DNA from: Tubulanus polymorphus
Lineage: Eukaryota > Animalia > Nemertea
Direction: 5' to 3'
Length of the DNA: 64,000 nucleotides
Assembly: GCF_964204645.1 (NCBI RefSeq)
Contig: NC_134033.1
Span: forward strand, 13,462,655-13,526,654
In this document: positions 1 through 64,000 of the stretch, one piece after another
Layout: every line of letters begins with the position of its first letter
How positions within the stretch are numbered: position 1 is the first letter of the stretch
Translations under genes and position numbers: made by a program
The notes under the pieces: generated by a model
What the model was told of the DNA's origin: nothing
The model's database searches: none
The model's input: only the letters and a program-made list of their open reading frames with translations

Positions 1-3000
1 CGAGGTAGACGAATCCGTTGTTAAGGTCGTATCGGTGCTCACCGAGGTCGATGTGTCTAACGTAGTTGATGTGTCAGTTGAGGATGAAGTAGACGAATCC
101 GTTGGTGATGTCGTCACGGTGCTCGCTGAGGTCGAAGTGTCTACCGTAGTTGATGTGTCAGTTGAGGATGAAGAAGACGAATCCGTTGGTGATGTCGTCA
201 CGGTGCTCGCCGAGGTCGAAGTGTCTACCGTAGTTGATGTGTCAGTTGAGGACGAAGTAGACGAATCCGTTGGTGATGTCGTCTCGGTGCTCGCCGATGT
301 TGATGTGTCCACCGTAGTGGAGGTGTCAGTCGAGGACGAAGTAGACGAATCCGTTGGTGATATCGTCTCGGTGCTCGACGAGGTCGATGTGTCTACCGTA
401 GTTGAGCTGACAGTCGAGGACGAAGTAGACAAATCCGTTGTTGAGGTCGTATCGGTACTCACCGAGGTCGATGTGTCTTCCGTAGAGGAGCTTACAGTCG
501 AGGATGAAGTAGACGAATCCGTTGGTGATATCGTATCGGTACTCGCCGAGGTCGATGTGTCTACCGTAGTGGAGCTGACAGTCGAGGATAAAGTAGACGA
601 ATCCGTTGGTGATGTCGTGTCGGTGCTCGCCGAGGTCGATGTGTCTACCGTAGTTGATGTGTCAGTCGAGGATGAAGTAGACGAATCCGTTGGAGATGTC
701 GTATCTGTGCTCACCGAGGTCGATGTGTCTACCGTAGTTGATGTGTCAGTCGAGGATGAAGTAGACGAATCCGTTGGTGATGTCGTATCGGTACTCGCCG
801 AGGTCGATGTGTCTACCGTAGTGGAGCTGACAGTGGAGGATGAAGTAGACGAATCCGTTGGTGATGTCGTCTCGGTGCTGGCCGATGTGGATGTGTCTAC
901 CGTAGTTGATATGTCTGTCGAGGATGAAGTTGACGAATCCGTTGGTGATGTCGTCTCGATGCTCGCCGATGTCGATGTGTCTACCGTAGTTGATGTGTCA
1001 GTCGAGGATGAAGTAGACGAATCCGTTGGTGATGTCGTCTCGGTGCTCGCCGATGTCGATGTGTCTACCGTAGTTGATGTGTCAGTCGAGGATGAAGTAG
1101 ACGAATCCGTTGGTGATGTCGTATCGGTGCTCACCGAGGTCGATGTGTCTACCGTAGTTGATGTGTCAGTCGAGGATGAAGTAGACGAATCCGTTGGTGA
1201 TGTCGTCTCAATGCTCGCCGATGTCGATGTGTCTACCGTAGTGGAGCTGACAGTGGAGGATGAAGTAGACGAATCCGTTGGTGATGTCGTCTCGATGCTC
1301 ACCGATGTCGATGTGTCTACCGTAGTTGATGTGTCAGTCGAGGATGAAGTAGACGAATCCGTTGGTGATGTCGTCTCGATGCTCGCCGATGTCGATGTGT
1401 CTACCGTAGTTGATGTGTCAGTCGAGGATGAAGTAGACGAATACGTTGGTGATGTCGTCTCGGTGCTCGCCGATGTCGATGTGTCTACCGTAGTTGATGT
1501 GTCAGTCGAGGATGAAGTAGACGAATCCGTTGGTGTTGTCGTCTCGGTACTCGCCGAGGTCGATGTGTCTACCGTAGAGAAGCTAACAGTCGAGGATGAA
1601 GTAGACGAATCCGTTGGTGATGTCGTGTCGGTACTCGCCGAGGTCGATGTGTCTACCGTAGTGGAGCTGACAGTGGAGGATGAAGTTGACGAATCCGTTG
1701 GTGATGTCGTCTCGGTGCTGGCCGATGTGGATGTGTCTACCGTAGTTGATATGTCTGTCGAGGATGAAGTAGACGAATCCGTTGGTGATGTCGTATCGGT
1801 ACTCGCCGAGGTCGATGTGTCTACCGTAGTGGAGCTGACAGTCGAGGATAAAGTAGACGAATCCGTTGGTGATGTCGTGTCGGTGCTCGCCGAGGTCGAT
1901 GTGTCTACCGTAGTGGAGGTGTCAGTCGAGGACGAAGTAGTCGAATCCGTTGGTGTTGTCGTTTCGGTGCTCACCGAGGTCGATGTGTCTACCGTAGTGG
2001 ATGTGTCAGTCGAGGTTGAAGTAGACGAATCCGTTGGTGATGTCGTATCGGTGCTCACCGAGGTCGATGTGTCTACCGTAGTTGATGTGTCAGTCGAGGA
2101 TGAAGTAGACGAATCCGTTGGTGATGTCGTATCGGTACTCGCCGAGGTCGATGTGTCTACCGTAGTGGAGCTGACAGTGGAGGATGAAGTAGACGAATCC
2201 GTTGGTGATGTCGTCTCGATGCTTACCGATGTCGATGTGTTTACCGTAGTTGATGTGTCAGTCGAGGATGAAGTAGACGAATCCGTTGGTGATGTCGTCT
2301 CGGTGCTCGCCGATGTGGATGTGTCTACCGTAGTTGATATGTCTGTCGAGGATGAAGTAGACGAATCCGTTGGTGATGTCGTCTCGATGCTCACCGATGT
2401 CGATGTGTCTACCGTAGTTGATGTGTCAGTCGAGGATGAAGTAGACGAATCCGTTGGTGATGTCGTCTCGGTGCTCGCCGATGTCGATGTGTCTACCGTA
2501 GTTGATGTGTCAGTCGAGGATGAAGTAGACGAATTCGTTGTTAAGGTCGTATCGGTGCTCGCCGATGTCGATGTGTCTAACGTAGTTGATGTGTCAGTTG
2601 AGGATGAAGTAGACGAATCCGTTGGTGATGTCGTCACGGTGCTCGCCGAGGTCGAAGTGTCTACCGTAGTTGATGTGTCAGTTGAGGATGAAGTAGACGA
2701 ATCCGTTGGTGATGTCGTCTCGGTGCTCGCCGATGTCGATGTGTCTACCGTAGAAGCGCTGACAGTCGAGGATGAAGTAGACGAATCCGTTGGTGATGTC
2801 GTCTCGGTGCTCGCCGATGTCGATGTGTCTACCGTAGTTGATATGTCTGTCGAGGATGAAGTAGACGAATCCGTTGGTGATGTCGTCTCGATGCTCGCCG
2901 ATGTCGATGTGTCTACCGTAGTTGATGTGTCAGTCGAGGATGAAGTAGACGAATCCGTTGGTGATGTCGTCACGGTGCTCGCCGATGTCGATGTATCTAC

Positions 3001-6000
3001 CGTAGAGGCGCTGACAGTCGAGGATGAAGTAGACGAATCCGTTGGTGATGACGTCACGGTGCTCGCCGAGGTCGATGTGTCTACCGTAGTGGAGGTGTCA
3101 GTCGAGGACGAAGTCGACGAATCCGTTGTAAAGGTCGTATCGGTGCTCACCGATGTCGATGTATCTATCGTAGTGGAGGTGTCAGTCGAGGATGAAGTAG
3201 ACGAATCCGTTGGTGATGTCGTATCGGTGCTCACCGAGGTCGATGTGTCTACCGTAGTTGATGTGTCAGTCGAGGATGAAGTAGACGAATCCGTTGGTGA
3301 TGTCGTCACGGTACTCGCCGAGGTCGATGTGTCTACCGTAGTGGAGGTGTCAGGCGAGGACGAAGACGACGAATCCGTTGTAAAGGTCGTATCGGTGCTC
3401 ACCGATGTCGATGTATCTATCGTAGTGGAGGTGTCAGTCGAGGATGAAGTAGACGAATCCGTTGGTGATGTCGTATCGGTACTCGCCGAGGTCGATGTGT
3501 CTACCGTAGTGGAGCTGACAGTGGAGGATGAAGTAGACGAATCCGTTGGTGATGTCGTCTCGATGCTCACCGATGTCGATGTGTCTACCGTAGTTGATGT
3601 GTCAGTCGAGGATGAAGTAGACGAATCCGTTGGTGATGTCGTCACGGTGCTCGCCGATATCGATGTGTCTACCGTAGTTGATGTGTCAGTCGAGGATGAA
3701 GTAGATGAATCCGTCGGTGTTGTCGTCACGGTGCTCGCCGAGGTCGAAGTGTCTACCGTAGTTGATGTGTCAGTTGAGGATGAAGTAGACGAATCCGTTG
3801 GTGATGTCGTATCGGTGCTCACCGAGGTCGATGTGTCTATCGTAGTGGAGGTGTCAGTCGAGGACGAGGTAGACGAATCCGTTGTTAAGGTCGTATCGGT
3901 GCTCGCCGAGGTCGATGTGTCTACCGTAGTTGATGTGTCAGTTGAGGATGAAGTAGACGAATCCGTTGGTGATGTCATCACGGTTCTCGCCGAGGTCGAA
4001 GTGTCTACCGTAGTTGATGTGTCAGTTGAGAATGAAGTAGACGAATCCGTTGGTGATGTCGTCTCGGTGCTCGCCGATGTCGATATGTCTACCGTAGAGG
4101 CGCTGACAGTCGAGGATGAAGTAGACGAATCCGTTGGTGATGTCGTCTCGGTGCTCGCCGATGTCGATGTGTCTACCGTAGTTGATATGTCTGTCGAGGA
4201 TGAAGTAGACGAATCCGTTGGTGATGTCGTCTCGGTGCTCGCCGATGTCGATGTGTCTACCGTAGTTGAGCTGACAGTCGAGGACGAAGTAGACAAATCC
4301 GTTGTTGAGGTCGTATCGGTACTCACCGAGGTCGATGTGTCTACCGTAGTGGAGGTGTCAGTCGAGGATGAAGTAGACGAATCCGTTGGTGATGTCGTCT
4401 CGGTGCTCGCCGATGTTGATGTGTCCACCGTAGTGGAGGTGTCAGTCGAGGACGAAGTAGACGAATCCGTTGGTGATGTCGTCTCGGTGCTCGACGAGGT
4501 CGATGTGTCTACCGTAGTTGAGCTGACAGTCGAGGACGAAGTAGACGAATCCGCTGTTGAGGTCGTATCGGTACTCACCGAGGTCGATGTGTCTACCGTA
4601 GTGGAGGTGTCAGTCGAGGATGAAGTAGACGAATCCGTTGGTGATGCCGTCACGGTACTCGCCGAGGTCGATGTGTCTACCGAAGAGGAGCTTACAGTCG
4701 AGGATGAAGTCGACGAATCCGTTGGTGTTGTCGTCTCAGTGCTCACCGAGGTCGATGTGTCTACCGTAGTTGATGTGTCAGTCGAGGATGAAGTAGACGA
4801 ATCCGTTGGTGATGTCGTCTCGGTGCTAGCCGATGTCGATGTGTCTACCGTAGTGGAGCTGACAGTCGAGGATGAAGTAGACGAATCCGTTGGTGATGTC
4901 GTCTCGGTACTCGCCGATGTTGATGTGTCCACCGTAGTGGAGGTTTCAGTCGAGGACGAAGTAGACGAATCCGTTGGTGATGTCGTATCGGTACTCGCCG
5001 AGGTCGATGTGTCTACCGTAGTGGAGCTGACAGTGGAGGAAGAAGTAGACGAATCCGTTGTTAAGGTCGTATCGGTACTCGCCGAGGTCGATGTGTCTAC
5101 CGTAGTGGAGCTGACAGTCGAGGATGAAGTAGACGAATCCGTTGGTGATGTCGTATCGGTACTCGCCGAGGTCGATGTGTCTACCGTAGTGGAGCTGACA
5201 GTGGAGGAAGAAGTAGACGAATCCGTTGTTAAGGTCGTATCGGTACTCGCCGAGGTCGATGTGTCTACCGTAGTGGAGCTGACAGTCGAGGAAGAAGTAG
5301 ACGAATCCGTTGTTAAGGTCGTATCGGTACTCGCCGAGGTCGATGTGTCTACCGTAGTGGAGCTGACAGTCGAGGATGAAGTAGACGAATCCGTTGGTGT
5401 TGTCGACTCGGTACTCACCGAGGTCGATGTGTCTACCGTAGTTGATGTGTCAGTCGAGGATGAAGTAGACGAATCCGTTGGTGATGTCGTCTCGGTGCTC
5501 GCCGATGTCGATGTGTCTACCGTAGTTGATGTGTCAGTCGAGGATGAAGTAGACGAATCCGTTGGTGATGTCGTCTCGATGCTCGCCGATGTCGATGTGT
5601 CTACCGTAGTTGATGTGTCAGTCGAGGATGAAGTAGACGAATCCGTTGGTGATGTCGTCTCGGTGCTCGCCGATGTCGATGTGTCTACCGTAGTTGATGT
5701 GTCAGTCGAGGATGAAGTAGACGAATCCGTTGGTGATGTCGTATCGGTGCTCACCGAGGTCGATGTGTCTATCGTAGTGGAGGTGTCAGTCGAGGACGTG
5801 GTAGACGAATCCGTTGTTAAGGTCGTATCGGTGCTCGCCGAGGTCGATGTGTCTACCGTAGTTGATGTGTCAGTCGAGGATGAAGTAGACGAATCCGTTG
5901 GTGATGTCGTCACGGTGCTCGCCGAGGTCGAAGTGTCTACCGTAGTTGATTTGTCAGTTGAGGATGAAGTAGACGAATCCGTTGGTGATGTCGTCTCGGT

Positions 6001-9000
6001 GCTCGCCGATGTCGATGTGTCTACCGTAGAGGCGCTGACAGTCGAGGATGAAGTAGACGAATCCGTTGGTGATGTCGTCTCGGTGCTCGCCGATGTCGAT
6101 GTGTCTACCGTAGTTGATATGTCTGTCGAGGATGAAGTAGACGAATCCGTTGGTGATGTCGTCTCGATGCTCGCCAATGTCGATGTGTCTACCGTAGTTG
6201 ATGTGTCAGTCGAGGATGAAGTAGACGAATCCGTTGGTGATGTCGTCTCGGTGCTCGCCGATGTCGATGTGTCTACCGTAGTTGATGTGTCAGTCGAGGA
6301 TGAAGTAGACGAATCCGTTGGTGATGTCGTCTCGGTGCTCGCCGATGTCGATGTGTCTACCGTAGTTGATATGTCTGTCGAGGATGAAGTAGACGAATCT
6401 GTTGGTGATGTCGTCTCGGTGCTCGCCGATGTCGATGTGTCTACCGTAGTTGATGTGTCAGTTGAGGATGAAGTAGACGAATCTGTTGGTGATGTCGTAT
6501 CGGTGCTCACCGAGGTCGATGTGTCTATCGTAGTGGAGGTGTCAGTCGAGGACGAGGTAGACGAATCCGTTGTTAAGGTCGTATCGGTGCTCGCCGAGAT
6601 CGATGTGTCTACCGTAGTGGAGGTGTCAGTCGAGGATGAAGTAGACGAATCCGTTGGTGATGTCGTCTCGGTGCTCGCCGATGTTGATGTGTCCACCGTA
6701 GTGGAGGTTTCAGTCGAGGACGAAGTAGACGAATCCGTTGTTGAGGTCGTATCGGTACTCACCGAGGTCGATGTGTCTACCGTAGACGAGCTGACAGTCG
6801 AGGATGAAGTAGACGAATCCGTTGGTGGTGTCGTATCGGTACTCGCCGAGGTCGATGTGTCTACCGTAGTGGAGCTGACAGTCGAGGATGAAGTAGACGA
6901 ATCCGTTGGTGATGTCGTATCGGTACTCGCCGAGGTCGATGTGTCTACCGTAGTGGAGCTGACAGTCGTGGATGTAGTCGACGAATCCGTTGGTGTTGTC
7001 GTATCGGTACTCGCCGAGGTCGATGTGTCTGCCGTAGAGGAGCTTACAGTCGAGGATGAAGTCGACGAATCCGTTGGTGATGTCGTATCGGTGCTCGCCG
7101 AGGTCGATGTGTCTACCGTAGTGGAGGTGTCAGTCGGGGACGAAGTCGACGAATCCGTTGGTGATGTCGTCTCGATGCTCGACGATGTAGATGTGTCTAC
7201 CGTAGTAGAGGTGTCAGTCGTGGACGAAGTAGACGAATCCGTTGGTGATGTCGTCTCGATGCTCGACGATGTAGATGTCTCTACCGTAGTAGAGGTGTCA
7301 GTCGTGGATGAAGTAGACGAATCCGTTGGTGATGTCGTCTCGGTGCTCGCCGATGTCGATGTGTCTACCGTAGTTGATGTGTCAGTCGAGGATGAAGTAG
7401 ACGAATCCGTTGGTGATGTCGTATCGGTGCTCACCGAGGTCGATGTGTCTATCGTAGTGGAGGTGTCAGTCGAGGACGTGGTAGACGAATCCGTTGTTAA
7501 GGTCGTATCGGTGCTCGCCGAGGTCGATGTGTCTACCGTAGTTGATGTGTCAGTCGAGGATGAAGTAGACGAATCCGTTGGTGATGTCGTCACGGTGCTC
7601 GCCGAGGTCGAAGTGTCTACCGTAGTTGATTTGTCAGTTGAGGATGAAGTAGACGAATCCGTTGGTGATGTCGTCTCGGTGCTCGCCGATGTCGATGTGT
7701 CTACCGTAGAGGCGCTGACAGTCGAGGATGAAGTAGACGAATCCGTTGGTGATGTCGTCTCGGTGCTCGCCGATGTCGATGTGTCTACCGTAGTTGATAT
7801 GTCTGTCGAGGATGAAGTAGACGAATCCGTTGGTGATGTCGTCTCGATGCTCGCCAATGTCGATGTGTCTACCGTAGTTGATGTGTCAGTCGAGGATGAA
7901 GTAGACGAATCCGTTGGTGATGTCGTCTCGGTGCTCGCCGATGTCGATGTGTCTACCGTAGTTGATGTGTCAGTCGAGGATGAAGTAGACGGATCCGTTG
8001 GTGATGTCGTCTCGGTGCTCGCCGATGTCGATGTGTCTACCGTAGTTGATATGTCTGTCGAGGATGAAGTAGACGAATCTGTTGGTGATGTCGTCTCGGT
8101 GCTCGCCGATGTCGATGTGTCTACCGTAGTTGATGTGTCAGTTGAGGATGAAGTAGACGAATCCGTTGGTGATGTCGTATCGGTGCTCACCGAGGTCGAT
8201 GTGTCTATCGTAGTGGAGGTGTCAGTCGAGGACGAGGTAGACGAATCCGTTGTTAAGGTCGTATCGGTGCTCGCCGAGATCGATGTGTCTACCGTAGTGG
8301 AGGTGTCAGTCGAGGATGAAGTAGACGAATCCGTTGGTGATGTCGTCTCGGTGCTCGCCGATGTTGATGTGTCCACCGTAGTGGAGGTTTCAGTCGAGGA
8401 CGAAGTAGACGAATCCGTTGTTGAGGTCGTATCGGTACTCACCGAGGTCGATGTGTCTACCGTAGTTGATGTGTCAGTCGAGGATGAAGTAGACGAATCC
8501 GTTGGTGATGTCGTATCGGTACTCGCCGAGGTCGATGTGTCTACCGTAGTGGAGCTGACAGTCGTGGATGTAGTCGACGAATCCGTTGGTGTTGTCGTAT
8601 CGGTACTCGCCGAGGTCGATGTGTCTGCCGTAGAGGAGCTTACAGTCGAGGATGAAGTCGACGAATCCGTTGGTGATGTCGTATCGGTGCTCGCCGAGGT
8701 CGATGTGTCTACCGTAGTGGAGGTGTCAGTCGGGGACGAAGTCGACGAATCCGTTGGTGATGTCGTCTCGATGCTCGACGATGTAGATGTGTCTACCGTA
8801 GTAGAGGTGTCAGTCGTGGACGAAGTAGACGAATCCGTTGGTGATGTCGTCTCGATGCTCGACGATGTAGATGTCTCTACCGTAGTAGAGGTGTCAGTCG
8901 TGGACGAAGTAGACGAATCCGTTGGTGATGTCGTCTCGGTGCTCGACGAGGTCGATGTGTCTACCGTAGTGGATATGTCAGTCGAGGAAGAAGTAGACGA

Positions 9001-12000
9001 ATCCGTTGTTAAGGTCGTATCGGTACTCGCCGAGGTCGATGTGTCTACCGTAGTGGAGCTGACAGTCGAGGATGAAGTCGACGAATCCGTTGGTGTTGAC
9101 GTCTTGGTGCTCACCGAGGTCGATGTGTCTATCGTAGTGGATGTGTCAGTCGAGGATGCAGTAGACGAATCTGTTGGTGATGTCGTATCGGTACTTGCCG
9201 AGGTCGATGTGTCTACCGTAGTGGAGCTGACAGTCGAGGATGAAGTAGACGAATCCGTTGGTGTTGTCGTCTCGGTGCTCACCGAGGTCGATGTGTCTAC
9301 CGTAGTTGATGTGTCAGTCGAGGACGAAGTAGACGAATCCGTTGGTGATGTCGTATCGGTACTCGCCGAGGTCGATGTGTCTACCGTAGTGGAGGTGTCA
9401 GTCGAGTACGAAGTAGACGAATCCGTTGGTGATGTCGTATCGGTACTCGCCGATGTTGATGTGTCCACCGTAGTGGAGGTGTCAGTCGAGGACGAAGTTG
9501 ACGAATCCGTTGGTGATGTCGTCTCGGCGCTCGCCGATGTTGATGTGTCCACCGTAGTGGAGGTGTCAGTCGAGGACGAAGTAGACGAATCCGTTGCTGA
9601 TTTCGTCTCGGTGCTCGACGAGGTCGATGTGTCTACCGTAGTTGAGCTGACAGTCGAGGACAAAGTAGACGAATCCGTCGGTGATGTCGTGTCGGTGTTC
9701 GCCGAGGTCGATGTGTCTACCGTAGTGGAGCTGACAGTCGAGGATGTAGTCGACGAATCCGTTGGTGTTGTCGTATCGGTACTCGCCGAGGTCGATGTGT
9801 CTACCGTAGAGGAGCTTACAGTCGAAGATGAAGTCGACGAATCCGTTGGTGTTGTCGTCTCGGTGCTCACCGAGGTCGATGTGTCTACCGTAGTTGATGT
9901 GTCAGTCGAGGATGAAGTAGACGAATCCGTTGGTGATGTCGTCTCGCTGCTCGCCGATGTCGATGTGTCTACCGTAGTTGATATGTCTGTCGAGGATGAA
10001 GTAGACGAATCCGTTGGTGATGTCGTCTCGGTGCTCGCCGATGTCGATGTGTCTACCGTAGTTGATGTGTCAGTTGAGGATGAAGTAGACGAATCCGTTG
10101 GTGATGTCGTCTCGGTGCTCGCCGATGTCGATGTGTCTACCGTAGTTGATGTGTCAGTCGAGGATGAAGTAGACGAATCCGTTGGTGATGTCGTCTCGCT
10201 GCTCGCCGATGTCGATGTGTCTACCGTAGTTGATATGTCTGTCGAGGATGAAGTAGACGAATCCGTTGGTGATGTCGTATCGGTGCTCACCGAGGTCGAT
10301 GTGTCTATCGTAGTGGAGGTGTCAGTCGAGGACGAGGTAGACGAATCCGTTGTTAAGGTCGTATCGGTGCTCGCCGAGGTCGATGTGTCTACCGTAGTGG
10401 AGGTGTCAGTCGAGGACGAAGTAGACGAATCGGTTGGTGATGTCGTCTCGGTGCTCGTCGATGTTGATTTGTCCACCGTAGTGGAGGTGTCAGTCGAGGA
10501 CGAAGTAGACGAATCCGTTGGTGATGTCGTCTCGGTGCTCGACGAGGTCGATGTGTCTACCGTAGTTGAGCTGACAGTCGAGGACGAAGTTGGTGTTGTC
10601 GTCTCGGTGCTCACCGAGGTCGATGTGTCTACCGTAGTGGAGGTATCAGTCGAGGACGAAGTAGACGAATCCGTTGGTGATGTCGTCTCGGTGCTCGCCG
10701 ATGTCGATGTATCTACCGTAGAGGCGCTGACAGTTGAGGATGAAGTAGACGAATCCGTTGGTGATGTCGTATCGGTACTCGCCGAGGTCGATGTGTCTAC
10801 TGTAGTGGAGGTGTCAGTCGAGGACGAAGTCGACGAATCCGTTGTAAAGGTCGTATCGGTGCTCACCGATGTCGATGTATCTATCGTAGTGGAGGTGTCA
10901 GTCGAGGATGAAGTAGACGAATCCGTTGGTGATGTCGTCTCGATGCTCGCCAATGTCGATGTGTCTACCGTAGTTGATGTGTCAGTCGAGGATGAAGTAG
11001 ACGAATCCGTTGGTGATGTCGTCACGGTGCTCGCCGAAGTCGATGTATCTACCGTAGAGGCGCTGACAGTCGAGGATGAAGTAGACGAATCCGTTGGTGA
11101 TGTCGTCACGGTGCTCGCCGAGGTCGATGTGTCTACCGTAGAGGAGCTTACAGTCGAGGATGAAGTCGACGAATCCATTGGTGTTGTCGTCTCAGTGCTC
11201 ACCGAGGTCGATGTGTCTACCGTAGTTGATGTGTCAGTCGAGGATGAAGTAGACGAATCCGTTGGTGATGTCGTCTCGGTGCTAGCCGATGTCGATGTGT
11301 CTACCGTAGTGGAGCTGACAGTCGAGGATGAAGTCGACGAATCCGTTGGTGTTGTCGTCTCAGTGCTCGCCGAAGTCGATGTGTCTACCGTAGTTGATGT
11401 GTCAGTTGAGGATGAAGTAGACGAATCCGTTGGTGATGTCGTCACGGTGCTCGCCGAGGTCGAAGTGTCTACCGTAGTTGATGTGTCAGATGAGGATGAA
11501 GTAGACGAATCCGTTGGTGATGTCGTCTCGGTGCTCGCCGATGTCGATGTGTCTACCGTAGAGGCGCTGACAGTCGAGGATGAAGTAGACGACTCCGTTA
11601 GTGATGTCGTCTCGGTGCTCGCCGATGTCGATGTGTCTACCGTAGAGGCGCTGACAGTCGAGGATGAAGTAGACGAATCCGTTGGTGATGTCGTCTCGGT
11701 GCTCACCGAGGTCGATGTGTCTACCGTAGTTGATGTGTCAGTCGAGGATGAAGTAGACGAATCCGTTGGTGATGTCGTCTCGGTGCTAGCCGAGGTCGAT
11801 GTGTCTACCGTAGTGGAGCTGACAGTCGAGGATGAAGTAGACGAATCCGTTGGTGATGTCGTCCAGGTGCTCGCCGAGGTCGATGTGTCTACCGTAGTGG
11901 AGGTGTCAGTCGAGGACGAAGTCGACGAATCCGTTGTTAAGGTCGTATCGGTGCTCACCGAGGTCGATGTGTCTATCGTAGTGGAGGTGTCAGTCGAGGA

Positions 12001-15000
12001 CGAGGTAGACGAATCCGTTGTAAAGGTCGTATCGGTGCTCGCCGAGGTCGATGTGTCTATCGTAGTTGATGTGTCAGTCGAGGATGCAGTAGACGAATCC
12101 GTTGGTGATGTCGTCTCGGTGCTAGCCGATGTCGATGTGTCTACCGTAGTGGAGCTGACAGTCGAGGATGAAGTAGACGAATCCGTTGGTGATGTCGTAT
12201 CGGTGCTCGCAGAGGTCGATGTGTCTACCTTAGTGGAGATGTCAGTCGAGGACGAAGTAGACGAATCCGTTGGTGATGTCGTCTCGGTACTCGCCGATGT
12301 TGATGTGTCCACCGTAGTGGAGGTTTCAGTCGAGGACGAAGTAGACGAATCCGTTGTTGAGGTCGTATCGGTACTCACCGAGGTCGATGTGTCTACCGTA
12401 GTGGAGCTGACAGTCGGGGACGGAGTAGACGAATCCGTTGCTGATGTCGTCTCGATGCTCGACGATGTAGTTGTGTCTACCGTAGTAGAGGTGTCAGTCG
12501 TGGACGAAGTAGACGAATCCGTTGGTGATGTCGTATCGGTGCTCGCCGAGGTCGATGTGTCTACCGTAGTGGAGGTGTCAGTCGAAGATGAAGTAGACGA
12601 ATCCGTTGCTGATGTCGTCTCGGTGCTCACCGATGTCGATGTGTCTACCGTAGTGGTGTCAGTCGAGGACGAAGTAGACGAATCGGTTGGTGATGTCGTC
12701 ACGGTGCTCGACGAGGTAGATGTGTCTACCGAATTTGAGCTGACAGTCGAGGACGTAGTAGACAAATCCGTTGTTAAGGTCGTATTCGCCGAGGTCGATG
12801 TGTCTACCGTAGAGGAGCTTACAGTCGAGGATGAAGTCGACGAATCCGTTGGTGTTGTCGTCTCGGTGCTCACCGAGGTCGATGTGTCTACCGTAGTGGA
12901 GGTATCAGTCGAGGACGAAGTAGACGAATCCGTTGGTGTTGTCGTCTCGGTGCTCACCGTGGTCGATGTGTCTACCGTAGTGGATGTGTCAGTCGTGGAT
13001 GAAGTAGACGAATCCGTTGGTGATGTCGTATCGGTACTCGCCGAGGTCGATGTGTCTACTGTAGTGGAGCTGACAGTCGAGGATGAAGTCGACGAATCCG
13101 TTGGTGTTGTCGTCTCGGTGCTCACCGAGGTCGATGTGTCTACCGTAGTTGATGTGTCAGTCGAAGACGAAGTAGACGAATCTGTTGGTGATGTCGTATC
13201 GGTACTCGCCGAGGTCGATGTGTCTACCGTAGTGGAGCTGACAGTCGAGGATGAAGTCGACGAATCCGTTGGTGTTGTCGTCTCGGTGCTCACCGAGGTC
13301 GATGTGTCTACCGTAGTTGATGTGTCAGTCGAGGATGAAGTAGACGAATCCGTTGGTGATGTCGTCTCGGTGCTAGCCGATGTCGATGTGTCTACCGTAG
13401 TGGAGCTGACAGTCGAGGATGAAGTAGACGAGTCCGTTGGTGATGTCGTCCAGGTGCTCGCCGAGGTCGATGTGTCTACCGTAGTGGAGGTGTCAGTCGA
13501 GGACGAAGTCGACGAATCCGTTGTTAAGGTCGTATCGGTGCTCACCGAGGTCGATGTGTCTACCGTAGTTGATGTGTCAGTCGAGGATGAAGTAGACGAA
13601 TCCGTTGGTGATGTCGTCTCGGTGCTCGCCGATGTCGATGTGTCTACCGTAGAGGCGCTGACAGTCGAGGATGAAGTAGACGAATCCGTTGGTGATGTCG
13701 TCTCAGTGCTCACCGAGGTCGATGTGTCTACCGTAGTTGATGTGTCAGTCGAGGATGAAGTAGACGAATCCGTTGGTGATGTCGTCTCGGTGCTAGCCGA
13801 TGTCGATGTGTCTACCGTAGTGGAGCTGACAGTCGAGGATGAAGTAGACGAATCCGTTGGTGATGTCGTCCAGGTGCTCGCCGAGGTCGATGTGTCTACC
13901 GTAGTGGAGGTGTCAGTCGAGGACGAAGTCGACGAATCCGTTGTTAAGGTCGTATCGGTGCTCACCGAGGTCGATGTGTCTATCGTAGTGGAGGTGTCAG
14001 TCGAGGACGAGGTAGACGAATCCGTTGTAAAGGTCGTATCGGTGCTCGCCGAGGTCGATGTGTCTATCGTAGTGGATGTGTCAGTCGAGGATGCAGTAGA
14101 CGAATCCGTTGGTGATGTCGTATCGGTACTCGCCGAGGACGATGTGTCTACCGTAGTGGAGCTGACAGTCGAGGATGAAGTAGACGAATCCGTTGTAAAG
14201 GTCGTATCGGTGCTCGCCGAGGTCGATGTGTCTACCGTAGTGGAGCTGACAGTCAAGGATGAAGTGGACGAATCCGTTGGTGATGTCGTGTCGGTGCTCG
14301 CCGAGGTCGATGTGTCTACCGTAGTGGAGCTGACAGTCGGGGACGAAGTAGACGAATCCGTTGCTGATGTCGTCTCGATGCTCGACGATGTAGATGTGTC
14401 TACCGTAGTAGAGGTGTCAGTCGTGGACGAAGTAGACGAATCCGTTGGTGATGTCGTATCGGTACTCGCCGAGGTCGATGTGTGTACCGTAGTGGAGCTG
14501 ACAGTCGAGGATGTAGTCGACGAATCCGTTGGTGTTGTCGTATCGGTACTCGCCGAGGTCGATGTGTCTACCGTAGAGGAGCTTACAGTCGAGGATGAAG
14601 TCGACGAATGCGTTGGTGTTGTCGTCTCAGTGCTCACCGAGGTCGATGTGTCTACCGTAGTTGATGTGTCAGTCGAGGATGAAGTAGACGAATCCGTTGG
14701 TGATGTCGTCTCGGTGCTAGCCGATGTCGATGTGTCTACTGTAGTGGAGCTGACAGTCGAGGATGAAGTAGACGAATCCGTTGGTGATGTCGTATCGGTG
14801 CTCGCAGAGGTCGATGTGTCTACCGTAGTGGAGGTGTCAGTCGAGGACGAAGTAGACGAATCCGTTGGTGATGTCGTCTCGGTACTCGCCGATGTTGATG
14901 TGTCCACCGTAGTGGAGGTTTCAGTCGAGGACGAAGTAGACGAATCCGTTGTTGAGGTCGTATCGGTACTCACCGAGGTCGATGTGTCTACCGTAGACGA

Positions 15001-18000
15001 GCTGACAGTCGAGGATGAAGTAGACGAATCCGTTGGTGATGTCGTATCGGTACTCGCCGAGGTCGATGTGTCTACCGTAGTGGAGCTGACAGTCGAGGAT
15101 GAAGTAGACGAATCCGTTGGTGATGTCGTATCGGTACTCGCCGAGGTCGATGTGTCTACCGTAGAGGAGCTTACAGTCGAGGATGAAGTCGACGAATCCG
15201 TTGGTGTTGTCGTCTCGGTGCTTAGCGAGGTCGATGTGTCTACCGTAGTTGATGTGTCAGTCGAGGATGAAGTAGACGAATCCGTTGGTGATGTCGTATC
15301 GGTGCTCGCCGAGGTCGATGTGTCTACCGTAGTGGAGGTGTCAGTCGGGGACGAAGTCGACGATACCGTTGGTGATGTCGTCTCGATGCTCGACGATGTA
15401 GATGTGTCTACCGTAGTAGAGGTGTCAGTCGTGGACGAAGTAGACGAATCCGTTGGTGATGTCGTCTCGATGCTCGACGATGTAGATGTCTCTACCGTAG
15501 TAGAGGTGTCAGTCGTGGACGAAGTAGACGAATCCGTTGGTGATGTCGTATCGGTACTCGCCGAGGTCGATGTGTCTACCGTAGTGGAGCTTGCAGTCGA
15601 GGATGAAGTCGATGAATCCATCGGTGTTGTCGTCTCGGTGCTCGCCGAGGTCGATGTGTCTACCGTAGTGGAGCTGACAGTCGAGGAAGAAGTAGACGAA
15701 TCCGTTGTTAAGGTCGTATCGGTACTCGCCGAGGTCGATGTGTCTACCGTAGTGGAGCTGACAGTCGAGGAAGAAGTAGACGAATCCGTTGTTAAGGTCG
15801 TATCGGTACTCGCCGAGGTCGATGTGTCTACCGTAGTGGAGCTGACCGTCGAGGAAGAAGTAGAAGAATCCGTTGTTAAGGTCGTATCGGTACTCGCCGA
15901 GGTCGATGTGTCTACCGTAGTGGAGCTGACAGTCGTGGATGAAGTCGACGAATCCGTTGGTGTTGTCGTCTCGGTGCTCACCGAGGTCGATATGTCTACC
16001 GTAGTGGAGGTGTCAGTCGAGGACGAAGTAGACGAATCCGTTGGTGATGTCGTCTCTGTGCTCGACGAGGTCGATGTGTCTACCGTAGTGGATATGTCAG
16101 TCGAGGAAGAAGTAGACGAATCCGTTGTTAAGGTCGTATCGGTACTCGCCGAGTTCGATGTGTCTACCGTAGTGAAGCTGACAGTAGAGGATGAAGTCGA
16201 CGAATCCGTTGGTGTTGACGTCTCGGTGCTCACCGAGGTCGATGTGTCTATCGTAGTGGATGTGTCAGTCGAGGATGCAGTAGACGAATCTGTTGATGAT
16301 GTCGTATCGGTACTCGCCGAGTTCGATGTGTCTACCGTAGTGGAGCTGACAGTCGAGGATGAAGTCGACGAATCCGTTGGTGTTGTCGTCGCGGTGCTCA
16401 CCGAGGTCGATGTGTCTACCGTAGTTGATGTGTCAGTCGAGGACGAAGTAGACGAATCCGTTGGTGATGTCGTATCGGTACTCGCCGAGGTCGATGTGTC
16501 TACCGTAGTGGAGCTGACAGTCGAGGACGAAGTAGACGAATCCATTGGTGATGTCGTCTCGGTGCTTACCGAGGTCGATGTGTCTACCGTAGTGGAGGTA
16601 TCAGTCGAGGACGAAGTAGACGAATCCGTTGGTGATGTCGTCTCGGTGCTCACCGTGGTCGACGTGTCTACCGTAGTGGATGTGTCAGTCGAGGATGAAG
16701 TAGACGAATCCGTTGGTGATGTCGTATCGGTACTCGCCGAGGTCGATGTGTCTATCGTAGTTGAGCTGACAGTCGAGGATGTAGTCGACGAATCCGTTGG
16801 TGATGTCGTATCGGTACCCGCCGAGGTCGATGTGTCTACCGTAGTGGAGCTGACAGTCGAGGACGAAGTTGGTGTTGTCGTCTCGGTGCTCACCGAGGTC
16901 GATGTGTCTACCGTAGTGGAGGTATCAGTCGAGGACGAAGTAGACGAATCCGTTGGTGATGTCGTCTCGGTGCTCGCCGATGTCGATGTATCAACCGTAG
17001 AGGCGCTGACAGTTGAGGATGAAGTAGACGAATCCGTTGGTGATGTCGTCTCGGTGCTAGCCGATGTCGATGTGTCTACCGTAGTGGAGCTGACAGTCGA
17101 GGATGAAGTAGACGAATCCGTTGGTGATGTCGTCCAGGTGCTCGCCGAGGTCGATGTGTCTACCGTAGTGGAGGTGTCAGTCGAGGACGAAGTCGACGAA
17201 TCCGTTGTTAAGGTCGTATCGGTGCTCACCGAGGTCGATGTGTCTACCGTAGTTGATGTGTCAGTCGAGGATGAAGTAGACGAATCCGTTGGTGATGTCG
17301 TCTCGGTGCTCGCCGATGTCGATGTGTCTACCGTAGAGGCGCTGACAGTCGAGGATGAAGTAGACGAATCCGTTGGTGATGTCGTCTCAGTGCTCACCGA
17401 GGTCGATGTGTCTACCGTAGTTGATGTGTCAGTCGAGGATGAAGTAGACGAATCCGTTGGTGATGTCGTCTCGGTGCTAGCCGATGTCGATGTGTCTACC
17501 GTAGTGGAGCTGACAGTCGAGGATGAAGTAGACGAATCCGTTGGTGATGTCGTCCAGGTGCTCGCCGAGGTCGATGTGTCTACCGTAGTGGAGGTGTCAG
17601 TCGAGGACGAAGTCGACGAATCCGTTGGTGATGTCGTCTCGGTGCTCACCGAGGTCGATGTGTCTACCGTACTTGATGTGTCAGTCGAGGATGAAGTAGA
17701 CGAATCCGTTGGTGATGTCGTATCGGTACTCGCCGAGGTCGATGTGTCTACCGTAGTGGAGCTGACAGTCGAGGACGAAGTAGACGAATCCGTTGGTGAT
17801 GTCGTCTCGGTGCTCACCGAGGTCGATGTGTCTACCGTAGTGGAGGTATCAGTCGAGGACGAAGTAGACGAATCCGTTGGTGATGTCGTCTCGGTGCTCA
17901 CCGAGGTCGACGTGTCTACCGTAGTGGATGTGTCAGTCGAGGATGAAGTAGACGAATCCGTTGGTGATGTCGTATCGGTACTCGCCGAGGTCGATGTGTC

Positions 18001-21000
18001 TATCGTAGTTGAGCTGACAGTCGAGGATGTAGTCGACGAATCCGTTGGTGATGTCGTATCAGTACTCGCCGAGGTCGATGTGTCTACCGTAGTGGAGCTG
18101 ACAGTCGAGGATGAAGTCGACGAATCCGTTGGTGTTGTCGTCTCGGTGCTCACCGATGTCGATGTGTCTACCGTAGTTGATGTGTCAGTCGAGGATGAAG
18201 TAGACGAATCCGTTGGTGATGTCGTATCGGTACTCGCCGAGGTCGATGTGTCTACCGTAGTGGAGCTGACAGTCGAGGACGAAGTAGACGAATCCGTTGG
18301 TGATGTCGTCTCGGTGCTCACCGAGGTCGATGTGTCTACCGTAGTGGAGGTATCAGTCGAGGACGAAGTAGACGAATCCGTTGGTGATGTCGTCTCGGTG
18401 CTCACCGAGGTCGACGTGTCTACCGTAGTGGATGTGTCAGTCGAGGATGAAGTAGACGAATCCGTTGGTGATGTCGTATCGGTACTCGCCGAGGTCGATG
18501 TGTCTATCGTAGTTGAGCTGACAGTCGAGGATGTAGTCGACGAATCCGTTGGTGATGTCGTATCGGTACTCGCCGAGGTCGATGTGTCTACCGTAGTGGA
18601 GCTGACAGTCGAGGATGAAGTCGACGAATCCGTTGGTGTTGTCGTCTCGGTGCTCACCGATGTCGATGTGTCTACTGTAGTTGATGTGACAGTCGAGGAC
18701 GAAGTAGACGAATCCGTTGGTGATGTCGTCTCGGTGCTCGCGGATGTTGATGTGTCCACCGTGGTGGATGTGTCAGTCGGGGACGAAGTAAACGAAGCCG
18801 TTGGTGTTGTCGTCTCGGTGCTCACCGAGGTCGATGTGTCTACCGTAGTGTAGGTATCAGTCGAGGACGAAGTAGACGAATCCGTTGGTGTTGTCGTCTC
18901 GGTGCTCACCGTGGTCGATGTGTCTACCGTAGTGGATGTGTCAGTCGTGGATGAAGTAGACGAATCCGTTGGTGATGTCGTATCGGTACTCGCCGAGGTC
19001 GATGTGTCTACCGTAGTGGAGCTGACAGTCGAGGATGAAGTCGACGAATCCGTTGGTGTTGTCGTCTCGGTGCTCACCGAGGTCGATGTGTCTACCGTAG
19101 TTGATGTGTCAGTCGAGGATGAAGTAGACGAATCCGTTGGTGATGTCGTCTCGGTGCTAGCCGATGTCGATGTGTCTACCGTAGTGGAGCTGACAGTCGA
19201 GGATGAAGTAGACGAATCCGTTGGTGATGTCGTCCAGGTGCTCGCCGAGGTCGATGTGTCTACCGTAGTGGAGGTGTCAGTCGAGGACGAAGTCGACGAA
19301 TCCGTTGTTAAGGTCGTATCGGTACTAGCCGAGGTCGATGTGTCTACCGTAGTTGATGTGTCAGTCGAGGATGAAGTAGACGAATCCGTTGGTGATGTCG
19401 TCTCGGTGCTCGCCGATGTCGATGTGTCTACCGTAGAGGCGCTGACAGTCGAGGATGAAGTAGACGAATCCGTTGGTGATGTCGTCTCAGTGCTCACCGA
19501 GGTCGATGTGTCTACCGTAGTTGATGTGTCAGTCGAGGATGAAGTAGACGAATCCGTTGGTGATGTCGTCTCGGTGCTAGCCGATGTCGATGTGTCTACC
19601 GTAGTGGAGCTGACAGTCGAGGATGAAGTAGACGAATCCGTTGGTGATGTCGTCCAGGTGCTCGCCGAGGTCGATGTGTCTACCGTAGTGGAGGTGTCAG
19701 TCGAGGACGAAGTCGACGAATCCGTTGGTGATGTCGTCTCGGTGCTCACCGAGGTCGATGTGTCTACCGTAGTTGATGTGTCAGTCGAGGATGAAGTAGA
19801 CGAATCCGTTGGTGATGTCGTATCGGTACTCGCCGAGGTCGATGTGTCTACCGTAGTGGAGCTGACAGTCGAGGACGAAGTAGACGAATCCGTTGGTGAT
19901 GTCGTCTCGGTGCTCACCGAGGTCGATGTGTCTACCGTAGTGGAGGTATCAGTCGAGGACGAAGTAGACGAATCCGTTGGTGATGTCGTCTCGGTGCTCA
20001 CTGAGGTCGACGTGTCTACCGTAGTGGATGTGTCAGTCGAGGATGAAGTAGACGAATCCGTTGGTGATGTCGTATCGGTACTCGCCGAGGTCGATGTGTC
20101 TATCGTAGTTGAGCTGACAGTCGAGGATGTAGTCGACGAATCCGTTGGTGATGTCGTATCGGTACTCGCCGAGGTCGATGTGTCTACCGTAGTGGAGCTG
20201 ACAGTCGAGGATGAAGTCGACGAATCCGTTGGTGATGTCGTCTCGGTGCTCACCGAGGTCGATGTGTCTACCGTAGTTGATGTGTCAGTCGAGGATGAAG
20301 TAGACGAATCCGTTGGTGATGTCGTATCGGTACTCGCCGAGGTCGATGTGTCTACCGTAGTGGAGCTGACAGTCGAGGACGAAGTAGACGAATCCGTTGG
20401 TGATGTCGTCTCGGTGCTCACCGAGGTCGATGTGTCTACCGTAGTGGAGGTATCAGTCGAGGACGAAGTAGACGAATCCGTTGGTGATGTCGTCTCGGTG
20501 CTCACTGAGGTCGACGTGTCTACCGTAGTGGATGTGTCAGTCGAGGATGAAGTAGACGAATCCGTTGGTGATGTCGTATCGGTACTCGCCGAGGTCGATG
20601 TGTCTATCGTAGTTGAGCTGACAGTCGAGGATGTAGTCGACGAATCCGTTGGTGATGTCGTATCGGTACTCGCCGAGGTCGATGTGTCTACCGTAGTGGA
20701 GCTGACAGTCGAGGATGAAGTCGACGAATCCGTTGGTGTTGTCGTCTCGGTGCTCACCGATGTCGATGTGTCTACCGTAGTTGATGTGTCAGTCGAGGAT
20801 GAAGTAGACGAATCCGTTGGTGATGTCGTATCGGTACTCGCCGAGGTCGACGTGTCTACCGTAGTGGAGCTGACAGTCGAGGACGAAGTAGACGAATCCG
20901 TTGGTGATGTCGTCTCGGTGCTCACCGAGGTCGATGTGTCTACCGTAGTGGAGGTATCAGTCGAGGACGAAGTAGACGAATCCGTTGGTGATGTCGTCTC

Positions 21001-24000
21001 GGTGCTCACCGAGGTCGACGTGTCTACCGTAGTGGATGTGTCAGTCGAGGATGAAGTAGACGAATCCGTTGGTGATGTCGTATCGGTACTCGCCGAGGTC
21101 AATGTGTCTATCGTAGTTGAGCTGACAGTCGAGGATGTAGTCGACGAATCCGTTGGTGATGTCGTATCGGTACTCGCCGAGGTCGATGTGTCTACCGTAG
21201 TGGAGCTGACAGTCGAGGATGAAGTCGACGAATCCGTTGGTGTTGTCGTCTCGGTGCTCACCGATGTCGATGTGTCTACTGTAGTTGATGTGACAGTCGA
21301 GGACGAAGTAGACGAATCCGTTGGTGATGTCGTCTCGGTGCTCGCGGATGTTGATGTGTCCACCGTGGTGGATGTGTCAGTCGGGGACGAAGTAAACGAA
21401 TCCGTTGGTGATGTCGTCTCGGTGCTCGCCGATGTTGATGTGTCCACCGTAGTGGAAGTGTCAGTCGAGGACGATGTAGACGAATCCGTTGGTGATGTCG
21501 TCTCGGTGCTCGCCGATGTTGATGTGTCCACCGTAGTGGAGGTATCAGTCGAGGACGAAGTAGACGAATCCGTTGCTGATGTCTTCTCGGTGCTCGACGA
21601 GGTCGATGTATCTACCGTAGAGGCGCTGACAGTCGAGGATGAAGTAGACGAATCCGTTGGTGATGTCGTATCGGTACTCGCCGAGGACGATGTGTCTACC
21701 GTAGTGGAGCTGACAGTCGAGGATGAAGTAGACGAATCCGTTGGTGATGTCGTGTCGGTGCTCGCCGAGGTCGATGTGTCTACCGTAGTGGTGGTGTCAG
21801 TCGAAGACGAAGTAGACGAATCCGTTGGTGTTGTCGTCTCGGTGCTCACCGAGGTCGATGTGTCTACCGTAGAGGCGCTGACAGTCGAGGATGTAGTCGA
21901 CGAATCCGTTGGTGTTGTCGTATCGGTACTCGCCGAGGTCGATGTGTCTACCGTAGAGGAGCTTACAGTCGAGGATGAAGTCGACGAATCCGTTGGTGTT
22001 GTCGTCTCAGTGCTCACCGAGGTCGATGTGTCTACCGTAGTTGATGTGTCAGTCGAGGATGAAGTAGACGAATCCGTTGGTGATGTCGTCTCGGTGCTAG
22101 CCGACGTCGATGTGTCTACCGTAGTGGAGCTGACAGTCGAGGATGAAGTAGACGAATCCGTTGGTGATGTCGTATCGGTGCTCGCAGAGGTCGATGTGTC
22201 TACCTTAGTGGAGGTGTCAGTCGAGGACGAAGTAGACGAATCCGTTGGTGATGTCGTCTCGGTACTCGCCGATGTTGATGTCTCCACCGTAGTGGAGGTT
22301 TCAGTCGAGGACGAAGTAGACGAATCCGTTGTTGAGGTCGTATCGGTACTCACCGAGGTCGATGTGTCTACCGTAGTGGAGCTGACAGTCGGGGACGAAG
22401 TAGACGAATCAGTTGCTGATGTCGTCTCGATGCTCGACGATGTAGATGTGTCTACCGTAGTAGAGGTGTCAGTCGTGGACGAAGTAGACGAATCCGTTGG
22501 TGATGTCGTATCGGTGCTCGCCGAGGTCGATGTGTCTACCGTAGTGGAGGTGTCAGTCGAAGATAAAGTAGACGAATCCGTTGCTGATGTCGTCTCGGTG
22601 CTCACCGATGTCGATGTGTCTACCGTAGTGGTGTCAGTCGAGGACGAAGTAGACGAATCGGTTGGTGATGTCGTCACGGTGCTCGACGAGGTAGATGTGT
22701 CTACCGAATTTGAGCTGACAGTCGAGGACGTAGTAGACAAATCCGTTGTTAAGGTCGTATCGGTACTCGCCGAGGTCGATGTGTCTACCGTAGTGGAGCT
22801 GACAGTCGAGGATAAAGTCGACGAATCCGTTGGTGTTGTCGTCTCGGTGCTCACCGAGGTCGAAGTGTCTACCGTAGTGGAGGTGTCAGTCGAGGATGAA
22901 GTAGACGAATCCGTTGGTGATGTCGTCTCGGCGCTCGCCGATGTTGATGTGTCCACCGTAGTGGAGGTGTCAGTCGAGGACGAAGTAGACGAATCCGTTG
23001 CTGATTTCGTCTCGGTGCTCGACGAGGTCGATGTGTCTACAGTAGTTGAGCTGACAGTCGAGGACAAAGTAGACGAATCCGTCGGTGATGTCGTGTCGGT
23101 GTTCGCCGAGGTCGATGTGTCTACCGTAGTGGAGCTGACAGTCGAGGATGTAGTCGACGAATCCGTTGGTGTTGTCGTATCGGTACTAGCCGAGGTCGAT
23201 GTGTCTACCGTAGAGGAGCTTACAGTCGAGGATGAAGTAGACGAATCCGTTGATGATGTCGTATCGGTACTCGCCGAGGTCGATGTGTCTACCGTAGTGG
23301 AGCTGACAGTCGAGGACGAAGTAGACGAAGCCGTTGGTGTTGTCGTCTCGGTGCTCACCGAGGTCGATGTGTCTACCGTAGTGGAGGTATCAGTCGAGGA
23401 CGAAGTAGACGAATCCGTTGGTGTTGTCGTCTCGGTGCTCACCGTGGTCGATGTGTCTACCGTAGTGGATGTGTCAGTCGTGGATGAAGTAGACGAATCC
23501 GTTGGTGATGTCGTATCGGTACTCGCCGAGGTCGATGTGTCTACTGTAGTGGAGCTGACAGTCGAGGATGAAGTCGACGAATCCGTTGGTGTTGTCGTCT
23601 CGGTGCTCACCGAGGTCGATGTGTCTACCGTAGTTGATGTGTCAGTCGAAGACGAAGTAGACGAATCTGTTGGTGATGTCGTATCGGTACTCGCCGAGGT
23701 CGATGTGTCTACCGTAGTGGAGCTGACAGTCGAGGACGAAGTAGACGAATCCGTTGGTGATGTCGTATCGGTACTCGCCGAGGTCGATGTGTCTACCGTA
23801 GTGGAGCTGACAGTCGAGGATGAAGTCGACGAATCCGTTGGTGTTGTCGTCTCGGTGCTCACCGAGGTCGATGTGTCTACCGTAGTTGATGTGTCAGTCG
23901 AGGATGAAGTAGACGAATCCGTTGGTGATGTCGTCTCGGTGCTAGCCGATGTCGATGTGTCTACCGTAGTGGAGCTGACAGTCGAGGATGAAGTAGACGA

Positions 24001-27000
24001 ATCCGTTGGTGATGTCGTCCAGGTGCTCGCCGAGGTCGATGTGTCTACCGTAGTGGAGGTGTCAGTCGAGGACGAAGTCGACGAATCCGTTGTTAAGGTC
24101 GTATCGGTGCTCACCGAGGTCGATGTGTCTACCGTAGTTGATGTGTCAGTCGAGGATGAAGTAGACGAATCCGTTGGTGATGTCGTCTCGGTGCTCGCCG
24201 ATGTCGATGTGTCTACCGTAGAGGCGCTGACAGTCGAGGATGAAGTAGACGAATCCGTTGGTGATGTCGTCTCAGTGCTCACCGAGGTCGATGTGTCTAT
24301 CGTAGTGGAGCTGACAGTCGAGGATGAAGTAGACGAATCCGTTGTTAAGGTCGTATCGGTGCTCGCCGAGGTCGATGTGTCTACCGTAGTTGATGTGTCA
24401 GTCGAGGATGAAGTAGACGAATCCGTTGGTGATGTCGTCTCGGTGCTAGCCGATGTCGATGTGTCTACCGTAGTGGAGCTGACAGTCGAGGATGAAGTAG
24501 ACGAATCCGTTGGTGATGTCGTCCAGGTGCTCGCCGAGGTCGATGTGTCTACCGTAGTGGAGGTGTCAGTCGAGGACGAAGTCGACGAATCCGTTGGTGA
24601 TGTCGTCTCGGTGCTCACCGAGGTCGATGTGTCTACCGTAGTTGATGTGTCAGTCGAGGATGAAGTAGACGAATCCGTTGGTGATGTCGTATCGGTACTC
24701 GCCGAGGTCGATGTGTCTACCGTAGTGGAGCTGACAGTCGAGGACGAAGTAGACGAATCCGTTGGTGATGTCGTCTCGGTGCTCACCGAGGTCGATGTGT
24801 CTACCGTAGTGGAGGTATCAGTCGAGGACGAAGTAGACGAATCCGTTGGTGATGTCGTCTCGGTGCTCACCGAGGTCGACGTGTCTACCGTAGTGGATGT
24901 GTCAGTCGAGGATGAAGTAGACGAATCCGTTGGTGATGTCGTATCGGTACTCGCCGAGGTCGATGTGTCTATCGTAGTTGAGCTGACAGTCGAGGATGTA
25001 GTCGACGAATCCGTTGGTGATGTCGTATCGGTACTCGCCGAGGTCGATGTGTCTACCGTAGTGGAACTGACAGTCGAGGATGAAGTCGACGAATCCGTTG
25101 GTGTTGTCGTCTCGGTGCTCACCGATGTCGATGTGTCTACTGTAGTTGATGTGACAGTCGAGGACGAAGTAGACGAATCCGTTGGTGATGTCGTCTCGGT
25201 GCTCGCGGATGTTGATGTGTCCACCGTGGTGGATGTGTCAGTCGGGGACGAAGTAAACGAATCCGTTGGTGATGTCGTCTCGGTGCTCGCCGATGTTGAT
25301 GTGTCCACCGTAGTGGAAGTGTCAGTCGAGGACGATGTAGACGAATCCGTTGGTGATGTCGTCTCGGTGCTCGCCGATGTTGATGTGTCCACCGTAGTGG
25401 AGGTGTCAGTCGAGGACGAAGTAGACGAATCCGTTGCTGATGTCTTCTCGGTGCTCGACGAGGTCGATGTATCTACCGTAGAGGCGCTGACAGTCGAGGA
25501 TGAAGTAGACGAATCCGTTGGTGATGTCGTATCGGTACTCGCCGAGGACGATGTGTCTACCGTAGTGGAGCTGACAGTCGAGGATGAAGTAGACGAATCC
25601 GTTGGTGATGTCGTGTCGGTGCTCGCCGAGGTCGATGTGTCTACCGTAGTGGTGGTGTCAGTCGAAGACGAAGTAGACGAATCCGTTGGTGTTGTCGTCT
25701 CGGTGCTCACCGAGGTCGATGTGTCTACCGTAGAGGCGCTGACAGTCGAGGATGTAGTCGACGAATCCGTTGGTGTTGTCGTATCGGTACTCGCCGAGGT
25801 CGATGTGTCTACCGTAGAGGAGCTTACAGTCGAGGATGAAGTCGACGAATCCGTTGGTGTTGTCGTCTCAGTGCTCACCGAGGTCGATGTGTCTACCGTA
25901 GTTGATGTGTCAGTCGAGGATGAAGTAGACGAATCCGTTGGTGATGTCGTCTCGGTGCTGGCCGACGTCGATGTGTCTACCGTAGTGGAGCTGACAGTCG
26001 AGGATGAAGTAGACGAATCCGTTGGTGATGTCGTATCGGTGCTCGCAGAGGTCGATGTGTCTACCTTAGTGGAGGTGTCAGTCGAGGACGAAGTAGACGA
26101 ATCCGTTGATGATGTCGTCTCGGTACTCGCCGATGTTGATGTGTCCACCGTAGTGGAGGTTTCAGTCGAGGACGAAGTAGACGAATCCGTTGTTGAGGTC
26201 GTATCGGTACTCACCGAGGTCGATGTGTCTACCGTAGTGGAGCTGACAGTCGGGGACGAAGTAGACGAATCAGTTGCTGATGTCGTCTCGATGCTCGACG
26301 ATGTAGATGTGTCTACCGTAGTAGAGGTGTCAGTCGAGGACGAAGTAGACGAATCCGTTGGTGATGTCGTATCGGTGCTCGCCGAGGTCGATGTGTCTAC
26401 CGTAGTGGAGGTGTCAGTCGAAGATGAAGTAGACGAATCCGTTGCTGATGTCGTCTCGGTGCTCACCGATGTCGATGTGTCTACCGTAGTGGTGTCAGTC
26501 GAGGACGAAGTAGACGAATCGGTTGGTGATGTCGTCACGGTGCTCGACGAGGTAGATGTGTCTACCGAATTTGAGCTGACAGTCGAGGACGTAGTAGACA
26601 AATCCGTTGTTAAGGTCGTATCGGTACTCGCCGAGGTCGATGTGTCTACCGTAGTGGAGCTGACAGTCGAGGATAAAGTCGACGAATCCGTTGGTGTTGT
26701 CGTCTCGGTGCTCACCGAGGTCGAAGTGTCTACCGTAGTGGAGGTGTCAGTCGAGGATGAAGTAGACGAATCCGTTGGTGATGTCGTCTCGGCGCTCGCC
26801 GATGTTGATGTGTCCACCGTAGTGGAGGTGTCAGTCGAGGACGAAGTAGACGAATCCGTTGCTGATTTCGTCTCGGTGCTCGACGAGGTCGATGTGTCTA
26901 CAGTAGTTGAGCTGACAGTCGAGGACAAAGTAGACGAATCCGTCGGTGATGTCGTGTCGGTGTTCGCCGAGGTCGATGTGTCTACCGTAGTGGAGCTGAC

Positions 27001-30000
27001 AGTCGAGGATGTAGTCGACGAATCCGTTGGTGTTGTCGTATCGGTACTAGCCGAGGTCGATGTGTCTACCGTAGAGGAGCTTACAGTCGAGGATGAAGTC
27101 GACGAATCCGTTGGTGTTGTCGTCTCGGTGGTCACCGAGGTCGATGTGTCTACCGTAGTTGATGTGTCAGTCGAGGATGAAGTAGACGAATCCGTTGGTG
27201 ATGTCGTATCGGTACTCGCCGAGGTCGATGTGTCTACCGTAGTGGAGCTGACAGTCGAGGACGAAGTAGACGAAGCCGTTGGTGTTGTCGTCTCGGTGCT
27301 CACCGAGGTCGATGTGTCTACCGTAGTGGAGGTATCAGTCGAGGACGAAGTAGACGAATCCGTTGGTGTTGTCGTCTCGGTGCTCACCGTGGTCGATGTG
27401 TCTACCGTAGTGGATGTGTCAGTCGTGGATGAAGTAGACGAATCCGTTGGTGATGTCGTATCGGTACTCGCCGAGGTCGATGTGTCTATCGTAGTTGAGC
27501 TGACAGTCGAGGATGTACTCGACGAATCCGTTGGTGATGTCGTATCGGTACTCGCCGAGGTCGATGTGTCTACCGTAGTGGAGCTGACAGTCGAGGATGA
27601 AGTAGACGAATCCGTTGGTGATGTCGTCTCAGTGCTCACCGAGGTCGATGTGTCTACCGTAGTTGATGTGTCAGTCGAGGATGAAGTAGACGAATCCGTT
27701 GGTGATGTCGTCTCGGTGCTAGCCGATGTCGATGTGTCTACCGTAGTGGAGCTGACAGTCGAGGATGAAGTAGACGAATCCGTTGGTGATGTCGTCCAGG
27801 TGCTCGCCGAGGTCGATGTGTCTACCGTAGTGGAGGTGTCAGTCGAGGACGAAGTCGACAAATCCGTTGTTAAGGTCGTATCGGTGCTCACCGACGTCGA
27901 TGTGTCTATCGTAGTGGAGGTGTCAGTCGAGGACGAGGTAGACGAATCCGTTGTAAAGGTCGTATCGGTGCTCGCCGAGGTCGATGTGTCTATCGTAGTG
28001 GAGCTTACAGTCGAGGATGAAGTCGACGAATCCGTTGGTGTTGTCGTCTCAGTGCTCACCGAGGTCGATGTGTCTACCGTAGTTGATGTGTCAGTCGAGG
28101 ATGAAGTAGACAAATCCGTTGGTGATGTCGTCTCGGTGCTAGCCGATGTCGATGTGTCTACCGTAGTGGTGGTGTCAGTCGAAGACGAAGTAGACGAATC
28201 CGTTGGTGTTGTCGTCTCGGTGCTCACTGAGGTCGATGTGTCTACCGTAGAGGCGCTGACAGTCGAGGATGTAGTCGACGAATCCGTTGGTGTTGTCGTA
28301 TCGGTACTCGCCGAGGTCGATGTGTCTACCGTAGAGGAGCTTACAGTCGAGGATGAAGTCGACGAATCCGTTGGTGTTGTCGTCTCAGTGCTCACCGAGG
28401 TCGATGTGTCTACCGTAGTTGATGTGTCAGTCGAGGATGAAGTAGACAAATCCGTTGGTGATGTCGTCTCGGTGCTAGCCGATGTCGATGTGTCTACCGT
28501 AGTGGAGCTGACAGTCGAGGATGAAGTAGACGAATCCGTTGGTGATGTCGTATCGGTGCTCGCAGAGGTCGATGTGTCTACCTTAGTGGAGGTGTCAGTC
28601 GAGGACGAAGTAGACGAATCCGTTGGTGATGTCGTCTCGGTACTCGCCGATGTTGATGTGTCCACCGTAGTGGAGGTTTCAGTCGAGGACGAAGTAGACG
28701 AATCCGTTGTTGAGGTCGTATCGGTACTCACCGAGGTCGATGTGTCTACCGTAGTGGAGCTGACAGTCGGGGACGAAGTAGACGAATCCGTTGCTGATGT
28801 CGTCTCGATGCTCGACGATGTAGATGTGTCTACCGTAGTAGAGGTGTCAGTCGTGGACGAAGTAGACGAATCCGTTGGTGATGTCGTATCGGTGCTCGCC
28901 GAGGTCGATGTGTCTACCGTAGTGGAGGTGTCAGTCGAAGATGAAGTAGACGAATCCGTTGCTGATGTCGTCTCGGTGCTCACCGATGTCGATGTGTCTA
29001 CCGTAGTGGTGTCAGTCGAGGACGAAGTAGACGAATCGGTTGGTGATGTCGTCACGGTGCTCGACGAGGTAGATGTGTCTACCGAATTTGAGCTGACAGT
29101 CGAGGACGTAGTAGACAAATCCGTTGTTAAGGTCGTATCGGTACTCGCCGAGGTCGATGTGTCTACCGTAGTGGAGCTGACAATCGAGGATAAAGTCGAC
29201 GAATCCGTTGGTGTTGTCGTCTCGGTGCTCACCGAGGTCGATGTGTCTATCGTAGTGGATGTGTCTGTCGAGGATGAAGTAGACGAATCCGTTGGTGATG
29301 TCGTATCGGTACTCGCCGAGGTCGATGTGTCTACCGTAGAGGAGCTTACAGTCGAGGATGAAGTCGACGAATGCGTTGGTGTTGTCGTCTCAGTGCTCAC
29401 CGAGGTCGATGTGTCTACCGTAGTTGATGTGTCAGTCGAGGATGAAGTAGACGAATCCGTTGGTGATGTCGTCTCGATGCTAGCCGATGTCGATGTGTCT
29501 ACTGTAGTGGAGCTGACAGTCGAGGATGAAATAGACGAATCCGTTGGTGATGTCGTATCGGTGCTCGCAGAGGTCGATGTGTCTACCGTAGTGGAGGTGT
29601 CAGTCGAGGACGAAGTAGACGAATCCGTTGGTGATGTCGTCTCGATACTCGCCGATGTTGATGTGTCCACCGTAGTGGAGGTTTCAGTCGAGGACGAAGT
29701 AGACGAATCCGTTGTTGAGGTCGTATCGGTACTCACCGAGGTCGATGTGTCTACCGTAGACGAGCTGACAGTCGAGGATGAAGTAGACGAATCCGTTGGT
29801 GATGTCGTATCGGTACTCGCCGAGGTCGATGTGTCTACCGTAGTGGAGCTGACAGTCGAGGATGAAGTAGACGAATCCGTTGGTGATGTCGTATCGGTAC
29901 TCGCCGAGGTCGATGTGTCTACCGTAGAGGAGCTTACAGTCGAGGATGAAGTCGACGAATCCGTTGGTGTTGTCGTCTCGGTGCTTAGCGAGGTCGATGT

Positions 30001-33000
30001 GTCTACCGTAGTTGATGTGTCAGTCGAGGATGAAGTAGACGAATCCGTTGGTGATGTCGTATCGGTGCTCGCCGAGGTCGATGTGTCTACCGTAGTGGAG
30101 GTGTCAGTCGGGGACGAAGTCGACGATACCGTTGGTGATGTCGTCTCGATGCTCGACGATGTAGATGTGTCTACCGTAGTAGAGGTGTCAGTCGTGGACG
30201 AAGTAGACGAATCCGTTGGTGATGTCGTCTCGATGCTCGACGATGTAGATGTCTCTACCGTAGTAGAGGTGTCAGTCGTGGACGAAGTAGACGAATCCGT
30301 TGGTGATGTCGTATCGGTACTCGCCGAGGTCGATGTGTCTACCGTAGTGGAGCTGACAGTCGAGGATGAAGTCGATGAATCCATCGGTGTTGTCGTCTCG
30401 GTGCTCGCCGAGGTCGATGTGTCTACCGTAGTGGAGCTGACAGTCGAGGAAGAAGTAGACGAATCCGTTGTTAAGGTCGTATCGGTACTCGCCGAGGTCG
30501 ATGTGTCTACCGTAGTGGAGCTGACAGTCGAGGAAGAAGTAGACGAATCCGTTGTTAAGGTCGTATCGGTACTCGCCGAGGTCGATGTGTCTACCGTAGT
30601 GGAGCTGACCGTCGAGGAAGAAGTAGAAGAATCCGTTTTTAAGGTCGTATCGGTACTCGCCGAGGTCGATGTGTCTACCGTAGTGGAGCTGACAGTCGTG
30701 GATGAAGTCGACGAATCCGTTGGTGTTGTCGTCTCGGTGCTCACCGAGGTCGATATGTCTACCGTAGTGGAGGTGTCAGTCGAGGACGAAGTAGACGAAT
30801 CCGTTGGTGATGTCGTCTCGGTGCTCGACGAGGTCGATGTGTCTACCGTAGTGGATATGTCAGTCGAGGAAGAAGTAGACGAATCCGTTGTTAAGGTCGT
30901 ATCGGTACTCGCCGAGGTCGATGTGTCTACCGTAGTGGAGCTGACAGTCGAGGATGAAGTCGACGAATCCGTTGGTGTTGACGTCTCGGTGCTCACCGAG
31001 GTCGATGTGTCTACCGTAGTGGAGCTGACAGTCGTGGATGAAGTCGACGAATCCGTTGGTGTTGTCGTCTCGGTGCTCACCGAGGTCGATATGTCTACCG
31101 TAGTGGAGGTGTCAGTCGAGGACGAAGTAGACGAATCCGTTGGTGATGTCGTCTCGGTGCTCGACGAGGTCGATGTGTCTACCGTAGTGGATATGTCAGT
31201 CGAGGAAGAAGTAGACGAATCCGTTGTTAAGGTCGTATCGGTACTCGCCGAGGTCGATGTGTCTACCGTAGTGGAGCTGACAGTCGAGGATGAAGTCGAC
31301 GAATCCGTTGGTGTTGACGTCTCGGTGCTCACCGAGGTCGATGTGTCTATCGCAGTGGATGTGTCAGTCGAGGATGCAGTAGACGAATCTGTTGGTGATG
31401 TCGTATCGGTACTCGCCGAGGTCGATGTGTCTACCGTAGTGGAGCTGACAGTCGAGGATGAAGTCGACGAATCCGTTGGTGTTGTCGTCGCGGTGCTCAC
31501 CGAGGTCGATGTGTCTACCGTAGTTGATGTGTCAGTCGAGGACGAAGTAGACGAATCCGTTGGTGATGTCGTATCGGTACTCGCCGAGGTCGATGTGTCT
31601 ACCGTATTGGAGCTGACAGTCGAGGACGAAGTAGACGAATCCGTTGGTGATGTCGTCTCGGTGCTCACCGAGGTCGATGTGTCTACCGTAGTGGAGGTAT
31701 CAGTCGAGGACGAAGTAGACGAATCCGTTGGTGATGTCGTCTCGGTGCTCACCGAGGTCGATGTGTCTACCGTAGTGGAGCTGACAGTCGAGGATGTAGT
31801 CGACGAATCCGTTGGTGATGTCGTATCGGTACTCGCCGAGGTCGATGTGTCTACCGTAGTGGAGCTGACAGTCGAGGATGAAGTCGACGAATCCGTTGGT
31901 GTTGTCGTCTCGGTGCTCACCGATGTCGATGTGTCTACCGTAGTTGATGTGACAGTCGAGGACGAAGTAGACGAATCCGTTGGTGATGTCGTCTCGGTGC
32001 TCACCGAGGTCGATGTGTCTACCGTAGTGGAGGTATCAGTCGAGGACGAAGTAGACGAATCCGTTGGTGTTGTCGTCTCGGTGCTCACCGTGGTCGATGT
32101 GTCTATCGTAGTTGATGTGTCAGTCGAGGATGCAGTAGACGAATCCGTTGGTGATGTCGTATCGGTACTCGCCGAGGTCGATGTGTCTACCGTAGTGGAG
32201 CTGACAGTCGAGGACGAAGTAGACGAATCCGTTGGTGATGTCGTCTCGGTGCTCACCGAGGTCGATGTGTCTACCGTAGTGGAGGTATCAGTCGAGGACG
32301 AAGTAGACGAATCCGTTGGTGATGTCGTCTCGGTGCTCACCGAGGTCGACGTGTCTACCGTAGTGGATGTGTCAGTCGAGGATGAAGTAGACGAATCCGT
32401 TGGTGATGTCGTATCGGTACTCGCCGATGTCGATGTGTCTACCGTAGTTGAGCTGACAGTCGAGGATGTAGTCGACGAATCCGTTGGTGATGTCGTATCG
32501 GTACCCGCCGAGGTCGATGTGTCTACCGTAGTGGAGCTGACAGTCGAGGATGAAGTCGACGAATCCGTTGGTGTTGTCGTCTCGGTGCTCACCGATGTCG
32601 ATGTGTCTACCGTAGTTGATGTGTCAGTCGAGGATGAAGTAGACGAATCCGTTGGTGATGTCGTATCGGTACTCGCCGAGGTCGATGTGTCTACCGTAGT
32701 GGAGCTGACAGTCGAGGATGAAGTCGACGAATCCGTTGGTGTTGTCGTCTCGGTGCTCACCGAGGTCGATGTGTCTACCGTAGTTGATGTGTCAGTCGAG
32801 GATGAAGTAGACGAATCCGTTGGTGATGTCGTATCGGAACTCGCCGAGGTCGATGTGTCTACCGTAGTGGAGCTGACAGTCGAGGACGAAGTAGACGAAT
32901 CCGTTGGTGATGTCGTCTCGGTGCTAACCGAGGTCGATGTGTCTACCGTAGTGGAGGTATCAGTCGAGGACGAAGTAGACGAATCCGTTGGTGATGTCGT

Positions 33001-35670
33001 CTCGGTGCTCACCGAGGTCGACGTGTCTAACGTAGTGGATGTGTCAGTCGAGGATGAAGTAGACGAATCCGTTGGTGATGTCGTATCGGTACTCGCCGAG
33101 GTCGATGTGTCTACCGTAGTGGGGCTGACAGTCGAGGACGAAGTAGACGAATCCGTTGGTGATGTCGTCTCGGTGCTCACCGAGGTCGATGTGTCTACCG
33201 TAGTGGAGGTATCAGTCGAGGACGAAGTAGACGAATCCGTTGGTGTTGTCGTCTCGGTGCTCACCGTGGTCGATGTGTCTATCGTAGTTGATGTGTCAGT
33301 CGAGGATGCAGTAGACGAATCCATTGGTGATGTCGTATCGGTACTCGCCGAGGTCGATGTGTCTACCGTAGTGGAGCTGACAGTCGAGGACGAAGTAGAC
33401 GAATCCGTTGGTGATGTCGTCTCGGTGCTCACCGAGGTCGATGTGTCTACCGTAGTGGAGGTATCAGTCGAGGACGAAGTAGACGAATCCGTTGGTGATG
33501 TCGTCTCGGTGCTCACCGAGGTCGACGTGTCTACCGTAGTGGATGTGTCAGTCGAGGATGAAGTAGACGAATCCGTTGGTGATGTCGTATCGGTACTCGC
33601 CGAGGTCGATGTGTCTATCGTAGTTGAGCTGACAGTCGAGGATGTAGTCGACGAATCCGTTGGTGATGTCGTATCGGTACCCACCGAGGTCGATGTGTCT
33701 ACCGTAGTGGAGCTGACAGTCGAGGATGAAGTCGACGAATCCGTTGGTGTTGTCGTCTCGGTGCTCACCGATGTCGATGTGTCTACCGTAGTTGATGTGT
33801 CAGTCGAGGATGAAGTAGACGAATCCGTTGGTGATGTCGTATCGGTACTCGCCGAGGTCGATGTGTCTACCGTAGTGGAGCTGACAGTCGAGGATGAAGT
33901 CGACGAATCCGTTGGTGTTGTCGTCTCGGTGCTCACCGAGGTCGATGTGTCTACCGTAGTTGATGTGTCAGTCGAGGATGAAGTAGACGAATCCGTTGGT
34001 GATGTCGTATCGGTACTCGCCGAGGTCGATGTGTCTACCGTAGTGGAGCTGACAGTCGAGGACGAAGTAGACGAATCCGTTGGTGATGTCGTCTCGGTGC
34101 TCACCGAGGTCGATGTGTCTTCCGTAGTGGAGGTATCAGTCGAGGACGAAGTAGACGAATCCGTTGGTGATGTCGTCTCGGTGCTCACCGAGGTCGACGT
34201 GTCTACCGTAGTGGATGTGTCAGTCGAGGATGAAGTAGACGAATCCGTTGGTGATGTCGTATCGGTACTCGCCGAGGTCGATGTGTCTATCGTAGTTGAG
34301 CTGACAGTCGAGGATGTAGTCGACGAATCCGTTGGTGATGTCGTATCGGTACTCGCCGAGGTCGATGTGTCTACCGTAGTGGAGCTGACAGTCGAGGATG
34401 AAGTCGACGAATCCGTTGGTGTTGTCGTCTCGGTGCTCACCAATGTCGATGTGTCTACCGTAGTTGATGTGTCAGTCGAGGATGAAGTAGACGAATCAGT
34501 TGGTGTTGTCGTATCGGTACTCGCCGAGGTCGATGTGTCTACCGTAGTGGAGCTGACAGTCGAGGACAAAGTAGACGAATCCGTTGGTGATGTCGTCTCG
34601 GTGCTCACCGAGGTCGATGTGTCTACCGTAGTGGAGGTATCAGTCGAGGACGAAGTAGACGAATCCGTTGGTGATGTCGTCTCGGTGCTCACCGAGGTCG
34701 ACGTGTCTACCGTAGTGGATGTGTCAGTCGAGGATGAAGTAGACGAATCCGTTGGTGATGTCGTATCGGTACTCGCCGAGGTCGATGTGTCTATCGTAGT
34801 TGAGCTGACAGTCGAGGATGTAGTCGACGAATCCGTTGGTGATGTCGTATCGGTACTCGCCGAGGTCGATGTGTCTACCGTAGTGGAGCTGACAGTCGAG
34901 GATGAAGTCGACGAATCCGTTGGTGTTGTCGTCTCGGTGCTCACCGATGTCGATGTGTCTACCGTAGTTGATGTGACAGTCGAGGACGAAGTAGACGAAT
35001 CCGTTGGTGATGTCGTCTCGGTGCTCGCGGATGTTGATGTGTCCACCGTGGTGGAGGTGTCAGTCGGGGACGAAGTAAACGAATCCGTTGGTGATGTCGT
35101 CTCGGTGCTCGCCGATGTTGATGTGTCTACCGTAGTGGAGGTATCAGTCGAGGACGAAGTAGACGAATCCGTTGGTGTTGTCGTCTCGGTGCTCACCGTG
35201 GTCGATGTGTCTACCGTAGTGGATGTGTCAGTCGTGGATGAAGTAGACGAATCCGTTGGTGACGTCGTATCGGTACTCGCCGAGGTCGATGTGTCTACCG
35301 TAGTGGAGCTGACAGTCGAGGATGAAGTCGAAGAATCCGTTGGTGATGTCGTATCGGTACTCGCCGAGGTCGATGTGTCTACCGTAGTTGATGTGTCAGT
35401 CGAGGATGAAGTAGACGAATCCGTTGGTGATGTCGACTCGATGCTCGCCGAAGTCGATGTGTCTACCGTAGTTGAGCTGACAGTCGAGGATGAAGTCGAC
35501 GAATCCGTTGGTGTTGTCGTCTCGGTGCTCGCCGAGGTCGATGTGTCTACGGTAGTTGAGCTGATAGTCCAGGATGAAGTAGCATAATCTGTTGGTGAGG
35601 TGCTCTCTGTGTTCGCCGAAGATTTTGTGTGCACCGTCGAGGTACTGACAGATGTGGATGTGTCAGTCGT
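1..35670 (-). repeat. Coding tandem array B: 84-bp unit, about 420-425 copies in window
   Basis: Plus-strand unit gacgaatccgttggtgatgtcgtctcggtgctcgccgatgtcgatgtgtctaccgtagttgatgtgtcagtcgaggatgaagta recurs every 84 bp. The rare indels are multiples of 3. Confidence 0.98.
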
Positions 35671-35778
35671 TGATTCGCTTGAAATTTCCGCTCTAGTGGT
35701 TTCGTTCAGGCAATATGCTATCCATATTACTATTAATGTTACCCTCAGGTTCTTATTGGTTTGCACGTATGTTCCCAT
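1..35778 (-). CDS. Giant mucin-like Ser/Thr-rich glycoprotein, gene B (5' part; signal peptide plus >=35.7 kb repeat exon, runs off the left edge, >=11,926 aa)
   Basis: ATG at 35778-35776 in ACAATGG context, with an in-frame TAA at 35790-35788 upstream. Manual translation gives MGTYVQTNKNLRVTLIVIWIAYCLNETTRAEISSESTTDTSTSVST, which runs directly into the 28-aa S/T repeats. The plus-strand shadow ORFs (35, 18902, 35600) are all in one register, so there is no frameshift. The ORF track lists no stop-terminated minus ORF here, consistent with a frame open to base 1. Confidence 0.88.
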   Translation of the reverse strand, partial: MGTYVQTNKNLRVTLIVIWIAYCLNETTRAEISSESTTDTSTSVSTSTVHTKSSANTESTSPTDYATSSWTISSTTVDTSTSASTETTTPTDSSTSSSTVSSTTVDTSTSASIESTSPTDSSTSSSTDTSTTVDTSTSASTDTTSPTDSSTSSSTVSSTTVDTSTSASTDTTSPTDSSTSSTTDTSTTVDTSTTVSTETTTPTDSSTSSSTDTSTTVDTSTSASTETTSPTDSFTSSPTDTSTTVDTSTSASTETTSPTDSSTSSSTVTSTTVDTSTSVSTETTTPTDSSTSSSTVSSTTVDTSTSASTDTTSPTDSSTTSSTVSSTTIDTSTSASTDTTSPTDSSTSSSTDTSTTVDTSTSVSTETTSPTDSSTSSSTDTSTTVDTSTSVSTETTSPTDSSTLSSTVSSTTVDTSTSASTDTTTPTDSSTSSSTDTSTTVDTSTLVSTETTTPTDSSTSSSTVSSTTVDTSTSASTDTTSPTDSSTTSSTVSSTTIDTSTSASTDTTSPTDSSTSSSTDTSTTVDTSTSVSTETTSPTDSSTSSSTDTSTTEDTSTSVSTETTSPTDSSTSSSTVSSTTVDTSTSASTDTTSPTDSSTSSSTDTSTTVDTSTSVSTETTTPTDSSTSSSTVSSTTVDTSTSASTDTTSPTDSSTSSSTDTSTTVDTSTSVSTETTTPTDSSTSSSTVSSTTVDTSTSVGTDTTSPTDSSTTSSTVSSTTIDTSTSASTDTTSPTDSSTSSSTDTSTTVDTSTSVSTETTSPTDSSTSSSTDTSTTVDTSTSVSTETTSPTDSSTSSSTVSSTTVDTSTSASTDTTSPMDSSTASSTDTSTTIDTSTTVSTETTTPTDSSTSSSTDTSTTVDTSTSVSTETTSPTDSSTSSSTVSPTTVDTSTSASTDTTSPTDSSTSSSTDTSTTLDTSTSVSTETTSPTDSSTSSSTDTSTTVDTSTSVSTETTSPTDSSTSSSTVSSTTVDTSTSASSDTTSPTDSSTSSSTDTSTTVDTSTSVSTETTTPTDSSTSSSTVSSTTVDTSTSASTDTTSPTDSSTSSSTDTSTTVDTSTSVSTETTTPTDSSTSSSTVSSTTVDTSTSAGTDTTSPTDSSTTSSTVSSTTVDTSTSASTDTTSPTDSSTSSSTDTSTTVDTSTSVSTETTSPTDSSTSSSTDTSTTVDTSTSVSTETTSPTDSSTSSSTVSSTTVDTSTSASTDTTSPTDSSTASSTDTSTTIDTSTTVSTETTTPTDSSTSSSTDTSTTVDTSTSVSTETTSPTDSSTSSSTVTSTTVDTSTSVSTETTTPTDSSTSSSTVSSTTVDTSTSASTDTTSPTDSSTTSSTVSSTTVDTSTSVSTETTSPTDSSTSSSTDTSTTVDTSTSVSTETTSPTDSSTSSSTVSSNTVDTSTSASTDTTSPTDSSTSSSTDTSTTVDTSTSVSTATTTPTDSSTSSSTVSSTTVDTSTSASTDTTSPTDSSTASSTDTSTAIDTSTSVSTETSTPTDSSTSSSTVSSTTVDTSTSASTDTTLTTDSSTSSSTDISTTVDTSTSSSTETTSPTDSSTSSSTDTSTTVDISTSVSTETTTPTDSSTSSTTVSSTTVDTSTSVSTETSTPTDSSTSSSTVSSTTVDTSTSASTDTTLTTDSSTSSSTDISTTVDTSTSSSTETTSPTDSSTSSSTDTSTTVDISTSVSTETTTPTDSSTSSTTVSSTTVDTSTSASTDTTLKTDSSTSSSTVSSTTVDTSTSASTDTTLTTDSSTSSSTVSSTTVDTSTSASTDTTLTTDSSTSSSTVSSTTVDTSTSASTETTTPMDSSTSSSTVSSTTVDTSTSASTDTTSPTDSSTSSTTDTSTTVETSTSSSIETTSPTDSSTSSTTDTSTTVDTSTSSSIETTSPTVSSTSSPTDTSTTVDTSTSASTDTTSPTDSSTSSSTDTSTTVDTSTSLSTETTTPTDSSTSSSTVSSSTVDTSTSASTDTTSPTDSSTSSSTVSSTTVDTSTSASTDTTSPTDSSTSSSTVSSSTVDTSTSVSTDTTSTTDSSTSSSTETSTTVDTSTSASIETTSPTDSSTSSSTDTSTTVDTSTSASTDTTSPTDSSISSSTVSSTTVDTSTSASIETTSPTDSSTSSSTDTSTTVDTSTSVSTETTTPTHSSTSSSTVSSSTVDTSTSASTDTTSPTDSSTSSSTDTSTTIDTSTSVSTETTTPTDSSTLSSIVSSTTVDTSTSASTDTTLTTDLSTTSSTVSSNSVDTSTSSSTVTTSPTDSSTSSSTDTTTVDTSTSVSTETTSATDSSTSSSTDTSTTVDTSTSASTDTTSPTDSSTSSTTDTSTTVDTSTSSSIETTSATDSSTSSPTVSSTTVDTSTSVSTDTTSTTDSSTSSSTETSTTVDTSTSASTETTSPTDSSTSSSTDTSTKVDTSTSASTDTTSPTDSSTSSSTVSSTTVDTSTSASTETTSPTDLSTSSSTDTSTTVDTSTSVSTETTTPTDSSTSSSTVSSSTVDTSTSASTDTTTPTDSSTTSSTVSASTVDTSTSVSTETTTPTDSSTSSSTDTTTTVDTSTSASTETTSPTDLSTSSSTDTSTTVDTSTSVSTETTTPTDSSTSSSTVSSTTIDTSTSASTDTTFTTDSSTSSSTDTSTTIDTSTSVSTDTTLTTDLSTSSSTDTSTTVDTSTSASTWTTSPTDSSTSSSTVSSTTVDTSTSASTETTSPTDSSTSSSTDTSTTVDTSTSVSTETTSPTDSSTSSSTVSSTTVDTSTSASTDTTSPTDSSSTSSTVSSTTIDTSTSASTDTTSPTDSSTSSTTDTSTTVDTSTTVSTETTTPTDSSTSSSTDTSTTVDTSTSVSTETTTPTASSTSSSTVSSTTVDTSTSASTDTTSPTDSSTSSSTDTSTTVDTSTSVTTETTTPTDSSTSSSTVSSSTVDTSTSASTDTTTPTDSSTTSSTVSSTTVDTSTSANTDTTSPTDSSTLSSTVSSTTVDTSTSSSTETKSATDSSTSSSTDTSTTVDTSTSASAETTSPTDSSTSSSTDTSTTVDTSTSVSTETTTPTDSSTLSSTVSSTTVDTSTSASTDTTLTTDLSTTSSTVSSNSVDTSTSSSTVTTSPTDSSTSSSTDTTTVDTSTSVSTETTSATDSSTSSSTDTSTTVDTSTSASTDTTSPTDSSTSSSTDTSTTVDTSTSSSIETTSATDSSTSSPTVSSTTVDTSTSVSTDTTSTTDSSTSSSTETSTTVDTSTSASTETTSSTDSSTSSSTDTSTKVDTSTSASTDTTSPTDSSTSSSTVSSTTVDTSTSASTETTSPTDSSTSSSTDTSTTVDTSTSVSTETTTPTDSSTSSSTVSSSTVDTSTSASTDTTTPTDSSTTSSTVSASTVDTSTSVSTETTTPTDSSTSSSTDTTTTVDTSTSASTDTTSPTDSSTSSSTVSSTTVDTSSSASTDTTSPTDSSTSSSTVSASTVDTSTSSSTEKTSATDSSTSSSTDTSTTVDTSTSASTETTSPTDSSTSSSTDTSTTVDTSTSASTETTSPTDSFTSSPTDTSTTVDTSTSASTETTSPTDSSTSSSTVTSTTVDTSTSVSTETTTPTDSSTSSSTVSSTTVDTSTSASTDTTSPTDSSTTSSTVSSTTIDTSTSASTDTTSPTDSSTSSSTDTSTTVDTSTSVSTETTSPTDSSTSSSTDTSTTVDTSTSVSTETTSPTDSSTSSSTVSSTTVDTSTSASTDTTSPTDSSTSSSTDTSTTVDTSTSVSTETTSPTDSSTSSSTDTSTTVDTSTSASTWTTSPTDSSTSSSTVSSTTVDTSTSASTETTSPTDSSTSSSTDTSTTVDTSTSASTDTTLTTDSSTSSSTVSSTTIDTSTSVSTETTSPTDSSTSSSTVSASTVDTSTSASTETTSPTDSSTSSSTDTSTTVDTSTSVSTDTTLTTDSSTSSSTDTSTTVDTSTSASTWTTSPTDSSTSSSTVSSTTVDTSTSASTETTSPTDSSTSSSTDTSTTVDTSTSVSTETTTPTDSSTSSSTVSSTTVDTSTSASTDTTSPTDSSTSSSTVSSTTVDTSTSASTDTTSPTDSSTSSSTDTSTTVDTSTSVSTETTTPTDSSTSSSTVSSTTVDTSTSASTDTTSPTDSSTSSTTDTSTTVDTSTTVSTETTTPTDSSTSSSTDTSTTVDTSTSVSTETTTPTASSTSSSTVSSTTVDTSTSASTDTTSSTDSSTSSSTVSSSTVDTSTSASTDTTTPTDSSTTSSTVSSTTVDTSTSANTDTTSPTDSSTLSSTVSSTTVDTSTSSSTETKSATDSSTSSSTDTSTTVDTSTSASAETTSPTDSSTSSSTDTSTTVDTSTSVSTETTTPTDSSTLSSTVSSTTVDTSTSASTDTTLTTDLSTTSSTVSSNSVDTSTSSSTVTTSPTDSSTSSSTDTTTVDTSTSVSTETTSATDSSTLSSTDTSTTVDTSTSASTDTTSPTDSSTSSTTDTSTTVDTSTSSSIETTSATDSSTSSPTVSSTTVDTSTSVSTDTTSTTDSSTSSSTETSTTVETSTSASTETTSPTDSSTSSSTDTSTKVDTSTSASTDTTSPTDSSTSSSTVSSTTVDTSTSASTETTSPTDSSTSSSTDTSTTVDTSTSVSTETTTPTDSSTSSSTVSSSTVDTSTSASTDTTTPTDSSTTSSTVSASTVDTSTSVSTETTTPTDSSTSSSTDTTTTVDTSTSASTDTTSPTDSSTSSSTVSSTTVDTSSSASTDTTSPTDSSTSSSTVSASTVDTSTSSSTEKTSATDSSTSSSTDTSTTVDTSTSASTETTSPTDSSTSSSTDTSTTVDTSTSASTETTSPTDSFTSSPTDTSTTVDTSTSASTETTSPTDSSTSSSTVTSTTVDTSTSVSTETTTPTDSSTSSSTVSSTTVDTSTSASTDTTSPTDSSTTSSTVSSTTIDTLTSASTDTTSPTDSSTSSSTDTSTTVDTSTSVSTETTSPTDSSTSSSTDTSTTVDTSTSVSTETTSPTDSSTSSSTVSSTTVDTSTSASTDTTSPTDSSTSSSTDTSTTVDTSTSVSTETTTPTDSSTSSSTVSSTTVDTSTSASTDTTSPTDSSTTSSTVSSTTIDTSTSASTDTTSPTDSSTSSSTDTSTTVDTSTSVSTETTSPTDSSTSSSTDTSTTVDTSTSVSTETTSPTDSSTSSSTVSSTTVDTSTSASTDTTSPTDSSTSSSTDTSTTVDTSTSVSTETTSPTDSSTSSSTVSSTTVDTSTSASTDTTSPTDSSTTSSTVSSTTIDTSTSASTDTTSPTDSSTSSSTDTSTTVDTSTSVSTETTSPTDSSTSSSTDTSTTVDTSTSVSTETTSPTDSSTSSSTVSSTTVDTSTSASTDTTSPTDSSTSSSTDTSTTVDTSTSVSTETTSPTDSSTSSSTDTSTTVDTSTSASTWTTSPTDSSTSSSTVSSTTVDTSTSASTETTSPTDSSTSSSTDTSTTVDTSTSVSTETTSPTDSSTSSSTVSASTVDTSTSASTETTSPTDSSTSSSTDTSTTVDTSTSASTDTTLTTDSSTSSSTDTSTTVDTSTSASTWTTSPTDSSTSSSTVSSTTVDTSTSASTETTSPTDSSTSSSTDTSTTVDTSTSVSTETTTPTDSSTSSSTVSSTTVDTSTSASTDTTSPTDSSTSSTTDTSTTVDTSTTVSTETTTPTDSSTSSSTDTYTTVDTSTSVSTETTTPTASFTSSPTDTSTTVDTSTSASTETTSPTDSSTSSSTVTSTTVDTSTSVSTETTTPTDSSTSSSTVSSTTVDTSTSASTDTTSPTDSSTTSSTVSSTTIDTSTSASTDTTSPTDSSTSSSTDTSTTVDTSTSVSTETTSPTDSSTSSSTDTSTTVDTSTSVSTETTSPTDSSTSSSTVSSTTVDTSTSASTDTTSPTDSSTSSSTDTSTTVDTSTSVSTETTTPTDSSTSSSTVSSTTVDTSTSASTDTTSPTDSSTTSSTVSSTTIDTSTSASTDTTSPTDSSTSSSTDTSTTVDTSTSVSTETTSPTDSSTSSSTDTSTTVDTSTSVSTETTSPTDSSTSSSTVSSTTVDTSTSASTDTTSPTDSSTSSSTDTSSTVDTSTSVSTETTSPTDSSTSSSTDTSTTVDTSTSASTWTTSPTDSSTSSSTVSSTTVDTSTSASTETTSPTDSSTSSSTDTSTTVDTSTSVSTETTSPTDSSTSSSTVSASTVDTSTSASTETTSPTDSSTSSSTDTSTTVDTSTSVSTDTTLTTDSSTSSSTDTSTTVDTSTSASTWTTSPTDSSTSSSTVSSTTVDTSTSASTETTSPTDSSTSSSTVSASTVDTSTSASTETTSPTDSSTSSSTDTSTTVDTSTSVSTETTTPTSSSTVSSTTVDTSTSAGTDTTSPTDSSTTSSTVSSTTIDTSTSASTDTTSPTDSSTSSSTDTSTTVDTSTTVSTETTSPTDSSTSSSTDTSTTVDTSTSVSTETTSPMDSSTSSSTVSSTTVDTSTSASTDTTSPTDSSTSSSTDTSTTVDTSTSVSTATTTPTDSSTSSSTVSSTTVDTSNSASTDTTSSTDSSTASSTDTSTTIDTSTSVSTETSTPTDSSTSSSTVSFTTVDTSNSASTDTTLTTDSSTSSSTDISTTVDTSTSSSTETTSPTDSSTSSSTDTSTTVDISTSVSTETTTPTDSSTSSTTVSSTTVDTSTSASTDTTLTTDSSTSSSTVSSTTVDTSTSASTDTTLTTDSSTSSSTVSSTTVDTSTSASTDTTLTTDSSTSSSTVSSTTVDTSTSASTETTTPMDSSTSSSTASSTTVDTSTSASTDTTSPTDSSTSSTTDTSTTVETSTSSSIETTSPTDSSTSSTTDTSTTVDTSTSSSIETTSPTVSSTSSPTDTSTTVDTSTSASTDTTSPTDSSTSSSTDTSTTVDTSTSLSTETTTPTDSSTSSSTVSSSTVDTSTSASTDTTSPTDSSTSSSTVSSTTVDTSTSASTDTTSPTDSSTSSSTVSSSTVDTSTSVSTDTTSTTDSSTSSSTETSTTVDTSTSASTETTSPTDSSTSSSTDTSTTVDTSTSASTDTTSPTDSSTSSSTVSSTTVDTSTSASTETTSPTDSSTSSSTDTSTTVDTSTSVSTETTTPTHSSTSSSTVSSSTVDTSTSASTDTTTPTDSSTTSSTVSSTTVHTSTSASTDTTSPTDSSTSSTTDTSTTVDTSTSSSIETTSATDSSTSSPTVSSTTVDTSTSASTDTTSPTDSSTSSLTVSSTTVDTSTSASTDTTFTTDSSTSSSTVSSTTVDTSSSASTDTTSPTDSSTASSTDTSTTIDTSTSASTDTTFTTDSSTSSSTDTSTTIDTSTSVSTDTTLTTDSSTSSSTDTSTTVDTSTSASTWTTSPTDSSTSSSTVSSTTVDTSTSASTETTSPTDSSTSSSTDTSTTVDTSTSVSTETTSPTDSSTSSSTVSASTVDTSTSASTETTSPTDSSTSSSTDTSTTVDTSTSVSTDTTLTTDSSTSSSTDTSTTVDTSTSASTWTTSPTDSSTSSSTVSSTTVDTSTSASTETTSPTDSSTSSSTDTSTTVDTSTSVSTETTTPTDSSTSSSTVSSTTVDTSTSASTDTTSPTDSSTSSSTDTSTTVDTSTSVSTETTTPTDSSTSSSTVSSTTVDTSTSASTDTTSPTDSSTSSTTDTSTTVDTSTTVSTETTTPTDSSTSSSTDTSTTVDTSTSVSTETTTPTDSSTSSSTVSSSTVDTSTSANTTLTTDLSTTSSTVSSNSVDTSTSSSTVTTSPTDSSTSSSTDTTTVDTSTSVSTETTSATDSSTSSSTDTSTTVDTSTSASTDTTSPTDSSTSSTTDTSTTVDTTTSSSIETTSATDSSTPSPTVSSTTVDTSTSVSTDTTSTTDSSTSSSTETSTTVDTSTSASTETTSPTDSSTSSSTDISTKVDTSTSASTDTTSPTDSSTSSSTVSSTTVDTSTSASTETTSPTDSSTASSTDTSTTIDTSTSASTDTTFTTDSSTSSSTDTSTTIDTSTSVSTDTTLTTDSSTSSSTDTSTTVDTSTSASTWTTSPTDSSTSSSTVSSTTVDTSTSASTETTSPTDSSTSSSTDTSTTVDTSTSVSTETTSPTDSSTSSSTVSASTVDTSTSASTETTSLTESSTSSSTVSASTVDTSTSASTETTSPTDSSTSSSSDTSTTVDTSTSASTVTTSPTDSSTSSSTDTSTTVDTSTSASTETTTPTDSSTSSSTVSSTTVDTSTSASTETTSPTDSSTSSSTDTSTTVDTSTSVSTETTTPMDSSTSSSTVSSSTVDTSTSASTVTTSPTDSSTSSSTVSASTVDTSTSASTVTTSPTDSSTSSSTDTSTTVDTSTLASIETTSPTDSSTSSSTDTSTTIDTSTSVSTDTTFTTDSSTSSSTDTSTTVDTSTSASTDTTSPTDSSTSSSTVSASTVDTSTSASTETTSPTDSSTSSSTDTSTTVDTSTSVSTETTTPTSSSTVSSTTVDTSTSSSTETTSPTDSSTSSSTDTSTTVDKSTSTSTETTSPTDSSTSSSTDTSTTVDTSTSASTDTTLTTDSSTSSSTDTSTTIDTSTSVSTDTTSPTDSSTSSSTDISTTVDTSTSASSETTSPTDSSTSSSTDTSTTVDTSTSASTETTSPTDSSTSSSTDTSTTVDTSTSASTETTSPTDSSTSSSTDISTTVDTSTSASSETTSPTDSSTSSSTDTSTTVDTSTSVSTETTTPTDSSTSSSTVSSSTVDTSTSASTDTTTPTDSSTTSSTVSSTTVDTSTSANTDTTSPTDSSTLSSTVSSTTVDTSTSSSTETKSATDSSTSSSTDTSTTVDTSTSASAETTSPTDSSTSSSTDTSTTVDTSTSASTDTTSPTDSSTSYSTDTSTTVDTSTSASTDTTSPTDSSTSSSTDTSTTVDTSTSVSTETTTPTDSSTSSSTVSSTTVDTSTSASTDTTSPTDSSTASSTDTSTTIDTSTSVSTKTSTPTDSSTSSSTVSSTTVDTSTSASTDTTLTTDSSTSSSTDISTTVDTSTSSSTETTSPTDSSTSSTTDTSTTVETSTSSSIETTSPTDSSTSSTTDTSTTVDTSTSSSIETTSPTDSSTSSPTDTSTTVDTSTSASTDTTSPTDSSTSSSTVSSSTADTSTSASTDTTTPTDSSTTSTTVSSTTVDTSTSASTDTTSPTDSSTSSSTDTSTTVDTSTSVSTDTTSTTDSSTSSSTETSTTVDTSTSASTETTSPTDSSTSSSTDTSTTVDTSISASTDTTLTTDSSTSSSTDTSTTIDTSTSVSTDTTSPTDSSTSSSTDTSTTVDTSTSASTETTSPTDSSTSSSTDISTTVDTSTSASTETTSPTDPSTSSSTDTSTTVDTSTSASTETTSPTDSSTSSSTDTSTTVDTSTLASIETTSPTDSSTSSSTDISTTVDTSTSASTETTSPTDSSTSSSTVSASTVDTSTSASTETTSPTDSSTSSSTDKSTTVDTSTSASTVTTSPTDSSTSSSTDTSTTVDTSTSASTDTTLTTDSSTTSSTDTSTTIDTSTSVSTDTTSPTDSSTSSSTDTSTTVDTSTSASTETTSPTDSSTSSTTDTSTTVETSTSSSIETTSPTDSSTSSTTDTSTTVDTSTSSSIETTSPTDSSTSSPTDTSTTVDTSTSASTDTTSPTDSSTSSSTVSSSTADTSTSASTDTTTPTDSSTTSTTVSSTTVDTSTSASTDTTSPTDSSTSSSTVSSTTVDTSTSASTDTTPPTDSSTSSSTVSSSTVDTSTSVSTDTTSTTDSSTSSSTETSTTVDTSTSASTETTSPTDSSTSSSTDTSTTVDTSISASTDTTLTTDSSTSSSTDTSTTIDTSTSVSTDTTSPTDSSTSSSTDTSTTVDTSTSASTETTSPTDSSTSSSTDISTTVDTSTSASTETTSPTDSSTSSSTDTSTTVDTSTSASTETTSPTDSSTSSSTDTSTTVDTSTLASIETTSPTDSSTSSSTDISTTVDTSTSASTETTSPTDSSTSSSTVSASTVDTSTSASTETTSPTDSSTSSSTDKSTTVDTSTSASTVTTSPTDSSTSSSTDTSTTVDTSTSASTDTTLTTDSSTTSSTDTSTTIDTSTSVSTDTTSPTDSSTSSSTDTSTTVDTSTSASTETTSPTDSSTSSSTDTSTTVDTSTSASIETTSPTDSSTSSSTDTSTTVDTSTSASTETTSPTDSSTSSSTDTSTTVDTSTSVSTESTTPTDSSTSSSTVSSTTVDTSTSASTDTTLTTDSSTSSSTVSSTTVDTSTSASTDTTLTTDSSTSSSTVSSTTVDTSTSASTDTTSPTDSSTSSSTVSSTTVDTSTSASTDTTLTTDSSTSSSTVSSTTVDTSTSASTDTTSPTDSSTSSSTETSTTVDTSTSASTETTSPTDSSTSSSTVSSTTVDTSTSASTETTSPTDSSTSSSTDTSTTVDTSTSVSTETTTPTDSSTSSSTVSSSSVDTSTSASTVTASPTDSSTSSSTDTSTTVDTSTSVSTDTTSTADSSTSSSTVSSTTVDTSTSSSTETTSPTDSSTSSSTDTSTTVDTSTSASTETTSPTDSSTSSSTDTSTTVDTSTSVSTDTTSTTDLSTSSSTVSSTTVDTSTSASTETTSPTDSSTSSSTDISTTVDTSTSASTETTSPTDSSTSSSTVSASTVDISTSASTETTSPTDSSTSFSTDTSTTVDTSTSARTVMTSPTDSSTSSSTDTSTTVDTSTSASTDTTLTTDSSTSSSTDTSTTIDTSTSVSTDTTSPTDSSTSSSTDTSTTVDTSTSASTVTTTPTDSSTSSSTDTSTTVDTSISASTVTTSPTDSSTSSSTDTSTTVDTSTSVSIETTSPTDSSTSSSTVSSTTVDTSTSASTDTTSPTDSSTSSSTDTSTTIDTSTSVSTDTTFTTDSSSSSSPDTSTTVDTSTSASTVTTSPTDSSTSSSTDTSTTVDTSTSVSTDTTSPTDSSTSSSTDTSTTIDTSTSVSTDTTFTTDSSTSSSTDTSTTVDTSTSASTVTSSPTDSSTSSSTVSASTVDTSTSASTVTTSPTDSSTSSSTDTSTTVDTSTSASIETTSPTDSSTSSSTDISTTVDTSTSASTETTSPTDSSTSSSTVSASTVDTSTSASTETTSPTDSSTSSSTDTSTTVDTSTSASTVTTSPTDSSTSSSTDTSTTLDTSTSASTDTTLTTNSSTSSSTDTSTTVDTSTSASTETTSPTDSSTSSSTDTSTTVDTSTSVSIETTSPTDSSTSSSTDISTTVDTSTSASTETTSPTDSSTSSSTDTSTTVNTSTSVSIETTSPTDSSTSSSTVSSTTVDTSTSASTDTTSPTDSSTSSSTDTSTTVDTSTSVSTDTTSPTDSSTSTSTDTSTTVDTSTSVSTETTTPTDSTTSSSTDTSTTVDTSTSASTDTTSPTDSSTLSSTVSSTTVDTSTSASTDTTSPTDSSTSSSTDISTTVDTSTSASTETTSPTDSSTSSSTVSSTTVDTSTSASTDTTSPTDSSTSSSTVSFSTVDTSTSASTETTTPTDSSTSSSTDTSTTVDTSTSASTETTSPTYSSTSSSTDTSTTVDTSTSASIETTSPTDSSTSSSTDTSTTVDTSTSVSIETTSPTDSSTSSSTVSSTTVDTSTSASIETTSPTDSSTSSSTDTSTTVDTSTSVSTDTTSPTDSSTSSSTDTSTTVDTSTSASTETTSPTDSSTSSSTDTSTTVDTSTSASIETTSPTDSSTSSSTDISTTVDTSTSASTETTSPTDSSTSSSTVSSTTVDTSTSASTDTTSPTDSSTSSSTDTSTTVDTSTSVSTDTTSPTDSSTSSSTDTSTTVDTSTSASTDTTSPTDSSTLSSTVSSTTVDTSTSASTDTISPTDSSTSSSTVSSSTEDTSTSVSTDTTSTTDLSTSSSTVSSTTVDTSTSSSTETISPTDSSTSSSTDTSTTVDTSTSASTETTSPTDSSTSSSTDTSTTVDTSTSASTVTTSPTDSSSSSSTDTSTTVDTSTSASTVTTSPTDSSTSSSTDTSTTLDTSTSVSTDTTLTTDSSTS
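35689..35778 (-). other. Signal peptide of gene B (about 30 aa)
   Basis: Basic n-region (K,R), hydrophobic core VTLIVIWIAYCL, polar c-region ending T-R-A|E-I-S-S, with small residues at -3 and -1. Confidence 0.7.
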
Positions 35779-35808
35779 TGTCTTTAATTATTTGATGAGG
35801 TTTGCCTG
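35779..35808 (-). other. Probable splice acceptor (TTCAG|G, exon start 35805) and 27-nt 5'UTR portion of the gene B giant exon
   Basis: Minus strand reads ...GGATTCAG|GCAAACCTCATCAAATAATTAAAGACA-ATG. Candidate upstream donors are CAG|GTAAGA (exon end 36116) and CAG|GTAATG (exon end 36127). Confidence 0.4.
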
Positions 35809-37399
35809 AATCCTTTTTGAATAACATCACATTTAATCTCTCTGAGAATGATGCAAACCTTTCCGTAGTATGCGTCAAGAACTCGTAGATGATACCGATA
35901 TTTGTCTAACTGTTTAAGCCCTTTTGTTTCTTTTCTCCTGTGGATTATCAGAGTAGATTAGCTTCAAACCCACTGAAGCTATTGAAAAAACTAAAACTCA
36001 TTTTTTAAGTAAACATGACAATTTTGGTTCATCTTTTTACGTCTTCATATTTTCAAGAATATGAAATTATTGTTTGACCATTTCATTGTGATTACCCAGT
36101 AAATCATTTTCTTACCTGACCATTACCTGGTTGTTTGTATTTCAGATTGGCTCTAAACTACAATTCGTGGAAACTGTTGAGTTACCCTTCACGTAAAATA
36201 AATACGTTATTCCTTTCGTTAATTGAATTTGGTTATTGATTATTCCTTGTCGTGATGTCCCAGGACGAAGTTATAGTATATAATTTAACGCGCCTTTAAT
36301 AAGCTACCTACTATGTATGGGAGATTTACGCGGGTTTCGTTGACATATTTCTTTTAAAAATATGGGTGTAACCCAAAATTACTGAACCGTGTAGTAAAAA
36401 ATCTGATTTCCTTTTATTCTTCATATTATGACGAACATAAGCGGCAATGTTAAATATGTGTTGCGTGCCTTTGAACAAATACTATCCGGTTTTTTGGGCG
36501 TTTCACGTATACCGGTATTTTGTCAATGAACATTTCATTATACGTAAAGGTTAATATTACGTAAAGATATGAAATATAATGACTATGTGCATCAATATAT
36601 ATCAATGATACAACACAAAATTTAACATGTGTATATATTCCTAAAGAAATCGTATTTTTTATAACCGCGTTCCGGGCTGGAGCTTGACAAACAAACTGAA
36701 CATATCGTGAACCATCTGTCATCATTAAATCCCCAACCGTTAACATCTTTATTCAACAGTATATATTTCTCTTTACCGTCGTTATTTTCTGTGTTATACT
36801 GAAATAATACTGTCGGAAATAACTGAAACGAAACTTAGCTCATTCATTCGTTGGGTTGGAAAACGACCGGTTGAAGGATCAATTTAAGTAGCACCCAGAT
36901 TTGAAACTATCCTGATTTATAATATTGAATGTCAGTGAAAAAACCGAAACGATCGAAATTCACAAGTCATAGAACAAGATTTATTGTGAAACGATCTCAA
37001 AAGAAATATGTATACATTATTTACGTTCAGTATGAAATTTATTTTTCCTACAATGTCACGACGACAAAATGTACGAATACATTTCCATGACCTGATTCCC
37101 TATAGCGAGAGACAATAGTTCTCAATGCGTGTCTAAGTTATGCCATCTTTTTCGTCATAATAAATTATTTTCGTATTCAGAACTGTTTAAGAGCAAAAGA
37201 TCTTAGAATACTACCGTGTAGCTTACTTTAAAATAGGTTGCCCATGCGGAGATCTACATTAATACACTTGCTTCTGAATTTAGCATGGTCACCTTACCAC
37301 ACACTTTAACAACCATTAGAATACCGCCGTAGTTATATTCAGTTCCCATAAATGTGTGTCTGTTTCTTTTTACGTAACAAAATTTCATTTTTCAAAGCA

Positions 37400-37803
37400 A
37401 TCTGAGTGTCCCTCCTCTTACAGCGGACAAGCAGTAGACATAATTGCCTTATGAACTCGGGCGGTGGATAGCCCGCAGATCCTAAGTCAATAAATTGATC
37501 ACTAGGAGATTATTTTCCTTTCCATTCCAATTGCTCGGCATACTGTTTTCCCACGCCATTAGAAAATTACACAAGAACTTCTTGTGATCTCGACTCTAGA
37601 CCCTGATTCCACCTGTCCAAACATCATCGTCGAAATTCAACTCTTCCATTAGTGTCGCAAAATGTTCCAACTCGGCTTCGTTATCGATAGCTATAAGATG
37701 ACCGCCGTCATGTTGCAGATTTTTGCGGTCTTCAAACGACCTACTTTCTTAAATGCCAACTCGTAACAAGCGTTGTCGACAAATTCTTAGTTTCCAGGAC
37801 ATT
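37400..37803 (-). pseudogene. Degenerate C-type lectin domain (CTLD) exon
   Basis: Strong acceptor CATTTCATTTTCAG| at 37804-37817, then xCPGN*EFVDNACYELAFKK...KIC. After a frameshift it reads QHDGGHLIAIDNEAELEHFATLMEELNFDDDVWTGGIRV*, then remnants NWNGKENN. This matches CTLD motifs CPxxW..CY, GGHL..I..E.E..F, WIG-like VWTGG and NW...E.NN. Stops at 37789-37787 and 37598-37596. The 3' boundary is approximate. Confidence 0.72.
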
Positions 37804-38091
37804 CTGAAAATGAAATGCATAGACTGATATACCGGTAGATTATCGTTCAGCGGCATACCCTAAAAACAGCAAGTTGTTTGTTTATCGAGTGATGATAATT
37901 ATCTAGATAGAGGATACATCAATTATAGATAAAAACCTACTGTACAAATGAAAAGAATTTTATAATCGATAATTTATTTATTCAAACAATCTAAAATATA
38001 AAATACAAGTCTTACTTTTCTTACTTCATGCCTTGCCAAACACTAATTACTAACTCACTCACGTATTTACTCAATTAACCTGTTCTCCTCT

Positions 38092-38104
38092 GTATATATA
38101 CCCC
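38092..38104 (-). promoter_or_regulatory. Candidate TATA box (GGGGTATATATAC)
   Basis: G-flanked TATATATA about 30 nt upstream of an Inr-like TGAGT (A at 38071), followed by donor-like sites AC|GTGAGT (38062) and AA|GTAAGA (38024, 38015). It lies just upstream of the CTLD pseudo-exon acceptor. Confidence 0.3.
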
Positions 38105-38767
38105 TGTTTTTAGTCAATATCTCACACCTGGCGATGATCTCCAGAGTGAGATCGAAACATCGTTTTAGATTGTTTAAATAAATCAATTCTCGATTTTAAA
38201 ATTCTTTTAATTGGTTTAAAGTGGGTTTTTATTTTATTGTCCGTTCACGTTTGAGTGTGGTTATCGTACTATCAATTATAGAATTTGTCGTTCTCAGTCC
38301 GGCCAGGTATAATTAGGGGAACGAGATTGAAAGATATTCTGTCATATCTTGTTCTGAAATGCTAAGCAGGACGCAATGAACGATGTATTTTTTTTTATAC
38401 CAAAAACCCGTGGGAAATAAAATCTAGCGAAAGTCGTACAGAAAATACGTCGTTTGACAGTCTTTTGTACATAGCTGAACAACTGTCTCAAATCGATCAA
38501 ATCATTCGCCTGTCATTTAATCTTATTCGGTAGTATTCAAATAAAGACAGGTTTTCTTAAAGCCATTTGTTGAATAGAAAATAATGAAATAATGTATAGT
38601 TGAAAACCAGCGATCACGGGTTTTCTGCATCATCATTATGCAAACCTTTGGAAATTGTAAATAGATATGAATAAATTGTTTACCGTCGGAATTTGAACGT
38701 GACATGACTGAATCAATACGAGAATGTTTGTTCAACGTTTAAAAACTGTCTTTTCACACATGACCAA

Positions 38768-39023
<256 letters not shown>

Positions 39024-39630
39024 GCGACGATTAGTTCATCTGGAAATTATTCCAAGGTCAATTGGTCTACTATACGTATTAACGCATCCAATCCAACTTG
39101 AAACCTTAAATAAATTCACTGGCCAAGGTCATAGTTTTCCAAAAGTAAGAGACTCAAATAAAATCCCGCCCAATATTGTCACCAAACCATTCAAAAAATT
39201 ATGAAACCATACTCGAATGTACAAGATCCAGGCGTGATCACACACAAAAATTGAATTTAGTAAGAGCTATAATATGAAATAAGGGTTTTAAGGTTTAGTT
39301 TCAATAGCCAAATTTGCAACTCATAATTATCAGTCAAATAACATATTCAAGCAGTGTGAGATGGTTTGTAATAGACACTGTATTAATTTAGTGATTAACA
39401 ACATTGGAGAGCAATAATTGATATCATCATAGTTTTGAATATCTATTTAATAGTACGTTTGTTCGTCTTCCACATGTGAGGGTAAGGCTTATGTCAACTC
39501 TAGGCATCCCTTATTAATATGTTGTATACATTTTGTGTAAGGCAGTGTTGAAATTAGAGTCAAATAGATTCTATAAGTCTTGAGTCGGCCCTTCTCCTAT
39601 GCAAAAAGAGGTGCTGCAAAACCAATACAA

Positions 39631-39654
39631 CCCCCCTCCCCTCCCCCTCCCCCC
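39631..39654 (-). other. G-quadruplex-forming motif G6AG5AG4AG6
   Basis: Plus strand cccccctccccTcccccTcccccc gives four G-runs with 1-nt loops on the minus strand. Confidence 0.55.
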
Positions 39655-40605
39655 ATTTACTGCCATCGAGAGTCACGTCTTTTTGATATAGTACTGTAGT
39701 AATAAATACGATGATTGAAAGGTCAACGTACATATTGTAAATGCCTGTAGTAAAGCAGTACTAAACTGTAACACACGATTCAGTGAAATATGGCACGCGA
39801 GGTTCTACAAAACTCAAATCTGTACAAAACTGTACATTCTTATACACACGAGACACACGTCGTACATGTACATGTAGTGACTATTGAATCCTAGGACGAA
39901 CAGCGATGAGACATAACGACGAACTCCGAATCCAACGAATACGTGTAACCAACGCAAAATCAGAGACGACCTGAACAAGGCAGTGCAGTTAAAGTTTTGT
40001 ACGGTCTTACATTCATTCTGTCAAAAGAATAGAGGAAACTCGGTAGAAATGCATGTTCTCTGATTGGCTGAATGCTATGTCTGTACGTACACTTCACTGA
40101 GTTTGCATTCCGGATATATCATGCTCATCACGACAGTGCGTGTACATGGTGTAGCTGCCTCAGTGCTCGAAAAAGCAAGTTTTGGCCCGCAATGTTTTAC
40201 AAATTTCATGAAATAAACAGTTGAACACTTAATTTTTTAAAGAAATTAACTACATCGATTCAGTCTCAATTCTTGTATCATTTAGTCTTCAGTAAAACAA
40301 TGCTGGATAATTCGGATGACTTCTTCTACTACGGATCTTTGATTATTTTGATATTTGATTATATGATTTATTAGACAGCCGACAGCCGATGAAACTTCAA
40401 AATTAGATAAACACAATACAATGCAATAACGGATTCTTTATTTGCATAGAATATTTCTAATGTACATTAAATCAAAAATTCATGCAGTCGTTATGAATTT
40501 TTGATTATATACATAGATTCAGTTACATAATACTGAGCAGCCCGGCAGAGCCTGAAAGCTGCGTTACGCTGGCACCATTTTAGACAAGAAAACTAACTTG
40601 AAAGT

Positions 40606-40611
40606 TTTATT
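40606..40611 (-). promoter_or_regulatory. Candidate polyadenylation signal AATAAA for gene A (3'UTR about 1.1 kb)
   Basis: Nearest plus-strand tttatt that I found downstream of the 41715 stop; further copies at 40437 and 40367. Confidence 0.3.
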
Positions 40612-41714
40612 CGTGGTGAAAAATAACTGATATACATGTATAATGACTAATATTATCGACAGTGAATTGTACAATAAGGGTCAATAAAGTCATTTCGAAT
40701 TTGAATTTATCGACAATTGAATTGAACTGTTAAGAATATAAAAATTTATAAGATGGAAAATAAGAGTCATGAAATATATCAAATAACAAAATGAACATCA
40801 AAATTCACGATTCCAATCACCATTTTGATCGCCATTATTGGTGACGTAGTGCACATCGATTCACACAAGATATATCGATTCACACAAAACCCTTCAATGT
40901 ATAAAATAATAATTTGTAACGTTATAAAAAATGAAACCAAAAGAAAACAAAACATTTGCACTTTACAACAATAAATCAGAACAGGCAGTTGAAGTGATAT
41001 AATAATCTGAGAAAAGTAGAATATTATGATAAGAAATAGATATTGCATTAGACTCATTGCAGCCACGTGGTTCTCGTTACAACGCCATAGTATTTCTGTC
41101 TATACAATAAATGATTTAAAAGATAGATCCCCAAAATCTGTGAATGGCCATAGGCATAACATCATTTTATGATCAAGATGCATCAGGGGCGGATCTGATC
41201 TAGGGTCTGATTTTCGGAGGGGCGCACCCCCAATTAGGGAAGATAACAAAATTCAACCGTCAGTACTTGAGATTTTCACTAAGGCGTCATCACGTAAAAC
41301 GTACATGGCGTTCCATGTTCCTATCAGTTCCGTTCCGTGTAAAAACGCGTACGCAAACATATTTACGTCTTTTTAAAGGACCAACCATGCCATAGAAGAA
41401 ATGTTACATTTTGACTGAATAATGCAACTTTATGTAGGAATAAATGAAAAAATATCTTTCACATACGATTATACGTGCATTCGAACATATATGCTTCCAA
41501 CGGACGAGTTTGTCTCCTCGGAAATCATGATATAAACATAATACTGTTATGAAAGAAAATAATTAAAACAAGATATGCACATAACAATTAACAGAAAAGA
41601 CTAGAAGTCTGACATAACTTCTAGTTTTCACGAAATTTAGGCCTGTCACGGATTGGGCAAATACAACAAGCTTCATAATCGCACGTCTAGTACGTCTTCA
41701 AAGACTAGATCAAT

Positions 41715-41804
41715 CTATATTGTATTCGTATCCGCTTCATCCGTCTCCAGGCGAAACAGCCCTCCAGGTCTAGTTGGCATAATTCTGGGTCTCTTAATTT
41801 TGAA
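41715..41804 (-). CDS. Gene A terminal coding exon
   Basis: TTTTGTTTTCAG| FKIKRPRIMPTRPGGLFRLETDEADTNTI* (TAG at 41717-41715). Confidence 0.8.
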   Translation of the reverse strand, partial: FKIKRPRIMPTRPGGLFRLETDEADTNTI

Positions 41805-44800
41805 CTGAAAACAAAATATGAATATAGAAACATAGAGAACGAGACCATCGTCAGGTGTCAACAAATAATGTATCATACCTGTTCCTTTCTATCCACCGAA
41901 GAAGATTCCACCCCACCAAACAGAGTATCGAAATAGTTATACATATCGGAATCGGCGTCATCGTCGATTTCACGGGGTAACGAAGGTGAAGGTCGTCGTG
42001 TTTGGCGTGACGATGCCATAGAGTACCACGAAAAACGACTAAACGACATCCGGCCCATATCGCGTTCCAGCGATAAACTGCTTGCATCCGTATTGACATG
42101 CTTTGAAAAATAGAAGGATAAAAACGGACGTGTATCTTTATGGCTGGTATTAACAGCTCAGATAAGCACATATAGATTACGCACTGGAGCCAAGTGCCAC
42201 AAAAGGCATCGACAAAATTACTCAAAACTGAATCGAAATACATGTATATCTAATTACAAAATTTACACACCAACGGCAGATTGTAACGACCTGTAGTGGA
42301 AAGTTGAGGTCTGGGAATTCTTGTTTCTTCGTTGATTTGTCTCCAGAATAATGCTTCCACGGAAAGTGGATCCCGATGAAGGTTACTAAAACAAAACCGA
42401 TGAATGGGTTATTTGTAGAAAACATTTTTAAGAAACCTTGCTATTAAAGTAGAAAGATGGTCACCTGGATTGTTGTCGTTTCTTCCTACGTCGTACGAAA
42501 ATGATGATAACAGTAAATATGATGGCAATTAGTAGAACACCGAAAACTGCACCGAGAGAAATGGCAATCACGTTCTGTTCTGATGAGGCAACTACAGATT
42601 GAGCGGAACACTCAGATCCTGTATATGGTTCGTTACATCTGCAAATTATACAAATAATCTATGTATTAATCTATTAACCAGAATGCCCGTAGAAAATGAT
42701 GCTTAAATTTAATGATAATAAATCACGAATTGCTTTGATCAATGATTATTGAATTCCTGATCAAGCCGATCAACTTACACACAGTACGGTTCACCAGACG
42801 CATGGGACGTATAGCATGCACCGTTTCCGCTACATGTGACTCCGTAACATCTATCTTCGCATTTTATATTCAATTGTGTTGATCTATTTGCGGGGTTGGC
42901 ACACTTATATCCGAGCGGACATAGTGCCGGATTTACACGATAACACGGATCAATCGGATTCGATTTGTGTGACTCTACGAATCAAGATAATGAATAACGA
43001 TAACATGATATATTTTGATCGCACATCGTGTAATTAAAAGCTGTCGAAAAAACTTACTGATGAAATTTTTTTTCGTCCAATTCCTGTCAACCTTATACTG
43101 TTCGATACTGAAGTTATTACTAATAAGCCTTGGTAATACTATATTATCGAGGTATTCAATAAGATCGACATTATCGTTATCCTTAAGATACCTCAGCAAA
43201 ACTGATGAGTTATACTCAACAATGTATTGATAAATAACGCTTCCATTCCTGCCAAGAAGAGAAAATTTATGTGTCAGTAGTAAAGCAAGAATAGATCTAC
43301 AAATGAAATATATGCACTTACGATAATCCTAACGTAACAATTCTCGATATAGGTGGACTTAAACCATAGTGTTCATTTCCTACCTGAAATTTTTAGAAAG
43401 GGAGTAAACCGAACAGCGAAAGTGGCTAGAGTAGTTTATTAGATAAATTCATTTTAAAATCACAAAAAAAGAAAACTCACCGCATGTCGTGCAATGTGCT
43501 CAAAAACATCAAACTCTCTCGATGTGTTGTCCGAAAAAGCTGGATTCCAGGAACGATTGATCTTTACAGAGAATGGCCCGACGCTAGTTGTTTGTAAGTA
43601 ACCTGAATTCAAAGAGCCGTAGATGTTTTGAATACTTATTAGTTAAGTAAAATGCAATTCATCATGATTCTACCAGTACTAACTTATATCTGATATCGGT
43701 ACATAGCGAGGACTAGGTGTTTGTGTGTCCACCATAGTGGAGCTGAGAGTCGAAAATGAAGTAGACGAATCGGTTGGTGTGGAACTCTCGGTGCTCATCG
43801 AGGAAACTACCGTAGTTGAGCTGACAGTCGAGGATGAAGTAGACGAAGCAGTTGGTGAAGTCGTCTCAGTGATGGGGGAAGTTGATGGGTCTACCGTAGA
43901 GAAATGTGAGGATGAAGTAGACGAAACCGTTGTGAAGGTCGTATCGGTGCTTGCCGATGTCGATGTGTCTACCGTGGTGGATGTGTCAGTCGAGAACGAA
44001 GTAGACGAATCCGTTGGTGATGTCGTCTCGGTGCTCGCCGAGGTAGATGTGTCTTTCGTAGTTGAGCTGAGAGTCGAGGATGAAGTAGACGAATCTGTTG
44101 GTGATGTCGTCTCGGTGCTCGACGAGGCAGATGTGTCTACCGTAGTTGATGTGTCTGTTGAGGACGAATTAGTCGAATCCGTTGGTGATGTCGACTCTGT
44201 GCTCGACGAGGTAGATGTTTCTATCGTAGTTGAGCTGACAGTCGAAGGAGAAGTAGACGAATCCGTTGGTAATGTCGTCACGGTGCTCGCCGAGGTCGAT
44301 GTGTCAACCGTGGTGGAGGTGTCAGTCGAGGACGAAGTAGACGAATCCGTTGTTAAGGTCGTATCGGTGCTCGCCAATGTCGATGTGGTCACCGACGTGG
44401 GACTGGTAGTCGAGGATGATGTTGACGAATACGTTGGTGATTTCGACTCGGTGCTCGACGAGGTCGATGTGTCTACCGTTGTTGAGCTGACAGTCGTGGA
44501 TGAAATAGACGAATCCGTTGCTGATGTCGTCTCGCTGCTCGCCGATGTCAAAGTGTCTATCGTAGTGGATGTGTCAGTTGAGGACGAAGTAGACGAATCT
44601 ATTGGTGACGTCGTCTCGGTGCTCGACGAGGATATGTCTACCGTAGTGGATGTGTCAGTTGAGGACGAAGTAGTCGAATCCGTTAGTGATGTCGACTCGG
44701 TGCTCGACGAGGTAGATGTGTCTACCGTAGTTGAGCTGATAGTCGAGGATGAAATAGACGAATCCATTGGTGATGTCGTCTCGGTGCTCACCGATGTCGA

Positions 44801-47800
44801 TGTGTCTACCGTTGTGGATGTGTCAGTTGAGGTCGAAGTAGACGAATCCGTTGTTAAGGTCGTATCAGTGCTCGCCAATGTCGATGTGGTCACCGACGTG
44901 GGACTGGTAGTCGAGGATGATGTTGACGAATACGTTGGTGATGTCGTCTCGCTGCTCGCCGATGTCAAAGTGTCTATCGTAGTGGATGTGTCAGTTGAGG
45001 ACGAAGTAGACGAAACTGTTGTTGAGGTCGTATCTGTGCTCACCGGGGTCGATGTGTCTACCGTAGTAGAGCTGACAGTCGTGGATGAAATAGACGAATC
45101 CGTTGCCGATGTCGTCTCGGTGCTCGCCGAGGTCGATGTGTCTACCGTAGTGGATGTGTCAGTCGTCGAGGACGAAGTCGACGAAACCGTTGGTGATGTC
45201 GTCTCGGTGCTCGACGAGGTAGATGTATCTACCGTAGTTGAGCTGACAGTCGAAGGAGAAGTAGATGAAATGGTTGGTGATGTCGTTTCGGTGCTCGCCG
45301 TGGTAGATGTGTCTATCGTAGTTGAGCTGACATTCGAAGGAGAAGTAGAAGAATCCGTTGGTGATGTCGTATCGGTGCTCGACGATATCGATGTGTCGAC
45401 CGTAGTGGATGTGTCAGTTGCGGACGAAGTAGACGAATCCATTGGTGATGTCGTCACGGTGCTCGCCGATGTTGATGTGTCCACCGTAGTGGAACTGACA
45501 GTCGAGGACGAAGTAGACGAATCCGTGGTCAAGGTCGTATCGGTGCTCGCCGATGTCGATGTCGTCATCGAAGAGGGGCTGGTAGTCGAGGACGATGTAG
45601 ACGAATCTATTGGTGATGTCGTCACGGTGCTCGCCGAGGTCGATGTGTCTACCGTAGTGGATGTGTCAGTCGAGGACGAAGTAGACGATTCCGTTGGTGA
45701 TGTCGTCTCTGTGCTCGCCGACGTCGATTTTTCTACCGTAGAGCTGACAGTCGAGGATGAAATAGACGAATCCGTTGGCGATGTCGCCTCGGTGCTCACC
45801 GTGGTAGATGTTTCGATCGTAGTTGAGCTGACAGTCGAAGGGGAAGTAGACGAATCCGTTGGTGATGTCGTCACGGTGCTCGCCGAGGTCGATGTGTCAA
45901 CCGTGGTGGAGGTGTCAGTCGAGGACGAAGTAGACGAATCCGTTGTTAAGGTCGTATCGGTGCTCGCCAATGTCGATGTGGTCAACGACGTGGGACTGGT
46001 AGTCGAGGATGATGTTGACGAATACGTTGGTGATTTCGACTCGGTGCTCGACTCGGTCGATGTGTCTACCGTTGTTGAGCTGACAGTCGTGGATGAACTA
46101 GACGAATCCGTTGCTGATGTCGTCTCGCTGCTCGCCGATGTCAAAGTGTCTATCGTAGTGGATGTGTCAGTTGAGGACGAAGTAGACGAATCTATTGGTG
46201 ACGTCGTCTCGGTGCTCGACGAGGATGTGTCTACCGTAGTGGATGTGTCAGTTGAGGACGAAGTAGTCGAATCCGTTGGTGATGTCGACTCGGTGCTCGA
46301 CTCGGTCGATGTGTCTACTGTAGTGGATGTGTCAGTTGAGGACGAAGTAGACGAATCTATTGGTGACGTCGTCTCGGTGCTCGACGAGGATGTGTCTGCC
46401 GTAGTTGATGTGTCAGTCGAGGATGAAGTAGACGAATCCGTTGGTGATGTCGTCTCGGTGCTCGCCGATGTCGATGTGTCTATCGTAGTGGAGCTGACAG
46501 TCGAGGATGAAGTAGACGAATCCGTTGGTGATGTCGTCTCGGTGCTCGCCAATGTCGATGTGTCTACCGTAGTGGAGCTGACAGTCGAGGATGTAGTCGA
46601 CGAATCCGTTTGTGTTTTCGTCTTGGTGCTCACCGAGGTCGATGTGTCTACCGTAGGTGATGTGTCAGTCGAGGATGAAGTAGACGAATCCGTTGCCGAT
46701 GTCGTCTCGGTGCTCGCCGAGGTCGATGTGTCTACCGTAGTGGATGTGTCAGTTGAGGACGAAGTAGACGAATCTATTGGTGACGTCGTCTCGGTGCTCG
46801 ACGAGGATGTGTCTACCGTAGTGGATGTGTCAGTTGAGGACGAAGTAGTCGAATCCGTTGGTGATGTCGACTCGGTGCTCGACTCGGTCGATGTGTCTAC
46901 CGTTGTTGAGCTGACAGTCGTGGATGAACTAGACGAATCCGTTGCTGATGTCGTCTCGCTGCTCGCCGATGTCAAAGTGTCTATCGTAGTGGATGTGTCA
47001 GTTGAGGACGAAGTAGACGAATCTATTGGTGACGTCGTCTCGGTGCTCGACGAGGATGTGTCTACCGTAGTGGATGTGTCAGTTGAGGACGAAGTAGTCG
47101 AATCCGTTGGTGATGTCGACTCGGTGCTCGACGAGGTCGATGTGTCTACTGTAGTGGATGTGTCAGTTGAGGACGAAGTAGTCGAATCCGTTGGTGATGT
47201 CGACTCGTTGCTCGACGAGGTAGATGTGTCTACCGTTGTTGAGCTGACAGTCGAGGATGAAATAGAGGAATCCGTTGGTGATGTCGTCTCGGTGCTCGCC
47301 GAGGTCGATGTGTCTACCGTAGTGGATGTGTCAGTCGAGGACGAAGTAGACGATTCCGTTAGTGATGTCGACTCGGTGCTCGACGAGGTCGATGTGTCTA
47401 CTGTAGTGGATGTGTCAGTTGAGGACGAAGTAGTCGAATCCGTTGGTGATGTCGACTCGGTGCTCGACGAGGTAGATGTGTCTACCGTTGTTGAGCTGAC
47501 AGTCGAGGATGAAATAGACGAACCCGTTGGTGATGTCGTCTCGGTGCTCGCCGATGTTGATGTGTCCCTCGTAGTGGACGTGTCAGTCGAGGACGAAATA
47601 GACGAAACTGTTGTTGAGGTCGTATCTGTGCTCACCGGGGTCGATGTGTCTACCGTAGTAGAGCTGACAGTCGTGGATGAAATAGACGAATCCGTTGCCG
47701 ATGTCGTCTCGGTGCTCGCCGAGGTCGATGTGTCTACCGTAGTGGATGTGTCAGTCGTCGAGGACGAAGTCGACGAAACCGTTGGTGATGTCGTCTCGGT

Positions 47801-50800
47801 GCTCGACGAGGTAGATGTATCTACCGTAGTTGAGCTGACAGTCGAAGGAGAAGTAGATGAAATGATTGGTGATGTCGTTTCGGTGCTCGCCGTGGTAGAT
47901 GTGTCTATCGTAGTTGAGCTGACATTCGAAGGAGAAGTAGAAGAATCCGTTGGTGATGTCGTATCGGTGCTCGACGGTATCGATGTGTCTACCGTAGTGG
48001 ATGTGTCAGTTGCGGACGAAGTAGACGAATCCATTGGTGATGTCGTCACGGTGCTCGCCGATGTTGATGTGTCCACCGTAGTGGAACTGGCAGTCGAGGA
48101 CGAAGTTGACGAATCAGTTGTTAAGGTCGTATCGCTACTCGCCAAGGTCGATATGTCCACCGTAGTGGATGTGTCAGTCGAGGACGAAATAGACGAATCC
48201 GTTGTTAAGGTCGTCTCTGTGCTCGCCGACGTCGATGTGTCTACCGTAGAGCTGACAGTCGTGGATGAAATAGACGAATCCGTTGCTGATGTCGTCTCGC
48301 TGCTCGCCGATGTCAAAGTGTCTATCGTAGTGGATGTGTCAGTTGAGGACGAAGTAGACGAATCTATTGGTGACGTCGTCTCGGTGCTCGACGAGGATGT
48401 GTCTACCGTAGTGGATGTGTCAGTTGAGGACGAAGTAGTCGAATCCGTTGGTGATGTCGACTCGGTGCTCGACGAGGTCGATGTGTCTACTGTAGTGGAT
48501 GTGTCAGTTGAGGACGAAGTAGTCGAATCCGTTGGTGATGTCGACTCGTTGCTCGACGAGGTAGATGTGTCTACCGTTGTTGAGCTGACAGTCGAGGATG
48601 AAATAGAGGAATCCGTTGGTGATGTCGTCTCGGTGCTCGCCGAGGTCGATGTGTCTACCGTAGTGGATGTGTCAGTCGAAGGAGAAGTAGATGAAATGGT
48701 TGGTGATGTCGTTTCGGTGCTAGCCGATGTCGATGTGTCTATCGTGGTTGATGTGTCAGTCGAGGACGAAGTAGACGATTCCGTTAGTGATGTCGACTCG
48801 GTGCTCGACGAGGTCGATGTGTCTACTGTAGTGGATGTGTCAGTTGAGGACGAAGTAGTCGAATCCGTTGGTGATGTCGACTCGGTGCTCGACGAGGTAG
48901 ATGTGTCTACCGTTGTTGAGCTGACAGTCGAGGATGAAATAGACGAACCCGTTGGTGATGTCGTCTCGGTGCTCGCCGATGTTGATGTGTCCCTCGTAGT
49001 GGACGTGTCAGTCGAGGACGAAATAGACGAAACTGTTGTTGAGGTCGTATCTGTGCTCACCGGGGTCGATGTGTCTACCGTTGTAGAGCTGACAGTCGTG
49101 GATGAAATAGACGAATCCGTTGCCGATGTCGTCTCGGTGCTCGCCGAGGTCGATGTGTCTACCGTAGTGGATGTGTCAGTCGTCGAGGACGAAGTCGACG
49201 AAACCGTTGGTGATGTCGTCTCGGTGCTCGACGAGGTAGATGTATCTACCGTAGTTGAGCTGACAGTCGAAGGAGAAGTAGATGAAATGATTGGTGATGT
49301 CGTTTCGGTGCTCGCCGTGGTAGATGTGTCTATCGTAGTTGAGCTGACATTCGAAGGAGAAGTAGAAGAATCCGTTGGTGATGTCGTATCGGTGCTCGAC
49401 GGTATCGATGTGTCTACCGTAGTGGATGTGTCAGTTGCGGACGAAGTAGACGAATCCATTGGTGATGTCGTCACGGTGCTCGCCGATGTTGATGTGTCCA
49501 CCGTAGTGGAACTGGCAGTCGAGGACGAAGTTGACGAATCAGTTGTTAAGGTCGTATCGCTACTCGCCAAGGTCGATATGTCCACCGTAGTGGATGTGTC
49601 AGTCGAGGACGAAATAGACGAATCCGTTGTTAAGGTCGTCTCTGTGCTCGCCGACGTCGATGTGTCTACCGTAGAGCTGACAGTCGTGGATGAAATAGAC
49701 GAATCCGTTGCTGATGTCGTCTCGCTGCTCGCCGATGTCAAAGTGTCTATCGTAGTGGATGTGTCAGTTGAGGACGAAGTAGACGAATCTATTGGTGACG
49801 TCGTCTCGGTGCTCGACGAGGATGTGTCTACCGTAGTGGATGTGTCAGTTGAGGACGAAGTAGTCGAATCCGTTGGTGATGTCGACTCGTTGCTCGACGA
49901 GGTAGATGTGTCTACCGTTGTTGAGCTGACAGTCGAGGATGAAGTTGACGAATCCGTTGGTGATGTCGTCTCGGTGCTCGCCGAGGTCGGTGTGTCTACC
50001 GTAGAGCTGACAGACGAGGATGAAATAGACGAATCTGTTGCTGATGTCGACTCGGTGCTAGCCGATGTCGATGTGTCTATCGTGGTTGATTTGTCAGTTG
50101 TCGAGGACGAAGTCGACGAAACCGTTGGTGATGTCGTCTCGGTGCTCGACGAGGTAGATGTATCTACCGTAGTTGAGCTGACAGTCGAAGGAGAAGTAGA
50201 ATAATCCGTTGGTGATGTCGTATCAGTGCTCGACGATATCGATACGTCTACCGTAGTGGATGTGTCAGTTGCGGACGAAGTAGACGAATCCATTGGTGAT
50301 GTCGTCACGGTGCTCGCCGATGTTGATGTGTCCACCGTAGTGGAACTGGCAGTCGAGGACGAAGTTGACGAATCAGTTGTTAAGGTCGTATCGCTACTCG
50401 CCAAGGTCGATATGTCCACCGTAGTGGATGTGTCAGTCGAGGACGAAATAGACGAATCCGTTGTTAAGGTCGTCTCTGTGCTCGCCGACGTCGATGTGTC
50501 TACCGTAGAGCTGACAGTCGAGGATGAAATAGACGAATCCGTTGGTGATGTTGTCTCGGTGCTCAACGTGGTAGATGTTTCTATCGTAGTTGAGCTGACA
50601 GTCGAAGGAGAAGTAGACGAATCCGTTGGTGATATCGTCACGGTGCTCGCCAATGTTGATGTGTCCACCGTAGTGGATGTGTCAGTAGAGGACGAAGTAG
50701 ACGAATCCGTTGGTGATGTCGTCACGGTGCTCGCCAATGTTGATGTGTCCACCGTAGTGGATGTGTCAGTCGAGGATGAAGTAGACGAATCTTTTGTGTT

Positions 50801-53800
50801 GGTCGTATCGGTGCTCGCCGATGTCGACGTGGTCACCGAAGTGGGGCTGGTAGTCGAGGAAGACGACGACGAATCCGTTGGTGAGATATCCTCGGTACTC
50901 GCCGCAGTGTATGAATCAACTGTAGTGGAACTGAGAGTCGAGGATGACGTAGACGAATCCGTTGGTGATGTCGTCACGGTGCTCGCCGATGTTGATGTGT
51001 CCACCGTAGTGGAACTGACAGTCGAGGACGAAGTAGACGAATCCGTGGTCAAGGTCGTATCGGTGCTCGCCGATGTCGATGTCGTCATCGAAGAGGGGCT
51101 GGTAGTCGAGGACGATGTAGACGAATCTATTAGTGATGTCGTCACGGTGCTCGACGAGGTAGATGTGTCTACCGAAGTTGAGCTGACAGTCGAGGACGTA
51201 GTAGACAAATCCGTTGTTAAGGTGGTAACGGTACTCGCCGAGGTCGATGTGTCTACCGTAGTGGAGCTGACAGTCGAGGATAAAGTCGACGAATCCGTTG
51301 GTGTTGTCGTCTCGGTGCTCACCGAGGTCGATGTGTCTATCGTAGTGGATGTGTCAGTCGAGGATGAAGTAGACGAATCCGTTGGTGATGTCGTATCGGT
51401 ACTCGCCGAGGACGCTGTGTCTACCGTAGTGGAGATGACAGTCGAGGATGCAGTAGACGAATCCGTTGGTGATGTCGTATCGGTGCTCACCGAGGTCGAT
51501 GTGTCTACCGTAGTTGATGTGTCAGTCGAGGATGAAGTAGACGAATCCGTTGCTGATGTCGTATCGGTACTCGCCGAGGACGATGTGTCTACCGCAGTGG
51601 AGCTGACAGTCGGGGACGAAGTAGACGAATCCGTTGCTGATGTCGTCTCGATGCTCGACGATGTAGATGTGTCTACCGTAGTAGAGGTGTCAGTCGTGGA
51701 CGAAGTAGACGAATCCGTTGGTGATGTCGTATCGGTGCTCGCCGAGGTCGATGTGTCAACCGTAGTGGAGGTGTCAGTCGGGGACGAAGTAGACGAATCG
51801 GTTGGTGATGTCGTCTCGGTGCTCGTCGATGTTGATTTGTCCACCGTAGTGGAGGTTTCAGTCGAGGACGAAGTAGACGAATCCGTTGGTGATGTCGTAT
51901 CGGTGCTCGCCGAGGTCGATGTGTCTACCGTAGTGGAGGTGTCAGTCGAAGACGAAATCGACGAATCCGTTGGTGATGTCGTCTCGGCGCTCACCGAGGT
52001 CGATGTGTCTATCGAAGTGGATGTGTCAGTCGAGGATGAAGTAGACGAATCCGTTGGTGATGTCGTATCGGTGCTCGCCGAGGTCGATGTGTCAACCGTA
52101 GTGGAGGTGTCATTTGAAGATGAAGTCGACGAATCCGTTGGTGATGTCGTCTCGGTGCTCACCGATGTCGATGTGTCTACCGTAGTGGAGGTGTCAGACG
52201 AGGACGAAGTAGACGTATCCGTTGGTGATGTCGTCACGGTGCTCGACGAGGTAGATGTGTCTACCGTAGTGGAGCTGACAGTCAAGGATGAAGTCGACGA
52301 ATCCGTTGGTTTTGTCGTCTCGGTGCTCACCGAGGTCGATGTGTCTATCGTAGTGGATGTGTCAGTCGAGGATGAAGTAGACGAATCCGTTGGTGATGTC
52401 GTGTCGGTACTCGCCGAGGACGATGTGTCTACCGCAGTGGAGCTGACAGTCGGGGACGAAGAAGACGAATCCGTTGCTGATGTCGTCTCGATGCTCGACG
52501 ATGTAGATGTGTCTACCGTAGTAGAGATGTCAGTCGTGGACGAAGTAGACGAATCCGTTGCTGATGTCGTCACGGTGCTCGACGAGGTAGATGTGTCTAC
52601 CGTAGTGGAGCTGACAGTCGAGGATGAAGTCGACGAATCCGTTGGTTTTGTCGTCTCGGTGCTCGCCGTGGTCGATGTGTCAACCGTAGTGGAGGTGTCA
52701 GTCGAAGATGAAGTCGACGAATCCGTTGGTGATGTCGTCTCGGTGCTCACCGATGTCGATGTGTCTACCGTAGTGGAGGTGTCAGTCGAGGACGAAGTAG
52801 ACGAATCCGTTGGTGATGTCGTCACGGTGCTCGACGAGGTAGATATGTCTACCGAAGTTGAGCTGACAGTCGAGGACGTAGTAGACAAATCCGTTGTTAA
52901 GGTGGTATCGGTACTCGCCGAGGTCGATGTGTCTACCGTAGTGGAGCTGACAGTCGAGGATGAAGTCGACGAATCCGTTGGTGTTGTCGTCTCGGTGCTC
53001 ACCGAGGTCGATGTGTCTATCGAAGTGGATGTGTAAGTCGAGGATGAAGTAGACGAATCCGTTGGTGATGTCGTATCGGTGCTCGCCGAGGTCGATGTGT
53101 CAACCGTAGTGGAGGTGTCAGTCGAAGATGAAGTCGACGAATCCGTTGGTGATGTCGTCTCGGTGCTGACCGATGTCGATGTGTCCACCGTAGTGGAGCT
53201 GACAGTCGAGGATGAAGTAAACGAATCCGTTGGTGATGTCGTATCGGTGCTCACCGAGGTCGATGTGTCTACCGTAGTTGATGTGTCAGTCGAGGATGAA
53301 GTAGACGAATCCGTTGGTGATGTCGTATCGGTACTCGCCGAGGTCGATGTGTCTACCGTAGTGGAGCTGACAGTCGAGGATGAAGTCGATGAATCCTTCG
53401 GTGTTGTCGTCTCGGTGCTCACCGAGGTCGATGTGTCTACCGTAGTTGATGTGTCAGTCGAGGATGAAGTAGACGAATCCGTTGGTGATGTCGTCTCGGT
53501 GCTAGCCGATGTCGATGTGTCTACCGTAGTGGAGCTGACAGTGGAGGATGAAGTAGACGAATCCGTTGGTGATGTCGTATCGGTGCTCACCGAGGTCGAT
53601 GTGTCTATCGTAGTGGAGGTGTCAGTCGAGGATGAAGTAGACGAATAGATTGGTGATGTCGTATCGGTGCTCGCCGAGGTCGATGTGTCTACCGTAGTGG
53701 AGGTGTCAGTCGAGGACGAAGTAGACGAATCGGTTGGTGATGTCGTCTCGGTGCTCGTCGATGTTGATTTGTCCACCGTAGTGGAGGTTTCAGTCGAGGA

Positions 53801-56800
53801 CGAAGTAGACGAATCCGTTGGTGATGTCGTCTCGGTGCTCGACGAGGTCGATGTGTCTACCGTAGTTGAGCTGACAGTCGAGGACGAAGTAGACAAATCC
53901 GTTGATGAGGTCGTATCGGTGCTCACCGAGGTCGATGTGTCTACCGTAGTTGAGCTGACAGTCGAAGGAGAAGTAGATGAAATGGTTGGTGATGTCGTTT
54001 CGGTGCTAGCCGATGTCGATGTGTCTATCGTTGTTGATGTGTCAGTTGAGGACGAAGTAGACGAATCCGTTAGTGATGTCGACTCGGTGCTCGACGAGGT
54101 CGATGTGTCTACTGTAGTGGATGTGTCAGTTGAGGACGAAGTAGTCGTATCCGTTGGTGATGTCGACTCGGTGCTCGACGAGGTAGATGTGTCTACCGTT
54201 GTTGAGCTGACAGTCGAGGACGAAATAGACGAACCCGTTGGTGATGTCGTCTCGGTGCTCGCCGATGTTGATGTGTCCCTCGTAGTGGACGTGTCAGTCG
54301 AGGACGAAATAGACGAAACTGTTGTTGAGGTCGTATCTGTGCTCACCGGGGTCGATGTGTCTACCGTAGTAGAGCTGGCAGTCGTGGATGAAATAGACGA
54401 ATCCGTTGCCGATGTCGTCTCGGTGCTCGCCGAGGTCGATGTGTCTACCGTAGTGGATGTGTCAGTCGTCGAGGACGAAGTCGACGAAACCGTTGGTGAT
54501 GTCGTCTCGGTGCTCGACGAGGTAGATGTATCTACCGTAGTTGAGCTGACAGTCGAAGGAGAAGTAGAAGAATCCGTTGGTGATGTCGTATCGGTGCTCG
54601 ACGATATCGATGTGTCTACCGTAGTGGATGTGTCTGTTGCGGACGAAGTAGACGAATCCATTGGTGATGTCGTCACGGTGCTCGCCGATGTTGATGTGTC
54701 CACCGTAGTGGAACTGGCAGTAGAGGACGAAGTTGACGAATCAGTTGTTAAGGTCGTATCGCTACTCGCCAAGGTCGATATGTCCACCGTAGTGGATGTG
54801 TCAGTCGAGGACGAAATAGACGAATCCGTTGTTAAGGTCGTCTCTGTGCTCGCCGACGTCGATGTGTCTACCGTAGAGCTGACAGTCGAGGATGAAATAG
54901 ACGAATCCGTTGGTGATGTTGTCTCGGTGCTCACCGTGGTAGATGTTTCTATCGTAGTTGAGCTGACAGTCGAAGGAGAAGTAGACGAATCCGTTGGTGA
55001 TATCGTCACGGTGCTCGCCAATGTTGATGTGTCCACCGTAGTGGATGTGTCAGTCGAGGATGAAGTAGACGAATCTTTTGTGTTGGTCGTATCGGTGCTC
55101 GCCGATGTCGACGTGGTCACCGAAGTGGGGCTGGTAGTCGAGGAAGACGACGACGAATCCGTTGGTGAGATATCCTCGGTACTCGCCGCAGTGGATGAAT
55201 CAACTGTAGTGGAACTGAGAGTCGAGGATGACGTAGAAGAATCCGTTGGTGAGGTCACCTCGGTAGTCGCCGATGTGGAAGTATCAACTGTACTAGAGCT
55301 CAGAGTCGAGGACGACGACGACGAATCCGTTGGTGATGTCGTCACGTTGCTCGCCGATGTTGATGTGTCCACCGTAGTGGAACTGACAGTCGAGGACGAA
55401 GTAGACGAATCCGTGGTCAAGGTCGTATCGGTGCTCGCCGATGTCGATGTCGTCATCGAAGAGGGGCTGGTAGTCGAGGACGATGTAGACGAATCTATTA
55501 GTGATGTCGTCACGGTGCTCGCCGAGGTCGATGTGTCTACCGTAGTGGATGTGTCGGTCGAGGACGAAGTAGACGATTCCGTTGGTGATGTCGTCTCGGT
55601 GCTCGCCGATGTTGATGTGTCCACCGTAGTTGAGCTGACGGTCGAGGACGAAGTAGACAAATCCGTTGTTGATGTCGTCTCGGTGCTCGCCGATGTCGAT
55701 GTGTCTACCGTAGTGGAGCTGACAGTCGAGGATGAAGTCGACGAATCCGTTGGTGTTGTCGACTCGGTGCTCACCGAGGTCGATGTGTCTACCGTAGTTG
55801 ATGTGTCAGTCGAGGATGAAGTAGACGAATCCGTTGGTGATGTCGTCTCGGTGCTCGCCGATGTCGATGTGTCTATCGTAGTGGAGCTGACAGTCGAGGA
55901 TGAAGTAGACGAATCCGTTGGTGACGTCGTCTCGGTGCTCGACGAGGATGTGTCTACCGTAGTTGATGTGTCAGTCGAGGATGACGTAGACGAATCCGTT
56001 GGTGATGTCGTCTCGGTGCTCGCCGATGTCGATGTGTCTATCGTAGTGGAGCTGACAGTCGAGGATGAAGTAGACGAATCCGTTGGTGATGTCGTCTCGG
56101 TGCTCGCCAATGTCGATGTGTCTACCGTAGTGGAGCTGACAGTCGAGGATGTAGTCGACGAATCCGTTTGTGTTGTCGTCTTGGTGCTCACCGAGGTCGA
56201 TGTGTCTACCGTAGGTGATGTGTCAGTCGAGGATGAAGTAGACGAATCCGTTGCCGATGTCGTCTCGGTGCTCGCCGAGGTCGATGTGTCTACCGTAGTG
56301 GATGTGTCAGTTGAGGACGAAGTAGACGAATCTATTGGTGACGTCGTCTCGGTGCTCGACGAGGATGTGTCTACCGTAGTGGATGTGTCAGTTGAGGACG
56401 AAGTAGTCGAATCCGTTGGTGATGTCGACTCGGTGCTCGACGAGGTCGATGTGTCTACCGTAGTGGATGTGTCAGTTGAGGACGAAGTAGTCGAATCCGT
56501 TGGTGATGTCGACTCGTTGCTCGACGAGGTAGATGTGTCTACCGTTGTTGAGCTGACAGTCGAGGATGAAATCGAGGAATCCGTTGGTGATGTCGTCTCG
56601 GTGCTCGCCGAGGTCGATGTGTCTACCGTAGAGCTGACAGACGAGGATGAAATAGACGAATCTGTTGCTGATGTCGACTCGGTGCTAGCCGATGTCGATG
56701 TGTCTATCGTGGTTGATGTGTCAGTTGAGGACGAAGTAGACGAATCCGTTAGTGATGTCGACTCGGTGCTCGACGAGGTCGATGTGTCTACTGTAGTGGA

Positions 56801-59800
56801 TGTGTCAGTTGAGGACGAAGTAGTCGAAACCGTTGGTGATGTCGTCTCGGTGCTCGACGAGGTAGATTTATCTACCGTAGTTGAGCTGACAGTCGAAGGA
56901 GAAGTAGATGAAATGGTTGGTGATGTCGTTTCGGTGCTAGCCGATGTCGATGTGTCTATCGTGGTTGATGTGTCAGTTGAGGACGAAGTAGACGAATCCG
57001 TTAGTGATGTCGACTCGGTGCTCGACGAGGTCGATGTGTCTACTGTAGTGGATGTGTCAGTTGAGGACGAAGTAGTCGAATCCGTTGGTGATGTCGACTC
57101 GGTGCTCGACGAGGTAGATGTGTCTACCGTTGTTGAGCTGACAGTCGAGGACGAAATAGACGAACCCGTTGGTGATGTCGTCTCGGTGCTCGCCGATGTT
57201 GATGTGTCCCTCGTAGTGGACGTGTCAGTCGAGGACGAAATAGACGAAACTGTTGTTGAGGTCGTATCTGTGCTCACCGGGGTCGATGTGTCTACCGTAG
57301 TAGAGCTGGCAGTCGTTGATGAAATAGACGAATCCGTTGCCGATGTCGTCTCGGTGCTCGCCGAGGTCGATGTGTCTACCGTAGTGGATGTGTCAGTCGT
57401 CGAGGACGAAGTCGACGAAACCGTTGGTGATGTCGTCTCGGTGCTCGACGAGGTAGATGTATCTACCGTAGTTGAGCTGACAGTCGAAGGAGAAGTAGAA
57501 GAATCCGTTGGTGATGTCGTCACGGTGCTCGCCGATGTTGATGTGTCCACCGTAGTGGAACTGACAGTCGAGGACGAAGTAGACGAATCCGTGGTCAAGG
57601 TCGTATCGGTGCTCGCCGATGTCGATGTCGTCATCGAAGAGGGGCTGGTAGTCGAGGACGATGTAGACGAATCTATTAGTGATGTCGTCACGGTGCTCGC
57701 CGAGGTCGATGTGTCTACCGTAGTGGATGTGTCGGTCGAGGACGAAGTAGACGATTCCGTTGGTGATGTCGTCTCTGTGCTCGCCGACGTCGATGTGTCT
57801 ACCGTAGAGCTGACAGTCGAGGATGAAATAGACGAATCCGTTGGTGATGTCGACTCGGCGCTCGACGAGGTAGATGTGTCTACCGTGGTTGATGTGTCAG
57901 TTGAGGACGAAGTAGACGAATCCGTTAGTGATGTCGACTCGGCGCTCGACGAGGTAGATGTGTCTACCGTAGTTGAGCTGATAGTCGAGGATGAAGTAGA
58001 CGAATCCATTGGTGATGTCGTCTCGGTGATCGCCGAGGTCGATGTGTCTACCGTTGTGGATGTGTCAGTTGAGGTCGCAGTAGACGAATCCGTTGTTAAG
58101 GTCCTATCGGTGCTCGCCAATGTCGATGTGGTCACCGACGTGGGACTGGTAGTCGAGGATGATGTTGACGAATACGTTGGTGATGTCGACGAGGTGCTCG
58201 ACAAGGTCGATGTGTCTACCGTTGTTGAGCTGACAGTCGTGGATGAAATAGACGAATCCGTTGCCGATGTCGTCTCGATGCTCGCCGAGGTCAAAGTGTC
58301 TATCGTAGTGGATGTGTCAGTTGAGGACGAAGTAGACGAATCCATTGGTGACGTCGTCTCGGTGCTCGACGAGGGTGTGTCTACCGTAGTGGATTTTTCA
58401 GTTGAGGACGAAGTAGTCGAATCCGTTGGTGATGTCGTCACGGTGCTCGACGAGGTAGATGTGTCTACCCAATTTGAGCTGACAGTCGAGGACGTAGTAG
58501 ACAAATCCGTTGTTAAGGTGGTATCGGTACTCGCCGAGGTCGATGTGTCTACCGTAGTGGAGCTGACAGTCGAGGATGAAGTCGACGAATCCGTTGGTGT
58601 TGTCGTCTCGGTGCTCACCGAGGTCGATGTGTCTATCGAAGTGGATGTGTCAGTCGAGGATGAAGTAGACGAATCCGTTGGTGATGTCGTATCGGTGCTC
58701 GCCGAGGTCGATGTGTCAACCGTAGTGGAGGTGTCAGTCGAAGATGAAGTTGACGAATCCGTTGGTGATGTCGTCTCGGTGCTGACCGATGTCGATGTGT
58801 CCACCGTAGTGGAGCTGACAGTCGAGGATGAAGTCGACGAATCCGTTGGTGATGTCGTATCGGTGCTCACCGAGGTCGATGTGTCTACCGTAGTTGATGT
58901 GTCAGTCGAGGATGAAGTAGACGAATCCGTTGGTGATGTCGTATCGGTACTCGCCGAGGTCGATGTGTCTACCGTAGTGGAGCTGACAGTCGAGGATGAA
59001 GTCGATGAATCCTTCGGTGTTGTCGTCTCGGTGCTCACCGAGGTCGATGTGTCTACCGTAGTTGATGTGTCAGTCGAGGATGAAGTAGAAGAATCCGTTG
59101 GTGATGTCGTATCGGTACTCGCCGAGGACGATGTGTCTACCGCAGTGGAGCTGACAGTCGGGGACGAAGTAAACGAATCCGTTGGTGATGTCGTATCGGT
59201 GCTCGCCGAAGTCGATGTGTCTACCGTAGTGGAGGTGTCAGTCGAAGATGAAGTCGACGAATCCGTTGTTGATGTCGTATCGGAACTCGCCGAGGACGAT
59301 GTGTCTACCGCAGTGGAGCTGACAGTCGGGGACGAAGTAGACGAATCCGTTGCTGATGTCGTCTCGATGCTCGACGATGTAGATGTGTCTACCGTAGTAG
59401 AGGTGTCAGTCGTGGACGAAGTAGACGAATCCGTCGGTGATGTCGTATCGGTGCTCGCCGAGGTCGATGTGTCTACCGTAGTGGAGGTGTCAGTCGAAGA
59501 TGAAGTCGACGAATCCGTTGGTGATGTCGTCTCGGTGCTCGTCGATGTTGATTTGTCCACCGTAGTGGAGGTTTCAGTCGAGGACGAAGTAGACGAATCC
59601 GTTGGTGATGTCGTCTCGGTGCTCGACGAGGTCGATGTGTCTACCGTAGTTGAGCTGACAGTCGAGGACGAAGTAGACAAATCCGTTGATGAGGTCGTAA
59701 CGGTACTCACCGAGGTCGATGTGTCTACCGTAGTGAAGGTGTCAGTCGAGGACGAAGTAGACGAATCCGTTGGTGATGTCGTCTCGGTGCTCGCCGATGT

Positions 59801-62800
59801 TGATGTGTCCACCGTAGTGGAGGTGTCAGTCGAGGACGAAGTAGACGAATCCGTTGGTGATATCGTCTCGGTGCTCGACGAGGTCGATGTGTCTACCGTA
59901 GTTGAGCTGACAGTCGAGGACGAAGTAGACAAATCCGTTGTTGAGGTCGTATCGGTGCTCGCCGAGGTCGATGTGTCAACCGTAGTGGAGGTGTCAGTCG
60001 AAGATGAAGTTGACGAATCCGTTGGTGATGTCGTCTCGGTGCTGACCGATGTCGATGTGTCCACCGTAGTGGAGCTGACAGTCGAGGATGAAGTCGACGA
60101 ATCCGTTGGTGATGTCGTATCGGTGCTCACCGAGGTCGATGTGTCTACCGTAGTTGATGTGTCAGTCGAGGATGAAGTAGACGAATCCGTTGGTGATGTC
60201 GTATCGGTACTCGCCGAGGTCGATGTGTCTACCGTAGTGGAGCTGACAGTCGAGGATGAAGTCGATGAATCCTTCGGTGTTGTCGTCTCGGTGCTCACCG
60301 AGGTCGATGTGTCTACCGTAGTTGATGTGTCAGTCGAGGATGAAGTAGAAGAATCCGTTGGTGATGTCGTATCGGTACTCGCCGAGGACGATGTGTCTAC
60401 CGTAGTGGAGCTGACAGTCGGGGACGAAGTAAACGAATCCGTTGGTGATGTCGTATCGGTGCTCGCCGAAGTCGATGTGTCTACCGTAGTGGAGGTGTCA
60501 GTCGAAGATGAAGTCGACGAATCCGTTGTTGATGTCGTATCGGTACTCGCCGAGGACGATGTGTCTACCGCAGTGGAGCTGACAGTCGGGGACGAAGTAG
60601 ACGAATCCGTTGCTGATGTCGTCTCGATGCTCGACGATGTAGATGTGTCTACCGTAGTAGAGGTGTCAGTCGTGGACGAAGTAGACGAATCCGTTGGTGA
60701 TGTCGTATCGGTGCTCGCCGAGGTCGATGTGTCTACCGTAGTGGAGGTGTCAGTCGAAGATGAAGTCGACGAATCCGTTGGTGATGTCGTCTCGGTGCTC
60801 GTCGATGTTGATTTGTCCACCGTAGTGGAGGTTTCAGTCGAGGACGAAGTAGACGAATCCGTTGGTGATGTCGTCTCGGTGCTCGACGAGGTCGATGTGT
60901 CTACCGTAGTTGAGCTGACAGTCGAGGACGAAGTAGACAAATCCGTTGATGAGGTCGTAACGGTACTCACCGAGGTCGATGTGTCTACCGTAGTGAAGGT
61001 GTCAGTCGAGGACGAAGTAGACGAATCCGTTGGTGATGTCGTCTCGGTGCTCGCCGATGTTGATGTGTCCACCGTAGTGGAGGTGTCAGTCGAGGACGAA
61101 GTAGACGAATCCGTTGGTGATATCGTCTCGGTGCTCGACGAGGTCGATGTGTCTACCGTAGTTGAGCTGACAGTCGAGGACGAAGTAGACAAATCCGTTG
61201 TTGAGGTCGTATCGGTACTCACCGAGGTCGATGTGTCTACCGTAGTGGAGCTGACAGTCGAGGATGAAGTAGACGAATCCGTTGGTGATGTCGTATCGGT
61301 GCTCGCCGAGGTCGATGTGTCTACCGTAGTGGAGGTGTCAGTCGAGGATGAAGTAGACGAATCCGTTGTTGATGTCGTATCGGTACTCGCCGAGGACGAT
61401 GTGTCTACCGCAGTGGAGCTGACAGTCGGGGACGAAGTAGACGAATCCGTTGCTGATGTCGTCTCGATGCTCGACGATGTAGATGTGTCTACCGTAGTAG
61501 AGGTGTCAGTCGTGGACGAAGTAGACGAATCCGTTGGTGATGTCGTATCGGTGCTCGCCGAGGTCGATGTGTCTACCGTAGTGGAGGTGTCAGTCGAAGA
61601 TGAAGTCGACGAATCCGTTGGTGATGTCGTCTCGGTGCTCACCGATGTCGATGTGTCTACCGTAGTGGAGGTGTCAGTCGAGGACGAAGTAGACGAATCC
61701 GTTGGTGATGTCGTCACGGTGCTCGACGAGGTAGATGTGTCTACCGAAGTTGAGCTGACAGTCGAGGACGTAGTAGACAAATCCGTTCTTAAGGTCGTAT
61801 CGGTACTCACCGAGGTCGATGTGTCTACCGTAGTGGAGCTGACAGTCGAGATTGAAGTAGATGAATCCGTTGGTGATGTTGTATCGGTACTCGCCGAGGT
61901 CGATGTGTCTACCGTAGTGGAGCTGACAGTCGAGGATGAAGTAGACGAATCCGTTGTTGATGTCGTATCGGTACTCGCCGAGGACGATGTGTCTACCGTA
62001 GTTGATGTGTCAGTCGAGGATGAAGTAGACGAATCCGTTGCTGATGTCGTATCGGTACTCGCCGAGGTCGATGTGTCTACCGCAGTGGAGGTGTCAGTCG
62101 AAGACGAAATCGACGAATCCGTTGGTGATGTCGTCTCGGTGCTCACCGATGTCGATGTGTCTACCGTAGTGGAGCTGACAGTCGAGGATGACGTCGACGA
62201 ATCCGTTGGTGTTGTCGTCTCGGCGCTCACCGAGGTCGATGTGTCTATCGAAGTGGATGTGTCAGTCGAGGATGAAGTAGACGAATCCGTTGGTGATGTC
62301 GTATCGGTGCTCGCCGAGGTCGATGTGTCAACCGTAGTGGAGGTGTCAGTCGAAGATGAAGTCGACGAATCCGTTGGTGATGTCGTCTCGAAGCTCACCG
62401 ATGTCGATGTGTCTACCGTAGTGGAGGTGTCAGTCGAGGACGAAGTAGACGAATCCGTTGGTGATGTCGTCACGGTGCTCGACGAGGTAGATATGTCTAC
62501 CGAAGTTGAGCTGACAGTCGAGGACGTAGTAGACAAATCCGTTGTTAAGGTGGTATCGGTACTCGCCGAGGTCGATGTGTCTACCGTAGTGGAGCTGACA
62601 GTCGAGGATGAAGTCGACGAATCCGTTGGTGTTGTCGTCTCGGTGCTCACCGAGGTCGATGTGTCTATCGAAGTGGATGTGTAAGTCGAGGATGAAGTAG
62701 ACGAATCCGTTGGTGATGTCGTATCGGTGCTCGCCGAGGTCGATGTGTCAACCGTAGTGGAGGTGTCAGTCGAAGATGAAGTCGACGAATCCGTTGGTGA

Positions 62801-64000
62801 TGTCGTCTCGGTGCTGACCGATGTCGATGTGTCCACCGTAGTGGAGCTGACAGTCGAGGATGAAGTAGACGAATCCGTTGGTGATGTCGTATCGGTGCTC
62901 ACCGAGGTCGATGTGTCTACCGTAGTTGATGTGTCAGTCGAGGATGAAGTAGACGAATCCGTTGGTGATGTCGTATCGGTACTCGCCGAGGTCGATGTGT
63001 CTACCGTAGTGGAGCTGACAGTCGAGGATGAAGTCGATGAATCCTTCGGTGTTGTCGTCTCGGTGCTCACCGAGGTCGATGTGTCTACCGTAGTTGATGT
63101 GTCAGTCGAGGATGAAGTAGACGAATCCGTTGGTGATGTCGTCTCGGTGCTAGCCGATGTCGATGTGTCTACCGTAGTGGAGCTGACAGTGGAGGATGAA
63201 GTAGACGAATCCGTTGGTGATGTCGTCTCGATGCTCACCGATGTCGATGTGTCTACCGTAGTTGATGTGTCAGTCGAGGATGAAGTAGACGAATCCGTTG
63301 GTGATGTCGTCTCGGTGCTCACCGAGGTCGATGTGTCTATCGTAGTGGAGGGTTCAGTCGAGGACGAGGTAGACGAATCCGTTGTTAAGGTCGTATCGGT
63401 GCTCGCCGAGGTCGATGTGTCTACCGTAGTGGAGGTTTCAGTCGAGGACGAAGTAGACAAATCCGTTGATGAGGTCGTATCGGTACTCACCGAGGTCGAT
63501 GTGTCTACCGTAGTTGAGCTGACAGTCGAAGGAGAAGTAGATGAAATGGTTGGTGATGTCGTTTTGGTGCTAGCCGATGTCGATGTGTCTATCGTGGTTG
63601 ATGTGTCAGTTGAGGACGAAGTAGACGAATCCGTTAGTGATGTCGACTCGGTGCTCGACGAGGTCGATGTGTCTACTGTAGTGGATGTGTCAGTTGAGGA
63701 CGAAGTAGTCGAATCCGTTGGTGATGTCGACTCGGTGCTCGACGAGGTAGATGTGTCTACCGTTGTTGAGCTGACAGTCGAGGACGAAATAGACGAACCC
63801 GTTGGTGATGTCGTCTCGGTGCTCGCCGATGTTGATGTGTCCCTCGTAGTGGACGTGTCAGTCGAGGACGAAATAGACGAAACTGTTGTTGAGGTCGTAT
63901 CTGTGCTCACCGGGGTCGATGTGTCTACCGTAGTAGAGCTGGCAGTCGTGGATGAAATAGACGAATCCGTTGCCGATGTCGTCTCGGTGCTCGCCGAGGT
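41715..64000 (-). CDS. Giant transmembrane SEA/EGF mucin, gene A (3' part; MUC3/MUC12/MUC17-like architecture). Exons: >64000-43684, 43602-43481, 43383-43322, 43248-43058, 42974-42779, 42638-42465, 42385-42271, 42100-41879, 41804-41715
   Basis: The 6743-aa minus ORF is S/T repeats. Eight downstream exons join through GT-AG introns (81, 97, 73, 83, 140, 79, 170, 74 nt) with matching phases 1,0,2,1,2,2,0,0. They give a stop-free 390-aa C-terminus: SEA, Cys-rich/EGF, TM, tail. Confidence 0.92.
41879..42100 (-). CDS. Gene A cytoplasmic tail exon 2
   Basis: TTTTTCAAAG| HVNTDASSLSLERDMGRMSFSRFSWYSMASSRQTRRPSPSLPREIDDDADSDMYNYFDTLFGGVESSSVDRKEQ |GTATGA; 222 nt; overlaps track ORF 41873..42058. Confidence 0.75.
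42271..42385 (-). CDS. Gene A cytoplasmic tail exon 1
   Basis: TTTTGTTTTAG| (S)NLHRDPLSVEALFWRQINEETRIPRPQLSTTGRYNLPL |GTGTGT. The donor was chosen because it restores phase 0 with the next exon. Confidence 0.7.
42465..42638 (-). CDS. Gene A exon: end of EGF domain, transmembrane helix, basic stop-transfer motif
   Basis: TTTGCAG| CNEPYTGSECSAQSVVASSEQNVIAISLGAVFGVLLIAIIFTVIIIFVRRRKKRQQS AG|GTGACC. Confidence 0.92.
42779..42974 (-). CDS. Gene A exon: 4-Cys module plus first part of EGF-like domain
   Basis: TTCGTAG| KSHKSNPIDPCYRVNPALCPLGYKCANPANRSTQLNIKCEDRCYGVTCSGNGACYTSHASGEPYCV |GTAAGT. Confidence 0.9.
43058..43248 (-). CDS. Gene A exon: SEA domain part 3 with G^SVI autoproteolysis motif
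   Basis: TTCTTGGCAG| NGSVIYQYIVEYNSSVLLRYLKDNDNVDLIEYLDNIVLPRLISNNFSIEQYKVDRNWTKKNFI |GTAAGT; overlaps track ORF 42975..43199. Confidence 0.88.
43322..43383 (-). CDS. Gene A exon: SEA domain part 2
   Basis: TTTCAG| VGNEHYGLSPPISRIVTLGLS |GTAAGT; 62 nt, phase 0 to 2. Confidence 0.82.
43481..43602 (-). CDS. Gene A exon: SEA domain part 1
   Basis: TTCAG| SYLQTTSVGPFSVKINRSWNPAFSDNTSREFDVFEHIARHA |GTGAGT. Shows the typical SEA pattern F..I.N..W...F.D..S.EF. Confidence 0.88.
43684..64000 (-). CDS. Gene A giant mucin-repeat exon (>=20.3 kb, 5' end outside window)
   Basis: ORF 43679..63910 plus continued open repeats to the edge. It ends ...TQTPSPRYVPISDI with a phase-1 donor ATAA|GTTAGT. Confidence 0.9.
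43720..64000 (-). repeat. Coding tandem array A: same 84-bp unit, about 240 copies, more diverged, with 81- and 87-bp variants
   Basis: Same consensus as array B; extra variant units (TTSPTSVTTS, TSPSSMTT, SSTTDT, STVSSTVDT). Confidence 0.97.

Follow-up and report, generated by a model that had tools for sequence, protein, structure and literature searches.

Two tandem genes with giant coding exons

The window, a stretch of 64,000 nucleotides from the nemertean Tubulanus polymorphus, covers parts of two neighbouring genes of the same layout, both encoded on the minus strand and named gene A and gene B here (Table 1). In gene A, a frame free of stops and of N extends from position 35787 to base 1 (11,929 codons), and counting from its first ATG at 35778 gives the 11,926 codons that the first-pass annotation had read. 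In the adjacent DNA this frame stays open beyond the window's left edge to window coordinate −33998, so that the assembled frame of gene A, counted from the ATG up to the TAG, has 23,259 sense codons (69,777 nt). The very large uninterrupted minus-strand exon that had been postulated is therefore twice as long as the window showed, with 33,999 nt lying outside on the left. The exon end, which had been proposed for a search in the adjoining left DNA, proved to be a GTTAGT donor (window coordinate −33997) with eight small exons beyond it. The TAG falls within this donor, one codon past the junction. While the sense frame holds 0 stops, the other frames hold 552–1,892, except for one wobble-sharing antisense frame with 9.

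The gene A start codon is preceded by an in-frame TAA three codons further 5′, and an alignment of the upstream regions of both genes showed the start to be conserved in paralogue B. The N-terminus, MGTYVQTNKNLR-VTLIVIWIAYCL-NETTRA/EISS, features charged, hydrophobic and small-residue parts as found in signal peptides; the charged n-region, a 12-residue hydrophobic core and the TRA/E site, likewise judged by hydropathy only, are conserved in genes A and B. About 5 residues separate the likely cleavage site from the beginning of the Ser/Thr-rich stretch, and residue 61 is the start of the first in-register repeat unit. This agrees with the earlier proposal of a signal peptide and a repeat array in one exon, as a signal-peptide-like start opens the giant exon. 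Gene A may furthermore carry a short 5′UTR intron, for which the donor-like and acceptor-like sites are conserved between A and B, whereas the sequence between them is poorly conserved. Gene B lies 5.9 kb upstream of gene A, its giant exon being a single open frame of 12,875 codons (38.6 kb as assembled).

The sole public model of gene A is RefSeq XP_074658466.1 with 546 aa. This model starts at an internal Met and retains no more than the final 155 codons of the giant exon, which is thereby hidden from annotation, as had been anticipated for gene predictors in general. Among public proteins of 5,500–17,500 aa, none match the first 400 residues of gene A. RefSeq thus offers a 546-residue stub in place of a protein core of 2.3 MDa that is probably one of the worm's major surface components, and giant repeat exons are likely to be under-annotated in the same manner in many new long-read invertebrate genomes.

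Table 1. Features of genes A and B in window coordinates.
Feature	Position	Strand	Basis
Gene A giant coding exon, in-window part (codons 1–11,926 of 23,259)	1..35778	−	0 stops; units in register with frame; fewer stops than in shuffles; length variants all in frame
Gene A start codon	35778–35776	−	Context ACAATGG
Gene A signal-peptide-like segment including start codon, 32 residues, likely TRA/E cleavage site	35683..35778	−	Sequence, hydropathy, conservation in B
Gene A possible short 5′UTR intron	35841..36116	−	CAG/GTAAG donor-like 36116/36115; TTCTCAG/AG acceptor-like 35842/35841
Gene B giant exon, in-window part	43684..64000	−	Full exon from ATG at window coordinate 82306 to donor 43684/43683
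Gene B exon 2, SEA-like N-terminal half (PFSVKINRSW...SREFDVFEHIARHA)	43481..43602	−	AG/GT borders; same junctions in public gene A model; SEA profile E=2e-4
Gene B exon 3, strand leading into putative G/S site	43322..43383	−	A–B comparison; public-model junctions
Gene B exon 4, opens with NG/SVIYQYIVEY (putative SEA-type autoproteolysis motif), remainder of module	43058..43248	−	Borders; A–B comparison; public model
Gene B exon 5, Cys-rich module and first two thirds of EGF-like pattern	42779..42974	−	Borders; Cys-module similarity; weak EGF matches on public model
Gene B exon 6, EGF-like end, membrane helix (VIAISLGAVFGVLLIAIIFTVIIIF), RRRKKR stop-transfer run	42465..42638	−	TM_ErbB1 E=3e-4, below cut-off
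Gene B exons 7–9, cytoplasmic tail	41715..42385	−	42385–42271, 42100–41879, 41804–41715; TAG 41717–41715

Repeat units and selection on the open frame

The gene A exon consists of about 826 copies of one 84-nt tandem repeat encoding a 28-residue Ser/Thr/Asp-rich unit with the consensus SPTDSSTSSSTDTSTTVDTSTSASTETT, of which 816 in-register units cover 98.2% of the gene A coding sequence. A long Ser/Thr-rich tandem-repeat domain is therefore contained in one large exon, as is the case for mucins. Ser and Thr contribute 73% of the unit; its contents of 3% Pro and 12% Asp plus Glu are atypical of PTS domains. Elsewhere in the genome, related 28-residue units adjoin exons matching Pfam SEA. Further arrays on C4 and C9 were sized from pattern matches.

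Both arrays bear marks of selection on the encoded protein. When the observed substitutions were shuffled within classes of codon position and base, 56 ± 7 stops were expected for gene A and 66 ± 7 for gene B, while none are observed in either. All length-variant units differ by multiples of 3 (10 of 10 in A, 39 of 39 in B). The three codon positions mismatch at rates of 0.036, 0.062 and 0.119, the third being the most variable, and codon differences occur in a synonymous to nonsynonymous ratio of 2,173:2,553 against 74:169 possible changes, which represents a synonymous excess. As the near-open antisense frame shares the same wobble position, the excess of variation at position 3 alone cannot separate the strands. 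This antisense frame is nearly open because it shares the wobble position and Tyr is rare, its 9 stops all facing sense Tyr codons. The strand assignment therefore rests on the distribution of stops, on the signal-peptide-like start and on the spliced cassette, the downstream exons of both genes lying on the same strand as the giant exons with GT–AG borders. The open frame is thus selectively maintained in genes A and B, and its extent in the assembly, the arrangement of exons and introns and the shortening of the public model are direct observations.

The downstream membrane cassette

The eight small exons that follow the giant exon of gene A encode a divergent SEA-like module, a Cys/EGF-like module, one membrane helix and a cytoplasmic tail some 140 residues long. 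Both genes have an intact set of these cassette exons, and the splice junctions are independently matched by XP_074658466.1, whose tail also corresponds to the translations of gene B exons 7–9. A 25-residue hydrophobic helix followed by RRRKKR provides a single-pass type I membrane anchor after the SEA-like and EGF-like modules. In both genes the TAG lies within the donor, and the adjoining 81-nt intron is identical between them.

Assignment of the modules was based on searches with single exons, the public protein XP_074658466.1 being the sole spliced sequence used. The Pfam SEA family (PF01390) matched neither the individual exons, nor the locus in a scan of the worm's own genome, nor XP_074658466.1, and Pfam matches on the cassette were limited to EGF and membrane-helix families, all sub-threshold. 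A profile built from seven Pfam-SEA-matching exon peptides of the same genome and searched against 2,527 ORF fragments from the flanks matched only exon 2 of gene B (E=2e-4) and of gene A (E=8e-4), with the next best match at 0.28. This more sensitive profile suggests SEA homology for exon 2, covering the N-terminal half of the module only and by transitive evidence. Both genes furthermore carry LSNG/SVIYQYIVEY at the exon 3/4 junction, a putative autoproteolysis site of the G/SVVV type, and exon 5 resembles the Cys modules of a SEA gene at C9:2.52 Mb.

No significant match was obtained in PDB sequence searches, for which exons 2, 4 and 5 as well as XP_074658466.1 served as queries, and an exhaustive phmmer search of exon 4 against 1.84 billion protein representatives yielded nothing beyond XP_074658466.1 and a single chance match. 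Matches to exon 4 in the ESM Atlas had scores below 0.9 and belonged to unrelated families, and were discarded as uninformative. The AlphaFold2 prediction of XP_074658466.1, calculated without an alignment, was too poor for a fold test (mean pLDDT of 38.7), the membrane helix (residues 366–403) being its only confident segment.

Interpretation and comparison with known systems

We consider it probable that the window comprises the larger part of gene A's first coding exon together with the 3′ half of the upstream paralogue B, both being membrane-tethered mucin-like genes of T. polymorphus. The exon, its strand and the annotation gap described in the first-pass annotation hold; the open frame is not the whole gene, and the human benchmark attached to it does not stand, as detailed below. 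The label mucin is given by composition only, and O-glycosylation is an assumption.

Since tandem arrays are hard to assemble correctly, the exon could be real but over-expanded or mis-joined in the assembly, the true allele being shorter and still tens of kilobases long. Exact internal repeats of up to 1.5–2 kb exist, and within the array a 10.2-kb block, situated left of the window, has a second copy of 99.87% identity, which could be a real duplication or an assembly duplication. However, no exact repeat reaches 2 kb, 3-kb blocks have best off-diagonal identities of 91–99.9% (blastn with 3-kb chunks as queries), the units fall into 390 distinct variants with a mean pairwise identity of 89%, the frame is open over every junction, and N runs are absent from the window and the adjoining DNA of both genes. 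Pattern matches moreover revealed no second large array or haplotig in the genome, 1,004 of the 1,053 matches to the unit lying in genes A and B, and we regard such an assembly error as quite unlikely. Far less probable still is that the locus is a non-coding satellite or a dead gene, its frame kept open by nothing more than a repeat unit that happens to contain no stops. The antisense frame, with 9 stops in 69.8 kb, demonstrates that repeats alone can yield very long ORFs, but its openness is accounted for by the shared wobble and rare Tyr, whereas the complete lack of stops against 56–66 expected in two independently diverged arrays, the exclusively in-frame indels and the excess of synonymous change argue for coding function, as do the conserved ATG and signal-peptide-like segment in front of the array and the spliced membrane cassette behind it.

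Two further explanations accept a functional gene and assign a different product to it. Tubulanids inhabit self-secreted tubes, and the array, with 12.4% Asp plus Glu, only 3% Pro, 402 S-x-E and 813 S-x-D motifs, could belong to a matrix or tube-building protein that is acidic, rich in Ser/Thr/Asp and possibly phosphorylated, rather than constitute an O-glycosylated mucin domain. The succession of putative signal peptide, Ser/Thr array, SEA-like module, EGF-like module and membrane helix is nevertheless that of membrane mucins, and the related units that adjoin Pfam-SEA exons at other sites of the genome point in the same direction, which renders this assignment rather improbable. The main product might also be a secreted giant mucin, formed when intron 1 is retained and translation stops at the TAG of the GTTAGT donor. 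Presence of this TAG in both paralogues next to an identical 81-nt intron, as well as the copious mucus secretion of ribbon worms (PMC6410017), would fit such a product, but stops often arise by chance within the donor consensus, A and B both have an intact cassette, and the RefSeq model splices its exons, so that we deem a mainly secreted product unlikely.

For the membrane-tethered mucin-like protein that we favour, the gene A product would enter the secretory pathway, its Ser/Thr array would become densely O-glycosylated, and at the cell surface it would form an acidic bottle-brush of roughly 5–6 μm, comparable to the length of a cilium. The arithmetic behind the micrometre-range rod proposed earlier is sound (23,259 × 0.25 nm = 5.8 μm), the physical length itself being an extrapolation. 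Such a brush may constitute a glycocalyx or periciliary layer on a ciliated, mucus-covered epithelium, from which the SEA-like module could release the rod when force is applied. If intron 1 were retained, a secreted form would result, because the TAG sits inside the donor. Only tentatively do we extend this to a wider proposal, possible and yet doubtful, in which the gene A exon (69.8 kb, 23,259 codons) would be the longest uninterrupted coding exon seen to date among animal reference assemblies and genes A and B would represent an independently evolved, non-vertebrate SEA-type membrane mucin, forming a tethered brush of about 5 μm on a ciliated, mucus-gliding epithelium.

The exons of TTN with about 17 kb and of MUC16 with about 22 kb had been taken as the largest human coding exons. 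This benchmark is superseded by the PTS exons of MUC3B (39,267 bp) and MUC12 (32,428 bp) in T2T-CHM13 (PMC9578598) and by human MUC12 alleles encoding up to 23,080 aa (PMC13345508), which the 23,259 codons of gene A exceed marginally. Given these sizes, the gene A exon lies at the top of the known range and not far outside it.

The closest counterpart is the human MUC3A/MUC3B/MUC12/MUC17 cluster (7q22), which, like genes A and B, consists of tandem head-to-tail paralogues in which a giant repeat exon encoding the Ser/Thr-rich rod is followed by small exons for SEA (G/SV), EGF-like, membrane-helix and tail segments, the worm module being SEA-like with a putative G/S site. Exon sizes are of the same order, and the human arrays were truncated in references of the short-read era just as gene A is in RefSeq. 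In contrast to this cluster, whose signal peptide resides in a small first exon, the putative worm signal peptide is part of the giant exon, the repeat is acidic and Pro-poor, and the host belongs to the Nemertea. A vertebrate origin is stated for SEA-type membrane mucins (PMC9578598), and sequence homology between A/B and the vertebrate SEA-type mucins was undetected by phmmer, PDB and Pfam SEA searches. A layout thought to be a vertebrate invention, that is, tandem paralogues with a giant repeat exon and a SEA-like/EGF-like/membrane cassette, is thus encountered in a nemertean, implying either convergence or that the layout is far older and its SEA modules have diverged.

The gene at C9:2.519–2.529 Mb, which resembles A/B in its type of 28-residue unit and in its Cys module, is MUC16-like in its alternation of PTS, SEA and Cys modules, whereas A and B differ from MUC16 in combining one juxtamembrane module with one enormous array instead of many SEA repeats. 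TTN, MUC16 and GRIN2B (total exon 27.3 kb; PMC13345508) share with the worm genes single exons far beyond the usual 150 nt, the worm exon being 2.5–4 times as large and built wholly of one 84-nt unit. Single exons of about 70 kb would accordingly seem to be tolerated by animal transcription and splicing in two distant lineages, and they bear on exon definition and mRNA export at such sizes.

Two giant open frames on the minus strand

On the minus strand of the window, a frame is open from position 35787 to base 1, with its first ATG at 35778, and continues in the adjoining DNA to the left as far as -33998. The mucin-like gene starting here, gene A, thus comprises 23,259 sense codons (69,777 nt) with 0 stops, so the first-pass annotation, which had proposed a single coding exon of at least 35.8 kb, was right about the open frame and understated its length. 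A second open frame, that of the upstream paralogue gene B, enters the window from the right and runs for 12,875 codons from an ATG at 82306 to 43682. Both share an 84-nt tandem unit (consensus SPTDSSTSSSTDTSTTVDTSTSASTETT) encoding 28 residues rich in Ser, Thr and Asp; in gene A, the in-register units number 816 and make up 98.2% of the coding sequence, alongside 10 further units of 72-87 nt each. Searching the whole assembly (268 Mb, 77 contigs) with a 17-mer from the unit gave 1,053 matches, of which 1,004 fall in genes A and B; the genome thus contains neither a further giant array nor a haplotig copy.

The ATG of gene A lies in a good context (ACAATGG) three codons after an in-frame TAA, is kept in gene B and opens a start that is signal-peptide-like by hydropathy. 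Upstream, at 35841-36116 and in a matching stretch 5' of gene B (82.4-82.7 kb), CAG/GTAAG donor-like and TTCTCAG/AG acceptor-like sites are conserved, while the sequence between them diverges between A and B. This pattern suggests a short 5'UTR intron upstream of both ATGs, which may make the giant exon the second one in the transcript.

The DNA between the two genes also holds a dispersed repeat (37921-38280; about 260 bp) that looks like a MITE or SINE: over 40 copies sharing 81-87% identity are spread across many contigs, and part of the sequence also matches inverted. An (AT)n microsatellite with 126 copies occupies 38768-39019, past the 3' end of gene B and before gene A begins. Some 20 kb beyond the 3' end of gene A, the minus strand has a further open frame of 610 codons (-56548 to -54719).

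Selection on the frame, coding strand and assembly

The frame is kept open by selection and not by chance. When the observed substitutions were shuffled among sites of equal codon position and consensus base, 56 ± 7 stops were expected in gene A and 66 ± 7 in gene B, these numbers counting cells rather than independent events, and 0 were observed in both arrays. Single changes of the consensus unit can be synonymous in 74, nonsynonymous in 169 and stop-generating in 9 of 252 cases; among the codon differences actually seen, 2,173 are synonymous, 2,553 nonsynonymous and 0 create a stop. All length-variant units (10 in A and 39 in B, of about 7-8 distinct kinds) deviate by multiples of three.

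Mismatches occur at rates of 0.036 at the first, 0.062 at the second and 0.119 at the third codon position, but this excess at position 3 cannot tell the strands apart, since one antisense frame has the same wobble position as the sense frame and is nearly open as well; it is interrupted by 9 stops in A and 10 in B, with uninterrupted stretches as long as 11,150 codons. Stops in that frame are possible only opposite sense Tyr, His and Gln codons, and in gene A all nine lie opposite Tyr. We call the minus strand coding on the basis of 0 sense versus 9 antisense stops, the conserved ATG, the signal-peptide-like start and the spliced cassette of small 3' exons on the same strand.

Internal evidence from the array is reassuring as to its assembly, which appears plausible. 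The units share a mean identity of 89% with each other, occur in 390 distinct nucleotide variants and show no strong higher-order period; no exact repeat reaches 2 kb, and 3-kb blocks in the in-window part have a best off-diagonal identity of 91-98%. Left of the window, a 10.2-kb block is duplicated at 99.87% identity, which may be a genuine duplication or one introduced by the assembly. Identity between the two arrays is about 90%, below that within either array; the 3' cassettes of A and B share 98-99%.

Downstream exons and the juxtamembrane module

The open frame is only part of the gene. In both A and B the terminal TAG sits within GTTAGT, and the giant exon most likely ends one base past the last full codon before it. 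A-B homology runs 2.2 kb further downstream, where exon-by-exon reading gave canonical AG/GT borders in both copies (see table); for gene A, the adjacent DNA on the left, proposed earlier as the place to look for the exon end and SEA/EGF/TM exons, contains both this end and the cassette.

Exons of gene B downstream of the giant exon (window coordinates)
Feature	Position	Strand	Content
Exon 2	43602-43481	-	SEA-like N-terminal half
Exon 3	43383-43322	-	strand leading to G/S site
Exon 4	43248-43058	-	starts NG/SVIYQYIVEY
Exon 5	42974-42779	-	Cys-rich module
Exon 6	42638-42465	-	completes EGF-like C-x4-C-x5-C-x10-C-x-C-x8-C; 25-residue membrane helix; RRRKKR
Exons 7-9	42385-41715	-	cytoplasmic tail

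Exhaustive searching of public proteins with a single cassette exon retrieved the public model of gene A, XP_074658466.1 ('uncharacterized protein LOC141911364 [Tubulanus polymorphus]'), the representative of its own cluster and the sole real match among 1.84 billion representatives. Its junctions are exactly those read here, which independently supports the exon structure. With 546 residues, it begins at an internal Met and includes only the last 155 codons of the giant exon, which leaves the exon hidden in public annotation; the first-pass annotation had expected that gene predictors would probably mask it or call it on the wrong strand. The first 400 residues of gene A had no match among public proteins of 5,500-17,500 aa.

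Pfam gave no SEA match at the A/B module, either with single exons or with the spliced public model, PDB sequence searches with the module found nothing, and single-sequence AlphaFold2 was usable for the membrane helix only. A transitive test was positive: a profile from seven exon peptides elsewhere in the genome that do have a Pfam SEA match was run on the non-array flanks (75 kb), represented by all their 2,527 ORF fragments in six frames. Fragments containing exon 2 ranked first and second, that of B with E=2e-4 and that of A with E=8e-4, followed by a match at 0.28. The Cys module of A and B is similar to modules of a SEA-bearing gene at 2.52 Mb on the same contig (C9). Judged by these sequence comparisons, the juxtamembrane module is likely a divergent SEA-like domain.

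The SEA-bearing gene on C9 (G000:C9:2,519,143-2,529,310, minus strand) is a separate mucin-like gene that repeats its modules about every 3.9 kb, each with a GSTVSSTSGTT-type array, a small number of A/B-type 28-residue units, SEA exons (sub-threshold in Pfam, with a GSVTVDF site) and a Cys module, a layout resembling the tandem SEA modules of MUC16. A 76%-similar version of the unit adjoins SEA exons there (2.52-2.53 Mb). On another chromosome, small arrays of the 84-nt unit (C4:598,033-600,149 and C4:1,509,163-1,517,562; 0.6-2.1 kb, 86-91% identity) may represent further family members or exons.

Predicted role and comparison with human mucins

As a palaeonemertean, Tubulanus polymorphus belongs to the ribbon worms (nemerteans), animals with a fully ciliated epidermis that move by gliding on mucus. 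In vertebrate airways, tethered mucins form a periciliary brush. The gene A product is predicted to be a type I membrane protein whose peptide core computes to 2.27 MDa, with 17,041 Ser+Thr residues and strong net negative charge. If it carries O-glycans and extends by 0.2-0.35 nm for each residue, its length would be 4.7-8.1 μm, about that of a cilium. By analogy, its most likely role is predicted to be a periciliary-type brush on the ciliated epidermis. Shedding at the SEA-like site and a secreted form through retention of intron 1 are conceivable.

Mucins carry their Pro/Thr/Ser-rich repeats in PTS exons. The ceiling of 17-22 kb for human exons assumed in the first-pass annotation is out of date, as the PTS exons in T2T-CHM13 measure 39,267 bp in MUC3B, 32,428 bp in MUC12 and 15,870 bp in MUC3A (PMC9578598). 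According to a 2026 pangenome preprint, MUC12 proteins range over 4,677-23,080 aa, and no human exon is larger than that of MUC12 (PMC13345508). With 23,259 codons, the gene A exon is level with or marginally above the longest human MUC12; our literature searches, which cannot prove absence, found no report of a larger coding exon. SEA-type membrane mucins have been stated to have arisen in vertebrates (PMC9578598). The worm locus, whose A/B architecture closely parallels that of the human 7q22 cluster while sequence likeness is absent, suggests that the SEA-type layout either arose by convergence or has an older origin and diverged.
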